Shown here one piece after another: positions 1-64,000 of a DNA stretch of 64,000 nt. Source of the stretch: Candidatus Tectimicrobiota bacterium (GTDB lineage Bacteria > JACPUC01); the NCBI GenBank assembly GCA_016192455.1, contig JACPUC010000003.1, forward strand, positions 186,001 to 250,000, read 5' to 3'. Both the position numbers and the translations under genes were made by a program. The stretch's first letter is position 1. Each line of letters starts with the position of its first letter. Under the pieces are notes generated by a model. The model saw only the letters and a program-made list of their open reading frames with translations. It was not told the DNA's origin and made no database searches.

Positions 1-357
1 GATCGCCTCCAGGTTCTCCTCGCCGCCGCCTTGAAGCCGCGTCGTAAGCTGGTCGAGCTGGTCCAGGATGCGGAGATGCTCCTTCTTCAGATGAAGGAGC
101 TTGCGCTCTTCAGTCGGACGCTGCTCCTGGATGTCCTCGAAGAGACCTCGCGGCCCCTCTTCTATGTGGAAGAGGCTCGTGAGGTGCTTCTGCAGGTTCA
201 GAACCTGCGCCATGGTGCTGGCTCGGCGCGCCGCCGCGTCGTTCGCGCCCCCTCCATCGTCGAGAAGTTTCCCCAACTCCTTCAGCGTCCTCAGCAGATG
301 TCTATTCTCTTCCAGGAAGCGGCGAGCTAAGGTGTGGCTGGCGCCTTCTCGTGTCAT
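1..357 (-). CDS. Hemerythrin/HHE-like helical protein (partial, runs off the window)
   Basis: Not in the ORF track. ATG at 357 follows a GAGGAG RBS and the frame is open to the window edge. It reads MTREGASHTLARRFLEEN...LFHIEEGPRGLFEDIQEQRP...LKKEHLRIL, resembling hemerythrin-type EE and LxxEH motifs. Confidence 0.55.
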   Translation of the reverse strand, partial: MTREGASHTLARRFLEENRHLLRTLKELGKLLDDGGGANDAAARRASTMAQVLNLQKHLTSLFHIEEGPRGLFEDIQEQRPTEERKLLHLKKEHLRILDQLDQLTTRLQGGGEENLEAI

Positions 358-572
358 GGCGAGCTCCTCAGTCGTGGGGCTGGTGCCTGGCGTGAGCACG
401 CCCCCTGTTCGCACATCTGTATTGTATACCTTCATTTTCGAGGCCCGCAACGTCAATCTAGGGGTTGATCCAGCCGGGAGCAGGCGGCGCGGGGCCGGCT
501 CGCGGGGATCACCCCGCCTGCCCCCCGCTGGCCTCGCGCTTCCCCTCGAAAGCAGGAATTTCTCCGCCATCC

Positions 573-619
573 CTACGAGATGTGGTGGCTTTTCCAGGAT
601 GGGCCCCCACATATTGTGG
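573..619. promoter_or_regulatory. Tandem NrdR-box-like operators
   Basis: CTACGAGATGTGGTGG (573-588) and CCCCCACATATTGTGG (604-619) both match the core positions of acaCwAtATaTwGtgt. Their starts are 31 bp apart. Confidence 0.55.
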
Positions 620-770
620 AAAAGCTGTGGATTCTGTTGAAAGCGCGCCGCTCACCCAGCCCGGCATCGCGACAGTTCGGCGGCGGCGGTTTGGAGGCGG
701 CCCGGCGGCGGCCAGGTCGAGCGCGGGGCGCGAGTCGGTTGGCGGGGCGCTGCCGTTCTCGGCGATTTCC

Positions 771-798
771 TTGCCGCCCCTGCCAGTCGGGGTATAAT
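771..798 (+). promoter_or_regulatory. Putative sigma70 promoter
   Basis: TTGCCG-N16-TATAAT upstream of the substrate-binding protein gene. Confidence 0.5.
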
Positions 799-872
799 AG
801 GGGCGCTGCTGCGTGCGCCGCTGGGCACGGCGCGTTGCTGGACCGCAGCACCGATTGGGGAGGAGGAAAGAG

Positions 873-1832
873 ATGGCACGGAGGTTCTCTTTGAGCGCGC
901 TGTGGGTGATCGCGCTTGCCACCCTGCTGCTGAGCTCGGCGGGTCAAGCGCAGGAGAAGATTGTCTATGGCTCGTCGACCGGCGGAGGCATTCGCCTCGT
1001 CACGGACATCATTAAGGCGCAGCGGCTTGACGAAAAGAACGGCATCGTGCTCGACTTGAAGTACTTTGCCGGCCCCAAGGGGCAGCAAGCCCTGATCCTG
1101 GGCAAGGTCGACGCCACCTACTTCTCACCGTTAACCTCCGCCTTGCAGCTTGCGGAGGGAAATCATTTCGTCAACTTCGAGATCATGATGGACAGCCACA
1201 TCTCCCTGCTGAAGCCGAAAGGCTCGCCGCTCAAATCGCTTGCCGACGTGCGGGGGAAACGTCTCGGCTTCATCCCGCGCACCTCCGCCGCCTACATGAC
1301 GTTTCGCATCCTCAATGCCATGCAAGGCCGGGACGCCGACAAGGATTTCCAGCTCATCGTCGGCAACCCCATGGCGCTGATGGCGTTTATCGCGCGGGGC
1401 GAGGTGGATGCTTCGATTCACTACGAGCCCTTCTCGACCATGCTGCTGGTGAACGGCCAGGCGGAGCAGATCGCCTGGTACGAAGACCTCTGGCGCGAGA
1501 CCACGAAGACGCCGCTGCTCTTCTCCACGCTGGCGGCCAGTCAGTCCTGGATCGACGCGCACCCGAAGGCGGCCCGCACCCTTGCCCGCATCGTCGGCGC
1601 GACGCGCGCCTGGATTGTGGCGCACCCGGACGAAGCCCTCGAGATCGGCCGCAAGGCTCTGGAGATCACCGACCCACGCGTCATCGCGGCGCTGAAGGAA
1701 CGGATGCTGCGTATCTACCGGACGCCCTGGAATGAGAAAGCGCTGGAAGCCGGACGCTGGCAAGTCGAGAAGGCTGTTGAGCTGGGGCTGGTGCCGAAAC
1801 CCACCAAGGAGATTCTCGCCCTCCTCAACTGA
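873..1832 (+). CDS. ABC transporter substrate-binding protein, NMT1/SsuA/THI5 family
   Basis: Signal peptide, SLADVRGKRLG motif, SWIDAHP helix. AGGAGG RBS precedes ATG 873. Confidence 0.85.
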   Translation: MARRFSLSALWVIALATLLLSSAGQAQEKIVYGSSTGGGIRLVTDIIKAQRLDEKNGIVLDLKYFAGPKGQQALILGKVDATYFSPLTSALQLAEGNHFVNFEIMMDSHISLLKPKGSPLKSLADVRGKRLGFIPRTSAAYMTFRILNAMQGRDADKDFQLIVGNPMALMAFIARGEVDASIHYEPFSTMLLVNGQAEQIAWYEDLWRETTKTPLLFSTLAASQSWIDAHPKAARTLARIVGATRAWIVAHPDEALEIGRKALEITDPRVIAALKERMLRIYRTPWNEKALEAGRWQVEKAVELGLVPKPTKEILALLN

Positions 1833-1994
1833 CGGTGCCGCGGGCGTGCCTCGCAGCCGCCGAGCCGACGCCGCTGGTCCGAGAGATCGAGGCAGGGGAG
1901 CCGTGCCGGCCGCCGCCCGCGGGGGTGGAGCCTGCACCCCGCCGCCCGGCGCGGCGAAGCATCCCGCCGCCTCTTCACGCCGCTGGAAGGAACG

Positions 1995-2993
1995 ATGCGC
2001 ATACTCATCACGGGAGGCAAGGGAGTCATCGGTTCGTTCGTCGCCCGCTATATGCTGGAACACGGCGATGACATCATCGTCTACGACCCCATGCCGGACA
2101 CCTCGCTCATTGCGGACCTCCTCGAGCACATCACCGTCGTTGACGGCGACGTGCTCGACCTCCCCCTCCTCCTCAACACCATCAAGCTCAACAAGGTGCG
2201 CAAGATTCTCCATCTGGCGGCGCTCATCGTGCCGGCGGCGCAGATCAATCCCTACCGCGGCTTCCAGGTGAACGCCCTGGGCACCATGAACGTGCTGGAA
2301 GCAAGCCGCATCACCAACTGCGAGCGCCTCGTCTTCACCAGCAGCAAGGCGGTCTATGACGAGATCGGCGGCGCGCACGCCCACCCGACCTACGCCCCGA
2401 TCACCGAGGAGTACCCGAAGAACCCGGTGAACGTCTACGGCGCCACGAAGCTGGCGAGCGAGCACATGTGCTTCAACTACATCGGCAACTACGGCATGGA
2501 TATCGTCATCCTGCGCTTCTCCAGCCTCTATGGACCCGGCCGGCTGCTGCGCCACGGCGGCCTCGCCATGCATAGCGTCATCCTCGAGAACGCCATGCTC
2601 GGCCAGCCGGTGCGCATCCCCTCGGGCGGCGATCAGCGCGAGGATATGACGTACGTGCGCGATGTCGCCCGCGCCATCGCCCTGGCGACGCACGCCGAGA
2701 ACCTCGGCCACCACGTCTTCAACATCGGCAGCGGCCGCGGCGTCACGCTCCACGATACGGCGGAGGTCGTGCGCCGCCTCTACCCGAATGCCGAGATTCA
2801 GATCGGCCCGGGGCTCGACTGCTTCCAGGTGGGGTACAACCTTTACGCCGTCATGGATATCAGCCGCGCGCGCGCCGAGCTGGGCTATCAGCCGGAGTTC
2901 GAGCTGGAGACAGGCATCAAGGATTACATCGCTTTCCTCGATCGCCTCGGCATCGGGCCGCTCTTCACCCCCACCGAGGAGGCGGCGGAGTAA
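1995..2993 (+). CDS. NAD-dependent epimerase/dehydratase (extended SDR)
   Basis: ILITGGKGVIG, HLAA, YGATK and LRFSSLYGP motifs. Confidence 0.92.
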   Translation: MRILITGGKGVIGSFVARYMLEHGDDIIVYDPMPDTSLIADLLEHITVVDGDVLDLPLLLNTIKLNKVRKILHLAALIVPAAQINPYRGFQVNALGTMNVLEASRITNCERLVFTSSKAVYDEIGGAHAHPTYAPITEEYPKNPVNVYGATKLASEHMCFNYIGNYGMDIVILRFSSLYGPGRLLRHGGLAMHSVILENAMLGQPVRIPSGGDQREDMTYVRDVARAIALATHAENLGHHVFNIGSGRGVTLHDTAEVVRRLYPNAEIQIGPGLDCFQVGYNLYAVMDISRARAELGYQPEFELETGIKDYIAFLDRLGIGPLFTPTEEAAE

Positions 2994-3049
2994 CCTCGCC
3001 GCGGCCCCCGTGATGCGCCGCGCGGCGGCGCAGGAAAGGACCACCCCGC

Positions 3050-3625
3050 ATGGCGGCGCTCCCGTGCCGGCACGCTGCTCCCAGCGCCTGGTATCTGTGC
3101 CGGGCCGTCCTGGTCGCCTGCCTCGGCCTGTTGGCGGCCGCGCCGGGCGCGCCGGCGACGCAGCTTGACCTGCCGGCGTGCACGCCGGGGCCGTTCGCCA
3201 GGGAGACGCTCCTCTACCGCACCCCACCCGACGCCGGCGGCTACCGCTTGGAGGTCTGGTGCCGGCGCAAGTTCCTCTGGAGCGCCTTCAACTACGTGTT
3301 CCGCATGGCGCGCGCGGGAGAGGAGGGGCGCGTCATCGGCGGCTGCTTCTTCCGCAAAGGCAGCAGCACCGCCTGGTATGATCGGGATGAGCGCGCCAAC
3401 CGCTTCACGAGCGCCCGTTGGCTCACCACCGAATCAGCCGAGGCGGGGGCGGCGTGGTACGAGCTGCGCTATGACGTGCGCGCAAGGAAGCTGCGGATCA
3501 CGAAGGTGATCGGCGGCAGAACGAGCACCCTGCTCGTCGATGCCCCCCGAACCGTCGACGAGCTCGACGATCTCCTCTTCGGCGCCCCCACCGACGCGCC
3601 CCAGTCTGTCTGGGGAAACATGTAG
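3050..3625 (+). CDS. Hypothetical secreted protein
   Basis: Signal-peptide-like N-terminus and a beta-rich body; no family recognised. Confidence 0.55.
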   Translation: MAALPCRHAAPSAWYLCRAVLVACLGLLAAAPGAPATQLDLPACTPGPFARETLLYRTPPDAGGYRLEVWCRRKFLWSAFNYVFRMARAGEEGRVIGGCFFRKGSSTAWYDRDERANRFTSARWLTTESAEAGAAWYELRYDVRARKLRITKVIGGRTSTLLVDAPRTVDELDDLLFGAPTDAPQSVWGNM

Positions 3626-3763
3626 CCCCCGCCGCCCGCCGCCGTTTCGTTGCCAGCGGCGTCCAGCCTGCCGCCTGGGCCACCTGCGGCTTGGAAAAAA
3701 GCCCCCCGAAGTAATAGATTTCTTGTGATGGTGAGGCTGACGTTCGCGCGGCCAGCGTCCTCC

Positions 3764-4155
3764 ACCTCGGCGCTCTCCGCGCCTCCGCGGTTCAATGAAT
3801 TGCACCGCGGAGCCGCAGAGGGCGCGGAGAAGGTAGGGGAAGGAACCACCGCTCGACACGGGTTCACACAAATATCAGTGTCCATCCGTGTTCATCAGTG
3901 GTTCTGTGCCTCCCGCTGGTCGGGGCGGTTCGCGAACCGCCCCTACGGCCGAGGGCATGGATGCCTGGCCGACCTCTCTGCGTTCTCCGCGCCTCCGCGG
4001 TTCAATGAAGTGCACCGCGGAGACGGAGAGGGCGCGGAGAAGGTAGGGGAAGGAACCACTGATGGACACAGATGCACACAGATATCAGTGTCCATCCGTG
4101 TTCATCAGTGGTTGTGTGCATTCCGTTGGTAGGGGCGGGGCTTGCCCCGCCCGCT
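3764..4155. repeat. Tandem ~208-bp composite hairpin repeat, two units (BIME-like)
   Basis: 3764-3909 and 3972-4119 are near-identical. Each has two hairpins and is followed by a GTAG-type REP. Confidence 0.85.
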
Positions 4156-4254
4156 GAGCCGCTGGGGCAGAGAGGCGCCACCTCCAGGCAGGCCCACCCG
4201 GCGCGGGAGGTGGGGATGAGCGTCCCTCCACCTCCTCCACGCCCAGGCATCAGC

Positions 4255-4776
4255 TTAGCGCACCGCATCGATGAGGACGAAGGCGATGACACAAGGCGCC
4301 TTGCCGCGATTGGCCCAGGCGTGGTTGGTCCCCTGCTGAATGACCACGTCCCCTTGCTTCACATGAATTTCAGAGTCATCCATGAGCATGTCGATCTCGC
4401 CGGACAAGACAAGGGCGTAATCGAGGGTGTCGGTTCGGTGCATGCCCGGGTGGCGTGGCTTCTGGCCGGGCGGGAGCACCGGCGCAACGCCCATCGCCTT
4501 GAACGCCTCCTGGGAGCTCCAGTCGAGCTCCCCCTGTTGGGGCAGGAACTCCACAATGCGGAAGTTCGAACCGTTGGCGGGCGGTGGGATGCCGATGGTG
4601 CGCAGCGCTTCATCCTTGTCGTTCGAGAATTGGACGGGTGTGCCATCGGTCACCCACAAGAGGGTGGAGCAGGAACCGCCGCGGGCGACCACATTGCTCG
4701 CCGCCCCATCCATCAGGACGACCGCTTTCCCGTTGGCGTCATGCCCCGTAACAACGCGGCGGATCGGGTTCGGCAT
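4255..4776 (-). CDS. Cupin domain protein
   Basis: RRVVTGHD, MHRTDTLDY and QQGTNHAW cupin motifs. Confidence 0.9.
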   Translation of the reverse strand: MPNPIRRVVTGHDANGKAVVLMDGAASNVVARGGSCSTLLWVTDGTPVQFSNDKDEALRTIGIPPPANGSNFRIVEFLPQQGELDWSSQEAFKAMGVAPVLPPGQKPRHPGMHRTDTLDYALVLSGEIDMLMDDSEIHVKQGDVVIQQGTNHAWANRGKAPCVIAFVLIDAVR

Positions 4777-4884
4777 ACGCGCTCTCCTCTGCGGAAAGAA
4801 TGAACGAAATGCGGGCCCGCGGGTGGACGCCTTCGCCCACTCCCGCACACCCCGTCGCTCTCCTCCGGCGCCGCGCGCGGCCGC

Positions 4885-6267
4885 CTACGCCTTCAGCCCA
4901 ACCTTCGCCGGGGCGCCCTCCGCCTCGGTCACCGCGGCCGCCTCCGCGGGCCCCGGCGCGCGGGCGGACTCGGCCAGGTAGAACAGCAGGCCCACGGTGA
5001 TGAAGAACAGGGTGGCGGCGCTCAGACCCAGAGACCAAGAGATGCCGATGAGGCTCCCCAGCACGCCGACGGTGACGCCGCTGAAGGTGCGCAGGCCGAG
5101 CTGGGCGACGTTGAACAGCCCGATGACGCCGCCGCGAATCGCCGCCGGCGCCTGAATCTGCACCAGGGTCAGCGCCATGGAGTAGAACGCCAGGCTGAAG
5201 ACGCCAGCGATGAAGAGCAACGCCAGGGCCGGCAGATAACTGGACACAAGGGTGAAGCCGATGACGCTCAGCGAGAAGAGGCCGGCGCAGATCACCGCGG
5301 TGCGCGCCCTGGCGGCCAGGAGGCCGCCGCTTTCGAGGAGCAGGCCGCCGACCACGGCGCCGCCGGCGTTGGCCGCCAGCAGGAGGCTGTAGCGCAGGCC
5401 CCCGTCTTCGGCCCCGAGGTTGTGGGCGAACTCCGGCATCTGCGCCTGGTACGCATTCCCCACCAGCAGGGAAGCGAAGCCGCCGAGCAAGATCATGGCG
5501 AGAATGACGCGGTTGCCGGCCACCTCGCGGAAGATCGCCACCGCGTCCCCCAGGCCCAGGCCAAGGCGGCCTCCCTTAGGCCCTTGCTGGGCAGCGGGGT
5601 TGTGGCCGGTGTAGGGGACCGTCTGCAGCCAGAGCGTGAACGGCAGGTAGATGGCAGCATTGACGAAGAGGCTGAGGCTGGGACCGAGGGCCACCAGCAG
5701 GCCGCCGCCCACCGCCGGCCCCAGCAGCAGCCCGAGTTGCAGCGCGGTGGCGTTCAAGCGGATGGCGCTCTGCAGGTGCTTAGGCCCGACGATCTCGTGG
5801 ATGATGAGCTGGCTCGCCGGCATCCAGATCGTCCCCGCCAACCCGTGGAGAATGAGGAGCACCGCCGCGTGCCACACCTGTAGGCTGTTCGTCAAAAGGA
5901 GCGCCGCCCAGCCGACGGAGACCCCCATGAAGATGAACTGGGCGATCTGGATGAGGCGGCGGCAATCGAAGCGATCGGCCAGCGCCCCGGCGTGCACCGA
6001 GAAGAGCAGGAACGGCAGCCAGTGGCTGATGACCGCGAATCCCGCCAGCGCCGGGGAGTGGAAGATTTTGTAGATCGCCCAGTAGCTGACGATGTGTTCG
6101 ATGCTGTCCGCCATCATGGAGAGCATGCGCGTGGTGAAGAACCAGCGGAAGTCTCGATGATGCAGCGCCGCGAAGGCGATGTCGCCGATCTCCTGCCGTT
6201 GGCGGGGGAGCGGCGCGGAGCCCGCGGCCGGAGATATGGGTGGGGTGTCGCGTCCTGTGGCAGCCAC
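4885..6267 (-). CDS. MFS transporter
   Basis: About 12 hydrophobic segments; GALADRFDCRR motif A. Confidence 0.9.
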   Translation of the reverse strand: MAATGRDTPPISPAAGSAPLPRQRQEIGDIAFAALHHRDFRWFFTTRMLSMMADSIEHIVSYWAIYKIFHSPALAGFAVISHWLPFLLFSVHAGALADRFDCRRLIQIAQFIFMGVSVGWAALLLTNSLQVWHAAVLLILHGLAGTIWMPASQLIIHEIVGPKHLQSAIRLNATALQLGLLLGPAVGGGLLVALGPSLSLFVNAAIYLPFTLWLQTVPYTGHNPAAQQGPKGGRLGLGLGDAVAIFREVAGNRVILAMILLGGFASLLVGNAYQAQMPEFAHNLGAEDGGLRYSLLLAANAGGAVVGGLLLESGGLLAARARTAVICAGLFSLSVIGFTLVSSYLPALALLFIAGVFSLAFYSMALTLVQIQAPAAIRGGVIGLFNVAQLGLRTFSGVTVGVLGSLIGISWSLGLSAATLFFITVGLLFYLAESARAPGPAEAAAVTEAEGAPAKVGLKA

Positions 6268-6893
6268 GTGGATATCCTTTATGTGAATGCGGCGTCGGCA
6301 GAGGTCTTACGAGGTGACGATGCCGGGCGGCGCTCGGCCTCGGTCGCTTTCCGGTCACTCTTCTTGACGGGGTATCATACAGGAAGCGCCCGCGAAGGTG
6401 GTACTGGCTGGCGCCGCAGGCGTCCGCCCCTCCCGGCTCCGCGACGGAGGCGGCAGGTGGCGGGCGGCGCCCTTCTCGGCGGCGGCGCGGACACGCTTGC
6501 AAGGGATCATCTCCTCACGCGCTCTGCGTCAGGCCTACGGCTGGTTTCGTCCTGGCATGGCGAGGCGGCGCCCCAGGACGGGCCTGCCGGTCGGCGGGCA
6601 GGTGGCGCGCGCCGATGCGACGTTGCCTGAACATGCCGAGAAACTCCACGCTGGCGTGGTTGCCGGGCATCTTGCTTTGGCGGGAGATGTTGCGCGCCCG
6701 GCGAGGCAGAGGAAGAGTCCTGCCCGGCTGCGCGGGGAGGGAGAGCCGGCGCGGGCAGGGGCGGGGCTGGCGACGCAACGTTGATCGCGGCGGGACCGCG
6801 GCGAAGCGCCACCGCGCGCCGCCCACGCTCTGCCGGCGCCGGACATGAGGGTCTCCCCGCCGTACCCCTGAGGGCAGGCGGGGAGTCCGCGCC

Positions 6894-7916
6894 TCACTTC
6901 GCGGCTTGCTCGATGAAGCTGTTGTCGATGTAGCGCTCCGCTGGAATGATCTCCTCGATGTAGCCCATCTCCTTGTAGAAGCGCTGCACCTCCTGCATGG
7001 ACGCTGTATCAACGCGCCCATCAGCGGCGAACACCGGCGGGATCGAGCGCTTGATCATGTCCGGCGGCACCTTGGTCCACTTCGAGACGATGGTCACGAT
7101 CTCGTCATGCTTCAAGCCCTTCTCGTGATAGTAGCGCAGCCCCTTCAGGGAAGCGTTGACCCAGCTTTGGGCCAACGGCCGCCGCTGGGTGATGAACTCG
7201 TAGCTGAACATGATCGTGGCCACTTGAAAGACGCGGTCCTTCAGCCAATCCGTCTGCCCCGGCAGGGTGACGCCGACGCCTTCCAGCTCCATGCGGGTGG
7301 CCCACGGCTCGACGGTCATGGAGGCCTTGATGGCGCCGGTCTTCATGGCCGTGTACTGCTTCGGCGGGTCCAGGTAGCTGAGATCGAGGTCCTTGTAATT
7401 GACGCCGTACGGCTCGACAAGCTTCCACAGGGCGTAGTCGCTGATGGTGGCGCGGCCGAACTGACCGATCTTCACCTTCAGGAGGTCCCGCGTGGTGCGG
7501 AACTGACCCTTGTCCCACAGCTCCTTGCTCACCGACAGCGGCACGTAGTTGTACTGCTTGTTGATCTGTCCCTTGTCGAGCACCACCTTGACCCGGGCGC
7601 CCTTGGCGATGGTATTGAAGAAGCCGCCGCTGGACGACCCCGCCGACACCTGGATTTCATCCTTGGTGAGCGGCAAGATCGCTTTCGAGCCGCCGCCAAG
7701 CTGCAGCATCTCCCACTCCTGGTTCTGTTCCTTCACGAACCCCTTCTCGAGGGTGACGAACATCGGCGCAAACGAGATGGCCGGGATGTAGGCCACCCGC
7801 ACCTTGTCCACGGCGCCCGCCGGGGCAAGCGGGGCCGCCAAAAGGGCGAGCAGCGCGAGCAGCCCCACGCCTCCCCTCGCCGCGCCCAGGACCCAAGCTC
7901 TGCGAAGACCCTTCAT
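6894..7916 (-). CDS. ABC transporter substrate-binding protein, NMT1/SsuA family
   Basis: Signal peptide; APMFVTLEKGF and VEPW motifs. No permease or ATPase gene is adjacent. Confidence 0.85.
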   Translation of the reverse strand: MKGLRRAWVLGAARGGVGLLALLALLAAPLAPAGAVDKVRVAYIPAISFAPMFVTLEKGFVKEQNQEWEMLQLGGGSKAILPLTKDEIQVSAGSSSGGFFNTIAKGARVKVVLDKGQINKQYNYVPLSVSKELWDKGQFRTTRDLLKVKIGQFGRATISDYALWKLVEPYGVNYKDLDLSYLDPPKQYTAMKTGAIKASMTVEPWATRMELEGVGVTLPGQTDWLKDRVFQVATIMFSYEFITQRRPLAQSWVNASLKGLRYYHEKGLKHDEIVTIVSKWTKVPPDMIKRSIPPVFAADGRVDTASMQEVQRFYKEMGYIEEIIPAERYIDNSFIEQAAK

Positions 7917-8099
7917 GTCTCCTCCTCCTCTCTGCGTCGCCTGCGTGACCGCTGCTGAAAAAAACCCCTTCCCACGAAGCCACTCCCCGCCCGCCGCCCG
8001 CCCGTGCCGCTCGACGCGCCGATGCGGGCAGGCTCCCCGTGGGCGGCGGCACGCCGGCGCGAGTGGCCCGCGCCTCCCCGGCCCGCATCCCGCCCCGCC

Positions 8100-10421
8100 T
8101 CACGGCAGCCCGTTGATAATCCCGTGGAGGCGCTCGGGCGGGAGCGGCAGGCAGGTGATACGCACATCCCGCGGCCGCAGGGCATCCTCGATCGCCGAAG
8201 CAATGGCCGCCCCCGGGGCGATCACGCCGCTCTCGCCCACCCCCTTGATGCCGCGGGGGTTGCGCAGCGACGGCACCTCGAGGTGCCGCACCTCAACCGA
8301 GGGGAGCTCCGCGGCGCTCGGCAGCAGGTAATCCATGAAGCTGCAGGTCAGTGGCTGCCCCTCGGCATCGTAGCGGACGTCCTCGAAGAGCGCCGTGGCG
8401 ACGCCGTGCGCGATGCCGCCGATCACCTGGCCGTCGACGATGCGCGGGTTGATCATGCGGCCGCAGTCGGAGACGGCGGCGTAGCGCAGCAGCCGCACCG
8501 CGCTGCTGGCGGCATCGACCTCCAGCATGACGAGGTGCGCGCCGCTCGAGTAGGTCGCCGCCGGCGGCAGGAAATACTCGGTCGCTTCGAGGCCGGGCGA
8601 GGCCAGGTTCAGGTAGCCATGCGCGGCGCCGGCCACGTCGCGCGACAGCTCGGCGAGATCGAGCGCCCGCTCGCTCGAGCCGCGCACCACGATGCTGCCG
8701 CCGCGCAGCTCGAGGTCCCCCGGATTGGCCTCGAGCCTGGCCGCGGCGATCTCCACCAGCTTCTCGCGCAGGCGACGGGCGGCCAGCGACACGGCATTCG
8801 CGGCCACCACCGCCGTGCGGCTGGCGAAGGTGCCGACGCCGAAGGGGATGCCGGCGGTGTCCCCGACCTGCACCTCGATCTCCTCCGGATCGACGCCCAG
8901 CTCATCGGCGCACACCTGCGCCAGCGTCGTGGCGTGCCCCTGCCCCTGGCTGGCCGCGCCGCTGCACAGGATGATCCGGCCGGTGGCGTCGATGCGCACC
9001 GTCGCCCCCTCGAAGGGGCCCAGCCCCGTCGTCTCGACGTAGCACGCCACCCCGACGCCGACGGCCCGTCCCGCCCGGCGCTGCTCCTCCGCCTCGCGGC
9101 GCAGCGCGGCATAGCCGGCGGTCTCCATCACCCGCCGCAGGCAGGAGGGAAAATCGACGTTGTCGTAGCTCACCGGCACGCCGTTGTGGGCGATGCCGGT
9201 CTTGTAGGGCATGTCGCCTGGCTGCACGAAGTTCGCCAGGCGCAGCTCGGCGCGGTCCAGGCCCAGCTCATCGGCGGCCCGGTCCAGCAGGCGCTCCATC
9301 ACGAAGGTGGCCTGCGGCTGCCCCGCGCCGCGCACCGGCGCCGTGGGCGCCTTGTTCGTATACGCCAGCCGGAAGGAGAGGTCGAAGTTCGGCACGCGAT
9401 AGCACCCAGGCAGGCAGGAGAGAGAGACGAGGGGGACGACCATGCCGTACGGGGTGTAGGCGCCGGCATCGCAGATGAAGCGGTCGCGCAGGCCGAGGAT
9501 GGCGCCGTCGCGGCGCAGCGCCAGGGCGGCGTCGTGCACTTGGCGGTGCTCGTGGTAGGCGCACATGCTGTGCTCGAGGCGGTCCTCGCTCCAGCGCACC
9601 GGCGCTCCAAGCTGCATCGCGGCGAAGGGAACGAGGAACTCCTCGGGGTAGATGACGCCCTTCGGCCCAAACCCGCCGCCCACGTCGGGGGCGATGACGT
9701 GGATGCGGTGCTCCGGCAGGTTCAACAGGGCCGCCAGCACCCAGCGCACCTGGTGCGGCGCCTGCGTCGAGCTCCAGACGCGCAGCACGCCGCTGGCCGC
9801 TTCGTACGTCGCCAGCACGCCGCGCGTCTCCAGGCTTTGGGCGGTGCCGCGGGTGACGGTGAAGCGGTCGGCCACCACGAGGTCGGCGGCGGCGAAGGCG
9901 GCCTCGGCATCGCCGCTGCGGCGCGTCACCTGGGCGCCGAGGTTTCCCGGCGCGGCGTCGTGCAGGCAGGGCGCCGCGGGGCTGAGCGCCCACTCCGGGT
10001 CCACCACCGCCGGCAGCGGCTCATACTCCACCAGCACGCGCTCGGCGGCGTCCTGCGCGGTGTACGGGTCGTCCGCCACCACGAAGGCCAGCGGCTCGCC
10101 GACGTAGCGGGCGCGCTCCCCGGCGAGGAGCGGCGGGGTGCAGGAGCGCAGCTCCGGGTGCAGCACAAGTTGGGGGATGCAGCGCGGCAAGGATTCCAAG
10201 TCGGCGGGTGTGAAGATGCGCCGTACGCCGGCAAGCGCCGCGGCGCGGGCGCCGTCGATGGCGCGGATGCGGGCGTGGGCGTGGCGGCTGCGCACGACGG
10301 CGCCGTAAAGCATGCCGGGCAGCCGCAGATCGCCGACGAAGCGCCCCAACCCCGCCAGCAGCCGGGGGTCCTCCTTGCGCTTCAGGCTGGCGCCGAACGC
10401 GCGCTCTCGCGCGGCTCCCAT
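8100..10421 (-). CDS. Xanthine dehydrogenase family molybdopterin-binding subunit (CoxL/CutL-like)
   Basis: RKEDPRLL, DVGGGFGPK, PVRGAG, QGQG and KGVGE motifs. Confidence 0.92.
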   Translation of the reverse strand: MGAARERAFGASLKRKEDPRLLAGLGRFVGDLRLPGMLYGAVVRSRHAHARIRAIDGARAAALAGVRRIFTPADLESLPRCIPQLVLHPELRSCTPPLLAGERARYVGEPLAFVVADDPYTAQDAAERVLVEYEPLPAVVDPEWALSPAAPCLHDAAPGNLGAQVTRRSGDAEAAFAAADLVVADRFTVTRGTAQSLETRGVLATYEAASGVLRVWSSTQAPHQVRWVLAALLNLPEHRIHVIAPDVGGGFGPKGVIYPEEFLVPFAAMQLGAPVRWSEDRLEHSMCAYHEHRQVHDAALALRRDGAILGLRDRFICDAGAYTPYGMVVPLVSLSCLPGCYRVPNFDLSFRLAYTNKAPTAPVRGAGQPQATFVMERLLDRAADELGLDRAELRLANFVQPGDMPYKTGIAHNGVPVSYDNVDFPSCLRRVMETAGYAALRREAEEQRRAGRAVGVGVACYVETTGLGPFEGATVRIDATGRIILCSGAASQGQGHATTLAQVCADELGVDPEEIEVQVGDTAGIPFGVGTFASRTAVVAANAVSLAARRLREKLVEIAAARLEANPGDLELRGGSIVVRGSSERALDLAELSRDVAGAAHGYLNLASPGLEATEYFLPPAATYSSGAHLVMLEVDAASSAVRLLRYAAVSDCGRMINPRIVDGQVIGGIAHGVATALFEDVRYDAEGQPLTCSFMDYLLPSAAELPSVEVRHLEVPSLRNPRGIKGVGESGVIAPGAAIASAIEDALRPRDVRITCLPLPPERLHGIINGLP

Positions 10422-10539
10422 GGGGCACCCTCCACTGGTGAACGCAGCCAAAGCAACATCGTCACTCCGCGACCCGCTTTCGGGTGCAGCGCCCGGAAAG
10501 GCTCGTGCAGGGCAGCACCGCCCTCTGGCGCCCCTAGTT

Positions 10540-10643
10540 GTAGGGGCGGGGCTTGCTGCCCCGCCCGGAACCGAAGGCTGCGAGGGAGCCCTGCCCCCTC
10601 GCGCACCCTCTCATTGTAGGGGCGGTGCGCGAACCGCCCCTAC
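10540..10643. repeat. REP cluster with MITE fragment
   Basis: GTAGGGGCGGGGCTTG variant, a reverse GCGAGGGAG...CCCTCGCGCACCC hairpin, and GTAGGGGCGGTGCGCGAACCGCCCCTAC at 10616-10643. Confidence 0.8.
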
Positions 10644-10738
10644 CCCCGCAGGAACTGCGGCGTCGGTGAGCGAGGGTGCCGCACAAAACCATCCAGCCTG
10701 CCGCGCTCCAAACCGCCAACGAGCCTTTGGCCCTCACC

Positions 10739-11209
10739 CTAGGTCGTCTTCACCGCCTCGAGGGCGGGGTCGGCGTACTTTGGCAAGATGTTCGTACCAC
10801 CCCCCACGAGGATTTGCAACCAGAGCGGCTCGACGCCGTGGTTGCGGTAGCCGTGCATGGCGTTGGGCGGGTTGAAGATGAGGTCGAGCGGCCCCAGCTC
10901 GCGCTGACACGTCTCGCCGTTCTCCTCCCAGAAGACGGTCACGTAGCCCTTCAGGACGAAGAAGATCTCCTCGTGCGGGTGGCAGTGCATGGGGGCCCCC
11001 TGTCCCGGCGGCACGTACATGACGCTGACGTTGAAGGTCCCCTCGTCGATGGTGTTGTGCTGCCGGTTGCGGTACGTCTTCGGGCCGACGTAGCGGTAGG
11101 CCGCCCGCCGGTTGCCCTCATGCCGCGCCTCCTCGAACATCTCCCAGTCCGGCTCCTTGGCGGCGAAGCGCGCCAGGTAGCGCTCCATCTTCTCGTCAAG
11201 ACTCGCCAT
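10739..11209 (-). CDS. Cupin domain protein
   Basis: MHCHPHEEIF and PPNAMHGYRN metal-binding motifs. Confidence 0.88.
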   Translation of the reverse strand: MASLDEKMERYLARFAAKEPDWEMFEEARHEGNRRAAYRYVGPKTYRNRQHNTIDEGTFNVSVMYVPPGQGAPMHCHPHEEIFFVLKGYVTVFWEENGETCQRELGPLDLIFNPPNAMHGYRNHGVEPLWLQILVGGGTNILPKYADPALEAVKTT

Positions 11210-11553
11210 GACGGTGGCTCTCCTCTGGGTTGTGCCAGTTGTCACAGTGCAAAGCGTCCGTCGCTTGGACGCCATGCTACCCCAACCCCCGGGCGGCGGC
11301 AATGGGGGTCTTCGGGTATGAAGCGCCACTCATAAGGCGTCAGGAAGGCGGCGACGGACTCAGGGGGGATGGCGGAGAGGGTGACAGGAGTGGGGGGCGC
11401 TCGAATCAATCAGGCGGTTTTCAACGGGCCTTCCACTCCTTCCAAATCCGCTCGGCGTGTATCGGCTGAAGTTCAAAAGGGTTGACAGCCACTCAACACC
11501 TCCTGCGTAAAGAATCGCCTCTCCACGAAACGGGGTCAATGCAGTCGTGAGCT

Positions 11554-11991
11554 TCAGAAACTTAGCGTGAATTCGCCTTGATAGCCGATATAGACCAACA
11601 CTCCGTGTTTCAAAATATCCCTGCCGATAAGCGCCTGAATATACTGGCCGACTAACGGGACAGCAATTGCCGTGACTTGACTCAGTTTAACCCTACTGGG
11701 AATGAAGAATAGGTCAATGTCATAAAGATGGAAGGGAACCGGAGAGGTTGTTGAGGGTGTACGGACGTTCTGGATGCCGGTTGGCTGAATCCCAAGGGAA
11801 TGAATAACTGATTGTTGAATCGCCGTCCGGCTTGCGCCGGTGTCAATAATAGCTGTCACCTTTACCGGCTCTGGAACCGCCAAGCCCTGCGATTGAAGCT
11901 TGCGTGTCAACGCCATGGTTGGGCCAATCAGTATTTCTAAAATCGGCCCACTTATTTCAAGATTGCTTAACCTGGTGGTGAACGACGGCAT
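11554..11991 (-). CDS. Retropepsin-like (clan AA) aspartyl protease
   Basis: IIDTGA catalytic motif and LIGRD; low GC. Confidence 0.85.
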   Translation of the reverse strand: MPSFTTRLSNLEISGPILEILIGPTMALTRKLQSQGLAVPEPVKVTAIIDTGASRTAIQQSVIHSLGIQPTGIQNVRTPSTTSPVPFHLYDIDLFFIPSRVKLSQVTAIAVPLVGQYIQALIGRDILKHGVLVYIGYQGEFTLSF

Positions 11992-11994
11992 AGA

Positions 11995-12237
11995 TCAAAT
12001 AGCGATGTAGTGTGAAGCGAACTCAGCCGGCACGTCCATTTCGAGCACCTCTTTTACCAGGAACGGCTCATTGCCGAACTCCTCATATCCACGCCCTACC
12101 GCGTCAGGCCTGGTATCGAAAGTTCCAATGATGCGTTCGCCCTTGATCAAAACGAATTTCCCCTCGGCGCTGGCGAGGAGTGCGCCCTTGTTGGCTTCAA
12201 AGGTGCTAAGTTCCTTGTCTAAGAGCGTAGCTCTCAT
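11995..12237 (-). CDS. Small DUF5678-like protein upstream of the aspartyl protease
   Basis: 80 aa with EGKFVLIKGERIIG...GYEEFG..PFLV pattern; ends 3 bp before the protease start. Confidence 0.65.
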   Translation of the reverse strand: MRATLLDKELSTFEANKGALLASAEGKFVLIKGERIIGTFDTRPDAVGRGYEEFGNEPFLVKEVLEMDVPAEFASHYIAI

Positions 12238-12503
12238 GTGCTTGCCCTCTGCTCATGCTTACTGCACCGCGTCACGGTGGACACGCAGGTCGTCTTCGTC
12301 CTCGCGCTTTTCGCCCTCCGCGGCTGACGCCCTGCCCGGCAGAACATCCGTGGTGCGCTTTTCTTCCGAACCTCCAGCCCCTGTTAGCCTCTAGCACAAA
12401 TCTGTGACAATGGAAAGGCAACGTCAATGCCTGTGCATGCAGCAACACTGCCCCCATTGAGAAAGGACGTTGCCGTTCGTGACGGTATTTCTACACCAGG
12501 GCG

Positions 12504-12645
12504 TCACACCCCCTCGATCTCGTAGGCGCTGAGGTCGACGGGCTTCATGGTGGCGCGCTCGAACTGCGGCTGGCGGGGCAGGGGGACGGTGGCGTCGATG
12601 CCGAGGCGGGTCCACTTGCGTGCTCCACCATGGGGTTGAGGCGGT
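12504..12645 (-). repeat. Displaced duplicate of the UbiD gene 3' end
   Basis: Near-identical to 13470-13612, including the stop position (TGA versus TAG), with a 1-bp deletion. Confidence 0.92.
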
Positions 12646-12708
12646 CACGAGCGCCCCTTCATTCCTGCGGATGCGGAGGTTTCCTCCTCTCTTCCTCAAG
12701 CTTCCCCG

Positions 12709-13122
12709 TCATGGCCGCGCCACTTCAGGCAGTCGAGCAAGAATGGTCTCGTAGACCGCCGTCGCCAATATCCGGGCCCGCGCGGCGTCTTCAAGAGATG
12801 GTTCCCCCGGCTCCTGGGGGTAGCGGAACTGCCACGCATAGGGCGTCAGCTCTTCGGCCTGCTCGCACACCGGCTGCAGCGAGGCGTCAATCGCCGCGCT
12901 CTCTCGCCCGAGCTCGCGCAGGTCGTGGGTTTTCCGAAACGGCACGTCGTGCCAAGTGAGAAAGGCTTTGAGGGCCTTCTCGGCGGCCTGCTGGGCATGG
13001 AAGAGGACGTCTTCGAGGAACGGCGGGGTAGCGGAGAGGGCGATGTCAACGCCGCGCAGGTCTTTGCCGGCCCGTACGAGCCATGCCCGCGTGTCTTCGA
13101 CAAGTCGCGGGTCATGCGCCAT
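12709..13122 (-). CDS. HEPN domain protein (MNT-HEPN pair)
   Basis: FHAQQAAEKALKA, KTHDL and RYP motifs; overlaps the end of the MNT gene. Confidence 0.9.
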   Translation of the reverse strand: MAHDPRLVEDTRAWLVRAGKDLRGVDIALSATPPFLEDVLFHAQQAAEKALKAFLTWHDVPFRKTHDLRELGRESAAIDASLQPVCEQAEELTPYAWQFRYPQEPGEPSLEDAARARILATAVYETILARLPEVARP

Positions 13123-13444
13123 ACAGCAGCTTCCCCTCGCGGACGACGGTTGACGGGAAGGATGCCTTGAGGTGGAGACGGCCATCGAAGGCCTCGCGCG
13201 TCCACACCTGCACGTCCACCGCCGCGCCGATGCCTCGCAGGGCGAGGTACCCTTGCTGCGAGCGCCGGTGCGGTGGATCGGGAGAGGAGGCCACCACGAC
13301 CATGATGTCGAAGTCGCTGTCCGCTCCAGCGTCGCCCCGGGCCTTCGAGCCGAAGAGATAGATTCGCTCGGGAGCGAACACTTCCACGAGCCGGCGCACA
13401 ATCTCTTCGAGGATCGCGTCCTGTTCCGCGGTCGGATTGGTCAT
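13112..13444 (-). CDS. Minimal nucleotidyltransferase (MNT)
   Basis: LFGSKARG..DSDFD motif. Confidence 0.9.
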   Translation of the reverse strand: MTNPTAEQDAILEEIVRRLVEVFAPERIYLFGSKARGDAGADSDFDIMVVVASSPDPPHRRSQQGYLALRGIGAAVDVQVWTREAFDGRLHLKASFPSTVVREGKLLYGA

Positions 13445-13469
13445 CAGCGTGCCTTGACGAACCGCCCCG

Positions 13470-14837
13470 CTACACCCCCTCAATCTCATAGGCGCCGAGG
13501 TCGACGGGCTTCATGGTGGCGCGCTCGAACTGCGGCTGGCGGGGCAGGGGGACGGTGGCGTCGATGCCGAGGCGGGTCCACTTGTCGTGCTCCACCATGG
13601 GGTTAAGGCGGTGGCCGATGGCGTCGTGGACGAAGAGGAGGTCCTTCTCGAAGCGGCAGCGCGTGGCGACGGCCCACTCCACGTCGGCCAGGCTGAAGAT
13701 GTTGACGTCGCGGTCCACCACCGTGACGATCTTCAGGAAGGGGAGGGCCACGAAGGCGGCCATGATGGCGTTGCGCTGGCTGCCTTCGACGCGTTTCTCC
13801 ATCTGCACCACGAGGTGGTAGGGGACGCTGCCGTCGGAGAGGTGCACCGCCGTCACCTCCGGCACCAGGCTGTGCACCTTCTCGTAGATGCCGGCCTCGG
13901 TGATCAGGGAGAAGGCGTTGTACACCTCCTTGCCGGAGAGGATGGAGTGGAAGATCGGCTCGCGCCGGCGGGTGATGGCGCTGACCTCGAAGACCCAGCG
14001 CTGGTCGCGGTTGGCGTAGTAGCCGGTGACCTCGGCGTAGGGGCCTTCCGGCTCGCGGCGGTTCGGCAGGAGGCGGCCCTCGAGCACGAACTGAGCGTTG
14101 GCGATGGCCTCCACGCCGACGGTCTGCGCCTCGAGGAGCTGCAGCGGCTCGCCGAGGAGCTGGCTGGAGATGCCCAGCTCATCCATCTCCAGGGGAGCCG
14201 CCGAGGCAGGCGCCGCCGCGGCCATGTTGACGCAGTAGTCAACGCCGTTGTTCACCGTGATCTCAAGCGGCGCCCCCTTCGCCTCGGCGCGCTTGAAGTA
14301 GTCCATCAGGTGCCCCAGCTCCTCGAGCAGGAGCGCGAAGCGCTTCTTGCCGGTCACCATCATGCGGTGGATGGAGGCGTTGCGCACGCCGGTGTCAGGG
14401 TCCTTGGCGATGACGACGCTGGAGGTGAGGTACGGCCCGCCGTCCTTCTCGGCATGGTGCGGAATGGGAAGCTTCGAGACGTCGGGCAGCCGCTCGACGA
14501 CCTCGTTCGCCGGCCCGCGCTTCAGCACCACCGGTTCCATGGGCGCCCGGCGCCAGGCTTTGATCTCCTCGCTGAGCAGGAAGGGAAGCCGCTCGCTGGT
14601 GCTGTTGAAGAAGGACGCCAGGATGTCGCGGTTCCAGTACAAGCCGATCAGCACCGGGTAGGCGCGCCGTTCCACCTTCTCGAAGAGGACGACTTTGCCG
14701 CCCTCGAACTTCTTGGCGATGCCCGCCAGCTCGTGCTTCAGGGAGACGGGGCTCTTCACGCGCACGAGCTGGTTCTGCTTCTCGAGGTGGGCGATATACG
14801 CCTGCAGGTCGATCAAGCCGCGTTTCGCCAGGTCCAT
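13470..14837 (-). CDS. UbiD family (prFMN-dependent) decarboxylase
   Basis: DGGPY, NASIHR, EGPYAE, VDRDV and GIDAT motifs. Confidence 0.92.
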   Translation of the reverse strand: MDLAKRGLIDLQAYIAHLEKQNQLVRVKSPVSLKHELAGIAKKFEGGKVVLFEKVERRAYPVLIGLYWNRDILASFFNSTSERLPFLLSEEIKAWRRAPMEPVVLKRGPANEVVERLPDVSKLPIPHHAEKDGGPYLTSSVVIAKDPDTGVRNASIHRMMVTGKKRFALLLEELGHLMDYFKRAEAKGAPLEITVNNGVDYCVNMAAAAPASAAPLEMDELGISSQLLGEPLQLLEAQTVGVEAIANAQFVLEGRLLPNRREPEGPYAEVTGYYANRDQRWVFEVSAITRRREPIFHSILSGKEVYNAFSLITEAGIYEKVHSLVPEVTAVHLSDGSVPYHLVVQMEKRVEGSQRNAIMAAFVALPFLKIVTVVDRDVNIFSLADVEWAVATRCRFEKDLLFVHDAIGHRLNPMVEHDKWTRLGIDATVPLPRQPQFERATMKPVDLGAYEIEGV

Positions 14838-15081
14838 GCTCGTCCCGCCCTTTCCGCCCTCGGCCCGCCCGCGCCGCAAGCAAAAGGCCGGGAACGTTGG
14901 CCCCCGGCCCCCAACGACCCTTGAGTCCGCGGTGGCGTCGCAGCCGCTCACGGCACCGCCCTGCTCCGCGCGGCACCCCTCGCGCGGCTTTCGCGCGCCG
15001 GCGCTTGCGGCGCGACGCAACCCCCGCCGCAGCCGCGGCCAGTCGCCACCCCTCCCTCTCGGCCCAGGGGCTTCGTTCTTG

Positions 15082-16482
15082 CTACTTGCTCATGCCGGCG
15101 AGGGCCGCGGCGATCTCCTCGGTGCGCGGCTGCGACTCGATATCCTTCAGGGTGCGCCGGATTTCCTCCTCCGGCAGATCGTACGGCTGCATGCGGCCGT
15201 TGTTGAACTCGTCGTAGGCGCTGAGATCGAAGAGGCCGTGGCCGCTCATGTTGAAGAGGATGACCTCGGCCCGCCCCGCCGCCTTGCAGCGCAGCGCCTC
15301 ATCGATGGCGGCGCGCAGGCCGTGGGCGCTCTCCGGGGCGGGGATGAAGCCTTCGCACTGGGCGAACAGGCGCGCCGACTCGAAGACCTTCATCTGATTG
15401 TAGGCGCGCGGCTCCATGTGGCCGAGGTTGTAGAGGTGGCTGATGAGCGGCCCCATGCCGTGGTGCCGCAGGCCGCCGGCGTGAATCTTGGCCGGGATGA
15501 AGGTGTGCCCCAGGGTGTGCATGGGGATCAGCGGCGTGAGCTTGTTGCTGTCGCCGTAGTCATAGCGGAACTCGCCGCGCGTCAGGCTCGGGCAGGCCGT
15601 CGGCTCCACCGGCATGAAGCGCGTCTTGGCGCCGTTCACCAGCCGATCCCGCAGGAACGGGAAAGCCAGGCCGCCGAAGCTGCTGCCGCCGGCGCAGCAG
15701 CCGATGATGATGTCCGGGTAGTCTCCGGCCATCTCCATCTGTTTGCGCGCCTCCTGCCCGATCACCGTCTGGTGCATGATGACGTGGTTCAGCAGGCTGC
15801 CGAGGAGGTACTTGGACCCCTTGGTGTTCAGGGCGTCTTCCATGCCCTCGGCAATGGCCATGCTGAGGCTTCCCGGGGTATCGGGGTCCTTCGCCAGGAT
15901 GGCGCGGCCCGCCGCGGTGAGGGGGCTGGGGCTGGCGTCGACCTTGGCGCCCCAGGTCTCCATGAGGATGCGGCGGTACGGTTTCTGGTCGTAGCTGATG
16001 CGCACCATGTAGACCTGGCAGGCAAGGCCGAAGAGCTTCGCGGCCATGGCCATGGAGCTGCCCCACTGGCCGGCGCCGGTCTCGGTGGTGCAGCGCGTCC
16101 CCCCCTCCTTCTTCAGGTAGTACGCCTGCGCCACCGCCGTGTTCAGCTTGTGGCTGCCGGCGGGGCTGACCCCTTCGTACTTGTAGTAAATTCTCGCCGG
16201 CGTATCGAGGACCTTCTCGAGCCGCCGCGCCCGGTGCAGAGGCGTGGGCCGCCAGATCGCCAGCTTGTCGCGCACCTCGTCGGGAATCTCGATCCAGCGC
16301 TCGCTGCTCACCTCCTGGGCCACGCACTCCGCCGGAAAGATCGCCGTCATCTTCGCCAGGTCGACCGGCATCTTGGTGGCGGGGTCGATCGGCGGCAGCA
16401 GCGGCTGGGGGAGATCGGCCTGGACGTTGTACCAATGGGTGGGGATGGCTGACTCGTCGAGAATGTACTTGTAGCGCTCCAA
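15082..16482 (-). CDS. trpB2: Tryptophan synthase beta chain type 2 (TrpB2-like PLP enzyme)
   Basis: IPTHWYN, GSHKLNTA, TETGAGQWG, HAGGLR and SGHG motifs. TTG start at 16482 follows GGAGG. Confidence 0.9.
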   Translation of the reverse strand: MERYKYILDESAIPTHWYNVQADLPQPLLPPIDPATKMPVDLAKMTAIFPAECVAQEVSSERWIEIPDEVRDKLAIWRPTPLHRARRLEKVLDTPARIYYKYEGVSPAGSHKLNTAVAQAYYLKKEGGTRCTTETGAGQWGSSMAMAAKLFGLACQVYMVRISYDQKPYRRILMETWGAKVDASPSPLTAAGRAILAKDPDTPGSLSMAIAEGMEDALNTKGSKYLLGSLLNHVIMHQTVIGQEARKQMEMAGDYPDIIIGCCAGGSSFGGLAFPFLRDRLVNGAKTRFMPVEPTACPSLTRGEFRYDYGDSNKLTPLIPMHTLGHTFIPAKIHAGGLRHHGMGPLISHLYNLGHMEPRAYNQMKVFESARLFAQCEGFIPAPESAHGLRAAIDEALRCKAAGRAEVILFNMSGHGLFDLSAYDEFNNGRMQPYDLPEEEIRRTLKDIESQPRTEEIAAALAGMSK

Positions 16483-16801
16483 GGGTGCCTCCACGAGATG
16501 CGGCCCGCCGGCGGCGCAAGCCTGCGCCCCTGCCCTGTTCTCGTGCGCGCTCCATGGCGCGCTCACAGGGGCACGACGGCCACGGCAAGCCGCTGGCTGG
16601 GAAGTGGGGCTCCTTGCCGACGGCGACGGGGGCTGCAAGGAGCATGTCCGAGGATTTGTTTACCGGCGCATTGTGCTAAGTTGGACCCCTGATGTCAACG
16701 TGAATTCATCTTACGGCGCGACGCCGTTGCCGGAACGACGTCGAACGTTCCGGGGTGCGCCTCAGTTCGTCGAAGAGGAGAACCGTGGGTGAGCACCGCT
16801 G

Positions 16802-16829
16802 GTAGGGGCGGTTCGCGAACCGCCCCTAC
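16802..16829. repeat. GTAG REP palindrome
   Basis: Perfect palindrome GTAGGGGCGGTTCGCGAACCGCCCCTAC. Confidence 0.9.
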
Positions 16830-16949
16830 GAGATGATCCGCGTGCAACCGTGGTTCCCATCGCTGTCGCGTCCATCGGCGGTCTTGATGCATCGCAGAGG
16901 CGCGGAGGTCATGTTCGAGGCAGGTCAACCAGAAGAGGCCTTTTTCTAT

Positions 16950-17003
16950 CCACATCGCTTCAAGGTCATCGAGAGCCTGGAACGTCTAGCTTACTTGAGC
17001 CAT
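16950..17003 (-). pseudogene. ParE/RelE toxin remnant
   Basis: Overlaps the antitoxin 3' end and reads MAQVS*TFQALDDLEA, with TAG where a Trp codon is expected; similarity is then lost. Confidence 0.6.
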
Positions 17004-17173
17004 CTCGCCATCCGCCGCCGGGCCTCTTCCTGGCTGATCAGCTCACCACGGTCCGCTTGGCGAAGGCCTCTCTCAATCTTGAAGAAGAGGTAGAGCCGGT
17101 CGATGGCGTCCTCGACGCTCGCGTCGTCCGGTAGCTTTTCGATTGCCTTCAAGATCTGCTGCTTGGTTTCCAC
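16991..17173 (-). CDS. Putative antitoxin (orphan)
   Basis: 60 aa with LPDDASVED..IERGLRQADRGELISQEEAR pattern, typical of ParE/RelE-associated antitoxins. Confidence 0.7.
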   Translation of the reverse strand: METKQQILKAIEKLPDDASVEDAIDRLYLFFKIERGLRQADRGELISQEEARRRMARWLK

Positions 17174-17176
17174 GCC

Positions 17177-17584
17177 TTACCCTCCAATCAACGTTTCAAC
17201 GGCATCGTACCATAAGCTCTCTGCAAGACCAATCCCGCCGACCGGAATGACACAACGCGGGGGCGGCGCGTAGAGACGCGATTTCATAACCAGACCGGGA
17301 AAAGTTGTTCGCCTTTGTCTGTCGATCTTCAACTTCTTGAACTCGTCTTGAGAGCATCTGGGATCAATCATAATCTGGTCGATGAATGTAGCAGGATCAA
17401 TTCCATAGCGGAAAAGGTCGTTGCCCTTTTTTTGTTCTCGCCATACAGCAGCCGGACTTCCCGCTCGTGGCTGAACGCCCGCCGCGCGCGAAACCGACAG
17501 GCCAAACTCGTCGTGAATCTCGGCGCGGACAAAAGCACCTAGGCAGGAAGGCTTCATGCCGATTTTTGCCGATTCTCCACTCAT
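17177..17584 (-). pseudogene. Chimeric remnant: HigA-like N-terminus joined to an unrelated low-GC C-terminal fragment (possibly DUF2971-like)
   Basis: MKPSCLGAFVRAEIHDEFGLSVSRAA resembles a HigA start. IDQIMIDPR...KSRLY then follows in lower-GC DNA. Confidence 0.5.
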
Positions 17585-17907
17585 CGGCGGGCCGGACGGA
17601 CTTCCAGCCGCACGCCTTCCTTCTTCTGGAGATAGGCCACGATGTCGAACAGGTTACGGGCCTGCGGATTGCCCTTCGGGCCAAGCATGCCCATGAGGCT
17701 CTTCGGCGATTTGTGCATGGCCGCGCCAAGTTCTTCGAATCCGACCGTCGCGTTGATATAGTCACGCAAGACGGTCTTGCCGGTTTCCACGTCGCCGGCA
17801 AGAAAGCTTTCGACGCCTTCGCGGAGAAGCGCCTTGCGAAAAGCGGCGTCACGCTGAGCGCGCGCCCGAATCGTTTCCTTGAAATCGCGGGTCAATGCCA
17901 TCGTCAT
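17581..17907 (-). CDS. Addiction module antidote protein (HTH, HI1420-like)
   Basis: MALTRDFKET...LRDYINATVGF...KSL...GNP; overlaps the toxin stop codon. Confidence 0.85.
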   Translation of the reverse strand: MTMALTRDFKETIRARAQRDAAFRKALLREGVESFLAGDVETGKTVLRDYINATVGFEELGAAMHKSPKSLMGMLGPKGNPQARNLFDIVAYLQKKEGVRLEVRPARR

Positions 17908-18233
17908 GGCTCCTGCTTCTTGCGTCGTCGGTAGTCCTGCCAGTAAGTCCGGGCCGCATCGATGTCTCTCTGCTGCCGCTTTTTCGTGCCGCCGCCGAGC
18001 AAGATCACAAGACGGTCGCCGTCCTTGCCAAAATACACCCGCCAGCCAGGGCCGAAGTCGATCCGGCATTCAAGGACGCCGCCCCCAACGCCCTTGATGG
18101 TGGAGAAGTTGCCTTGCCCCATCCGGGTAACAGCCACCGCAACCTTCGCCGCTGCCCGCGCGCTAAGGCTATCGAACCATTTCTCGTAGGGGCTGGCGCC
18201 TTTCTGGTCGAGATACTCCCGGACTTCGATCAT
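17904..18233 (-). CDS. Addiction module killer protein (RelE/ParE superfamily, HI1419-like)
   Basis: GNFS..KGVGGGV.ECRIDFGPGWRVYF...LLGGGTKKRQQRDI. Confidence 0.9.
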   Translation of the reverse strand: MIEVREYLDQKGASPYEKWFDSLSARAAAKVAVAVTRMGQGNFSTIKGVGGGVLECRIDFGPGWRVYFGKDGDRLVILLGGGTKKRQQRDIDAARTYWQDYRRRKKQEP

Positions 18234-18235
18234 CT

Positions 18236-18266
18236 ACAATAGTACCATATATGTTACTATTGTCAA
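18236..18266 (-). promoter_or_regulatory. TA promoter with overlapping palindromic operator
   Basis: TTGACA-N16-TACTAT on the minus strand, overlapped by inverted repeat ACAATAGTACCAT-AT-ATGTTACTATTGT. Confidence 0.75.
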
Positions 18267-18436
18267 CCCTGCGGGGACAGAGGTGCTGTACCGTTTTGTG
18301 GGGAGAGATCGCGGGCGGGCAGGAGGTGAAAGCGGTCTTTGAGGAGGAGCGGCCGGGTCGGCGGTGAAGAGCCTGTTGGAGCGGCTGAGGCTGGAGGCGC
18401 CGCGCGGCGGTGGCGAACAGCCACGCGGGGCCCGCG

Positions 18437-18970
18437 CTACGCCTCCTCGCTCTCGTCGTACTCTTCACCCAAATCGGGGTACTGTGGCGGGCTTTCGCCG
18501 ACGCGCTGGGTGATGCGTGGATACTTGCCGGCCGGGGCTACCTCGTCCACCGCCACCACGTTGACCTGGTGCCACCAATCATCACCGAAGTCGAACCAGT
18601 AGGCGAACGCCGACGCGATCTCGATCCCCAGGGAGCCGATCGTGGTGTGATTGGCGTTTTCCTCCCCCTCGTCCCTGCCGAACGCCGGCGACATGGCCAT
18701 CGGCGGCAGGAATCGCCGCACTTTCCCTGACCCCTCTTCAAGGCGAAACTCGTAGAGGTGCTCGTCCATGCGATCAAAGGCCGCGAAGATGGCGCGATGA
18801 AGCTGGTCCAGGGTCTGGTCGCCGCGCATCTGGATCGTGCGCGACACCACCGGGTTGCGCGCCGCGAATTCTTCCGTGATCAGGCCGCTGGTGAGGACGA
18901 CCTCGAGGGTGAAGAGCCGATTGTCCTGAGTGCCGGTCGCCTTCCTATTCTTCTGGGCTTTGCGCTTCAC
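18437..18970 (-). CDS. Plasmid pRiA4b ORF-3 family protein
   Basis: RTIQMRGDQTLDQLH..IF.AFDR.DEHLYEF, YWFDFGDDWWH and GESPPQYP. Start uncertain. Confidence 0.85.
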   Translation of the reverse strand: MKRKAQKNRKATGTQDNRLFTLEVVLTSGLITEEFAARNPVVSRTIQMRGDQTLDQLHRAIFAAFDRMDEHLYEFRLEEGSGKVRRFLPPMAMSPAFGRDEGEENANHTTIGSLGIEIASAFAYWFDFGDDWWHQVNVVAVDEVAPAGKYPRITQRVGESPPQYPDLGEEYDESEEA

Positions 18971-19403
18971 AACCCAAACCTTCCACGACAGCCGCCGTTC
19001 GGTGTTGCGCTTGCGCGGCCCCTCTCCGGCGCCGCGCCTGAGCCATGGCGGAGCAGGAGGGAGTGTAGCGCATTTTCGCTGCAAGCACCACCGGAACGAG
19101 CACGGCGCTTGCGCCGGCGCATTCCGTGGCGATAGTCCCCCGCTCATTGGTCGAGAAGGCCGCGCAACCGTTCCCTGGCGAGAGAGAAGGCGCGAGGGTG
19201 AGGAGCGATTTCACTTGCTCGGCTGTCGGCATGGCGCGATCCCCCCCGTCCTACCCGGCAGACCCGGCCCACGCTTGATCACCACGCGGCATTGCGCTAT
19301 GACGTACGCACGCTCCCCTGCGGTGGAGAAGGCGGCGCCTCTCCCCGCGGCGCCTGGCGATCGAGTGCCACGCACCCCAGCGACGACACGGAAAGGGCAG
19401 CCC

Positions 19404-20801
19404 ATGGCAACGACGGCATCGACCCAGACCCCCGACCTGAGCTTCCGCGAGGCGCTGCGCCGCCTCGATGCGGCGGGCCTCCTGCTGAAGGTGGAGGATG
19501 AGGTCGACACCGACCTCGAGGTCACGGGCATCATGTTCACGCAGCCGGAGCGGGCCATGCTCTTCCAGCGCGTGCGGGGCTACGGCATGCAGATGATCGG
19601 CAACTTCATGGGCAGCGAGGAGAACGTCCTGGCCATCTACCAGAAGGACGTCTCCGAGGTGCGCCGCTACATCGCCGAGGGGCTGGGATCGCCGATGCCG
19701 CCGACGCGCGTCGCCTCCGGCCCGGTGCAGGAGGTCGTGCACGACAACCCCGACCTGCTCGAGCACCTGCCGCTGCCGAAGTACGCCCCGCAAGACGGCG
19801 GGCGCTACATCTCCGCCGGCGTCGTCATCGCCAAGGACGCCGAGACCGGCGTCTACAACGCCTCGTTCCACCGCTTCATGCACGTCGAGCGCAACCGCCT
19901 CCTTATCCGGCTCGACTTCGGGCGCCACCTGCGCGCCCTGTGGGAGCGGGCCAAGGCGAAAGGGGAGCCGCTGCCGATCGCCATCGTCCTGGGGCCGGAC
20001 ATCGGCACGCTCTACGCCGCCGCCATCATGGGGGCGCAGCTCCCCTTGGAGATGGACGAGTACCACGTCGCTTCCGGCATCCGCCGCAAGCCGGTCGAGC
20101 TCATCGACTGCCGCACCGTGCCGCTGCAGGTGCCGGCCGACGCCGAGGTAGTCATGGAGGGCTATATCTCACCCACGGAGGAGATGCAGGAGGGGCCGTT
20201 CCTCGACTTCACCACCCTCTACTCGGAAGTCGAGCCGGCGCCGGTGGTGACGATCACCTGCCTCTACCACCGCAAGAACCCGATCTGGCACGTCATCATG
20301 ACCAACGAGGCGCCGCTCTTCCGCAAGCACCTCCTCGAGGGGGCGATTCTCAAGGCGGTGAAGGCGGCGGCGCCCTGCGTCACCGACGTGGTCCTGACCG
20401 CCGGCGGCCTCTACCGCTTTCACCTCCACATCGCCGTGCGCAAGCGCAGCGCCGCCGACGAGGGCTACCAGCGCAACGCCATCTACGCCGCCATCACCGC
20501 CCTGAAGGACCTCGACCTGATCATCGTCGTCGATGACGACATCGACATCCGCAATTGGACCGACGTGGAGTGGGCCCTGGCCATGCGCTGGGACGCCTCG
20601 CGGGGCATCATCCTTCTGCCGGCCTCGCGGGGGCACGAGATCGCGCCGATCTCCGAGGCGGGCGTGCGCGCCAAGGTCGGCATCGACGCCACCCTCCCCT
20701 TCGGTTTCACCAAGCGCCACAAGCGCATCCCCATCCCGCCGGCCGACCTCAGCCGCTACCGCACCAGCCTGGCGCCGGGGTTCTCGCCTTCCAGCTCATA
20801 A
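19404..20801 (+). CDS. UbiD family decarboxylase
   Basis: DGGRY, NASFHR, EGPFLD, VDDDID and GIDAT motifs. Confidence 0.9.
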   Translation: MATTASTQTPDLSFREALRRLDAAGLLLKVEDEVDTDLEVTGIMFTQPERAMLFQRVRGYGMQMIGNFMGSEENVLAIYQKDVSEVRRYIAEGLGSPMPPTRVASGPVQEVVHDNPDLLEHLPLPKYAPQDGGRYISAGVVIAKDAETGVYNASFHRFMHVERNRLLIRLDFGRHLRALWERAKAKGEPLPIAIVLGPDIGTLYAAAIMGAQLPLEMDEYHVASGIRRKPVELIDCRTVPLQVPADAEVVMEGYISPTEEMQEGPFLDFTTLYSEVEPAPVVTITCLYHRKNPIWHVIMTNEAPLFRKHLLEGAILKAVKAAAPCVTDVVLTAGGLYRFHLHIAVRKRSAADEGYQRNAIYAAITALKDLDLIIVVDDDIDIRNWTDVEWALAMRWDASRGIILLPASRGHEIAPISEAGVRAKVGIDATLPFGFTKRHKRIPIPPADLSRYRTSLAPGFSPSSS

Positions 20802-21006
20802 GTTCTCTCTATAATTTCAACACCTTCCTCGTGCTCGGTAAAAGGGGGATTTTTGTGGGGGACCCTTGCTCCCCCCACACCCCCATCCCATAGGGGCGGT
20901 TCGCGAACCGCCCTGGCAAGGCGGGGTGCGCCTGCCGGCCGGCAGGCAGGCGAGGGGGCAAGGCTCCCTCGCGGATTGATACGATTAAATTTAAGAAACA
21001 GCATAG
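20795..21006 (+). mobile_element. MITE-like repeat copy (left end eroded)
   Basis: Shares GGGGACCCTTGCTCCCC, REP, CGAGGGGGC...CCCTCGC and AAGAAACAGCA modules with 26704-26913. Confidence 0.7.
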
Positions 21007-21071
21007 ATAAGAAGGGCCGGGATTCCTGCGCGGACCGCCAGCAGGGCGCGATCCGAGCCGCCGTCCGCGCC

Positions 21072-21518
21072 TCAGCGGGCAACGGGCACGGCGGTCGGCG
21101 GGTGCGCGAAGTGCCGGATCGAGTCGCGCACCTCGTCGGGGATGTCGCGCGCGCCGATCTTCCCCCCCTCGGTGCTGACGCAGATGCGCTGCAGCCAGCC
21201 CTTGGCGACGAGCTCCCGCGTGTCGCCGCGATAGACCTCGTGCACCAGGTAGTAGGTCTTCTCGCGCAGGTCCTCGAGGCGCGACTCCACCCGCAGAACC
21301 TCGTCATAGGAGGCCGTGGCGAACACCTCCCAGTGCACGCCCAGGCAGACGTAAGCCATCTTGTACTTCTCGCGGAAGATGCGTTTGCTCCCTTTCTCGG
21401 TGCGGAACAGCTCCTCCTCTCCCTGTTGGAAGAAGACGTTGACAGCGCCGTAGTAGAGCTGTCCCGTCTCGTCGCAGTCGTGTTTCGAGACGCGCATCGT
21501 GATCGTCGATGTTTCCAT
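21072..21518 (-). CDS. Acyl-CoA thioesterase (4HBT/YbgC hot-dog fold)
   Basis: RVSKHDCDETGQLYY motif; size fits the family. Confidence 0.75.
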   Translation of the reverse strand: METSTITMRVSKHDCDETGQLYYGAVNVFFQQGEEELFRTEKGSKRIFREKYKMAYVCLGVHWEVFATASYDEVLRVESRLEDLREKTYYLVHEVYRGDTRELVAKGWLQRICVSTEGGKIGARDIPDEVRDSIRHFAHPPTAVPVAR

Positions 21519-22032
21519 CCTTGGGACCTCGGCAAAGCGTGAGAAGCGCGCGGCGCGTCCGTCCTCGGCGCGGACGTGACGTGCCTGACCGACGCGACGG
21601 GCGCCACGGCGGCGCCGCTCGCCGCACGCAGTGGTCGCCGCCGCGCTGAGCCGGACGCCTGGCCACGCGGCGCCTCTGGCTCTCGAAGTCCGGCGTCCGG
21701 CGCCGTCATGGCCTCTTCCTTCTAGCTGTCGCGGAGCCACACGTCAAGCCTCCTGCCCGCTCTGCCGGCGCGCTCCCGTCCGCCGGCGCGGATTCGCTCT
21801 GGAATCTAGCTGCGCAATTTTGTACAGTTGTTATACTGCCAAACGTATACGGCGGACGCGGCTCCGGCGGCAAGGCGACAAGCGTCGTGGGTCGCTGTCG
21901 CGTCCCGCCGCAACGCCGCGGAATGGATGCGGCAGCCTGGAGCGTGCCAGGCGACGGCGTTCGAGAGGACCATGGTGGACAGGAGTGCGCTGATCAGTCG
22001 GGAGGCTGGATAGCGGGGCCGGGGAGGGAATC

Positions 22033-23709
22033 ATGCCGCGACATGAGGTCGTCGTCGTTGGCGGGGGCGTGGCGGGCATGCGGGCGGCGCTGGCGGCGGG
22101 GCGGCAGGGGCGCGGCGTGGCCCTCATCTCGAAGACGCAGCCGCTGCGCAGCCATTCGGTGACGGCGCAAGACGGGATCAATGCAGCGCTGCGGCAGGGC
22201 GATTCCTGGGACGCCCACGCGCTTGACACCATCGCGGCGGGCGAGCATCTCTGCGACCAGGACGCCGTGGAGGCGCTCTGCCAGGGAGCGGAGGCCGCCG
22301 TCTTCGAGCTCGATCACTGGGGCGTGCCGTTCCACCGCAACGCCGAGGGCAAGCTGGACACCCGGCAGCTCGCCGCCGCGGCCGCTCCGCGCGCCTGCTA
22401 CGTGGGCGACCTGACGGGACACAGCATCCTCACCGTCCTCTACGAGCAGCTCCTGAAGCAGGGCATCCCCACCTACGACGAATTCCACGTCACCTCGCTC
22501 ATCCTCCAGGATGGCGCCTGCCGCGGCGTCCTCGCCCTGGAGCTGGCGACGGGCGCGCTGCACGCCTTCGAAGCCGGCGCCGTCGTCCTGGCCAGCGGCG
22601 GGTTTGGGCGCGCTTACGCCGGCAGCGCCGCCTCGGAGTATTGCAGCGGCGACGGGCCGGCGCTCGCCTATGCCGGCGGCGCCGCGCTCCGCGACATGGA
22701 GATGATCCAGTTCCACCCCTGCGGGCTGAAGGGGCGCCCGCTGGCCGTGGGGGAAGCCGTGTTCGGCCTTGGCGCGCAGCTCAAGAACGCCGCCGGCGAC
22801 CGCTTCCTGGAGCGCAGCGAGCCCGAGCGCCGGGAGCTGGCGCCGCGTCACCTCAGCGCCCGGGCCGCGGCCGAGGAGATTGCCGCCGGTCGCGGCGAGG
22901 CGGGCTGCGTCTTCCTCGACGCCACCGGCCTCGAGGCCGCGCTCGTGGAGCGTCATCTCGCCAAGACCCGCGAGCTGACGAAGACCCTCCTGGGTCTCGA
23001 TCTGCACAAAGATCGCCTGCCGGTCGCCCCCATCATGTATCGCTCGATGGGCGGCGTGGCGGTGAGCCTCGACGGCGCGACGGAGATTTCCGGCCTCTTC
23101 GCCGCCGGCGAGTGCGCCAGCATCAACGTGCACGGCGCAAGCTGCCTGGGGGGCAACACTCTGTTGAGCTGCCTCGTCTTCGGCAGCCGGGCGGGCGCCG
23201 CCGCCGCGGCCCACGCCGGCTCGCAGCCGGCCTCCGGCCCTCTGCCGGCCAGCCTGGCGCAGGATGAGGAGCGCCGCCTGCTGGCGATCCTCGCCCGCCC
23301 CGCCAACCACGACCGCCCGGCAGCCGTCCGCCAGGAGTTGGGGCGCCTGCTGCAGGCGAAGGCGGGGATCGTCCGCGATGCCGGCGGGCTGGCCGAGGCG
23401 CGCCGGGCGATCGCCGGCTTGCGCGAACGCTACGACAGGATGGGCCTGCGGGCGAAGAACCGCGCCTTCAACTTCGACCTCACGGCGCACCTCGACCTTG
23501 GCAACCTCCTCGTCGTCGGGGAGGCCATCGTGGCGGCGGCGGCCTGCCGCGAGGAGAGCCGCGGCTGTCACTGCCGCAGTGATTTCCCCGCCCGCGATGA
23601 TGACGCATGGCTGAAGCACACCCTCGTGAAGCTCGACGCCGGGACCCCCAGCGTGACCAGCCGGCCGGTTACGGTGACCCGTTGGCGCGCCGAGAGGAGG
23701 ACCTTGTGA
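22033..23709 (+). CDS. sdhA: Succinate dehydrogenase/fumarate reductase flavoprotein-like subunit with atypical active site
   Basis: GGGVAG, RSHS, QFHP, GLFAAGE and REESRG motifs. Several dicarboxylate ligands are substituted. Confidence 0.85.
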
Positions 23710-24674
23710 TGCAGGTGACGTTCAACGTATCTCGCTCTGCCGCGGCGGGCAACGGCGCCGCCGGCGCCGCCGTCTCCACCTACGAGGTGGAGCTTGCCGA
23801 GGCGGCCACGGTCCTCGATGGGCTGCTGAAAATCCGCGATGAGCAGGACGGCTCGCTGGCGTTCCGCTCCTCCTGCGATCGCGGGCTGTGCGGCGGCTGC
23901 GCCATGCGCATCAACAAGAAAGGCCGCCTCGCCTGCGTCCTCCCGGTGCGCAGCATCTCGAAGAACAACATCGTCAACGTGGAACCGGTGCGCTGCGCCC
24001 CCGTGGCCCAGGATGTGCGGCTCGACATGGAGCGCTTTCACTGGCGGAAGATGAAGAAGGTGCAGCCCTGGCTGAGCCCGCGGCAGACGCCGTCGCGGGA
24101 GCACCTCCTGCGCGACGAGGAGCTGGAGGAGACGCGCGCGGCGATGCGCTGCAACAACTGCGGCCTGTGCGACGAAGGCTGCACGGTCATCGTGGTGGAC
24201 TCCGAGTTCCTCGGCCCCGCGGCACTCACCAAAGGCTTCCGCTTCGCCAGCGACCCGCGCGACGGCGCGCGGCTGCAGCGGCTCCGCCAGCTCTCGGAAC
24301 CGGGGGGCGTCTGGGACTGCACCCACTGCTTCGAGGCCAACGGCCATTGCCCGCAGAACATCGCCCCCACCGACCGCATCTTTCAGATGCGGGACGAGGC
24401 CATCCTCAACGGCATCAAGTCGGGGATCACCAACCCGAAGGTGGCGCGCCACTATGACAGCTTCGCCAAGTCCGTGCGCCAGAGCGGCTGGCTGGATGAG
24501 ACGCGCCTCGCCATCGAGTCGGAGGGCTACGGCAACCTCAAGGGTCTCCTCAAGCTCCTTCCCACCGCCATCAAGGCGATGAAGCGCGGCAAGGCGCCGC
24601 TGCCCTACCTGCATGCCAAACGGCCGGGCGCCGAGCACATCACCCGCATCTTCGAGAAGGCAGAGGAAAAATGA
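23709..24674 (+). CDS. sdhB: Succinate dehydrogenase/fumarate reductase Fe-S subunit
   Basis: SCDRGLCGGC..C, CNNCGLCDEGC and CTHCFEANGHCP clusters. Confidence 0.88.
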   Translation: MQVTFNVSRSAAAGNGAAGAAVSTYEVELAEAATVLDGLLKIRDEQDGSLAFRSSCDRGLCGGCAMRINKKGRLACVLPVRSISKNNIVNVEPVRCAPVAQDVRLDMERFHWRKMKKVQPWLSPRQTPSREHLLRDEELEETRAAMRCNNCGLCDEGCTVIVVDSEFLGPAALTKGFRFASDPRDGARLQRLRQLSEPGGVWDCTHCFEANGHCPQNIAPTDRIFQMRDEAILNGIKSGITNPKVARHYDSFAKSVRQSGWLDETRLAIESEGYGNLKGLLKLLPTAIKAMKRGKAPLPYLHAKRPGAEHITRIFEKAEEK

Positions 24675-25549
24675 CCATGCAGTATGCTTTCTACCCCGGC
24701 TGCGTCTCCAAGGGGGGCTGTCCGGAACTCTACCCCGCGGCCCTGAAGGTGTGCGAGCGCCTGGGGATCGACTTGGTGGAGATGACGGACGTGGGCTGCA
24801 CGGGCGCCGGCGTCCTTCCCGCCGAGATTTCGGACCCGATCAATGCCCGCACCTTTGCGCAGGCGGAGGCCCAGGGTCTGCCGATCATGACCATCTGCAG
24901 CACCTGCACGGGGGTGATGACGCAGGCCAACGCCCGCCTGCAGGAGGAGCGCTACCGCGAGGCTATCAACGCGGAGCACCTGGCCGAAGAGGGCTTGCGC
25001 TACCGCGGCGCCACGAAAGTGAAGCACCTCCTCTGGGTGCTCTTCGAGGATTACGGCTTGGAGAAGCTGAAGGAGCACCTCACCACCTCCCTCGAAGGGC
25101 TGCGCGTGGCGCCGTTCTACGGCTGCTACATCCGCCGTCCGTCCGACCTCATCACGAAGGACTTCAAGGGCCGCAAGGAGTACCTTGACGAGCTCATCGA
25201 GGCGCTGGGCGCCGAGGTGACCGAGTACAGCGGCAAAGGGAAATGCTGCGGCTTCCCCATCCTCACCTCGAACGAGCGCAACTCCCTGGCGATGGCCGGC
25301 AACCACACCCACGAGGCGAAGAGCAAGGGCGCGGACTGCATGGTGACGCCATGCCCCCTCTGCCACCTCAACCTGGACGGCAATCAGGACCGGGCCGGGG
25401 CGCAGAAAGGGGTGGAGATCGACCTGCCGGTGCTGCACCTGCCGCAGCTCCTCGGCCTCGCCATGGGGTTCAGCCCGGATGAGCTGCAGCTCCAGCGGCA
25501 CCTGGTGGATACCCGGCCGCTGCGCGAGAAGATGTCGGTGCTGGCCTGA
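24671..25549 (+). CDS. CCG-domain subunit (HdrB / type-E SdhE-like anchor)
   Basis: FYPGC, CSTC, FYGC, KCCG and CPLC motifs; coupled to sdhB. Confidence 0.88.
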   Translation: MTMQYAFYPGCVSKGGCPELYPAALKVCERLGIDLVEMTDVGCTGAGVLPAEISDPINARTFAQAEAQGLPIMTICSTCTGVMTQANARLQEERYREAINAEHLAEEGLRYRGATKVKHLLWVLFEDYGLEKLKEHLTTSLEGLRVAPFYGCYIRRPSDLITKDFKGRKEYLDELIEALGAEVTEYSGKGKCCGFPILTSNERNSLAMAGNHTHEAKSKGADCMVTPCPLCHLNLDGNQDRAGAQKGVEIDLPVLHLPQLLGLAMGFSPDELQLQRHLVDTRPLREKMSVLA

Positions 25550-25691
25550 CGCCGGGGCCGCCGCGCCTCCCGACGCCGCACCGGCAGCCGCGAGGATACG
25601 GCATGGGGATGGCTAGCATCGTATCCCCTACGTTCCATCACCTAATTCTGAGAGGGGACCTTCTCCCCAACCGCGCCCGCGGGGGCTGATC

Positions 25692-25915
25692 GTAGGGGAG
25701 GGGCTTGCCCCGCCCGGCGCCTACGTCCGCGAGGGAACCTTGTCCCCTCGCCTGCCTGCCGGCCGGCAGGCAGGCGCACCCCGCCTGGTAGGGGCGGTTC
25801 GCGAACCGCCCCTACGGGATGGGCGTGTGGGGAGCATGGGTCCCTCACAAGCCCCTTGCCAATGCAGCGAGCAGCGCCGCAATGATGTGAGCGAACTTCT
25901 GAGACGCAACACTAG
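25692..25915 (-). mobile_element. MITE-like repeat copy, reverse orientation
   Basis: Ends TGAGACGCAACACTAG at 25915. Contains a REP at 25788-25815 and the palindrome CCTGCCTGCCGGCCGGCAGGCAGG. Confidence 0.75.
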
Positions 25916-26041
25916 CCACGACGGTCCCGTGCCGAAGCATTTCTTAGTTGCGGGACGTGAGCAGGGAAGTTATAATTAGTCCAGTGGCTAGTGTGCTCGC
26001 TGTGGCAACTGGGAGTATTCCCAACTGCTGGGATGCAGGTC

Positions 26042-26707
26042 ATGCCGTACAGGGGAAGATCACGAACGGGTAAGCGCACCGGCCCCTCGCGGCACCTCGG
26101 CACGCGCCATAGTACGCGGGGGATCCTGCGCAAGAACCTGCTGAGCGGCGGGGCGCGCTTCTTCACCTACCCGATCTTGTCGATCTGCGTGCTCACCGCG
26201 GCCGCCAGCGTGCTGGGGCTGATCCACCCCGAGGTCTTCGATTTCATGCGGGGGCAAGCTATCTTCAGGGCATTGACAGGCGAGACCAAGACGGTGGAAG
26301 GCAGGGCGTACGGGAATATCAATGTCGAAAAGTTCGTCGCCAAAGCGGTGGACCTGCACCGCCAAGAGGTGCCGCCGAATAAGATCGTTGGCTACCTGGA
26401 ACAGCAGTTTGCCATGAGCAAGCAAATGAAGAACGAATTGGAGGCCATCGGGGTGCCTGTTGACCGCGCCCTGGACTACTGGGGGAACAAAGGGCTGACC
26501 GCTGATCAGACCCTGTCGCGCTTGCAGCAGGAGGGGGTGAATATCCAGCTTGGCTACGACATCCTGAAGCGCCGCGGCGTGCCCGTGCAGTCGCTCATCG
26601 AGCGCGCCCAGGTTGACCGCGGCGTCGAAGTGAACAACATGAAGCAGAGCGCTACCCAGACCGAGCGCGGCAAGAGCTTCGCCTCGGCGAATGCGCTCGG
26701 CAACTAG
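26042..26707 (+). CDS. Hypothetical membrane-anchored protein
   Basis: Basic N-terminus, one hydrophobic helix and a helical C-terminal domain. Start uncertain; the stop lies in the MITE end. Confidence 0.65.
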   Translation: MPYRGRSRTGKRTGPSRHLGTRHSTRGILRKNLLSGGARFFTYPILSICVLTAAASVLGLIHPEVFDFMRGQAIFRALTGETKTVEGRAYGNINVEKFVAKAVDLHRQEVPPNKIVGYLEQQFAMSKQMKNELEAIGVPVDRALDYWGNKGLTADQTLSRLQQEGVNIQLGYDILKRRGVPVQSLIERAQVDRGVEVNNMKQSATQTERGKSFASANALGN

Positions 26708-26913
26708 TGTTGCGTCTCACAAGCTCCATCCTAAATTCGACGCCTTCTTCGTGCCATCTGCGGGGGGAAATTTGGGGGGGCCTTGCTCCCCCACACCCTC
26801 AGACCCTGCGAGCTGTAGGGGCGGTTCGCGAACCGCCCTACGATTAGGGGTGTGCGAGGGGGCGAGGCTCCCTCGCAAATCTAGGCGATCTAATTTGAGA
26901 AACAGCACACGAG
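26704..26913 (+). mobile_element. ~210-bp MITE-like element with internal REP
   Basis: CTAGTGTTGCGTCTCA...TGAGAAACAGCAC imperfect terminal inverted repeats; highly similar to 38569-38784. Confidence 0.8.
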
Positions 26914-27022
26914 CAGGCGCCAAAGCCGGCGGCGGCCCGCAAAACTCCGCCTGCCGCGAAGGAAGCGTCCTCATGCCGCGGCGCTCCTCTCCCGCCCCTT
27001 CTTCCCTCCTTGCATGAGCTGA

Positions 27023-27844
27023 TCAGGCGAACCGCGCCACCAGCCGCCCCAGGCCGGAGTAGGCCGCCTCGAAGCGGTCCCCTGCCGCCGCCATGTAGGT
27101 CGTGGTGAACGATCCGCAGAGGACGCACTCCCCCGCTTCCAGGGCGCGGTCGAACTCCGCCAGCTTGTTCACGAGCCAGGCCACCGAGTTCGCCGGATGC
27201 CCCAGGATCGCCGCGCCGCGCGCCCGTCCCACCTCGACGCCGTTCTTCTCCAGCGCCATCTCCAGCTCCACCAGGTTCAGCCCGAGCGCCGCCTCGTCGC
27301 CGCCGCCCAACACCGCGCCGGCGTTGAAGCCGTTATCGGCGATGCAGTCGGCGGCGCTGAACTTCCAGGTCGGGAAGCGGCAGTCCACCAGCTCGAAGGC
27401 CGGGGCGACGCGCTGGGTGGCGGCAAGCGCCTGCTCCGCCGTGACGCCGGGACCCCGCAGGCGCCGCGACAACACGAACAGCAGTTCCGGCTCGATGCCG
27501 GGGTGAATGAAGGCGCGGCGCGGAATCGTCGCCCCATCCCGGTAGACGGCGCCGTCGAGGAGATGGCCGAAGATCGGCTCGTGGACGCCGAACGCCTCTT
27601 GGATGCCGCGGCTGGCGAACCCCACCTTGTAGCCCAGGCGGCGCCGGCCGGCGGCCTGCTTGCGGGCGGTCGCGGCAAGCTGCACGGCGTACGCCTCCGC
27701 CACCGAGAAGGCCGGCTGCTGCTGGCTCACGAGGGGGCGGGGCGCCGCCTCCTCTTCGGCTCGACAGAAGCTCTCCGCCAGGGCGGCGATGACGGCGGCA
27801 TCGAGGGAGTCCCCGGCAGCGGCCGCCATGATCTTCTCCTCCAT
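27023..27844 (-). CDS. 2-keto-4-pentenoate hydratase / FAH family
   Basis: AYAVQ, GYKVG, EPIFG, IEPE, IADN and LGHPANSVAWL motifs. Confidence 0.9.
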   Translation of the reverse strand: MEEKIMAAAAGDSLDAAVIAALAESFCRAEEEAAPRPLVSQQQPAFSVAEAYAVQLAATARKQAAGRRRLGYKVGFASRGIQEAFGVHEPIFGHLLDGAVYRDGATIPRRAFIHPGIEPELLFVLSRRLRGPGVTAEQALAATQRVAPAFELVDCRFPTWKFSAADCIADNGFNAGAVLGGGDEAALGLNLVELEMALEKNGVEVGRARGAAILGHPANSVAWLVNKLAEFDRALEAGECVLCGSFTTTYMAAAGDRFEAAYSGLGRLVARFA

Positions 27845-28212
27845 CCGCGGCAGCCACGGCACTGCGGCGCGCCGCGGGGTCTCGTGGTCTGGCTCACGGC
27901 TTCAAGGAGAAATTGGCTGCGTTGCAAGCAACATTTTCTTGCGGGAGGCCCTTGCCGCCCCACCTGCCGACCGCCGGGGCAGGCAGGCGCCTCACAGTCG
28001 GGCGGGGCAAGCCCCGCCCCTACGAGCCACCCGCCGACCGCCTCAGCGGGGCAGGCAGGCGCCCCCAGACCCTCCCTCACCCGTTCCCTCTCCAATTGGG
28101 AGAGGGGCCAGGGGTGAGGGGTGCGCGAGGCGGCGCGGCTGCCGCGCGGAAAAACTGCCTCGGAGCTGCAACGACCTCTCCCTCGTCATGTGGTACTTCA
28201 CTCGACGCTCCA

Positions 28213-29265
28213 TTAGGTCTCGCCGGGCTTGACGCCGACGGTGAGGGTGAAGGCGCCCTGGTTGAACGGGTGCTGCTCAAGGTCGCGGAAGCCGCAGCGC
28301 TCCACCAGCGCCCGCACCTCCGGGATGCTGAGGTGCCGATTCCCCCAGACCATCTCCATGTACTGGTCCATGACGCCGTAGGAGAACTCCGGTTGGCGCA
28401 GCTCTTCGCGCCTCGCCGGGTAGGAGAAGTCCAGGTTCAGGAACACCCCTCCCGGCCGCAGCACGCGGTGGGCGTTGCGCAGCACGGCCTCCTTGTCGTC
28501 GGCCCGCACCTCGTGCAGCGTCACCACCATGCTGACGTAGTCGAAGCTCGCCGCCTCGCCGAACGCGGCGCCGTTCGCCACGAGCAGCGTCACCCGGTCG
28601 CCCAACCCCTCGGCGGCGATGCCCTCCCGCCCACGTTGGATTGCGTGGCGATCGGAATCGACGCCTGTGAACCGGCTGGCCGGATAACGTTTCGCCAGCT
28701 CGCGCGGCAGCGCCCCGGCGCCGCAGCCGATCTCCAGGAAGCGCGCGCCGGCGCCGAGGCGTTCGCGCATGCCGCGCACGCGCTTCGTCACCCCGCCGAC
28801 GAAGACAACGTAGAAGTTCTTCGTGATGTCCGCCACGGCATGCGACAGCGAGGCATCGTGATCCTGGTACGTGAAGGTGGCGCCGCTACGGAAGAACTCC
28901 GGGAAGCGCACCAGGTCCTTGTACACCTCGAGGCCTGAGAAGCGCAGGCTGGCGGCGAGGTTGCGGGGATTGCTCTCGTCCACGAGCACCTCGCCGAGGT
29001 TCGGCTGAAGCTGGAAGCGGCCGGCCGCATCGGCGTCGAGGAGCTCCAGCGCGTAGGCGGTCTCGCACCAGAAGCGCACGTAGGGAGCGTGCAGGCCGAG
29101 CCGAGCCGCCAGCTCCGCGGCCGTCAACCCCGGCGCGCCGGCGCGCTCCAGGGCGGCAAACAGGCCGAGCTCCGTTCCGGTAAGGATGACGAGCACGCCG
29201 ATGAAGCCGCGCTCGAAGGTGCGCACCTTCTGCATCTGTTCGTCGGTGGTTGGTTCCGGCATCAC
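28213..29265 (-). CDS. Class I SAM-dependent methyltransferase with N-terminal winged helix
   Basis: ELAARLGLH..YVR.W N-terminal domain; LEIGCGAG; LRPGG. Confidence 0.88.
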   Translation of the reverse strand: MMPEPTTDEQMQKVRTFERGFIGVLVILTGTELGLFAALERAGAPGLTAAELAARLGLHAPYVRFWCETAYALELLDADAAGRFQLQPNLGEVLVDESNPRNLAASLRFSGLEVYKDLVRFPEFFRSGATFTYQDHDASLSHAVADITKNFYVVFVGGVTKRVRGMRERLGAGARFLEIGCGAGALPRELAKRYPASRFTGVDSDRHAIQRGREGIAAEGLGDRVTLLVANGAAFGEAASFDYVSMVVTLHEVRADDKEAVLRNAHRVLRPGGVFLNLDFSYPARREELRQPEFSYGVMDQYMEMVWGNRHLSIPEVRALVERCGFRDLEQHPFNQGAFTLTVGVKPGET

Positions 29266-29312
29266 GAACGTCCCTTCCTGCTCCTCGGCCTCGGAGGCTG
29301 GTCAGATGGCAG

Positions 29313-29389
29313 GCTGGCGCGCGAGGGGGCACCTGGGTCGTAGGGGCGGTTCGCGAACCGCCCCTAACGCGCTGGCGCGCGAGGGGGCA
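29313..29389. repeat. REP flanked by 19-bp direct repeats
   Basis: GCTGGCGCGCGAGGGGGCA at 29313-29331 and 29371-29389 surrounds the REP starting at 29340. Confidence 0.8.
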
Positions 29390-29437
29390 GCCGGCGGAGG
29401 CGGCGTGATCGGCTCCGCCCCAGGCCCGCTGAGCCGC

Positions 29438-30319
29438 CTACTCGCCGATGATGTTGCCGTTGGCGTCGTACTCGAAGAAGCCCTTGCCGCTCTTGCGGCC
29501 CAGGCGACCCGCCGCCACGTACGTGCGGTGGATCGGCGTGGGGCGGTAGCGCTCGCCGAGGTGCTGGTGCATGAACTCGAGGGCGTTGAGGCGGGTGTCG
29601 AGGCCCACCAGATCGACCAGCTCGAACGGCCCCATGGGGAAGTTGAGCCCCAGCCGCACCGCCTTGTCGATGTCGCGCGCCGACGCCACCCCCTCCTCCA
29701 GCATGCGGAACGCCTCGTTGCCGATGGCGGCGTTGATGCGCGAGGTGATGAAGCCCGCCTTGTCGTTCACCGCCACGGTCTCCTTGCCCATGCGCCGGGA
29801 GACCTCCTCGGCGAGGCGCAGGCTCTCGTCGCTGGTCTCCAGGCCCCTGACGATCTCGATCAGGCGCATGATGTGCGGCGGGTTGAAGAAGTGCATGCCG
29901 ATGACCTGCGCCGGACGCTTCGTGGCGGCGGCGATGGCGGTGATGCTGAGGGCCGAGGTGTTGGTGGCGAGCAGCGTGCGCGGCGGGCAGAGCTCGTCGA
30001 GCCGCGCGAAGAGGGCGCGCTTCAGCTCCAGGTTCTCGGTGACGGCTTCGATGACGACGTCGGCGTCCCCCACCGCCTCGCGCAGGTCGGTCGTGTAGCT
30101 GAGGTTGCCCAAGGCGCGCCGCATGTCCGCCTCTTCGTACTTGCCGCGCTCGATCCCCTTGCGCAGGTTCGCCTCGATGGTCTTGCGCGCCTTCGCCAGC
30201 GCCTCGGACGAGATGTCCTGCAGGCGCGTCGCGTAGCCGCCGAAGGCGCCGATCTGGGCGATGCCGTTCCCCATGATGCCGGAGCCGATCACCGCCAGGC
30301 GCGTCATCTCCTTCGCCAT
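29438..30319 (-). CDS. 3-hydroxyacyl-CoA (3-hydroxybutyryl-CoA) dehydrogenase
   Basis: GSGIMG, EAVTE, TNTS, GMHFFNP, PMGP and LGRKSGKGF motifs. Confidence 0.95.
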   Translation of the reverse strand: MAKEMTRLAVIGSGIMGNGIAQIGAFGGYATRLQDISSEALAKARKTIEANLRKGIERGKYEEADMRRALGNLSYTTDLREAVGDADVVIEAVTENLELKRALFARLDELCPPRTLLATNTSALSITAIAAATKRPAQVIGMHFFNPPHIMRLIEIVRGLETSDESLRLAEEVSRRMGKETVAVNDKAGFITSRINAAIGNEAFRMLEEGVASARDIDKAVRLGLNFPMGPFELVDLVGLDTRLNALEFMHQHLGERYRPTPIHRTYVAAGRLGRKSGKGFFEYDANGNIIGE

Positions 30320-30651
30320 CGTCTCTCTCCCTCATCCACCCCGCTGCTTCATCCTCGCAGACAGCGGCCCAGCATATCCGCCGTGCTGTCCCTCTCCCGG
30401 CGCCGCGTCGCGCTTGGCTTGAACCCTCGAAGATGATCACGATAGCAGGAGAGACCGGCAGGGGCAAGCGCCTCCCCGGCGCGGCGGCGAAGGCGCGAAA
30501 GCGTTTCCGAGGCAGTTCCCCATAGGCACGCCGCCTGCCCGCGAAGGGATGAACATGAGGTAGGCTCGGCGGGATTGTCCCCCGACGACGCGAGCCGTTC
30601 CTTGGTCCGCGACGGTCTGTAAAGGTGAAGCGCCGTGGATGGCCGGCCGTT

Positions 30652-30679
30652 GTAAGGGCGGTTCGCGAACCGCCCCTAC
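30652..30679. repeat. GTAG REP palindrome variant
   Basis: GTAAGGGCGGTTCGCGAACCGCCCCTAC. Confidence 0.8.
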
Positions 30680-30813
30680 GCCTGACCTGGTATCTCACAC
30701 GTACGCGGAGGGTCGAGCCTCGTGGGGCAGGGCTTGCCCTGCGCGCCTGTACCTCCCCTCAGGCATGCGGGATCGAGCCGGCGCGGCAGAAGGGCGGCAG
30801 TATGGCTCGGGGA

Positions 30814-31131
30814 TCACTCAGCGTCGCTCGTCGCGTCGCCGCCGCCCGGCGGCGTCCGCGCCCGCCACTGCTCCCGGCACTCGCTGATAACCTCGGCGGG
30901 GATCATCTTCACCGCCAGGTAGACCAGGAGCGGCACGATCACCGCGTCATCGAGATGCCCAATGATCGGGATAAAGTCCGGAATGATGTCGAACGGCAGC
31001 AGCAGGTAGCCCACCGCCAGCCCCAACAGCCACTTCGCCCGCCGCGGCGTGCGCGGGTGCCGCAGCACAAGCCGGTAGACGCCAAGCTCGGTCTTCAGGC
31101 CGCGGGCGAGAGATTGGAGGTGGGGGAGCAT
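30814..31131 (-). CDS. YkvA/DUF1232 family membrane protein
   Basis: YLLLPFDIIPDFIPIIGHLDD motif. Confidence 0.9.
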   Translation of the reverse strand: MLPHLQSLARGLKTELGVYRLVLRHPRTPRRAKWLLGLAVGYLLLPFDIIPDFIPIIGHLDDAVIVPLLVYLAVKMIPAEVISECREQWRARTPPGGGDATSDAE

Positions 31132-31186
31132 GGGGGGGTGGTCTTTGCTGGGGGCGAGGGGGAAGCGAATTTGATAAGCGAAGTTC

Positions 31187-31260
31187 TTGTGGGGGACCCT
31201 TGCTCCCCCCCACCCCCATTCCGCGCGAGCTGCTCAGCAGCTCGCGTAGGGGGGGTGCGC
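31187..31260 (+). repeat. Truncated MITE-family copy
   Basis: GGGGGACCCTTGCTCCCC-CACCCCC-CGCGAGCTGC..GCAGCTCGCG-GGGGTGCGC, matching 33425-33497. Confidence 0.75.
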
Positions 31261-31395
31261 CATGGCCAAGATTTCGCTTAGGTCTTGCATTCCTCAATAT
31301 AGGCCCTATCACTTTGGAGTAGGAGCACGCATGACCTTCGTGGGGTGACCACGTAGCCGCGTCCTGCACCACGTCTTGTTGGCCTGTCAGGCTAC

Positions 31396-31424
31396 TTGAC
31401 GAGGCGTATCTGGAGGATTATGCT
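31396..31424 (+). promoter_or_regulatory. Putative sigma70 promoter of the SEFIR/TIR gene
   Basis: TTGACG-N17-TATGCT. Confidence 0.6.
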
Positions 31425-31466
31425 AAATAGACTACTTATTTCTCTGCTCAAAGGTAAACATGACAA

Positions 31467-32897
31467 ATGACGGCGCCAAAGTTGTTCATATCATATAGTT
31501 GGTCAAGTCCGGACCACGAACAATGGGTCGCGGATTTCGCTACCGAGTTGCGTGAATCTGGCGTTGATGTGATCCTAGATAAGTGGGATTTGAGAGAAGG
31601 CCATGATGCTATCGCATTTATGGAGAAGATGGTTACAGACCCAGAGGTTAAGAAAGTCGTGATTGTTTCTGATCGCATCTACGCGGCGAAAGCTGATGGC
31701 AGGGCAGGTGGAGTTGGAAAAGAGACGCAAATAATTTCCAAAGAGGTGTATGAAAAACAAACGCAGGATAAATTTGTTGCGGTTGTTCGAGAAAAAGACG
31801 AAGAAGGCAAGCCTTATCTTCCAACCTATTATAAGTCAAGAATCCATATCGATCTGAGTGAGCCAGAAACATATGGCGCGAACTTCGAAAGGCTTCTGAG
31901 GTGGGCCTTCGATAAGCCACTTTATGTTAAACCTGAACTTGGCAACAAGCCCTCTTTCCTGGAAGAGGGTGAGCATGTGTCTCTCGGTACAACAGTAAGC
32001 TTTAGAAGAGCTATTGATGCCATAAAAAATAACAAGACTTACGCAGCAGGTGCATTAGACGAATATCTAAATACCTTTGTTCGCAACCTTGAACGATTTA
32101 GGCTTGAGAAGCCCATCGGAGAGTTCGATGATGCCGTGGTTAAGAATATCGAAGAATTCCTGCCTTTCCGCAATGAAGCCATTCAACTCTTTATTACAAT
32201 TAGTCAGTACTCTCAAGGCGGTGCATTCCTGTGGAGCATTCACCGATTCTTCGAGAACCTAATTCCATATATGGACAGGCCTCCCCATATTTCTACATGG
32301 CGCGATGAGGATTACGATAACTTCAGATTCATTGTTCACGAGTTGTTCTTATACACCTTGGGGATTTTAATCAAATTCGAATGTTTCGAACAAGCCAGAT
32401 ATATGCTGGAACAACGATATTACTTCCCCGGAAATTCTGAGTCTGGCCGGGACTCAATGGTTAAGTATTTGATTTTCCACCAACGCACGTCATCTCTCAC
32501 ACACCGCAGCAAGCGTCTCAATCGCCTTTCTGTTCGAGCTGATCTTTTGAATGAGCGTTGCACAGGGGTAGGTATCGAGTTCTTGCATCTCATGCAAGCT
32601 GACTTTGTAATATTTATGCGAGCGGAAATAGAATCTACGGATGATTACCCCCGGTGGTGGCCGGAGACTTTGTTATATATTCGTTACTCCCGTAGGCCAT
32701 TCGAAATATTTGCACGTTCGATATCGAAAAGCTATTTCGAGTTAGTTAAAGGACTTTTAGGAATTACATCTCCTACTGACCTGCAGCCATTGCTTACTAG
32801 TTATAGTGAAAGAAGGAGGCAGTTACCCAGGTGGGATTTCGACTCAATCAATCCTGGGGTACTACTGGGATCCGATAAATTGGCTTCAAAGTCATAA
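31467..32897 (+). CDS. SEFIR/TIR-domain protein, putative anti-phage
   Basis: KLFISYSW...GVDVILDKWDL.EG.D...FME...GVGKE; low GC. Confidence 0.85.
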   Translation: MTAPKLFISYSWSSPDHEQWVADFATELRESGVDVILDKWDLREGHDAIAFMEKMVTDPEVKKVVIVSDRIYAAKADGRAGGVGKETQIISKEVYEKQTQDKFVAVVREKDEEGKPYLPTYYKSRIHIDLSEPETYGANFERLLRWAFDKPLYVKPELGNKPSFLEEGEHVSLGTTVSFRRAIDAIKNNKTYAAGALDEYLNTFVRNLERFRLEKPIGEFDDAVVKNIEEFLPFRNEAIQLFITISQYSQGGAFLWSIHRFFENLIPYMDRPPHISTWRDEDYDNFRFIVHELFLYTLGILIKFECFEQARYMLEQRYYFPGNSESGRDSMVKYLIFHQRTSSLTHRSKRLNRLSVRADLLNERCTGVGIEFLHLMQADFVIFMRAEIESTDDYPRWWPETLLYIRYSRRPFEIFARSISKSYFELVKGLLGITSPTDLQPLLTSYSERRRQLPRWDFDSINPGVLLGSDKLASKS

Positions 32898-32920
32898 CTC
32901 GCGATCGGGGTTTGGTAAAG

Positions 32921-33022
32921 ATGTTACTTCAAAAAGACAGACGTGAGATTCGGCAGATCATTTGTGAGCATTTCCAGTATATCGAGCAACAATGGGATGA
33001 TTTTCAAAAGAGGCGCCACTAA
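32921..33022 (+). pseudogene. C-terminal remnant of a DUF4160-like protein
   Basis: KDRREIRQIICEHFQYIEQQWDDFQKRRH*; the stop overlaps the DUF2442 ATG (TAATG). Confidence 0.55.
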
Positions 33023-33279
33023 TGCCACGCCACCACGAGATAGCAGACCTGTATTTTGAAGGCGAGTTGATGGTCATGACCATTGACGGAGAAGTGAGAC
33101 GGTTCCCTCTCCACGAGGTATCGCCCGCTCTCGCGAAAGCCACGGAAAGAGAGCGAAACACGTTTGCAATCTCCCCATCGGGATATGGAATCCATTGGCC
33201 CTTGCTTGATGAAGATGTGTCCGTCGATGGTTTGCTGGGAGTCATTCATTCTCCTGACGTTCAACACAAGACCTCCTGA
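33022..33279 (+). CDS. DUF2442 domain protein (antitoxin-like)
   Basis: L.KAT..ER..F.ISPSGYGIHWPLLDEDVSVDGLL. Confidence 0.88.
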   Translation: MPRHHEIADLYFEGELMVMTIDGEVRRFPLHEVSPALAKATERERNTFAISPSGYGIHWPLLDEDVSVDGLLGVIHSPDVQHKTS

Positions 33280-33353
33280 CACCTCTCTCCCACCGCGACA
33301 CGCTAACCCGCGCCCCTGGCTTCACCCCCCCTTGTCATTTCCCCCCGCTGGTG

Positions 33354-33530
33354 CTAGTGTCACGTATCAGAAGCTCTATCACCAATTCGGCGCCATTCTC
33401 ATTCATATGAAGGGGGGATTTTTTTGTGTGGGACCCTTGCTTCCCCACACCCCCAGCTCCCGCGAGCTGCGCGGCAGCTCGCGACGTCGGGGTGCGCGAG
33501 GGGGCACTGCTCCCTCGCAGAATTATTAGA
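33354..33530 (+). mobile_element. Diverged MITE-like copy
   Basis: Starts CTAGTGTCACGTATCAGAAG and has the same internal hairpin order as the other copies. Confidence 0.7.
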
Positions 33531-33538
33531 ACCCGACG

Positions 33539-34435
33539 TTGCGCGAGGATCGACCCATTCTCGGACCCATCGTCGCCACGGTCTTTCCGGTCTACTTTGT
33601 CGCCGCGCTTGGTTTTGTGTATGGGCGGCTGCGTCCCATCCGCACCGATCTTCTCGCCGACCTCATCGTCTACATCAGCTCGCCCTGCCTGGCCTTCGTG
33701 TTTCTCACCCAGCGCCCCATTCGCCTGGAGGAGGTGAGCATCGTCGTCGGCTCGGGGCTGGCCGTCACCCTCTGCGTCGGCGCGCTGGCCCTGCCGATCC
33801 TGCGGCTGCTGAAGGCGCCCAGCACGGTCTTTTTGCCGCCGGTGATGTTCATGAACGCCGGCAACATGGGCATGCCGTTCGCCCTCTACGCTTTCGGCGA
33901 GGCGGGGCTGTCGCGCCAGGTGCTCCTCTTCGTGCTGGGGAGTTTCCTGCACAGCTCCCTCGGCGTCTACCTGGTGAGCCGCAAGCAGGGGACGTGGGAG
34001 TTCCTGCGCCTGCCGATCGTCTATGCCACGTTCCTGGGAGTCGCCGTCAACTTCCTCGGCTGGCGTCCGCCGGCGACGCTCATGCGGCCGCTGGAGCTCC
34101 TCGGCGGCATCACCATCCCGCTGATGATCCTCACCCTGGGGCTGAAACTCTCGACCGTCCGTCTGCGCGCGGTGAAGCTGCCGCTCCTCGCCGCCTCCCT
34201 GCGCCTGGGGCTCGGCTTCCTGGTGGGGGTGGTCCTCTTCTTCCTGCTGGGTCCCGAACGGCTGGAAAGCAAGGTCATCCTCCTCTACTCCGTCCTGCCG
34301 CCGGCGGTGGCGAACTTCATCTACGCCGAGAAGTTCAGGCAGAACGCCGACCAGGTGGCCGCCACGATCATGCTCGGCACGCTCATCAGCATGCTCACCT
34401 CGCCCCTCGTGCTCTACCTCGCCTACCGGTTCTGA
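33539..34435 (+). CDS. AEC family transporter
   Basis: SPCL.F, MNAGNMGMP and LPPAV motifs; highly hydrophobic. Start uncertain. Confidence 0.88.
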   Translation: MREDRPILGPIVATVFPVYFVAALGFVYGRLRPIRTDLLADLIVYISSPCLAFVFLTQRPIRLEEVSIVVGSGLAVTLCVGALALPILRLLKAPSTVFLPPVMFMNAGNMGMPFALYAFGEAGLSRQVLLFVLGSFLHSSLGVYLVSRKQGTWEFLRLPIVYATFLGVAVNFLGWRPPATLMRPLELLGGITIPLMILTLGLKLSTVRLRAVKLPLLAASLRLGLGFLVGVVLFFLLGPERLESKVILLYSVLPPAVANFIYAEKFRQNADQVAATIMLGTLISMLTSPLVLYLAYRF

Positions 34436-34523
34436 GGCGCCGCCGCAAGCGCCGCCGCGCCGCCGCGTTGGCCGCGAGCCGCCGACCCGGCGCCGCGCCC
34501 TGGCGCGACAGATAGTTCACATA

Positions 34524-34552
34524 TTGACAATCTCCGTGGAGCGCGCTAAGCT
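34524..34552 (+). promoter_or_regulatory. Putative sigma70 promoter
   Basis: TTGACA-N17-TAAGCT upstream of the Mo-subunit gene. Confidence 0.6.
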
Positions 34553-34739
34553 GAGGCCATATCGAGGCCATGGGCGTGGCGGAGCGTCGTCGGTCGGCCC
34601 GCGGCAGCGTTGTTCGGTAGGCGGCCGCCGCGCCACGGCATGAAACCGAGAGCCCCCTGCCCGCGGCCGTCTTCCTGCCCATGGGAAGCCTCTCTGCTTG
34701 CGCCTCCAGCGCCCCTGCACCTGCCCGGGAGATCGAGCC

Positions 34740-37172
34740 ATGTCACACGCCTCCCAGAACTGGGTTGGGAAACCAGTTCACCGCAAGGAAGACCCGCGCC
34801 TGTTGACCGGCAAGGGGACCTACGTCGATGACCTGCCGATCAGCCACCTCTGCCATGCCGCCATTCTGCGTTCGCCCTACCCGCACGCCCGCATCCGCGG
34901 CATCGACACGAGCGCCGCGGAGGCCATGCCGGGGGTGGTCGCGGTGCTGACCGGCGAGGATGTGAAGCGCATGGCCCGGCCCTTCCCCCTGGGCGTGGCG
35001 GCGCCGGTGAAGTACTACTGCATGGCGGTGGACAAGGCGCGCTTCGTGGGCGAAGCGGTGGCGCTGGTGGTGGCGCGCAGCCGCTACGCGGCGGAGGACG
35101 CTTGCGACGCCCTGGTGGTGGACTACGAACCGCTGCCGCCGGTGGTGGACATCGAGAAGGCCATGGCCGACGACGCGCCGATTCTGCACGAGAGCGTCGG
35201 CAGCAACGTGGCGAATCACCGCGTCCTGAACTACGGCGACATCGAGCAGGCCTTCGCCGAGGCGGACCTCGTCGTGCGCGAGAAGTTCGTCTTCCCGAAG
35301 TACAGCTCGACGCCGATGGAGACCTACGCCGTCATCGCCAAGTACCAGCCGGCGGAGAACCTTTACACCATTTGGTCGAACTTCCAGGGGCCGTTCATCA
35401 TGCACCCGGTGGTCTCCATGACCCTCGGCGTGCCGGAGACCAACCTGCGCTTCCTGGTGCCGTCGGACGTGGGCGGCGGCTTCGGCATCAAGTCGAGCAT
35501 CTACCCGTACCTCACCCTGCTGGCCTTGGCGGCGCGCAAATCCGGCGAGACGGTGAAGTGGATCGAGGATCGGCGCGAGCACCTGCTGGCCAGTTCCAGC
35601 GGCACCGACCGCGTCTCCTACCTCGAGGCGGCGGTGAAGAAGGACGGCACCATCCTGGGCCTGAAGACGAAGATCATGGACAACGTCGGCGGCTACCTGC
35701 GCACCCCCGAGCCGGCCTGCCTCTACAGCCGCACCGGCAGCTCCGTCGGCGCCTACAAGTTCCAGAACCTGCGGATCGACGCCTACGCCGTGATGACCAA
35801 CAAGTGCCCCACCGGCCCGAACCGCGGCTATGGCTGCCAGCAGCTCTACTTCAGCATGGAGCGCATGGTCGATCTCGTGGCGCGCGAGCTTGACATGGAC
35901 CCCGCCGCCATCCGCATGAAGAACTTCATCCAGCCGGAGGATTTCCCCTACACCACGCCGGCCGGCGGCGTCTACGACAGCGGCGACTACCCGGCGGTGC
36001 TGCGGAAGGCGCTGGACAGCGCCGACTACAAGGGGCTGCGCGAGCAGCAGGCGAAGGCGCGCGCCGCCGGCAAGCTGTTCGGCATCGGCATCGCCTGCGC
36101 GGTGGACCCCTCGGTCACCAACATCGCCTACATCACCGTCGCCTGGACCCCGGAGGAGCGCGCCGCGAAGAACTACCACGCCAAGTCCGGCTCCGGCGAG
36201 ACGGCGGTGGTGAAGATTGATCCCCTCGGCAACGTGACGGCCATCGCCAACACGGTGCCGGAAGGCCAGGGGCACGAGACGATCATCGCGCAGATCGTCG
36301 CCGATGAGCTGGGCCTCACCCCGGAAGACGTGCACGTCGTTACCGAGATGGACACCTTCACCCGCTTGTGGAGCATCACCACCGGCAGCTACTCCAGCCG
36401 ATTTGCGTCGGTGGGTTCGAGCGCCTTCGTCATGGCGGCGCGCAACCTGCGCCGCAAGATCATCAAGATCGGCGCGCACCTCCTGGAAGTCTCGGAGGAT
36501 GATGTCTACCTCGAGGAGGGCAAGGTGAAGGTGCGCGGCGCGCCGCAGCGCTCCGCCGAGCTGCGGCACATCGCCGGCACGGCCCACTGGAACCTCGCCT
36601 CCCTGCCGCCGGGCACCATGCCCGGCCTGCTGGAGACCTACGTCTACAACTTCCCCACCGCCGTGCCGCCGGACGAGAAGGATCGCATCGACTCGCAGCA
36701 GACCTACGGCTTCATCGCCGAAGTCCTCGCCGTGGAGATCGACCCGCAAACCGGCGAGATCGAGCTGAAGACTTACGTCTCGTCCCACGACGCCGGCAAC
36801 CTCCTCAACCCCCTCATCGTCGACGGGCAGGTATGGGGCGCCCAGGTTCACGGCGTCGCCGGGGCGCTCTACGAAGAGCTGGCCTACGGCGAGGACGGGC
36901 AGATGCTGGCGGCGACCTTCATGGACTACCTCTGCCCCACCGCCATGGAGCAGCCGCGCGTGAAGTTCGAGCACACCGAGACGCCCTCGCCCTTCTCGGT
37001 CCTCGGCTCGAAAGGGCTGGGCGAGAGCAGCACGATGGTGGCCCCGGCAACCATCGCCAACGCCGTGGACGACGCCCTGCAGCCGCTCGGCATCAGCATC
37101 ACCCAACTGCCCCTGCCGCCGACCCGCGTTTGGGAGCTGCTGCGGCGCGCCAAGTCAGCCTCGAGCGCGTAG
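34740..37172 (+). CDS. Xanthine dehydrogenase family molybdopterin-binding subunit
   Basis: RKEDPRLL, DVGGGFGIK, PNRGYG, EGQG and KGLGE motifs. Confidence 0.93.
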   Translation: MSHASQNWVGKPVHRKEDPRLLTGKGTYVDDLPISHLCHAAILRSPYPHARIRGIDTSAAEAMPGVVAVLTGEDVKRMARPFPLGVAAPVKYYCMAVDKARFVGEAVALVVARSRYAAEDACDALVVDYEPLPPVVDIEKAMADDAPILHESVGSNVANHRVLNYGDIEQAFAEADLVVREKFVFPKYSSTPMETYAVIAKYQPAENLYTIWSNFQGPFIMHPVVSMTLGVPETNLRFLVPSDVGGGFGIKSSIYPYLTLLALAARKSGETVKWIEDRREHLLASSSGTDRVSYLEAAVKKDGTILGLKTKIMDNVGGYLRTPEPACLYSRTGSSVGAYKFQNLRIDAYAVMTNKCPTGPNRGYGCQQLYFSMERMVDLVARELDMDPAAIRMKNFIQPEDFPYTTPAGGVYDSGDYPAVLRKALDSADYKGLREQQAKARAAGKLFGIGIACAVDPSVTNIAYITVAWTPEERAAKNYHAKSGSGETAVVKIDPLGNVTAIANTVPEGQGHETIIAQIVADELGLTPEDVHVVTEMDTFTRLWSITTGSYSSRFASVGSSAFVMAARNLRRKIIKIGAHLLEVSEDDVYLEEGKVKVRGAPQRSAELRHIAGTAHWNLASLPPGTMPGLLETYVYNFPTAVPPDEKDRIDSQQTYGFIAEVLAVEIDPQTGEIELKTYVSSHDAGNLLNPLIVDGQVWGAQVHGVAGALYEELAYGEDGQMLAATFMDYLCPTAMEQPRVKFEHTETPSPFSVLGSKGLGESSTMVAPATIANAVDDALQPLGISITQLPLPPTRVWELLRRAKSASSA

Positions 37173-37311
37173 CGGCAGCATCGGCGCGCCGCCGCGCCCT
37201 GCTCACGTCCTGCGTGGGAGGGAAGCGGAGGAAGTTGTTGTCGGCGGAGTGGATTTGCGGAGGAGAGGCGAGGCGGGGGATCAGGCGCGGCGGCGCCGCT
37301 CCCCCCGCTCT

Positions 37312-37460
37312 CAAGAGTTACGTCGCACAAGTTCCAGCCTAAATTCGACGCCCTCTTCGCGCCATGTGGCGGGGAAGTTTTTGCGGGGGACCCCTTCCTT
37401 CCCCGCACCGCCAATCCCCGCACGCGGTAGGGGTCTGGGGGATCAATGGTCCCCCAGAAA
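37312..37460 (+). repeat. Partial MITE-family copy between convergent genes
   Basis: GTTACGTCGCACAAGTTCCAGCCTAAATTCGACGCC matches the left part of the 38569 copy. Confidence 0.7.
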
Positions 37461-37479
37461 ATCCTCACCATCGACCCGC

Positions 37480-38181
37480 CTACGTCGCCCCGCCCTGCCA
37501 GGCCATGTCCCAGAAGAGCAGCTCGTAGCGGCAGCTTGCCAGGAAGTGGTCGGTCAGGCGCGCCTGCTGCTCGGCTGGCAGCGCCGCGGCCTGGAAGCGT
37601 TCATCGAGGAGGCGACGGCACCACTCCGCCAGCTCGCCGAAGGCGGGGTCGCTGTAGGTGGTGATCCAGGCGGCGTAGCGGCGATCGCCCGCCGCGGCGT
37701 CCGCCCCCCGCGCGGCACGCTCCCTCGCCAGCGTCGCGCCGATCTCCCAGTAGCCCCACATGCACGGCAGGAGCGCCGCGATCACCTCGACGAGGGGGGC
37801 GCTCCAGGCGACCGCCAGGAGGTGCCGGGTGTAGGCGCGCGTCGTCTCGTGCACCTCCGCCCCGGCCATCTCCGCCTCGCTCAACCCGAACTCGGCGGCG
37901 TAGGCGCGGTGCAGCGCCATCTCTTGCGTCAGCGTGCTCGACAGCAGGCCGGCGAAGCGCCGCATGAGGTCGAGGTCCGCCGCCTTGGCGCAGCAGAGCG
38001 CGAAGACGCGGCAGTAGTCGATGAGGAAGAGGTAGTCCTGGCCGAGGTAGAACGTGAACTTCCGCGCCGGCAGGGAGCCGTCGGCGATGCCGCGCACGAA
38101 GGGATGACGCAGCTCCGCTTCCCAGACGGGCGCCGCGGCCTGGCGCAGCCGGTCGGTGAACCGCGCCGGTCGATCGGGCAT
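37480..38181 (-). CDS. tenA: Thiaminase II (TenA, Cys-containing)
   Basis: HPFV.GI..G.L, YLGQDY, LLPCMWGY, WITTY and E..FWDMA motifs. Confidence 0.92.
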   Translation of the reverse strand: MPDRPARFTDRLRQAAAPVWEAELRHPFVRGIADGSLPARKFTFYLGQDYLFLIDYCRVFALCCAKAADLDLMRRFAGLLSSTLTQEMALHRAYAAEFGLSEAEMAGAEVHETTRAYTRHLLAVAWSAPLVEVIAALLPCMWGYWEIGATLARERAARGADAAAGDRRYAAWITTYSDPAFGELAEWCRRLLDERFQAAALPAEQQARLTDHFLASCRYELLFWDMAWQGGAT

Positions 38182-38270
38182 CGGCTGAACCTCCGCCGGC
38201 GCCGGCGAGGAGGTCTCGCGCCTTTCCTCCCTGCACCCGACGCCACGCTCGCGGCACTGAACCCAACCTG

Positions 38271-38488
38271 GTAGGGGCGGGGCTTGCCCCGCCCGCTCGC
38301 AGGGGCCGCCCCCTCGCTCGCGGCTCCGAAACGCAACCCGCCGCCGGACGCGCGCGGGCGGGGGGAGGTAGGACCGCCGGAGGCGGGCGGGGCAAGCCCC
38401 GCCCCTACATGATGGCTTGGGGCGGCGGGCGAGGCGCGGTCTGGTAGGGGCGGTTCGCGAAGGGATCAATGATCCCAACCGCCCCTAC
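38271..38488. repeat. REP cluster: inverted doublet plus an interrupted REP
   Basis: GTAGGGGCGGGGCTTGCCCCGCCC with an inverted copy ending at 38408; the REP at 38444-38488 has a central insertion. Confidence 0.8.
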
Positions 38489-38568
38489 GGGGTCCGCGGG
38501 CCAGGCCATGAATAGGCGCCGGCCAGTTTACGAGGCCGCGAGGTCCTGGCTGGCGGGCCACCCGGCTT

Positions 38569-38784
38569 CTAGTGTTACGTCTCACAAGTTCCATCCTAAC
38601 TTCGACGCCTTCTTCGTGCCATCTGCAGGGGGAAAATTTTTTGTGGGGGACCCTTCCTTCCCCACACCCCCACTCCCCGCACGCGGTAGGGGCGGTTCGC
38701 GAACCGCCCCTACGATGAGGGGTGCGCGAGGGGGCGAGGCTCCCTCGCAAATCTAGGCGATCTAATTTGAGAAACCGCACACTA
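38569..38784 (+). mobile_element. ~215-bp MITE-like element with internal REP
   Basis: CTAGTGTTACGTCTCA...TGAGAAACCGCACACTA; similar to 26704-26913. Confidence 0.8.
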
Positions 38785-39486
38785 CCGCTTCGGCAGCCCG
38801 GCGAAGTAGTCCTTCGCCGCCTGCAGGGAGATCACGTCGGCATACTTGGCGTTCATATCCCACAGGTTGATGGCGTGGCTGGCCTGGCCGCGGTCGAAGG
38901 TGCACTCCTCCACCACGCCGACGTAGAGGTTGTAAGAGAAGGCGTCGATCACGGTGCCGCGCACGCAGCCGCTCGTCGTGGTGCCGCAGACGATCAGGGT
39001 GTCGATCTCCATCTCGGTGAGGTAGCTCATCAGCGGCGTGCCGAAGAAGACGCTCGGCTTTTGTTTGCGGATGACGATATCCTCGTCCTTCGGCTCGATG
39101 TCCTTGACGATCTGCACGCCCAGGTGGCCGGCGGTGTCCGTCACCTCACCGGCGCGCGCGTTCTTCGTCGCCCAGCGGCCGTAGTCGCGCAGCGTCTGGC
39201 GCCCCTCGCTGGTCGAGTAGAGGACCGGCGCCTTCGCCGCCCGCGCCGCCTCCAGCAGCTCGCGGATGTAGCCCACGGCCACCCAGCCCTCCTCGCCGCA
39301 ACTGTTGCGGAAGCGCTTGATCGACTCGAGGATCGGCTCCGGGCGGTCGCCCACGAAGTTGTAGTTCACGTCCACAATCAGCAGCGCCGGGCGCGCGCCG
39401 AGCTTTCCCTGCCGCCCGTACCCGGCCGCCTCGAAGACCTTGCGGTCGCGTTCGGTGATGAAGTCATCCCACACACGCTTCGCCAT
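38782..39486 (-). CDS. Isochorismatase family cysteine hydrolase (N-carbamoylsarcosine/maleamate amidase-like)
   Basis: PALLIVD, KQKPSVF and GTTTSGCVR motifs. Confidence 0.9.
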   Translation of the reverse strand: MAKRVWDDFITERDRKVFEAAGYGRQGKLGARPALLIVDVNYNFVGDRPEPILESIKRFRNSCGEEGWVAVGYIRELLEAARAAKAPVLYSTSEGRQTLRDYGRWATKNARAGEVTDTAGHLGVQIVKDIEPKDEDIVIRKQKPSVFFGTPLMSYLTEMEIDTLIVCGTTTSGCVRGTVIDAFSYNLYVGVVEECTFDRGQASHAINLWDMNAKYADVISLQAAKDYFAGLPKR

Positions 39487-39691
39487 GGCGCTCTCCTTCA
39501 ACCCTTGCCTTCCACGACCTGGACAATCCGGCCACGCACGAAAAGGTTTTCATCCTTCGATATCCTGGGTAGCCCCGCGTGAGCCGCAGCGAGGAGCTAC
39601 CGCGCACCATGCCCATTCCTGGGGAGCCAGTATACGGTAGCGCCGCCATGATGCAACGGCAACCGGATGCAGGAGCATTCACGTCCAGTCA

Positions 39692-39946
39692 TTACTCGTA
39701 GCTCGCAAAACAATAGATAACCTTCATCTGATCGATTTTGAAATACACATATAACGGTGGGTTGACTCGAATCGTCGCAATTCTGTAACTCGTCCGCCCA
39801 ACGACAGGAAAAAGGTTAGGATGATTCCTAAGCACATCGTCTAAAGCACCTCTTATTTCGTCCCAGCGTTCAATCGAACCAGCAAATTCCGCAATGGTTT
39901 GCGTAAATTGCCGAGACTCAATTATTTCATAGTAGCCGCTATTCAA
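39692..39946 (-). CDS. Putative toxin downstream of the Panacea antitoxin (possibly RelE-like)
   Basis: About 84 aa, low GC, YEIIESRQF...L.NHP...LYVYFKID. TTG start inferred. Confidence 0.5.
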   Translation of the reverse strand: MNSGYYEIIESRQFTQTIAEFAGSIERWDEIRGALDDVLRNHPNLFPVVGRTSYRIATIRVNPPLYVYFKIDQMKVIYCFASYE

Positions 39947-39950
39947 CCGC

Positions 39951-40505
39951 CTAATCTCTTCCTTGGTCGAGCTTTTCAAGCTCCCTCGCCTTGGCAATTT
40001 GCCTGTCGGTCGGCGGGGCGGCGGCAATCCAACTATACGTATACGGTATCTCCTCTCCTGTGGAGGTTGCCATCCAGCCGATCTCTTGATGAGATAAAGC
40101 GCTCACCTGTGAAGCGTTGAGATGCCAGAGACGATCAATGACGCAGTCCACAATTTCCAGCTCATCCTTTGTAAATAAATCCGTTCTCGGTTGCCTCTTG
40201 GTAATAATCCTGTGTTGCTGATAATTGTGGTATTGGATGTACTCATAGACGATCGCCTCTTCTTCTATGAGAGCATCTTTAATACCCAGAAACTCGATTG
40301 GCGCTGGCCCTTCATCCAGATGCTGATAGATGGCCCATGTTATTGAGTTGCCAAGACGCCGGTATGCCTCAAAATCGGAATAATAGAGGATCTTGTTAAG
40401 TTTCACAGCCCCAAATGTATCATCATCTTTACATCTGTGGGCAATGTATAAAACCAATTCCTTAAACTTGCGTGTATTAAGACCAGCCATGTCTTTTACC
40501 GCCAC
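39951..40505 (-). CDS. Panacea domain (DUF4065/SocA) antitoxin
   Basis: KLNKILYYSDF, Y.HL..GP and SALSH...W motifs; low GC. Confidence 0.85.
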   Translation of the reverse strand: MAVKDMAGLNTRKFKELVLYIAHRCKDDDTFGAVKLNKILYYSDFEAYRRLGNSITWAIYQHLDEGPAPIEFLGIKDALIEEEAIVYEYIQYHNYQQHRIITKRQPRTDLFTKDELEIVDCVIDRLWHLNASQVSALSHQEIGWMATSTGEEIPYTYSWIAAAPPTDRQIAKARELEKLDQGRD

Positions 40506-40702
40506 CTAGATGCAATGCTCTTCGAGGTACGACCACCAAATTATTATTATACAGGGTGTATGACTTGTCAATATGAATTTACACACGTCTCGGGCAATAT
40601 CTATGCCAAGGAAGGATCAAAATATACGTCCGCCAGACATGATGGGCGCGGGGGAGCCAAGAGTAAGGAAGCCGCCATGACGTGCATCACGACGACGACG
40701 CC

Positions 40703-41428
40703 TCACCCCGTCAGCTCCGGGTAGCGCTCCAAGGCATCCTGCCACGCGGCGTCGTGGGTGGCCTGGTCGAGGGCGCCGCGCAGCAGCTCGACGCGCAGCA
40801 GCAGCAGGTAGGTCAGCAGCACATCCCGCCTGCAGTAGGCGGCGATTTCCGTCAGGCGGCCGCTCTCCCAATACTCCTGGACGAGTCCCCCGTGCAGGTC
40901 GGAGGCGCCCGGCATGCCCAGGAGCTTCGCCAGGGCCTTCAGCCCGCCCCGCAGCCGCACCGCGCCGTAGTTCGAGAGGAAGTCCTGCAGGTCGTAGTGG
41001 CCCTCTTGCGAAAAGCGGTAGCGGGCGCCGTACCGCTCCTTGAAGTAGGCCGGCGCGCTCAGTCCCAGCCGCAGCGCCTGCAGCTCCAACACCGGCAGGT
41101 CGAAGTTGCGACCGTTGTAGGTGACGATGGCGCCGCTGAAACTGGTGAGCCGCTTCCAGAACTCCCGCGCCAGGGCGGCCTCGTCCAACTCCGGCGCGCC
41201 GAGGGCCTCGATGCTGAAGAGCTTCCAGCTTCCGCCGACGCTGCCGACGCAGATGACGAAGGGACGGTGGTAGACGACCGGGAAGAACTCGCTGCCGCTG
41301 CTCGCCAGGAGTTCCTGGCGGTAGCGCGCGTAGGCCTCGTCATCGTTCAGCCCCTGGCCGGCATAGTTCACCTCGTTGACGAGCTGCTTGTCGATGCGGG
41401 TCTCAATGTCCACGATGGCGTAGGCCAT
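40703..41428 (-). CDS. PolB-like DEDD 3'-5' exonuclease
   Basis: DIET, TYNGRNFDLP, HYDL and YCRRDV motifs. Confidence 0.88.
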   Translation of the reverse strand: MAYAIVDIETRIDKQLVNEVNYAGQGLNDDEAYARYRQELLASSGSEFFPVVYHRPFVICVGSVGGSWKLFSIEALGAPELDEAALAREFWKRLTSFSGAIVTYNGRNFDLPVLELQALRLGLSAPAYFKERYGARYRFSQEGHYDLQDFLSNYGAVRLRGGLKALAKLLGMPGASDLHGGLVQEYWESGRLTEIAAYCRRDVLLTYLLLLRVELLRGALDQATHDAAWQDALERYPELTG

Positions 41429-41535
41429 GGGTGCGCCTCTTTCCCGTGGAGGAAACCGCCGAGGGCGAACCAGCGTACGGGCGAGCCACGCCGCGCGTCT
41501 CGAGGGGGTGTCTCTGCTCCCTCACAACCCGGTCC

Positions 41536-41600
41536 GCAGGGGCGGTTCGCGAACCGCCCCTGCCAGCCGGGGTGCGCGAGGGGGCACGGCTCCCTCGCCT
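41536..41600 (+). repeat. REP variant with MITE hairpin
   Basis: GCAGGGGCGGTTCGCGAACCGCCCCTGC followed by GGGGTGCGCGAGGGGGCACGGCTCCCTCGC. Confidence 0.8.
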
Positions 41601-41655
41601 CAAATCTCTCAGAAGAAGTAACCGCCGAAGCCGCGGCTTACTCTGCCGCGGCCTC

Positions 41656-43101
41656 CTACGAGCCGCCCGCCGGCTGGCGGCGCAGGTCCTTCAGGCGCTT
41701 GGCCTTGAACTCAGTCTTCGGCAGGGTGCCCCGCGGTACGAGCTGCACGCTGAAGCGCACGCCGATATGGTTGCGCAGGCTGTCCGCCAAGCGCCGTTGC
41801 AGCGCCGGCCAGTCGCTCTGCGGCACGCTTGAGAGCGGCTCCGCCTGGACGCTGATCTCGTCGAGCTCCTTGACGCGCTCGACGATGAGCTGAAACTCGT
41901 CTCCCAGCTCCTTGAAGCTGCGCACCACGTCCTCGACGCCGCTGGGGAAGACCACCAGGCCGCGGATGAGGAGCATGTCGTCGGCCCGCCCCACCAGGCC
42001 GCCGACGGCGCGCGCCAGGGTGCGCCCGCACTCGCAGGGCGCGGTGCTGATGGCGGAGTAGTCCCCCATCTCGTAGCGCGGGATGCAGGTGGCCTCGCTG
42101 TAGAGGTTCGTCACCAGGGTGATGCCGCGCTCCCCCTCCGGCAGCGGCTCGAAGGTCTGCGGATCGACGATCTCGACGATGTACATATCCTCCGGGATAT
42201 GCGGGCTGATGGGCTGCTCGGCGTAGGCCGCCTGGGGTTCGCAGGTGTAGCCGAGCATCGCCATGCCCACCTCGGTGCAGCCGAAAAAGTCGAAGCTCTT
42301 GGCGTTCCACAGGGCGTCCAGGCGGCGCTTGGTGGCCGGCACGCAGATGCCCGGCTCGCCGCCGGTGACGACGCGCGCGACGGCGCTGGCCGCCGGATCG
42401 AGGCCCATCTCCTTCATCGTCTCGCCCATGTAGAGGGCGTAGCTTGGCGTGCCGCCCCACACCGTCGGCCGGAACCAGTCGATGAAGCTGACGCGGCGCT
42501 TCGTGTCCATGCCGCCGGTGGGGATGATGGTGCAGCCGAGGAGCTGGGCGCCGTAGTGGATGCCCCAAAACCCGACGTGCGGCCCGTAGCCGAAGCAGAT
42601 GATGAACACGTCCTCCGGGCGCACCCCCATGGCCCAGAGGCCGCGGGCGTTGATGTACGGCCACACCTCCTTGTCGTGGCGCGTGTGCCAGAAGGGACGC
42701 GGCGCCATCGTCGTGCCCGAGGAGGCAAAGGCCATCCAGCCGCGTTCGCGGCGCGTCTCGGCATCCACCGGCGAGAAGTTCCCCCACGGCGGGTGCTCCT
42801 GCTGGTTCCGCACGTACTCCTTCTTCAGGGTGACGGGAATCTTCCGCAGGTCATCCACGGAGCGGATGTCGCTGGGCGTCAGGCCGGCGCGCTTGAACTT
42901 GTCGCGGTAGAAGGGGCTGCACTCGTAGAGGTAGCGGAAACTCACCTCCAGCTTCTCGCTCTGGACCTCTTTGTACTTGTCGCGGTCCGCGCACTCGAGC
43001 TCCGGGGCCCACGAGCTGCCGTCCTCGACCGCCGGCCCGGCCGGGTAGAGCATCCACTTGCGCACCACCTCCCGCCACTGCCGCCGCACGTCCGCCGCCA
43101 T
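41656..43101 (-). CDS. Phenylacetate-CoA ligase family (PaaK-like) protein
   Basis: SSGTT, GTPSY, GGEPG, GCTE, RYEMGD, GRADDM and FKAKR motifs. Confidence 0.9.
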   Translation of the reverse strand: MAADVRRQWREVVRKWMLYPAGPAVEDGSSWAPELECADRDKYKEVQSEKLEVSFRYLYECSPFYRDKFKRAGLTPSDIRSVDDLRKIPVTLKKEYVRNQQEHPPWGNFSPVDAETRRERGWMAFASSGTTMAPRPFWHTRHDKEVWPYINARGLWAMGVRPEDVFIICFGYGPHVGFWGIHYGAQLLGCTIIPTGGMDTKRRVSFIDWFRPTVWGGTPSYALYMGETMKEMGLDPAASAVARVVTGGEPGICVPATKRRLDALWNAKSFDFFGCTEVGMAMLGYTCEPQAAYAEQPISPHIPEDMYIVEIVDPQTFEPLPEGERGITLVTNLYSEATCIPRYEMGDYSAISTAPCECGRTLARAVGGLVGRADDMLLIRGLVVFPSGVEDVVRSFKELGDEFQLIVERVKELDEISVQAEPLSSVPQSDWPALQRRLADSLRNHIGVRFSVQLVPRGTLPKTEFKAKRLKDLRRQPAGGS

Positions 43102-43338
43102 ACGCTTCTCCCCGCGGGGGCGCCGAGCGCCAACCCAAACACCCCCCTCTCCTCGAGGGAAACCCACGCCTCCGTGCCGATCGAGTTGCTGATCCGACCG
43201 CCCACCGACCCGCCGCGCCAACCCCCCAAATCCCCTCACGACACGAGTCTAAGGGGAGCGCCGCCACAGCGTCAAGGTGTGGGACCTGAAACTCGATCAC
43301 TACCATGGGGTGATTTGAGGATTCGAGGGAAGGAGCGA

Positions 43339-43398
43339 GGGAAGAAGGCAGGGAAGAAGGCAGGGAAGAAGGCAGGGAAGAAGGCAGGGAAGAAGGCA
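43339..43398 (+). repeat. 12-bp tandem repeat, five units
   Basis: Perfect (GGGAAGAAGGCA)5. Confidence 0.95.
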
Positions 43399-43675
43399 AA
43401 TGCGAGGGAGCCGCGCCCCCTCGCGCACCCCACTCGCGCGAACTGCTACGCAGTTCGCGGGGGGAGCTTCTGGCTTTGCTTCTGGGAAAGCTTGATCTAA
43501 GGTATTGGAATTACAGAGTTATGAGGCTTCCTGAAGGCTTACGACCCCTGTTCGAAGGTAATCATTACTGGCCGCACTGTAACAACGCCTTCCCCAATTA
43601 ACGCCCGCCCAAAGGAGTCTTTCTCACGCCCTAGGCAATTAGACCCTGTGTGAACTCTCCACATCCTTAAACGTT

Positions 43676-44464
43676 TTATCTTTTTGCCTCTTCAACTCGG
43701 TTCGCCAGTAAGCTTAGCAGTGCGATATATTCCCGAGCTCGACCTGCTGAGTCAACCTGAACGGCATGCGCTCTGGGGTTACGGACTGCGAGCACTGCTC
43801 CCAAAAAGAGATACATTGTACCTTCCTGCTCATCTTGGTCAGTCTTATTATTGAGACCGTTAAGAGCTAAAATTGGGTTTTTTGCCGAAAACACAGTGCG
43901 CATCAGATCGGCTCCATCAAGGTCATCTCTTCCTGATTTCTCCTTAACAAGAGTTATTAAAGCTACACAGCCATCAAATACCGCATTAGAGTAATGCTCA
44001 TCTTCGTAGAGCTTTGAACAAGCTTGAGCAATACGCGGATGGAGAACAAGTGTCTCGGACAAAGAGCCAGAAAGTATACTATTGCCCTTTAGAAGATCTC
44101 CCTGTTTTTCTTCCAAGCGAGCGATGAGACCCTCCAACATTTCTACAGTTCTCGGGATTCCTATCTCAAAGTTTCGCTGGTGGCGACTTTCAGTCATGCC
44201 TATGTATACTCCGCCATACTCTATTTTATAATATTGATACTGAAGGAATTCTGGCGATGCTGTCCCAAATACCTCTCTGATTGCCTCTCGAATGTCGAAT
44301 TCGAGATTCGCGACTTTCACATCATCATGTCTTATATTCTGAAACTTCAGAGTTTTCACTTCATCAAGGCGACGACGTAATTTGGTAATACCGCTCTCAA
44401 TCTCTTTAGGTGTCAACATTTTGATCTCCACCCTGGGCCTCTCAGCTCGCATAGATTTTGCCAT
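43676..44464 (-). CDS. TIGR02391 (Ymh) family protein
   Basis: LHPRI...Y..AV...DG.DLM..VF...EQEG...LF.G....RNP.AH; low GC. Confidence 0.85.
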   Translation of the reverse strand: MAKSMRAERPRVEIKMLTPKEIESGITKLRRRLDEVKTLKFQNIRHDDVKVANLEFDIREAIREVFGTASPEFLQYQYYKIEYGGVYIGMTESRHQRNFEIGIPRTVEMLEGLIARLEEKQGDLLKGNSILSGSLSETLVLHPRIAQACSKLYEDEHYSNAVFDGCVALITLVKEKSGRDDLDGADLMRTVFSAKNPILALNGLNNKTDQDEQEGTMYLFLGAVLAVRNPRAHAVQVDSAGRAREYIALLSLLANRVEEAKR

Positions 44465-45091
44465 AGGGCTCAGCTCCTAGCCAACCTAAGCAATTTCGCC
44501 GCGAAGAAAAAGAACCGTCATTTTATAGGTATATGTAAACTAACAGTTGCAACTCTGTACTGGGATATCTGTCCGTAGCCGCAACTAGAACGTATATGTT
44601 ACCACAAATCGAACCCTGCGGCGAGTCCCAATTTGTGATCAGTCGTCCTGGCAGGAAGGAGAAGGATCTCGTCATCCTGAAGGCTTCCCTCGGCCGCCCT
44701 TGCCTCTTTAACGTGATGTCCAGGTCGTACCCACCCCCGCCCCTCCCCTCCACGTAAGGCCCAAGGCTCCCCTTCTTCCCCCCTAATGCCCATGCTTGAG
44801 CCTTCGGTTGAGGTTGTAGGCGGCGCGGATGAGGCCGAGGTGGGTGAAGGCTTGGGGGAGGTTGACCAGGGCCGCTCCGGCGTCGGCTGCCGCGCGCGCC
44901 GCCTGCCCTGCCTTTGCCGCGCCTGCCGGCCTGTGCTATCCTCTTGGCGGCTCGCGGCAAGCCGCGTCCGTCCACGGCAGGAGGGGAGGCTGGCCGCGTC
45001 GCGCCCGCGGCCGGGCTCGCCTCCGCCGCGCCGCGCCCCCATGTCCAGACCTCGGATTCCTCCTCCTCGCCAGCCAAGGGAGAGCCTCCTC

Positions 45092-46303
45092 GTGCCCGTT
45101 CCGCCCCTGCGCGGCGTGCGCGTCCTCGATCTCACGCGCATGCTCGCCGGACCCCACTGCACGCTCATCCTCGGCGATCTCGGCGCCGAGGTCATCAAGG
45201 TCGAAGCGCCGCCGGACGGCGACTTCACGCGCACCATCGGGCCGCCCTTCGCCGCCGGCGAGAGCGGCTACTTCATGAGCGTCAACCGCAACAAGCAGAG
45301 CCTCGTGCTCGACCTCAAGCAGCCCGCCGGCCGCGAGGTCTTCTTCGACCTGGTGGACGTCTGCGACGTGCTGGTGGAGAACTTCCGCGTCGGCGTCACG
45401 CGGCGCCTGGGCATCGACGCGGAGGCGGTGCGCGCCCGCAACCCGCGTCTCGTCTACTGCTCGATCTCCGGCTTCGGCCAGCACGGCCCGCTGCGCGATT
45501 TCCCCGCCTATGACCTGAGCATCCAGGCGCTGAGCGGCGGCATGAGCATCACCGGCGAGCCGCGGGGGCCGCTGGTGAAGATGGGCATCCCCATCGGCGA
45601 CCTGGGGGCCTCGCTCTACGGCGCCATCGGCATCCTCGCCGCCCTGCAGGCGCGCTCGGTCAGCGGCGAGGGGCGCACCGTCGACGTGGCGATGTTCGAC
45701 GCGAACCTGGCCCTCCTCACCTACCTGGCGGGGCCGTACTTCCTCGACGGCGAAACGAACAAGCGCCCCGAGGGCACCGGCCACCCCAACATCGTCCCCT
45801 ACCGCATGTACCCCACCCGCGACGGCCAGATCACCGTCGCCTTCATCGGCGAGGGCTTCTGGCCGATCCTCTGCGCGGCGCTGGGGCGGCCGGAACTGGC
45901 CGACGACCCGCGCTTCGCCACCAACGCCGCGCGCGTGGCGCACCGCGAGGAGGTGGACCGCTTCCTCGAAGAAGCCTTCGCCGCCTACGACGCGGAGGAG
46001 TTGGCGCAAACGCTGCTGGAGCGCGGCCTGCCCGTCGCCAAGGTGAACACCATCGACGAGGCGCTCTCCTTGCCGCACGTCGCCGAGCGCGCCATGGCGA
46101 TCGTGCTGCGGCACCCGCGCAGCGGGCCGATCACCGCCCTCGGCAACCCCGTGAAGATGGCGGGGATCGAGGAGGCGGACTTCGCCCCGCCGCCGCTCCT
46201 CGGCCAGCACACGCGGCGCATCCTCGGCGAGCTGCTCCACTACGACGCCGCCCGCATCGAGGAGCTCGAAGCGGGCGGCGTCATCCGTTGCGCGGCGTCC
46301 TGA
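45092..46303 (+). CDS. CoA-transferase family III (CaiB/BaiF)
   Basis: LRGVRVLDL, LGDLGAEVIKVE, NRNKQSL, ENFR and PPLLGQHT motifs. Confidence 0.93.
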   Translation: MPVPPLRGVRVLDLTRMLAGPHCTLILGDLGAEVIKVEAPPDGDFTRTIGPPFAAGESGYFMSVNRNKQSLVLDLKQPAGREVFFDLVDVCDVLVENFRVGVTRRLGIDAEAVRARNPRLVYCSISGFGQHGPLRDFPAYDLSIQALSGGMSITGEPRGPLVKMGIPIGDLGASLYGAIGILAALQARSVSGEGRTVDVAMFDANLALLTYLAGPYFLDGETNKRPEGTGHPNIVPYRMYPTRDGQITVAFIGEGFWPILCAALGRPELADDPRFATNAARVAHREEVDRFLEEAFAAYDAEELAQTLLERGLPVAKVNTIDEALSLPHVAERAMAIVLRHPRSGPITALGNPVKMAGIEEADFAPPPLLGQHTRRILGELLHYDAARIEELEAGGVIRCAAS

Positions 46304-46315
46304 GCGCCGGCGTCG

Positions 46316-47734
46316 TCAGTCGCTGAAGCCGTAGCCCTCCCAGACCTCGTCGACGCGCTCCATGTGCGCCTTCGGCGGCAGGGAGACGGGGGGATAGCGG
46401 TGCTTCTTGGTGGCGTCGATGCCCACCTTCGAGCCGAGCATCTTCTGCTTCGCGTCCTGCCTCACGTCGAGGTCGCCGATCGAGGGATCGAGGCGCACCG
46501 CCACGGTGTCGCGCGCCACGTAGACATCCCGCTCCGGCTGCATGCGGAAGCTCATCGCCCACTCGAGCTGGAAGGTGTCGCGCACGTCGATGTCGTCATC
46601 GACGATGACCGTGATCTTGCCCAGCGACGGCTCGATGGCCCACGCCCCCCACATCGCTTGCCGCGCCTGGCCGTCGTAGTCCTTCTTCATCGAGATGGCG
46701 AGGAAGGCCGCCGAGCCGCCGCTGTGCTTCAGGTGCACGTCGCGCACCTGCAGCCCGAGCTCCTGCCGCAGGTGCTTGTAGATGCCCATCTCCCGCCCGA
46801 AGCCGCGGATGGTGCTGCTCTCCGACGGCGGCATCTGGCTGATGAAGGCGTGGTAGATCGGCTCGTTGCGGTGGGTGATGCAGCTCACCTCGATGACGTG
46901 CGAGGCGCCGGGCGGGCCCATGTAGCCGGTGTACTCGCCGAAGGGGCCCTCCTCCTCGCGGAAGGCCGGGTCGATCCAGCCTTCGATGACGATCTCCGCG
47001 TGCGCCGGCACCTGCAGGGGCACGGTCTCGCAGCGCACGAGTTGCAGCGGCTTGCCGCGCAGACCGCCGGCGACGGCGAACTCGTCCTGCCGCACCGGCA
47101 CCTTGGCCACCGAGCAGAGGCCGATGCAGGGCTCCGTGCCGAGCACCACCGCCACCGGCACGCGCTCGCCACGCGCCTCGTACTTCCTCAGGTGGAGCTG
47201 CATGTTCTGCGTCTCCCCCACCCACAGGCCGGTGCGGTTCTTGCCCTTGATCTGCACCCGGTAGGTGCCGACGTTGCGCTGCTTCGTCTCCGGGTCGATG
47301 GAGCAGACCTGCGGCGCCGTCAAGTAGGGGCCGGGGTCTTCGCCGACGGTCCAGACCGGCACCGGAAACTTGCCGAGATCGACGGCATCGCCGGTGAGGA
47401 TGTTCTCCTTGCAGGGGCCGCTGTCGACGATCTCCGGCGGGATGGGGTTGCGCAGGGCCTGCTCCCAGCGCTCCATGATCTGCTGCGGCTCGGCGGAGAG
47501 CGCCATGGCGTAGACGGCCCGCGAGGCCCCCAGCACCCCGGCGGCGATCGGGATGGAGTAGCCCTTGACGTTCTCGAACAGCAGGGCCGGTCGCTTCTCA
47601 TCCGGGATACGCTGGAAGACGCGCTTGCCGACCGCGGAGACCTCCCAATCCTTATCGACGGCACGCTTGATGTGGTGCAGCTTACCGGCCGCATCGAGGG
47701 CCCGCAGATAGTGGCGCAGATCGTCGTAGGCCAT
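46316..47734 (-). CDS. UbiD family decarboxylase
   Basis: DPGPY, NVGTYR, EGPFGEYTGY, VDDDID and GIDAT motifs. Confidence 0.93.
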   Translation of the reverse strand: MAYDDLRHYLRALDAAGKLHHIKRAVDKDWEVSAVGKRVFQRIPDEKRPALLFENVKGYSIPIAAGVLGASRAVYAMALSAEPQQIMERWEQALRNPIPPEIVDSGPCKENILTGDAVDLGKFPVPVWTVGEDPGPYLTAPQVCSIDPETKQRNVGTYRVQIKGKNRTGLWVGETQNMQLHLRKYEARGERVPVAVVLGTEPCIGLCSVAKVPVRQDEFAVAGGLRGKPLQLVRCETVPLQVPAHAEIVIEGWIDPAFREEEGPFGEYTGYMGPPGASHVIEVSCITHRNEPIYHAFISQMPPSESSTIRGFGREMGIYKHLRQELGLQVRDVHLKHSGGSAAFLAISMKKDYDGQARQAMWGAWAIEPSLGKITVIVDDDIDVRDTFQLEWAMSFRMQPERDVYVARDTVAVRLDPSIGDLDVRQDAKQKMLGSKVGIDATKKHRYPPVSLPPKAHMERVDEVWEGYGFSD

Positions 47735-47903
47735 GGTCGTTCTCCAGGCTGAGAGACGCCGTGCTCAAAATCCCGCGCTTCATGCCGCGGGGCGTGTTGG
47801 AATCGTCCCCCGGCCGCGCGGCTACGTCGGGGCAATCCGCGAGATCGGCGAAATCTGCGGACGAACCTCCCGCCTACGTGGGAATCGCTCCCCAGCCGCG
47901 CGG

Positions 47904-50249
47904 CTACTTCGGGGAGGCGCGCTTCGCCTCGCGCAGCGCCCGCAGGACGCGCTCCGGGGTGAGCGGCAGCTCGAAGACGCGCGCCCCGGTGGCGTGGTAG
48001 ACGGCGTTGGCGATGGCCGGGGCGGGCGGGATGATGGCCGGCTCGGCGATCCCCTTGGCGCCGTATGGTCCCTCCGGGTCCTCGGTGATGATCCAGTGCG
48101 CCGTAACCTCGGGGACATCCAGCACGGTGGGGAACTTGTAGTCGAGGAAGTTGCTGTTCAGCGTCGTGCCGCCGCCGAACCGCATCTCCTCCATCAGCCC
48201 AAAGCCCATCCCCTGCACGGCGCCGCCCTCGACCTGCCCCTCGGCCCCCTGGGGGTTGATCGGGAAGCCGATGTCGTGCGAGGCGGTGAGGCGCACCACG
48301 CGCACGATGCCGGTCTCCTCGTCCACCTCCACCTCGGCGGCGTGGGTGCCGAAGGCGTAGGCGGCGGAGCTGTTGCCGCCGTGCCGCCCGGGAAGCTGCG
48401 TCGGCGGATCATAGAAGGCTTCCGCCATGAGCGTCGTGCCGCCTTCGCGGTAGTGCGCCGCGCGCGCCACCTCGGCCAGGCTGACGGAGCGGTCGGGCGC
48501 GCCCTGCACGAAGACGCGGCCGTCGGCGGCGCGCAGGTCGGCGGCATCGGCCTCGAGCAGCTCGGCGGCGAAGGCGAAGAGTTTCTCCCGCAGCTTGCGG
48601 CCGGCGAGGCGCACGGCGTTGCCGGCCACGAAGGTGCCGCGGCTGGCGTGGATGCCGACGTCCCACGGCGTCAGGTCGGTATCGCCGGAGAAGAAGCGGA
48701 TGTGGTCCAGCGGCACCCCCAGCTCCTCGGCGGCCACCTGCGTCTGCACGGTGGCGAGGCCCTGGCCGAGGTCGCCGGCGCCGGAGATGAGACTGAGGCT
48801 GCCGTCGTCGTCGAGCTTCAGGATGACGCCGCAGCCGTCGGTGTCGCCGTGAAAGCGCGCCCCGCCGCCGACGTGGAAGAGGCAGGCAAGCCCGAGGCCG
48901 CGCCGCGTGAAGCGCCGCCCGTTGCTGCGCGCCGCCTCGGAACCGGCGGCGGGCCGGGCGGCGTCGAGGGCGGGACCAAGGCTCGCGCTGCCGCGGCCCT
49001 GGGCGTCGTCAAGGCTCTCGCGCAGGCCGCAGGAGGTGATGACGTGGCCCAGCGGCGTCGTCTCGTTCGGCCCGTTGGCGTTGCGGCGGCGCAGCTCCGC
49101 CGGCTCGATGCCCAGCTCGCAGGCGATGATGTCCATCTGCGACTCGATGGCGAAGGTCACCTGCGGGTTGCCGTAGCCGCGGAAGGCGCCGCCGTAGGGC
49201 TTGTTGGTGTAGACCATCTTAGCCTCGAAGCGCGTATGCGGCACGCGGTAGAGCGCCAACCCCAGGCCGCCGGCCACCGAGGTGACGCCGGGCGCCTGGC
49301 TGAGGTAAGCGCCGCTGTCCACCACCACGCTGAAGTGGCGCGCCGTCAGTGTGCCGTCGCGCTTTACGCCGCTGCGGAGGGTCATGCGGAAGGGATGGCG
49401 GGTGCGCGTGGCGACGAACTCCTCCTCGCGGTCGTAGACGATCTTCACGGGGCGGTTGGTGAGCTGCGCCAGGCGGCCGCAGATGGGGTCGATACAGTGC
49501 ATCTCCATGCGCGAGCCGAAACCGGCGCCGAGGTGGGTCTTGATGACGCGCACCCGGCTGTCGGGCAGGCCGAGGGCGTGGGCCAGCTCGTGGCGCAGGA
49601 TGAAGGGCATCTGCGTGCTGGCCCAGAGGGTGAGGCGGCCGTCGGGCTCCGGGCGGATGACGCTCTGGCGTGGCTCCAGGCAGCAGTGCGCCTGCGCCTG
49701 CGTGGAGAAGGTGTGCTCGAAGACGCGCTCGGCGGCGCGCAGGCCCTCGTCGAGGTCGCCGCCCCCCATGGTGAGCGAGGCGGCGATGTTGCGGGCGCGG
49801 TGCTCGTGCACCAGCGGCGCCCCCTCCGCCATGGCGGCGAGGGGGTCGTAGACCGGCTCCAGTTCCTCGTACTCGACCTCGATGAGATCCAGGGCCTCCT
49901 CGGCGATGTCGGCGTCGATGGCGGCCACGGCGGCCACCTCGTCGCCGCGGTAGCGCACCTTGTCGCTCTTCAGCGGCAGGCAGTCGGCCCAGGACTCCCG
50001 GACGAAGTCCATGAACCCCATCGGGATGCCGGGCATGTCGGCGGCGGTGATGACGGCCTTCACCCCCGGCAGGGCGCGGGCCTTGGCAGTGTCGATGTGC
50101 AAAATGCGGGCGTGCGGCAGGCGGCTGCGCAGAATCTTGCCGTGCAGCATGCGCGGCAGCGTCACGTCCACCCCGTACACCGCAGCCCCCGTCACCTTCT
50201 CTATGGCATCAACGCGGAGCGCCGTCCGCCCCACCACGGCATGCTGCAT
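47904..50249 (-). CDS. Xanthine dehydrogenase family molybdopterin-binding subunit
   Basis: KVTG, LGAGFGSR, AFRGYGNPQ, GQG and GAKGIAE motifs. Confidence 0.93.
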   Translation of the reverse strand: MQHAVVGRTALRVDAIEKVTGAAVYGVDVTLPRMLHGKILRSRLPHARILHIDTAKARALPGVKAVITAADMPGIPMGFMDFVRESWADCLPLKSDKVRYRGDEVAAVAAIDADIAEEALDLIEVEYEELEPVYDPLAAMAEGAPLVHEHRARNIAASLTMGGGDLDEGLRAAERVFEHTFSTQAQAHCCLEPRQSVIRPEPDGRLTLWASTQMPFILRHELAHALGLPDSRVRVIKTHLGAGFGSRMEMHCIDPICGRLAQLTNRPVKIVYDREEEFVATRTRHPFRMTLRSGVKRDGTLTARHFSVVVDSGAYLSQAPGVTSVAGGLGLALYRVPHTRFEAKMVYTNKPYGGAFRGYGNPQVTFAIESQMDIIACELGIEPAELRRRNANGPNETTPLGHVITSCGLRESLDDAQGRGSASLGPALDAARPAAGSEAARSNGRRFTRRGLGLACLFHVGGGARFHGDTDGCGVILKLDDDGSLSLISGAGDLGQGLATVQTQVAAEELGVPLDHIRFFSGDTDLTPWDVGIHASRGTFVAGNAVRLAGRKLREKLFAFAAELLEADAADLRAADGRVFVQGAPDRSVSLAEVARAAHYREGGTTLMAEAFYDPPTQLPGRHGGNSSAAYAFGTHAAEVEVDEETGIVRVVRLTASHDIGFPINPQGAEGQVEGGAVQGMGFGLMEEMRFGGGTTLNSNFLDYKFPTVLDVPEVTAHWIITEDPEGPYGAKGIAEPAIIPPAPAIANAVYHATGARVFELPLTPERVLRALREAKRASPK

Positions 50250-50361
50250 GGGTGTCTCCTTAGCTGGCTTGGCGTCAATCGCAGGCGTAGTTTGGGGGAA
50301 AGCGAGGGGAAAGGCAAGGGGGGGGAGAAGGGTCAGTTTTCGCTTAGTGGGGTATTTAGGT

Positions 50362-50442
50362 GCGAGGGAGCAATGCCCCCTCGCGCACCCCAACTACGCA
50401 AGCCGCTGCGCAGCTTGCGGGGAGGTGTGGGAGACCAAGGGT
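50362..50442 (-). repeat. Truncated reverse MITE-family copy
   Basis: GCGAGGGAGCAATGCCCCCTCGCGCACCCC...GTGTGGGAGACCAAGGGT abutting the low-GC gene. Confidence 0.7.
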
Positions 50443-50447
50443 AAAAC

Positions 50448-52076
50448 TCAAGAGGGTTCAGGCGGGATGAACTTGTTTCGCTGGCTTGATGGAAATCCAA
50501 GCGAACAAAAAAACGCATCCTCATAAACTGCCAATAAGGACCTCTCTATGCCAAACGAAGTAAGACATTTGAGATCGTTCAGAACTAATGCAACTGACTG
50601 GCAGCGCAGTTTGTCTAGCGTTGCAGAGAGTGAAATGCCGGCCGTAATATAAGGCTCTAGCATAGCAAGCTGTTCAAATGACATAATCTGCCAGTCAAAA
50701 TCAATCGCTGCACCATCGTTAAGTCTCCTCAACAGATGGCTTCTGAGCAGTTCGCAAGTATCACCCATCAATGTATCAAAGACAAGCGCAACAGTTGTAA
50801 CCCTTTGGACTTCGTGAAAATCTTCCAAGCCAGGCTGCCTCTCCATCACTGCGCGGCTGAAATCATTAAGTTGCCTCAGGGCCCCCATCACCTGCTCCAT
50901 ACTATTATCAATAGCCTCTTCACTGGCCGAAGTCATGGCATCCGCAAGCAGATACGTTGACTTGCACTCGATTAAAATAAGCGTTGAACCCTCCAGAATA
51001 GCAAAATCTGGGCATTTCCCACTACCGCTAGGATATGATCTACGAATTTCACCTTCTCGGAACAGTAGATACGTATCATCAAGGCGCTCCAGCATTACTT
51101 CAGTAGCAGCTTCAAACAAATGGCCGAAGTAGTTAGTGAAGGCAGTCTTAAACCTGTGCATCATCAAGTAGAATATGCCGGCCGTAAATGTATAGAATAC
51201 CAAGTTGGGTATGGGGGCAATGAGCCTCACGTTATCCGAGCTGCCAAAAAAGTTTTCTTCCCATGGCTTTATTAACGGACATACAAGTAAAGGGTTAAAA
51301 GAATACATTCGAAATCTGCGATCAGAAACTTGTTGATCTTCATAAATCCTTCGAAATTTCTCGCGATCTGCCGAAACAAGATCCATAATTTGATGGATGG
51401 CCTGATCGGTAACACGCCATTGTGACTCATCGCGAGATACTTTCACTAGGCCAAGAGCAAATCCATTCTCCGTTCGACATTGGCCGGAAATGAATAGCCC
51501 TATTTTTAAGAATTCTCTTAGACTTGTTCCTACAAGACTTTCAAATTGCTCTGCCAGATCAAAATGAGCGATATTTTCCTTCCGACTAAGTCGCTTGGGC
51601 GCTATTTCGTAAAAGAGCAATGCTTGTCCGAGCTTCAGAGTTGGAGAAATAAGAAAAGGAACCTGCTGGCATAATAATCGAAAGGGAAGGAACTCATGAT
51701 CGGAGTGATGATAATATTCCCTTACCCCTCCATCGAACGAGACCGGATCAGCTTGGAGGTACGCTACTATATGCTTGTAAGTATTTAGGAATTGGTCGTC
51801 AGAAATGCTATTCGCAACCCCAGAATATATTATCGGACTTGTATTTCTGATAACGAAAGATGCCAACCCTGCCAAGTAAGGAGGATAGAATATGGTATCC
51901 TCCCCAACCTCCTCGATGGCCAAGCATTTGTTATGAATCTTGAGCAGCCACTGATCGAGCTTGTAGCGAAGAACCTGAGACTGTAAGCGCGCTTCGAGAT
52001 CCGCCAAATCGCCTGCGGAATTCACGGGGAAGAAGCAAGGCAAAACCTTAAAGTTGCCGACATTGTGAGCCATCAC
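50448..52076 (-). CDS. Low-GC hypothetical protein with a C-terminal PD-(D/E)xK nuclease-like domain
   Basis: G.LFE...PDFAILEGSTLILIECKS...QL motif. Confidence 0.7.
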   Translation of the reverse strand: MMAHNVGNFKVLPCFFPVNSAGDLADLEARLQSQVLRYKLDQWLLKIHNKCLAIEEVGEDTIFYPPYLAGLASFVIRNTSPIIYSGVANSISDDQFLNTYKHIVAYLQADPVSFDGGVREYYHHSDHEFLPFRLLCQQVPFLISPTLKLGQALLFYEIAPKRLSRKENIAHFDLAEQFESLVGTSLREFLKIGLFISGQCRTENGFALGLVKVSRDESQWRVTDQAIHQIMDLVSADREKFRRIYEDQQVSDRRFRMYSFNPLLVCPLIKPWEENFFGSSDNVRLIAPIPNLVFYTFTAGIFYLMMHRFKTAFTNYFGHLFEAATEVMLERLDDTYLLFREGEIRRSYPSGSGKCPDFAILEGSTLILIECKSTYLLADAMTSASEEAIDNSMEQVMGALRQLNDFSRAVMERQPGLEDFHEVQRVTTVALVFDTLMGDTCELLRSHLLRRLNDGAAIDFDWQIMSFEQLAMLEPYITAGISLSATLDKLRCQSVALVLNDLKCLTSFGIERSLLAVYEDAFFCSLGFPSSQRNKFIPPEPS

Positions 52077-52093
52077 AAGTTTCTCTTAACGTT

Positions 52094-53260
52094 TCACAAC
52101 GCCCTCTTCATCCCCTGCAGCGCCTGGCGGGTGCGGTGTTCGTTCTCGACGAGGGCGAAGCGGACGTACTCGTTGCCCAGCTCGCCGAAACCGACGCCGG
52201 GGGAGACAGCTACCTTGGCCTCCCGCAGCAGGAACTTCGAGAACTCGAGGGAGCCCTTCTGGCGGTGCGGATCGGGGATGCGCGCCCAGACGAACATCGT
52301 CCCCTTCGGCTTCTCCACCTCCCAGCCGATGCGGTTCAAGCCGTCCACCAGCACGTCGCGCCGGTGCTGGTACATGAGGCGGATGTCCTCGACATCCTTG
52401 TCCCCCTCGTTCAGGGCGATGATGGCGGCAATCTGCAGGGGCTGGAAGATGCCGTAGTCGAGGTAGCTCTTCAGGCGGGTGAGGGCGGCGATGATCTGTG
52501 GATTGCCAGCCACAAATCCAATGCGCCACCCCGGCATGTTGTAGCTTTTAGACAGCGAACGCAGCTCGACGCCCACCTCCTTCGCCCCCGGCGCCTGCAG
52601 CAGGCTGGGCGCCTGGTAGCCGTCGAACACCAGGTCGCTGTAGGCGAAATCGTGCACCACGATGAGCTTGTTGGCGCGCGCGAAGCTCACCACGTTGCGG
52701 AAGAAGTCGAGGTCCACGCAGGCGGTGGTGGGGTTGTGCGGGAAGCTGAGGACGATCATGCGCGGCGACGGCCAGACCATCTTGTAGATGCTGGAGAGCA
52801 TCTCGAAGAAATCGGCGTCGCCGGTCATCGGCACGTGGATAATGTCACCGTTGGCGAGGTAGACGCCGTAGGTGTGGATGGGGTAGGTGGGCGACGGCAC
52901 CATGACGAGGTCGCCCGGGCCGATGGTGGCGAAGACGAGGTGCGAGTACCCCTCCTTCGAGCCGATGGTGGCGATGACCTCGGTCTCCGGGTCGAGCTCG
53001 ACGCCGTAGACGCGCCGGTAGCGGTCGGCCATGGCGCGGCGCAGGTTTTTGATGCCGCGCGACACCGAGTAGCGGTGGTTTGTCGGCCGCTGCACCGCCT
53101 CCACAAGCTTATCGATGATGTGCTGCGGCGGCGGCTGGTCGGGGTTGCCCATGCCGAAGTCGATGATGTCCTCGCCGCGGTGCCGGGCTTCCATCTTGAG
53201 GGCATCGACGACACTGAAGACATACGGCGGCAGGCGCTTCATGCGATGAAACTCGAACAT
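52094..53260 (-). CDS. alaC: Class I/II PLP aminotransferase (AlaC/YfdZ-like)
   Basis: [34 protein letters not shown] and YVRFALVEN motifs. Confidence 0.88.
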
Positions 53261-53421
53261 ACTACATCCTCATTGTCAGCGGCATCGTTCCGCCCCCTGG
53301 AAGGCGACGCGGCGGGGGTTTCGGCCTGTGTTTGAACATGCTTGGTTTTCGCGGAAAAATCAAGACCCGCGTGGCCGCGCTCCGCGGCTGGCCGGGGAGA
53401 TGAGGCGCTGCGTCGGCGCGC

Positions 53422-53718
53422 TCATGGGTGGCGCGCGAGCAGCAGGTAGCCGAGGAGCGTGACGAGGATTCCCGCCGCGACGAGCGCGAGTCCGGCGGCC
53501 ACGCCGGCCCGCTTGAACGGCGCCAGCCCCAGGCTCCAGAGGATACCGACCATGACCAGGAGAAGGCCGAGGGTCGTGGGCAGCGCCACGATGTCCGGCA
53601 GGGTGCTGGTGGGGTGGGAGGCGAGGGCGGGCGCGGGCCAAGCCAGCACTCCAGCCGCCAGGTGGAGGAGCGGCCGGCGGACCAGGCAGGCGGCGCGGCG
53701 CGCGAGGCCCAGTCTCAT
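53422..53718 (-). CDS. Small membrane protein at the end of the cco cluster
   Basis: Signal-like N-terminus plus two hydrophobic helices. Confidence 0.55.
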   Translation of the reverse strand: MRLGLARRAACLVRRPLLHLAAGVLAWPAPALASHPTSTLPDIVALPTTLGLLLVMVGILWSLGLAPFKRAGVAAGLALVAAGILVTLLGYLLLARHP

Positions 53719-53743
53719 GGCTGAGCGCCTTGGCGCGCCGGCA

Positions 53744-53884
53744 CTACAGTTTCCAGTAAAGGATCAGGTAGATGATCCCCCACGCCGCCAGGCCGACGTA
53801 GGTGAGCTTCAGCCAGAGCGGGATTTTCGGCTCAGTGACGCCGTACTGGGGATGATCCGTTTCCGGAAGCTGTGTGTTCGGCAT
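53744..53884 (-). CDS. 46-aa single-TM peptide (CcoP N-terminus-like)
   Basis: GAGGTG RBS; MPNTQLPETDHPQYGVTEPKIPLWLKLTYVGLAAWGIIYLILYWKL*. Not in the ORF track. Confidence 0.6.
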   Translation of the reverse strand: MPNTQLPETDHPQYGVTEPKIPLWLKLTYVGLAAWGIIYLILYWKL

Positions 53885-54107
53885 CGGTCACCTCATGGTC
53901 ATCGTCGCCGGTCGCCGCGTCGCGGTCCGGGCCGGGGCGCCGCTCCTCTTCCCGCAGCGCCCGCTCCAGCATGCGGTACTTGATCCCTTCGATATCGTCA
54001 AACTGCCGCGTCCGCCGGCACCAGAGGAAGATGAGCGCCGCGCCGCAGCCCATGAGGGCGAAGAAGATCACGACGATCAGCGCGCTGTCGAAGATGCTGC
54101 CCGACAT
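53832..54107 (-). CDS. ccoS: cbb3-type oxidase maturation protein CcoS
   Basis: TM helix followed by FLW...RQFDDIEG..YRML. Confidence 0.75.
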   Translation of the reverse strand: MSGSIFDSALIVVIFFALMGCGAALIFLWCRRTRQFDDIEGIKYRMLERALREEERRPGPDRDAATGDDDHEVTDAEHTASGNGSSPVRRH

Positions 54108-54182
54108 GTCCCGTCCTCGGCAGGGTGCGGGGGAGGTGCGCCCGGGGGTCGAGGGTGGCGCGTGCCGGCCGACCTCCCGGCC

Positions 54183-54989
54183 CTACTTCTTGAACGACCT
54201 CACGTAGTGCGTCAGGGCGTAGATTTCCTTCGTGCTGAGCTGTTGCCCCCACGGCGGCATGGCCGTGCCAGGCACGCCCTGGGCGATGGTCTTCGCCACC
54301 TCCTGGGGACCGCCGCCGTACTTGTACTCTCCAATAGTAAAATCGCGCGGTTTCGGATTCAAGGCAACCGCCGCGGGACCGTCGCCGGCTCCCTTCATGC
54401 CGTGGCAGCCGAAGCAGTTGCGTTCATAGAGCATCTTCCCTTGCGCCAGCAGATCAGGGGTGGCCGCCGCCACCTCGGCGCCGATGCCGGGTTCCTGCGG
54501 CTGCTGTTTGCGCCACGGACCGATGTTGGTGCCGAGCTTCTGCAGGTAGGCGGTGAGCGCCTTCAGCTCCTCCTCGCCGAGCCACGGGAAGGAGGGCATG
54601 ATCGACTCCGGCACCAGGGCGCGCGGGTTGCGCAGGTGGGCGATGTGCCAGTCATCCGTGCGCAGGCCGCCCTCGCGGGCCAGGTCCGGCCCCACCCGGC
54701 GGGTGCCGAGCAGGTGCGGGCGGTCGTAAACGTACTCTCCCGCCACCGAGACCGGGCCGTAGCGCTCCGGCTCCCCCGGCACCGGGCGCACGAACTGGGT
54801 GTGGCAGTGCCAGCAGACCTCGCGGATGTAGAGCTGGCGTCCCCGCAGCTCGAGGTCGGTGTACGGCTTGGCCTGCGGGGTGGGCGTGCGGCCATAGGTC
54901 TGCGCCCAGGGGATGGCTCCCACCACCACGAAGGCGAAGAGGAAGAAGCCGAAGCCGGCGATGAACAAGATATTATTGAAGCGTTCCAT
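54183..54989 (-). CDS. ccoO: cbb3-type oxidase subunit II (CcoO) fused to a second cytochrome c domain
   Basis: [29 protein letters not shown] and SIMP; second heme site CFGCH...GTAMP. Confidence 0.9.
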
Positions 54990-55005
54990 GTCTGGCTTCC
55001 TCCTC

Positions 55006-56406
55006 CTAGGCGCCCACGACAACCCTGCCGCCAAGGTCCGAGACGGGCGCTTCGCCCGCCTGCAGGCGCCGCCCCTGGCGCTCGGTCTGGTGCAGGTTGT
55101 AGAAGAAGAGGAGCGTGCCCAGGGCCATCATGATGCCGGAGACCAGGCGAATCCACCAGAACGGCTTGGCGAAGCGGACGTAGGAGACGAACGGCAGGGA
55201 GGTCTGCCAGAAGCTCCCCTCCAGCAGCCCTACCGCCCAGAGCGTGGTGCCCATGAGGCCGAACCCCACGGCGGTGAGCCAGAAATGCCAGTGCGCCAGC
55301 TTCATGCTGTAGAGCTCCCGCCCCGTCAGGCGCGGCCACATGTAGTAGATGGCCGCGATCGACCACAGCGAGAAGACGCCGAAGAGCGCCATGTGGGCGT
55401 GCCCCACCACCCAGTCGGTGAAGTGGACGATCTGCTGCAGCGTGCGCAGGGCTTGCAGGGGGCCTTGCAGACAGGTCATGACGTAGAAGACGACGCCCAG
55501 GACGAAGAACTTCATCGGCAGGTTGCCGCTGAAGCGCCACCAGTTGCCCTTCACGGTGCCGAAGAAGTTCACCACCACCGTCCAGACGGGGATAATGAGG
55601 GCCACGCTGCTGACGATGGCCACCGTCTCCACCCAGTCGGCGATGCCGCTGTAGATGAAGTGGTGCGCCCCGGTCAGCGGGTAGAGGAAGGCCAGCGTCC
55701 AGAAGCCGATGAGGGAGAGCTTGTGACTGTAAAGGGGCGAGCGGACGCTCACCGGCAGGAAGTAGTAGATGACCGCCAGACCGATCGGCGTCACCCACAG
55801 GCCCACGACGTTGTGGATGTAGAACCCCGCGATGGCGGCGCTGTTCACCCCCGCGGCCAGGTAGACCGGCACCGAGTTCCCCACCAGGTAGTTCAGCGCC
55901 GTCCACACCAGGCCGCCCATGAGGTACCAGAGGCTGACGTAGAGCTGCTGCTCCCGGCGCTTGAAGATGGCGCCGAAGATCATCACGATGACGACGAGGA
56001 AGGCGACCACCACCAGGATATCGATCGGCCAACTAAACTCCCCGTACTCGATCCCCTGGTTGTAGCCGAGGGCAAAGCCCACCAACCCCGCCGCCACGAT
56101 CAGCGTCCAAGCCCAGAGCACCAGCTTCCCCAGCTTCTCGCCGAGGTAGAGCTCGGCGCCGGTCAAGCGGGGCACCATGTAGAACATCAGGGCGAGGTAG
56201 ATCGTGGTGATCCAGCCGAAGGCGGCGGCATTCGTGTGGATGAGCCGCACCCGCCCATAGCTCAACCAGGAGATGCCGCCAAGGAAATCCGGGGCCATGA
56301 AGCGCAGGGCGTTGAGAATCCCCGCCAGCATGGTCACGAGCAGCCAGAAAATCGCCACCTTCACATAGAGGCTCAGTAAACGAGCCTCGCGCGGCGTGCC
56401 GGTCAT
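55006..56406 (-). CDS. ccoN: cbb3-type (C-family) heme-copper oxidase subunit I
   Basis: [31 protein letters not shown] and DWVVGHAH motifs. Confidence 0.92.
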
Positions 56407-56638
56407 ACGCCTCTCCCCCTCCCCGCGATGTCTTCCCGAACGCGCCCCGGGCGCGCCGCCACCCTCCCCCAACGCCGCGGGCGCGCCTCCTTGACGCAAG
56501 CTCTCCGTGCTAGCGGTAGGATACTCCAGAAGCAATAATTGTCACATAAATTGTTCTAATTCCACCTATCACTTCTGTTGAAATCGCCGCAATTTCCCCC
56601 CGCGGCCGCGCGCCACGGGGCAACCGAGGCCCGACGCC

Positions 56639-56701
56639 GCGTCTCGGCGGTGAATTAGCATAGGAAGGCGCGGGCTGGGGGCGGGGGGATGAGGAGCTGA
56701 T
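56639..56701 (+). repeat. Direct repeat, left copy
   Basis: GCGTCTCGGCGGTGAATTAGCATAGGAAG...GGGGGCGGGGGGATGAGGAGCTGAT; recurs at 57693-57748. Confidence 0.88.
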
Positions 56702-56862
56702 CACCAATCATTTATCTCTTTGTCTAATTGATTTCCAACATCTTCTAGGAATTTCACGACTGCAGCACATTCAGATGCCAAATCCCATTCTATGGAATAG
56801 TCACTGCCATTGTCATTCATATATGCTTCCTCACGAAAGGAAAAACTTCTATACCTTACTTC

Positions 56863-57405
56863 TCAATAACGTCTTAACAACATCCAAAGAACGAAACCAA
56901 TAAGCACTGTGTTCGTCAATATGAGGTAGCCGACCAGTAGGATATACAACGACCCAGCATCTACAATCATTGCGTGGTCTGCCGCTGGATGGAAGAGGGC
57001 GGGGCTTGGAATCCAGCCGCCCCTAATGTGAGCGGTATCTGGACCAGAAAACCTCGCGAGAACTCTTCCCAGCTGATGAGCCAGAAGATCAAGGCTCTCG
57101 ACAAAGCTCTTGTATCGGGAGAAAGCGTAATATACGACACCAACGGTTGCGATGTCGATCAACACTTCGACGCTGCCCCGCCGGATGTCAATATTCTGCG
57201 CCTCGAATTGGGGACCGAGGAAAGACGCAACCTCCGACCTAATCTCGCTCATGAACGACTCCCTGAGGTTGGAGAGCCGCTCATATATCTGTATCGAACG
57301 ATCATCGCTTTCTGGAAACACGGATATCGCAACTATGCGTATGGTACAGATATGCCCCGAGAGCCTTACGTGTTTGCTAAAAGGTAGAGTCCCAAATATT
57401 CTCAT
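56863..57405 (-). CDS. Low-GC hypothetical membrane protein
   Basis: 180-aa ORF with hydrophobic segments; no family recognised; start uncertain. Confidence 0.55.
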   Translation of the reverse strand: MRIFGTLPFSKHVRLSGHICTIRIVAISVFPESDDRSIQIYERLSNLRESFMSEIRSEVASFLGPQFEAQNIDIRRGSVEVLIDIATVGVVYYAFSRYKSFVESLDLLAHQLGRVLARFSGPDTAHIRGGWIPSPALFHPAADHAMIVDAGSLYILLVGYLILTNTVLIGFVLWMLLRRY

Positions 57406-57692
57406 GGTGAATCACCGATTCTCTAACCGGAATTATGCAGCAACAGCCGCTCGGAGCCAGATTTCGGGCTCGTCCGCCCGCTTTCTGGCATCGTTTCTCC
57501 TGGGAGTCCAGGCATCGAAACTACCTGAAGGCGCCTCTGAGGCCCCCTTCACAGCCAAATCCTTCTCCCGCAACGAGGTCTTCTTGGTTGTTGGGCCTCC
57601 TACCCCACCCGGCCTCATGATGTCAAGTCAAATTTTACCCGCGAGACGCGGTGGACGCGGAGAGGGGGCAAGACGAATCCTGTGCGCTCTCT

Positions 57693-57748
57693 GCGTCTCC
57701 GCGGTGAATTAGCATAGGAAGACGGGGGCGGGGGGATGAGGAGCTGAT
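57693..57748 (+). repeat. Direct repeat, right copy
   Basis: Matches 56639-56701 with a 7-bp gap; begins in the arm of a CTCTGCGTCTCCGCGGTGAA hairpin. Confidence 0.88.
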
Positions 57749-57789
57749 TCGTTACGGGGCCGCGGCTGGCTCGCCGCCCGCACGACGCA

Positions 57790-58455
57790 TCATGAATTCG
57801 CCAGGGCGTGTCGGCGTTTCGTGGCGTAGACGCGGCGGACGTAGCGCGCAAAGGTCCGCCAGGCGCCCCGGCGGCGCAGATGGCGGCACTTCTCCGGCGC
57901 GGCCATGATGGCCGGACGGAGCAGGGCGAATCGCGTGCATCCCTGCAAGCGCAGGCAAAGGTCGGCATTCCCCAGCACGCCGCTCTCATTGAACCCACCC
58001 ACGGATTCGAACAGACGGCGCTCGATGAAAAAGGCCTGGTCATCGGAAAGGATGTGCATGATGCGGCAGCGCACATGGTTCACCAGGCTGGCGAGGTGGA
58101 TGCCAAGCGAGTTGCCGTCGAAGCGCTGGTAGAACCCGCCGGCTCCGCACTTGCCGCGCTTCACGACGCCCTGCACGCGCTCCAGGGCGCCGCGCGGAAG
58201 CTGCGTTCCGGCATGCAGGAAGAGGAGGAGATCGCCCCGCGCGTGGCGCACGCCCTCGTTAAGCTGGCGCGCCCGCCCGCGCGGCACGCTGAACAGCTTC
58301 ACCTGATCGAATCGCTGCGCGATGGCGCAGGTGCGGTCCGTGCTGCCCCCGTCGACCACCAGCAGCTCGAACTCGCCGCTCTGGCGCAGGGCGCGCCGCA
58401 ACGTCTCGCCAAGAACCGCTTCGCAGTTGTGCGTTGGGATGATAATGGAGATCAT
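57790..58455 (-). CDS. Glycosyltransferase family 2 (TIGR04283-like)
   Basis: ISIIIPTHN, VVDGGSTD, GRARQLNEG and LLFLHA motifs. Confidence 0.85.
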   Translation of the reverse strand: MISIIIPTHNCEAVLGETLRRALRQSGEFELLVVDGGSTDRTCAIAQRFDQVKLFSVPRGRARQLNEGVRHARGDLLLFLHAGTQLPRGALERVQGVVKRGKCGAGGFYQRFDGNSLGIHLASLVNHVRCRIMHILSDDQAFFIERRLFESVGGFNESGVLGNADLCLRLQGCTRFALLRPAIMAAPEKCRHLRRRGAWRTFARYVRRVYATKRRHALANS

Positions 58456-59021
58456 CGGGTTCAGCAGGCTCGGATGCGTCGGTTCAGGGATATCGCTGTT
58501 GCCTGGCGGGCGCCAAGGCAACGGCGGTGAGACACGCTACGACCTCCACCAACTTGGCAACGGGCGATACAATGCCAAATCCCGCCGCGCGGGTCAAGAA
58601 AAAAATCATCTCCATCCGCGGTTGACCCGACGCCGCGGCGGCTCACCTCTGCCGGCGCCAAGCCAACGGCGAGTAATATTGTCACTCGGGCGGTGCTCGG
58701 CAACTCTTTTTCAGACCTCGTCGCGGCGCCGCTGGTTTCGTCCGGCGCGGGGGCTCTCTTTACCACCCCCGCCGGCCGCCGCGCTCCTCTCCCGGCAGTT
58801 GACCGCCCCCGTGAACTCTGCTACAAGAGAACCCGGGGCGTGCCGCCCAGCTCCATGCGCGCCGAGGTCGCCTGCGCGCGCCGGGCTGTCCGCGAGCGTT
58901 GCCCAGGCAAGCCGGGCAGACAGGGGCGCCGCGCAGACAGGCCGCTCCGCCGCCTTGCGGAGCCAGCCGCAGCACTTCCTCACATCTCGCTCAGGTTGTC
59001 ACAGCACCCACCCAAGATTGT

Positions 59022-59097
59022 GCCGGGGTAGCTCAGTCGGTAGAGCAGGGGACTGAAAATTCCCGTGTCGGCGGTTCAATTCCGTCCCCCGGCACCA
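59022..59097 (+). tRNA. tRNA-Phe (GAA)
   Basis: 76 nt; GCCGGGG/CCCCGGC acceptor stem, CTGAAAA anticodon loop, GGTTCAATT T-loop, encoded CCA. Confidence 0.97.
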
Positions 59098-59300
59098 CAA
59101 CCTTCGCGGCCACGACGCCTTCCGCGCAGCCCCGGAGAACGCGGCCGGCCGCCTCGAGCCCGCGGCTCCAAACCGCTTCTCCACCCCCGCGCCTGGGAGC
59201 GCCGCGCCGTGCGCCTTATCCGCGGTGCGAAGACCGCTGCGTTCGTCACCGCGCGATCGAGCCGGCTTCTCTCCCCTGAAGCGGACTCCCTCGAATTGCC

Positions 59301-59330
59301 TTGACGCAGGATTTTTATTTGCCATAGTAT
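59301..59330 (+). promoter_or_regulatory. Putative sigma70 promoter
   Basis: TTGACG-N18-TAGTAT with an AT-rich spacer. Confidence 0.45.
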
Positions 59331-59679
59331 CCTGGGGGGGGGGAACGTTGGAGCATGCGGCCGGCGCTCGATCTGCCCGGCGGCGCTCAGGGGCAAAGCC
59401 CACCGCGTTGCGGAGGGGCGGGGGACTGCAGCGCGGCGGCAAGGGTCTTGACTCAGGTTGCGTCTGCGATTTCCCGGAGTGGACGACCAGCTTGCCGGAC
59501 CTGAGCCGGGGGCCGGCGCGGAAGGGGCGCCGCCGCCGGCAAGGCCCGGGAAGAATCGTCGCGCGCCTCCCGCGGCAAGGCCTGGAATCAGGAGAGTCGG
59601 CAGGGGATCACCCGCAGCTCTCCCGCGGGGAGCAGGCGGGCCTCGTGGCATGACCTGCATCGAGGGAGGAGGAGGCGCA

Positions 59680-60084
59680 GTGCTGGAGGATATCTTCGGC
59701 TTCTGTTTTCTCACCATGGATCGCCAGCGGTCCATGAAGTTCTATTGCGATCTCTTGGGTCTCGAGCATAAGGTCACTCTGGAGCGGCCACGCTACACGC
59801 TGACGATCCTTGGCGTCGGGGAGTACGACGTCGTCAATCTCTTCGAGTACAAGGACCCCAACGACATCGATCCGATCTATCCGCACGTGGCCTTCAAAGT
59901 GGGTGCGCCGCGCGACGTTGAGGCGAAGCTGGCCGAGTTGCGCAAACGTCTGGAGGGCGCCGGTCATCACGTCACCGAGGTGATGGGGAACCTCTTCGTC
60001 AAAGACCCCGATGGCAACGCAATCGAGTTGAGCAACATCCCGGTCGGCGTGCCGTATGTTATCAAGCCGACGCCGACGAGGTAG
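59680..60084 (+). CDS. VOC/glyoxalase family protein
   Basis: RSMKFY.DLLG, HVAF and FVKDPDGNAIEL motifs; GGAGG RBS before GTG. Confidence 0.88.
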   Translation: MLEDIFGFCFLTMDRQRSMKFYCDLLGLEHKVTLERPRYTLTILGVGEYDVVNLFEYKDPNDIDPIYPHVAFKVGAPRDVEAKLAELRKRLEGAGHHVTEVMGNLFVKDPDGNAIELSNIPVGVPYVIKPTPTR

Positions 60085-60172
60085 TGTCCGTTCTCCTATC
60101 TCGCCGCGGCGCGCTCCGTGAGGCGGGTGCATTTCCACATCCGGCGGAAATGCGGCATGCAGGGGGGGGATC

Positions 60173-60640
60173 ATGAAGCCGCGAAAGTTCGTCACGTTCG
60201 TGGAAGAGATTCACGAGGACCGCGGCGTCGCCCTGCCGCGCCCGCTGCGCATCGCCATTGCGGCGGCGGTGGTGCCGGACCCGTTGGCGGGGAAGTTCGT
60301 CGACAACCTGAACGAGATCGTTCTGACGTACTGCGAGCAGCTCAGCGACATCGAGCACGCCGCCGCGATCCTGGCGAACTACCGCTTCGCCGGCGCGGTC
60401 GAGGCAGCGACGAACGGCGCCTCGCACCTCCCCTCGGTGATCAAGGTGGCTCCGCCCGGCGCACCGTTCGACATCCCGCTGCATCACAAGATCGATGTCA
60501 CGTCGCGGCCGCACCACTTCTCGAAGACCTTCTCCATTGCCGATGCGCCGCGAGCGGAGGAGTTGGTCGTTGCGGTGGCGGTGGCGAACGGCGGGCGGCC
60601 GCACCCGCGCCTGCCGGCGTTTGGGCAGGACTTGAAGTAG
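60173..60640 (+). CDS. Amino acid synthesis family (DUF1185) protein with an internal deletion
   Basis: AAAVVPDPLAG, EHAAA, DIPLHH, DAPRAEE and GGRPHPR; lacks the YGKAAI segment. Confidence 0.7.
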   Translation: MKPRKFVTFVEEIHEDRGVALPRPLRIAIAAAVVPDPLAGKFVDNLNEIVLTYCEQLSDIEHAAAILANYRFAGAVEAATNGASHLPSVIKVAPPGAPFDIPLHHKIDVTSRPHHFSKTFSIADAPRAEELVVAVAVANGGRPHPRLPAFGQDLK

Positions 60641-60691
60641 GCGGCAGCGCCCTGCCGAGGGGCGACCCCGCGGCGGCGACAGGCAGAGCCG

Positions 60692-61258
60692 ATGAACCTG
60701 TGCAAGCTTGTCACCTGCGTCGAAGAGATTCACGAGGACCGCGGCGTCGCCCTGCCGCGCCCGCTGCGCATCGCCATTGCGGCGGCGGTGGTGCCGGACC
60801 CGTTGGCGGGGAAGTTCGTCGACAACCTGAACGAGATCGTTCTGACGTACTGCGAGCAGCTCAACCTGAACGAGATCGTTCTGACGTACTGCGAGCAGCT
60901 CGGCAAGCTTCTCGGCGCCCGCGCCGTGGAGGCGCTCGGCGTGCCCGCCGCTGAGGTGGAGGCGTACGGCAAGGCGGCCATCGCCGGCCTCGGCGGCGAC
61001 ATCGAGCACGCCGCCGTCATTGTGTCGAACGTCCGCTTTGGGGGGCCGGTGCGCGCCGCGGCGGGGAACGGCGCGACGCTCCTGCCGGCGGTGATCAAGC
61101 TGGCCGCGCCCGGGGCGTCCTTCGACATCCCCCTGCACCACACCCGCGACGTCACCTTCAGCTCGCACCACCTCTCGGCGACATTCTCCATTGCCGATGC
61201 GCCGCAAGCGGCGCAGATCGTCGTCGCCGTTGCCGTGGCGAACGGCGGGCGGCGTTGA
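60692..61258 (+). CDS. Amino acid synthesis family (DUF1185) protein with a 39-bp internal duplication
   Basis: YGKAAIAG..GDIEH present; NLNEIVLTYCEQL occurs twice; ends at GGRR. Confidence 0.75.
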   Translation: MNLCKLVTCVEEIHEDRGVALPRPLRIAIAAAVVPDPLAGKFVDNLNEIVLTYCEQLNLNEIVLTYCEQLGKLLGARAVEALGVPAAEVEAYGKAAIAGLGGDIEHAAVIVSNVRFGGPVRAAAGNGATLLPAVIKLAAPGASFDIPLHHTRDVTFSSHHLSATFSIADAPQAAQIVVAVAVANGGRR

Positions 61259-61351
61259 GCATGGGGAGGGGCTGTCGTACACTACCAGCGCCGCAACCAC
61301 GAATGGACGGGTACACTGACACATGATCAAATGATAGAGGAGGGGGGGGCA

Positions 61352-62386
61352 ATGCAGACCCTGCGACAGTTCCCGCGGCGACACATCCATGCAGCCTTCT
61401 TGATCACCGCCTTGCTCGTGGCGCTGACGCTGGCGCACCCGGGCCCGGTTCGCGCCGAGAAGGCGGTCATCGGCTACCTCCCCATCATGGGGTTCTCGCC
61501 GATGTTCGTGGCCACGGAGCTCGGCTACTTCGCGGAGCAGGGCTTTGAGCCGCAGCTCGAGAAATTCCGCACCGGCGGGGACATCATCGCCTTGCTCGCC
61601 AGCGGCAGCGTCGATGTCGGCGCCGGCAGCATCGCCACGTCGCTCTTCAACGCGATTTATGACAAGTTGCCGATCAAGGTCGTGGGCAGCGCAACCGACC
61701 AGCCGGAGGGCTACAACTCCACGCCGCTGCTCGTCAGCAAGGCCCTGTGGGACAGCGGCAAGGTGAAGCGCATCGCCGACCTGAAGGGGATGAAGGTCGC
61801 CATCAACGCCCCGCGCGGCCTCGGCGAGTACTACCTGGCGGGCGCCCTGAAGCAGGGGGGCTTGACCATTGACGACATCGACCTGACCACCATGGCCTTC
61901 CCCACCATGCCGGAGGCGCTCAACCGCGGCGCCATCGCGGCGGCGATCCTGCCGCAGCCGCTCGCCTCGCGGGCCATCGACATGAAGGCGGCCCTACTGC
62001 TGCTGCGCGGCGACAAGATTACCGCCAGCCCCCAGGCGGGGGTCTACTACTACGGCAAGAATTACCTCACCAAGCGGGACGCCGGCAAGCGCATGATGGT
62101 GGCCCTCATCAAGGCGCACCGCGCCCTTGACGGCGACACCCACATGACGGAACCGCGCATCACCGCCGCGATCGGCAAGTGGACGAGCCTCCCCCCCAAG
62201 ATCATCACCAGCACCCGGGGCTACCATTTCGACGTCAACGGCAAGCTCTGGGAGGAGGGCCTCGCCGACATGCAGCGCTATCATGTAGGGCGCGGGTATA
62301 CGAAGTACAAGGAGCCGCTGCCGCTCTCCCAAATGTACGACCCTGAGTTCCTCGAGGCCGCCTTGGCCAAGCTGGGCCGCAAGTGA
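61352..62386 (+). CDS. ABC transporter substrate-binding protein, NMT1/SsuA family
   Basis: Signal peptide; PMFVATELGYF and IADLKGMKVAI motifs. Confidence 0.9.
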   Translation: MQTLRQFPRRHIHAAFLITALLVALTLAHPGPVRAEKAVIGYLPIMGFSPMFVATELGYFAEQGFEPQLEKFRTGGDIIALLASGSVDVGAGSIATSLFNAIYDKLPIKVVGSATDQPEGYNSTPLLVSKALWDSGKVKRIADLKGMKVAINAPRGLGEYYLAGALKQGGLTIDDIDLTTMAFPTMPEALNRGAIAAAILPQPLASRAIDMKAALLLLRGDKITASPQAGVYYYGKNYLTKRDAGKRMMVALIKAHRALDGDTHMTEPRITAAIGKWTSLPPKIITSTRGYHFDVNGKLWEEGLADMQRYHVGRGYTKYKEPLPLSQMYDPEFLEAALAKLGRK

Positions 62387-62426
62387 GCCGGCCCCCCTCG
62401 CCGCGGCGCCAACTTTCGGGAGCATC

Positions 62427-63218
62427 GTGCAGGCAAAGATCAGCGCTCGTCAGATCACCAAACGCTACCCCGTGAAGGGCCAGGAGTTCACCGCCCTGGA
62501 CCGCTTCGATCTCGAGGTGGGCGAGGGGGAGTTCGTCTGCATCGTCGGTCCCAGCGGCTGCGGCAAGAGCACCTTTCTGCGCATCCTTGCCGGCCTCTAC
62601 GAGCCGACCGCCGGCGAGTTGATCATCCGCCGCTCGTCGGGGCTCAACGGCGGCGCCCCCAAGCCACTCAACTCGATGATCTTCCAGGAGTACGCCATCT
62701 TCCCGTGGCGCACGGTCCTGGACAACGTCATGTTCGGGCTGGAGATGCGCAACGTGGCGCGCCGCGAGCGGCGGGCCATCGCCAATGCCTACCTCGAAAA
62801 GGTGGGGCTTCGGCGCTACAAGGATCGCTACCCCTACCAGCTCTCCGGCGGCATGAAGCAGCGCGTCAGCATCGCGCGGGCCTTTGCCAACGACCCCGAA
62901 ATCCTCCTCATGGATGAGCCGTTCGGCGCCCTCGACGAGCAGACCAAGACCCTGCTGCAGCAAGAGCTCCTGCGCATGTGGGAAGAGGACCGGAAGACCG
63001 TCGTCTACATCACCCACAGCATCGAGGAGGCCATCCTGTTGGGCGACCGCGTGGCCGTCATGACCGCGCAACCCGGTCGGAACAAGCACCAACTGCGCGT
63101 CGAGCTGCCGCGGCCGCGCGACCCAAAGATCAAGACCACGGTGCGGTTCACGGAGCTCTGCTACGAGGTGTGGCAGGGGCTGGAGTCCGAGGTGGTCAAG
63201 AGCATGGAGACTGACTGA
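62427..63218 (+). CDS. ABC transporter ATP-binding protein (SsuB/TauB-like)
   Basis: GPSGCGKST, LSGGMKQR, LLMDEPFGALD and ITH motifs. Confidence 0.95.
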   Translation: MQAKISARQITKRYPVKGQEFTALDRFDLEVGEGEFVCIVGPSGCGKSTFLRILAGLYEPTAGELIIRRSSGLNGGAPKPLNSMIFQEYAIFPWRTVLDNVMFGLEMRNVARRERRAIANAYLEKVGLRRYKDRYPYQLSGGMKQRVSIARAFANDPEILLMDEPFGALDEQTKTLLQQELLRMWEEDRKTVVYITHSIEEAILLGDRVAVMTAQPGRNKHQLRVELPRPRDPKIKTTVRFTELCYEVWQGLESEVVKSMETD

Positions 63219-64000
63219 TGGCGGTCCAGATGAGGCGCGAGCAGCCCAGCGCGGCGCTGGCTGACGAGGTGGTGATCCGGGGGTCCGGGCGCCCCTTGAA
63301 GCAATCGACCCTGCGTTACAAGCTGCTGAGCATCTTCTCGCCCATCACCGTGCTGATCTTGTGGGAAATCATGGTGCGGCTGGGGCTGCTCGACTACCGC
63401 TTCTTCCCGGCGCCGACGATGGTGAGCCTGTCGCTCGCCGAGCTGCTGATGAGCGGCGAGCTGACCGAGCACATCCTGGCCAGCCTTGGGCGGGTCATCG
63501 CCGGCTTCCTCCTCGGCTCCATCCCCGGCATCGTCATCGGCATGCTGATGGGCTGGTCGCGCACCTGCCGCGCCATCTTCGATCCCATCGTCTCCGCCAC
63601 CTTCCCGATGCCGAAGATCGCCTTGTTGCCGCTCGTGCTCCTCATCTTCGGCATCGGCGAGTTCTCGAAGATCATCCTCATCGCCATCGGGGCGTTCTTC
63701 CTGGTCACCATCAACAGCATGGCGGGAGTGATGAACATCGATCCGGTTCTGGTGGAAGCCGCCCATAACTTCGGCGCCCGCGGCGCGCGCATGTTCCGCA
63801 AGGTGGTGCTGCCCAGCACCTTGCCCTACATCTTTACGGGCCTGCGGCTCTCCCTCGGCGTCTCCCTTATCATCATCGTGGCCACCGAATTTGTCGCCGC
63901 CAATAAAGGCATTGGGTTCCTCATCTGGATTTCCTGGCAATCGCTGGTCACCGAAAAGATGTACGCCGGCCTGATCGTCATTGCCGTTCTCGGCCTGCTC
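63218..64000 (+). CDS. ABC transporter permease (SsuC/TauC-like), partial
   Basis: ATG overlaps the ATPase stop (TGATG); PKIALLPL and EAAHNFGA motifs; runs off the window. Confidence 0.9.
   Translation, partial: MAVQMRREQPSAALADEVVIRGSGRPLKQSTLRYKLLSIFSPITVLILWEIMVRLGLLDYRFFPAPTMVSLSLAELLMSGELTEHILASLGRVIAGFLLGSIPGIVIGMLMGWSRTCRAIFDPIVSATFPMPKIALLPLVLLIFGIGEFSKIILIAIGAFFLVTINSMAGVMNIDPVLVEAAHNFGARGARMFRKVVLPSTLPYIFTGLRLSLGVSLIIIVATEFVAANKGIGFLIWISWQSLVTEKMYAGLIVIAVLGLL

What the first reader, a model, noticed from the sequence alone, without database searches (positions are those of the whole stretch)
12504..57748. Recurrent insertions bracketed by long (19-143 bp) direct duplications, often at gene 3' ends, with no recombinase nearby: candidate cassette-acquisition system
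Seen: five intergenic insertions have long direct repeats on both sides. These are 12504-12645/13470-13612 (MNT-HEPN), 56639-56701/57693-57748 (low-GC ORFs), 47799-47832/47881-47914 (hairpin), 29313-29331/29371-29389 (REP) and the degenerate 39621-39655/40651-40686 (Panacea TA). The repeats are unrelated to each other and look like copies of the local target. Known: DDE transposons usually make short TSDs, and phage integrases regenerate gene ends but are normally encoded in the element. Inference: a trans-acting, possibly REP/hairpin-guided or homology-driven mechanism may deliver 1-2 kb TA/defence cassettes behind housekeeping genes.
Basis: partly seen in the sequence, partly recalled or inferred. 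Interest (0 to 1): 0.8.

Follow-up and report, generated by a model that had tools for sequence, protein, structure and literature searches.

The report
Recombinase-less defence cassettes between long repeats
Small toxin-antitoxin and anti-phage gene cassettes in this groundwater bacterium sit between two copies of the neighbouring gene's end, a pattern already described for restriction-modification genes whose mechanism is still unsolved.

Summary
Only two bracket gene cassettes: MNT-HEPN, between two copies of the last 142 nt of a UbiD-family gene, and an unknown low-GC pair of ORFs between 63/56-nt intergenic copies. The REP and hairpin pairs bracket 39-48 nt fillers. Other repeat pairs in the window (bSEFIR, TenA) belong to dispersed intergenic repeat families.

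Genome-wide I found 13 single-copy cassettes between locus-unique 33-182 nt direct repeats: MazEF, HigBA, ParDE, PIN, GxxExxY, DAC, SIR2-STAND, ParA-HEPN and unknowns. None has a recombinase, terminal inverted repeats or shared end motifs. Bracketing is enriched about 25-fold at toxin genes. The repeats are often the 3' end of a gene, tRNA or tmRNA and stop at the gene's functional end. One tRNA island of the same build keeps a truncated integrase.

This architecture matches attL/attR of single-crossover integration and the "insertion with long target duplication" reported for restriction-modification systems. REP or hairpin guidance is not supported. Whether an integrase acting in trans, host homologous recombination or a staggered break made the repeats stays open, because no empty site could be examined. 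I file it as a new member of a known kind.

The parts
12504..12645 (-). Direct-repeat copy A. It is the displaced pseudo 3' end of the UbiD-family gene, with a 1-nt deletion and an in-frame TGA kept.
12709..13122 (-). HEPN toxin gene of the cassette
   Evidence: PF05168, E = 3e-19
13112..13447 (-). MNT (nucleotidyltransferase) antitoxin gene. The likely start is the ATG at 13447; the longest ORF reaches 13489.
   Evidence: PF01909, E = 5e-9; sequence read
13470..13612 (-). Direct-repeat copy B. It is the functional last 47 codons plus TAG of the UbiD-family gene 13470-15020.
13456..13472 (-). Half of the REP palindrome, abutting the UbiD stop codon at the cassette junction
56639..56701 (.). 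Locus-unique intergenic direct repeat, left copy
56701..57405 (-). Low-GC cargo: a 180-aa ORF (56863-57405) with a hydrophobic C-terminus and a 39-aa ORF (56701-56820). No family was found.
57693..57748 (.). Locus-unique intergenic direct repeat, right copy, 42 nt downstream of the glycosyltransferase gene 57790-58521(-)
47799..47914 (.). Two 34-nt copies (30 of 34 identical) around a 48-nt filler. The right copy spans the stop codon of the MoCoBD gene 47904-50393(-). No ORF lies between them.
29313..29389 (.). Two 19-nt identical copies around one REP (29339-29366). This is a one-off among the REPs.
39621..40686 (.). Panacea-domain islet (39951-40505, plus a 111-aa ORF). The proposed degenerate repeat is at chance level.
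31184..33502 (.). bSEFIR defence gene (31467-32897, +) between two members of a dispersed intergenic repeat family. This is not a target duplication.
37301..38692 (.). TenA-family gene (37480-38478, -) between two members of a dispersed repeat family
58938..59098 (+). First copy of a 161-nt repeat: 84 nt upstream plus the whole tRNA-Phe, ending at the tRNA 3' end. The second copy lies at window-equivalent 64080-64240, just outside the window. It brackets a 5-kb metabolic island with no integrase.

Best explanation
Each locus-unique repeat pair is an attL/attR-like scar of a single reciprocal crossover (Campbell-type integration). The crossover was between the chromosome and a small circular DNA carrying the cassette plus its own copy of the local target, most often the 3' end of a gene, tRNA or tmRNA.

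The copy next to the gene keeps the gene intact. The other copy is the displaced end and decays. The recombinase is not in the cassette. Most likely a tyrosine integrase worked in trans or was lost. The cassettes persist although repeats make them deletable, because the cargo is addictive (toxin-antitoxin) or protective.

Shown here: the architecture, its recurrence, the enrichment at toxin genes, and the absence of recombinase genes and transposon ends. Inferred: the crossover itself, the circular intermediate and the enzyme.
For: (a) Four of 5 RNA-gene repeats end exactly at, or 1 nt past, the RNA's 3' end: tRNA-Pro(tgg) 46 nt from the anticodon loop to CCA, tRNA-Pro(ggg) 48 nt, tRNA-Phe 161 nt and tmRNA 233 nt. 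Furuta et al. describe that stretch as a usual integrase target.

(b) The tRNA-Pro(ggg) island has the same build and still holds a truncated 167-aa integrase next to the tRNA.

(c) For UbiD and the luciferase-like gene the repeat starts at the stop codon, and the sequence beyond it is unrelated. All 7 distal copies that reach the stop keep an in-frame stop there. Two of them have TGA where the gene has TAG, although the copies differ by only 3% in UbiD.

(d) The cargo is single-copy in 11 of 11 bracketed cassettes. None of 11 has terminal inverted repeats above shuffles. No 9-mer is shared among the ends. Transposition is therefore unlikely.

(e) Logan contigs of two source runs reproduce all four junctions of the MNT-HEPN structure at equal depth, 17, 18 and 20 in run X1.
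Against: - No integrase lies in any of the 13 cassettes. The genome (88% complete) has only 5 PF00589 matches, one broken, and none on this contig.
- The repeats are unrelated in sequence, so one integrase could not serve all sites.
- The cassettes are compact, with 22 to about 180 nt of non-coding DNA on each side. Clean loss of an integrase gene 13 times is hard to accept.
- Three repeats are purely intergenic. One (ParDE) lies at a gene's 5' region.
- No viral contig carries the UbiD-end mimic: 0 of 16 pattern matches were confirmed.
- The excess of synonymous differences between copies (26 to 22 against 26% expected) does not discriminate. A plain tandem duplication, the L004 permease end, gives 6 to 5.
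Confidence: 0.42

Rival explanations
1. Homology-driven insertion-duplication without a dedicated recombinase. DNA from a related strain carries the orthologous gene end followed by the cassette. It integrates by RecA through that one-sided homology, either as a circle by single crossover or by homology-facilitated illegitimate recombination. Recombination between the two repeat copies later releases a circle that can repeat the cycle.
For: - The repeats are unrelated in sequence and 33 to 182 nt long, within reach of homologous recombination.
- No recombinase lies in or near any cassette.
- The repeat stops where orthologues of two strains would stop being alike, at the end of the gene.
- The stop codons differ (TAG against TGA) as alleles would.
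- A relative about 95% identical exists in other groundwater runs, and its contig stops matching exactly at the UbiD stop codon.
Against: - The first formation of a repeat-flanked cassette still needs an illegitimate event.
- Nothing shows that this organism takes up DNA.
- The tRNA-Pro repeat runs from the anticodon loop to CCA, as in integrase sites. One such island keeps an integrase remnant.
- No donor allele was seen.
Confidence: 0.27
2. [quoted passage not shown] This is the reading given for restriction-modification genes.
For: - It has the same signature as in Furuta et al. 2010: unique repeats over 30 bp, no mobility gene, and repeats spanning start or stop sites.
- The ParDE repeat is 77 of 77 identical.
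- The small fillers at 29313 and 47799, and a 240-nt repeat-element filler with a 33-nt duplication at an ABC gene's stop (L003), look like the same process on a small scale.
Against: - It gives no reason for repeats to end exactly at tRNA, tmRNA and stop-codon positions.
- It does not explain TAG against TGA in copies that are 97% identical.
- No enzyme is known for it. The toxins here are RNases or unknown proteins, not DNA cutters as restriction enzymes are. That statement is family knowledge, not a test.
Confidence: 0.17
3. No insertion mechanism at all. The pairs are neighbouring members of dispersed intergenic repeats, local tandem duplications or chance.
For: This is true for part of the list.
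- The bSEFIR and TenA flanks are dispersed families.
- The Panacea pair is at chance level.
- L004 is a tandem duplication; its two binding-protein genes are 86% identical.
- The L005 repeat lies between tandem Metal_resist paralogs.
- Two MNT-HEPN loci are tandem duplications.
- One 'island' is a CRISPR array.
- 211 of 307 local repeat pairs are coding against coding.
Against: The 13 core events have two-copy repeats, single-copy foreign-looking cargo and non-coding distal copies. Their frequency exceeds the controls.
Confidence: 0.08
4. Assembly artefact of a metagenome-assembled genome that mixes strains.
For: - The genome is a 31-contig assembly, 88% complete with 2.3% contamination.
- Logan contigs break inside the identical core of the 142-nt repeat. 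On their own they cannot tell the integrated form from an empty site plus a circle.
Against: - The copies differ (97%, 91%, 88%), unlike collapsed or duplicated assembly errors.
- Each of the four junctions lies inside an independent contig of two runs at equal depth.
Confidence: 0.03

Closest known systems
Insertion with long target duplication of restriction-modification genes (Nobusato et al. 2000, Gene 259:99, seen only as a reference; Furuta, Abe and Kobayashi 2010, PMC2853133, abstract, section 10 and passages read)
   Same: Gene units lie between locus-unique direct repeats longer than 30 bp. No mobility gene is in the insert. The repeats often span a stop or start codon. Insert GC differs from the genome. 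The cargo is an addiction or defence module. The mechanism is unknown.
   Different: The cargo here is toxin-antitoxin pairs and single-gene defence proteins, not restriction-modification genes. The empty sites that define the published cases could not be examined. Several repeats here end exactly at the gene's functional 3' end. The review PMC3874152 (passage read) ascribes this mode to restriction-modification systems only. The paper's supplementary figures were not seen.
Integrase-borne genomic islands and prophages with attL/attR that duplicate the 3' end of a tRNA, tmRNA or protein gene (the example of e14 and phage 21 in icd, with an element-borne substitute gene end, is recalled and comes from no call)
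   Same: The repeat is the 3'-terminal part of the target gene and ends at its functional end. The proximal copy restores the gene. One island here (tRNA-Pro ggg) keeps a truncated integrase.
   Different: Thirteen cassettes of 0.4 to 3.3 kb have no integrase and no room for a remnant. The targets are unrelated, and some are plainly intergenic.
Integrase-less att-flanked elements mobilised in trans (cis-mobilisable elements of streptococcal ICEs; recalled, from no call)
   Same: Cargo lies between att-type direct repeats at a gene's 3' end with no recombinase of its own.
   Different: Those elements share the att site of a resident helper element. No helper with matching sites is seen here.
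Integron gene cassettes
   Same: Both are small, promoter-poor cassettes that are often toxin-antitoxin pairs and are acquired one at a time.
   Different: There is no array, no shared attC-like site or fold and no integrase nearby. The repeats are copies of the local target.
REP/BIME elements with RAYT transposases
   Same: The genome has 125 copies of a 28-nt palindromic REP, and composite hairpin elements lie in intergenic spacers.
   Different: REPs are not bracketed by duplications, except one. They are not enriched at island ends. The only Y1-transposase match is a weak hit inside a 1399-aa frame.

Membership tests
Insertion with long target duplication (Furuta et al. 2010 criteria) | The insert is flanked by direct repeats longer than 30 bp | tested here: met
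   13 events have repeats of 33 to 182 nt
Insertion with long target duplication (Furuta et al. 2010 criteria) | The repeat is low-copy and not a dispersed element | tested here: met
   The core set has two copies each. The bSEFIR, TenA, Dam and L012 flanks fail this test.
Insertion with long target duplication (Furuta et al. 2010 criteria) | No mobility gene lies in or beside the insert | tested here: met
   Pfam scans of cargo and neighbours; genome census
Insertion with long target duplication (Furuta et al. 2010 criteria) | A related genome shows an empty site with one repeat copy | not testable with these tools
   No relative is held: it is the only genome of its phylum in the set. The best metagenome and genome matches are 74-75% amino-acid identity without synteny. 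Contigs of a 95% relative gave no listed joint.
Insertion with long target duplication (Furuta et al. 2010 criteria) | The cargo is a restriction-modification system | tested here: not met
   The cargo is MNT-HEPN, MazEF, HigBA, ParDE, PIN_12, GxxExxY, DAC, SIR2-STAND, ParA-HEPN and unknowns
Integrase-mediated integrative element | Direct repeats are made of the 3' end of the target gene | tested here: met
   tRNA-Pro twice, tRNA-Phe, tmRNA, UbiD, the luciferase-like gene, creatininase and the SIS gene
Integrase-mediated integrative element | A tyrosine or serine recombinase gene lies inside the element | tested here: not met
   0 of 13 cassettes. Among the RNA-gene islands only the tRNA-Pro(ggg) island has a 167-aa fragment.
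Integrase-mediated integrative element | Excision to a circle and an empty site | not testable with these tools
   Only contigs, not raw reads, were available
DDE or other cut-and-paste transposon | Terminal inverted repeats, short fixed-length target duplication and multiple copies | tested here: not met
   No inverted ends in 11 of 11. Repeats are 33 to 182 nt. Cargo is single-copy.
Integron cassette | A shared attC-type recombination site that folds as a hairpin | tested here: not met
   No shared 9-mer at the ends. Repeat folding z-scores run from -1.5 to +1.6.
REP/RAYT-guided insertion | Association of inserts with REPs and a RAYT gene | tested here: not met
   1 of 123 REPs is bracketed. 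Island ends carry dispersed repeats in 9 of 143 cases against 244 of 2453 genes. One weak PF01797 match. The single half-REP at the MNT junction is unexplained.

The most novel reading that the evidence does not exclude
These are members of a mobile-element class that encodes no recombinase. An addiction or defence cassette carries a 30-180 nt copy of a host gene's end. It enters by one host-mediated homologous crossover, is held in place by its own toxicity on loss, and leaves as a circle by recombination between its two repeat copies. If so, ordinary homologous recombination alone spreads defence genes behind housekeeping genes within a population.
Probability: 0.2. Interest if true: 0.7.

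Novelty: new member of a known kind. Interest (0 to 1): 0.4.

Why it matters
How single toxin-antitoxin and defence genes come to lie alone between housekeeping genes, away from recognisable mobile elements, is poorly explained. The one described pattern of this sort, long target duplication around restriction-modification genes, has had no mechanism since 2000.

This genome offers more than a dozen such events with other cargo. It also holds tRNA and tmRNA examples, one of which retains an integrase remnant. Public groundwater runs hold the same population and a relative about 95% identical. Empty sites, circles and donor alleles could therefore be sought directly.

If the repeats prove to be diverged alleles rather than in-situ duplications, the question would be settled in favour of recombination over staggered breaks.

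Tried and rejected
Empty sites:
- The 30 'relatives' offered are related only at domain level, and only 2 gave short matches (E about 1e-4), with no synteny. The phylum holds only this genome.
- UbiD scans of metagenome and genome contigs gave at best 74-75% amino-acid identity and no shared neighbours.
- I laid contigs of 2 source runs and 2 other groundwater runs on 11001-31000. Among the joints listed (15 shown, 243 not shown) none joins 12503 to 13470. The 95% relative in X5 stops matching at 13469, and another of its contigs leaves at 12534. This is a hint of a different occupant at that site, not a finding.

An element-borne UbiD-end mimic in viral contigs: 16 pattern matches, none confirmed.

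Synonymous against non-synonymous differences as a test of 'diverged alleles': 26 to 22, above a uniform-mutation expectation of 26% (p = 4e-5). A known tandem duplication gives the same ratio, and GC-rich third positions bias the expectation. I rejected it as a discriminator.

Negative searches:
- shared end motifs
- terminal inverted repeats
- hairpin folds of the repeats
- Rfam families in the non-coding repeats: only 2 tRNAs were found
- other copies of the cargo in the genome: none in 11 of 11
- repeats around the aspartyl-protease, 16650, Ymh and 50448 islands

Function of the 180-aa cargo protein: no family in Pfam, PADLOC or NCBIfam, and Atlas hits are below 0.9.

Literature on toxin-antitoxin cassettes with this insertion mode: 7 papers hold both 'long target duplication' and 'toxin-antitoxin'. 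I read passages in 2 of them (in one search the term occurs only in the reference list), and neither reports it for toxin-antitoxin pairs. A second search listed nothing relevant by title or abstract.

Earlier findings of the scan were not open.

Full report
Setting. The window is positions 186001-250000 of a 365-kb contig of a 4.46-Mb, 31-contig, roughly 67% GC assembly. It is 88% complete with 2.3% contamination. Public runs that hold it are groundwater metagenomes. It is the only genome of its phylum in the held collection. The window encodes mostly metabolic genes: UbiD-family decarboxylases, molybdopterin oxidoreductases, CoA-transferase, cbb3 oxidase and ABC binding proteins. These are interrupted by short, mostly low-GC stretches.

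The five pairs.
- Pair 1 is the strongest: 136 of 140 aligned bases identical with a 1-nt indel, and present only twice in the genome.
  - Copy B (13470-13612) is the last 47 codons and TAG of the UbiD-family gene 13470-15020(-).
  - The 824 bp between the copies hold an MNT gene and a HEPN gene.
  - Copy A (12504-12645) is a frameshifted pseudo-end that still finishes with an in-frame stop, TGA.
  - Beyond the stop codon the two copies are unrelated.
- Pair 2 (63 and 56 nt, 54 of 56 identical with a 7-nt gap) is unique and far above shuffles, 85 against 28. It encloses 991 bp of 50% GC with a 180-aa and a 39-aa ORF of no known family.
- Pair 3 (30 of 34 identical) and pair 4 (19 of 19) are real, but they enclose 48 nt and a 39-nt REP-bearing filler, not cassettes.
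- Pair 5 is at chance level, 27 against a shuffle maximum of 28.

Two kinds of repeat must be kept apart. The genome carries a 28-nt palindromic REP with 125 cores. It also carries composite hairpin elements that fill many intergenic spacers. The repeats flanking the bSEFIR gene (PADLOC E = 1.5e-119) and the TenA gene belong to such families, with 17 and 5 other matches. They say nothing about target duplication. Three controls speak against REP or hairpin guidance:
- Only 1 of 123 REPs examined has a flank repeat longer than 10 nt; among 615 random control sites, 2 reached 15 nt or more.
- Dispersed repeats are not enriched at the ends of low-GC islands: 9 of 143 against 244 of 2453 native genes, p = 0.19.
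- None of 10 locus-unique repeats folds better than its shuffles.

Recurrence.
- Direct repeats less than 3 kb apart far exceed the same measure at distant spacings. For 50-99 nt the counts are 154 against 20, 6, 3 and 5. For 100 nt or more they are 112 against 10, 1, 0 and 1, on contigs of 70 kb or more.
- However, 211 of 307 merged pairs are coding against coding, that is paralogs or domains. Of the other 96 rows, 44 have at most two copies.
- After Pfam scans I set aside several rows:
  - tandem duplications: L004, whose two binding-protein genes are 86% identical; the tandem Metal_resist paralogs at L005; a pseudogene copy on C13; two MNT-HEPN tandems
  - internal gene fragments
  - a CRISPR array
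- 13 cassettes remain. Each lies between locus-unique repeats, and each was checked for recombinase genes:
  - MNT-HEPN
  - the unknown pair at 56639
  - MazEF
  - PIN_12
  - Gp49/HTH_37
  - HTH_37
  - ParE/RHH (77 of 77 identical)
  - a 508-aa unknown (104 of 108)
  - a 633-aa unknown beside tRNA-Leu
  - GxxExxY
  - a DAC-domain protein in tRNA-Pro
  - SIR2-STAND
  - ParA with HEPN_RiboL-PSP
- A uniform test found such repeats around 7 of 16 toxin-gene matches (5 after dropping the two tandem loci) against 7 of 400 random positions, p = 3e-5.
- It found them around 8 of 143 low-GC islands (7 without the CRISPR array) against 0 of 429 matched controls, p = 1e-5.
- The pattern is therefore real and cargo-biased, but 133 of 143 islands lack it.

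Anatomy that bears on mechanism.
- For 11 of the 13 cassettes, the cargo is single-copy, the ends share no 9-mer in three or more events, and there are no terminal inverted repeats.
- None of the 13 holds a recombinase. The genome has 5 tyrosine-recombinase matches (one broken), 3 serine-recombinase matches and one weak Y1-transposase match. None is on this contig.
- The repeats tend to be the terminal part of a gene and to stop at its functional end:
  - tRNA-Pro(tgg), 46 nt from the anticodon loop to CCA
  - tRNA-Pro(ggg), 48 nt
  - tRNA-Phe, 161 nt
  - tmRNA, 233 nt
  - UbiD and the luciferase-like gene, which start at the stop codon
- Other repeats run 26 to 45 nt past the stop, lie in intergenic DNA, or lie near a 5' end.
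- The tRNA-Pro(ggg) island has the same build and keeps a 167-aa integrase fragment. The tRNA-Phe and tmRNA islands carry a metabolic operon and a CusCBA-type pump, and have none.
- All 7 distal copies that reach the stop keep it in frame. In two the codon is TGA where the gene has TAG. For the 97%-identical UbiD pair this is easier to explain by two different sequences meeting at the stop codon than by decay of an in-situ copy.

Explanation. The simplest reading is Campbell-type integration. A circle with the cassette and a copy of the target recombines once with the chromosome, leaving attL/attR-like repeats. The enzyme is open.
- An integrase in trans, or lost, fits the tRNA, tmRNA and stop-codon limits and the one remnant. 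It does not fit the unrelated targets or the compact, remnant-free cassettes.
- Host homologous recombination with DNA of a related strain fits the unrelated targets and the lack of enzymes. It leaves the first event unexplained.
- A staggered break with fill-in, the implicit model for restriction-modification genes, fits the perfect 77-nt pair and the tiny fillers. It does not fit the gene-end rule.
- Independently of the route, repeat-flanked DNA is easily deleted. Survival should therefore favour cargo that kills on loss or protects. This is an inference that would explain the cargo bias.

Comparison and novelty. Furuta, Abe and Kobayashi (PMC2853133) describe restriction-modification genes between unique repeats over 30 bp. 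These often span stop or start sites, have no mobility gene and have no known mechanism. They separate those cases from tRNA cases that carry integrases. The present events meet every criterion I could test except the cargo type. The defining empty site could not be tested. I found no paper reporting this mode for toxin-antitoxin pairs (searches; passages). The supplements of the 2010 paper were not seen. I therefore file it as a new member of a known kind.

Limits.
- No empty site, circle or donor allele was seen.
- The assembly is incomplete.
- My gene calls rest on ORF length and GC3.
- The contig data cannot phase the 142-nt repeat by themselves.

Noticed in passing
window 11554-11991, 17177-18233, 31467-32897, 39692-40505, 43676-44464, 50448-52076: The window is dotted with solitary defence-type genes between metabolic genes. 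They are a retropepsin-like aspartyl protease, a Gp49/HigB-like toxin beside a PDC-S31-like ORF, bSEFIR (E = 1.5e-119), a Panacea-domain antitoxin, a Hypoth_Ymh / PD-Lambda-3_B-like protein, and a 542-aa protein with a sub-threshold GapS1 match. Most have no bracketing repeat.
   Followed up: partly
window 58938-59098 and G000:C1:250080-250240 (L086): Two full tRNA-Phe genes with 84 nt of upstream sequence (144 of 161 identical) bracket a 5-kb island of native GC. It holds glyoxalase, two AA_synth paralogs and an NMT1-type ABC transporter, and no integrase.
   Followed up: partly
window 13456-13472 and 12646-12660: Half of the REP palindrome abuts the UbiD stop codon at the cassette junction, and a weaker half-REP-like motif sits at the other cassette end. 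Only 31 such half sites lie outside full REPs in the genome.
   Followed up: partly
window 43314-43409: A tandem array of a 12-nt unit (AGGGAAGAAGGC, about 8 copies) lies at the edge of the Ymh islet.
   Followed up: no
window 3766-3942 and 3976-4152: A 177-nt repeat, 87% identical and 210 nt apart, lies in a spacer that also holds a REP.
   Followed up: no
G000:C7:276164-283253 (L087): The last 233 nt of the tmRNA gene are duplicated 6.5 kb downstream. The pair brackets a CusC/CusB-CusF/CusA-type efflux operon without an integrase.
   Followed up: partly
G000:C6:118939-126522 (L088) and G000:C9:123841-129438 (L089): Single giant surface-protein genes (2101 aa with TSP3 repeats; 1553 aa with NHL and PKD domains) each lie between unique direct repeats of about 470 and 163 nt.
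   Followed up: no
G000:C9:121214-121556 (L096 515-857): A 77-nt-period array of 4.5 units has a repeat beginning GTTTCAATCCCC and looks like a small CRISPR array. No cas genes were checked.
   Followed up: no
G000:C6:65242-65547 (L003): A 240-nt filler made of dispersed repeat elements sits between two 33-nt copies of the end of an ABC ATPase gene, stop codon included. This is a small-scale version of the same architecture.
   Followed up: partly
G000:C2:40511-40744: The genome's only Y1-transposase (RAYT-type) match is a weak hit inside a 1399-aa open frame, although the genome holds 125 REP copies.
   Followed up: no
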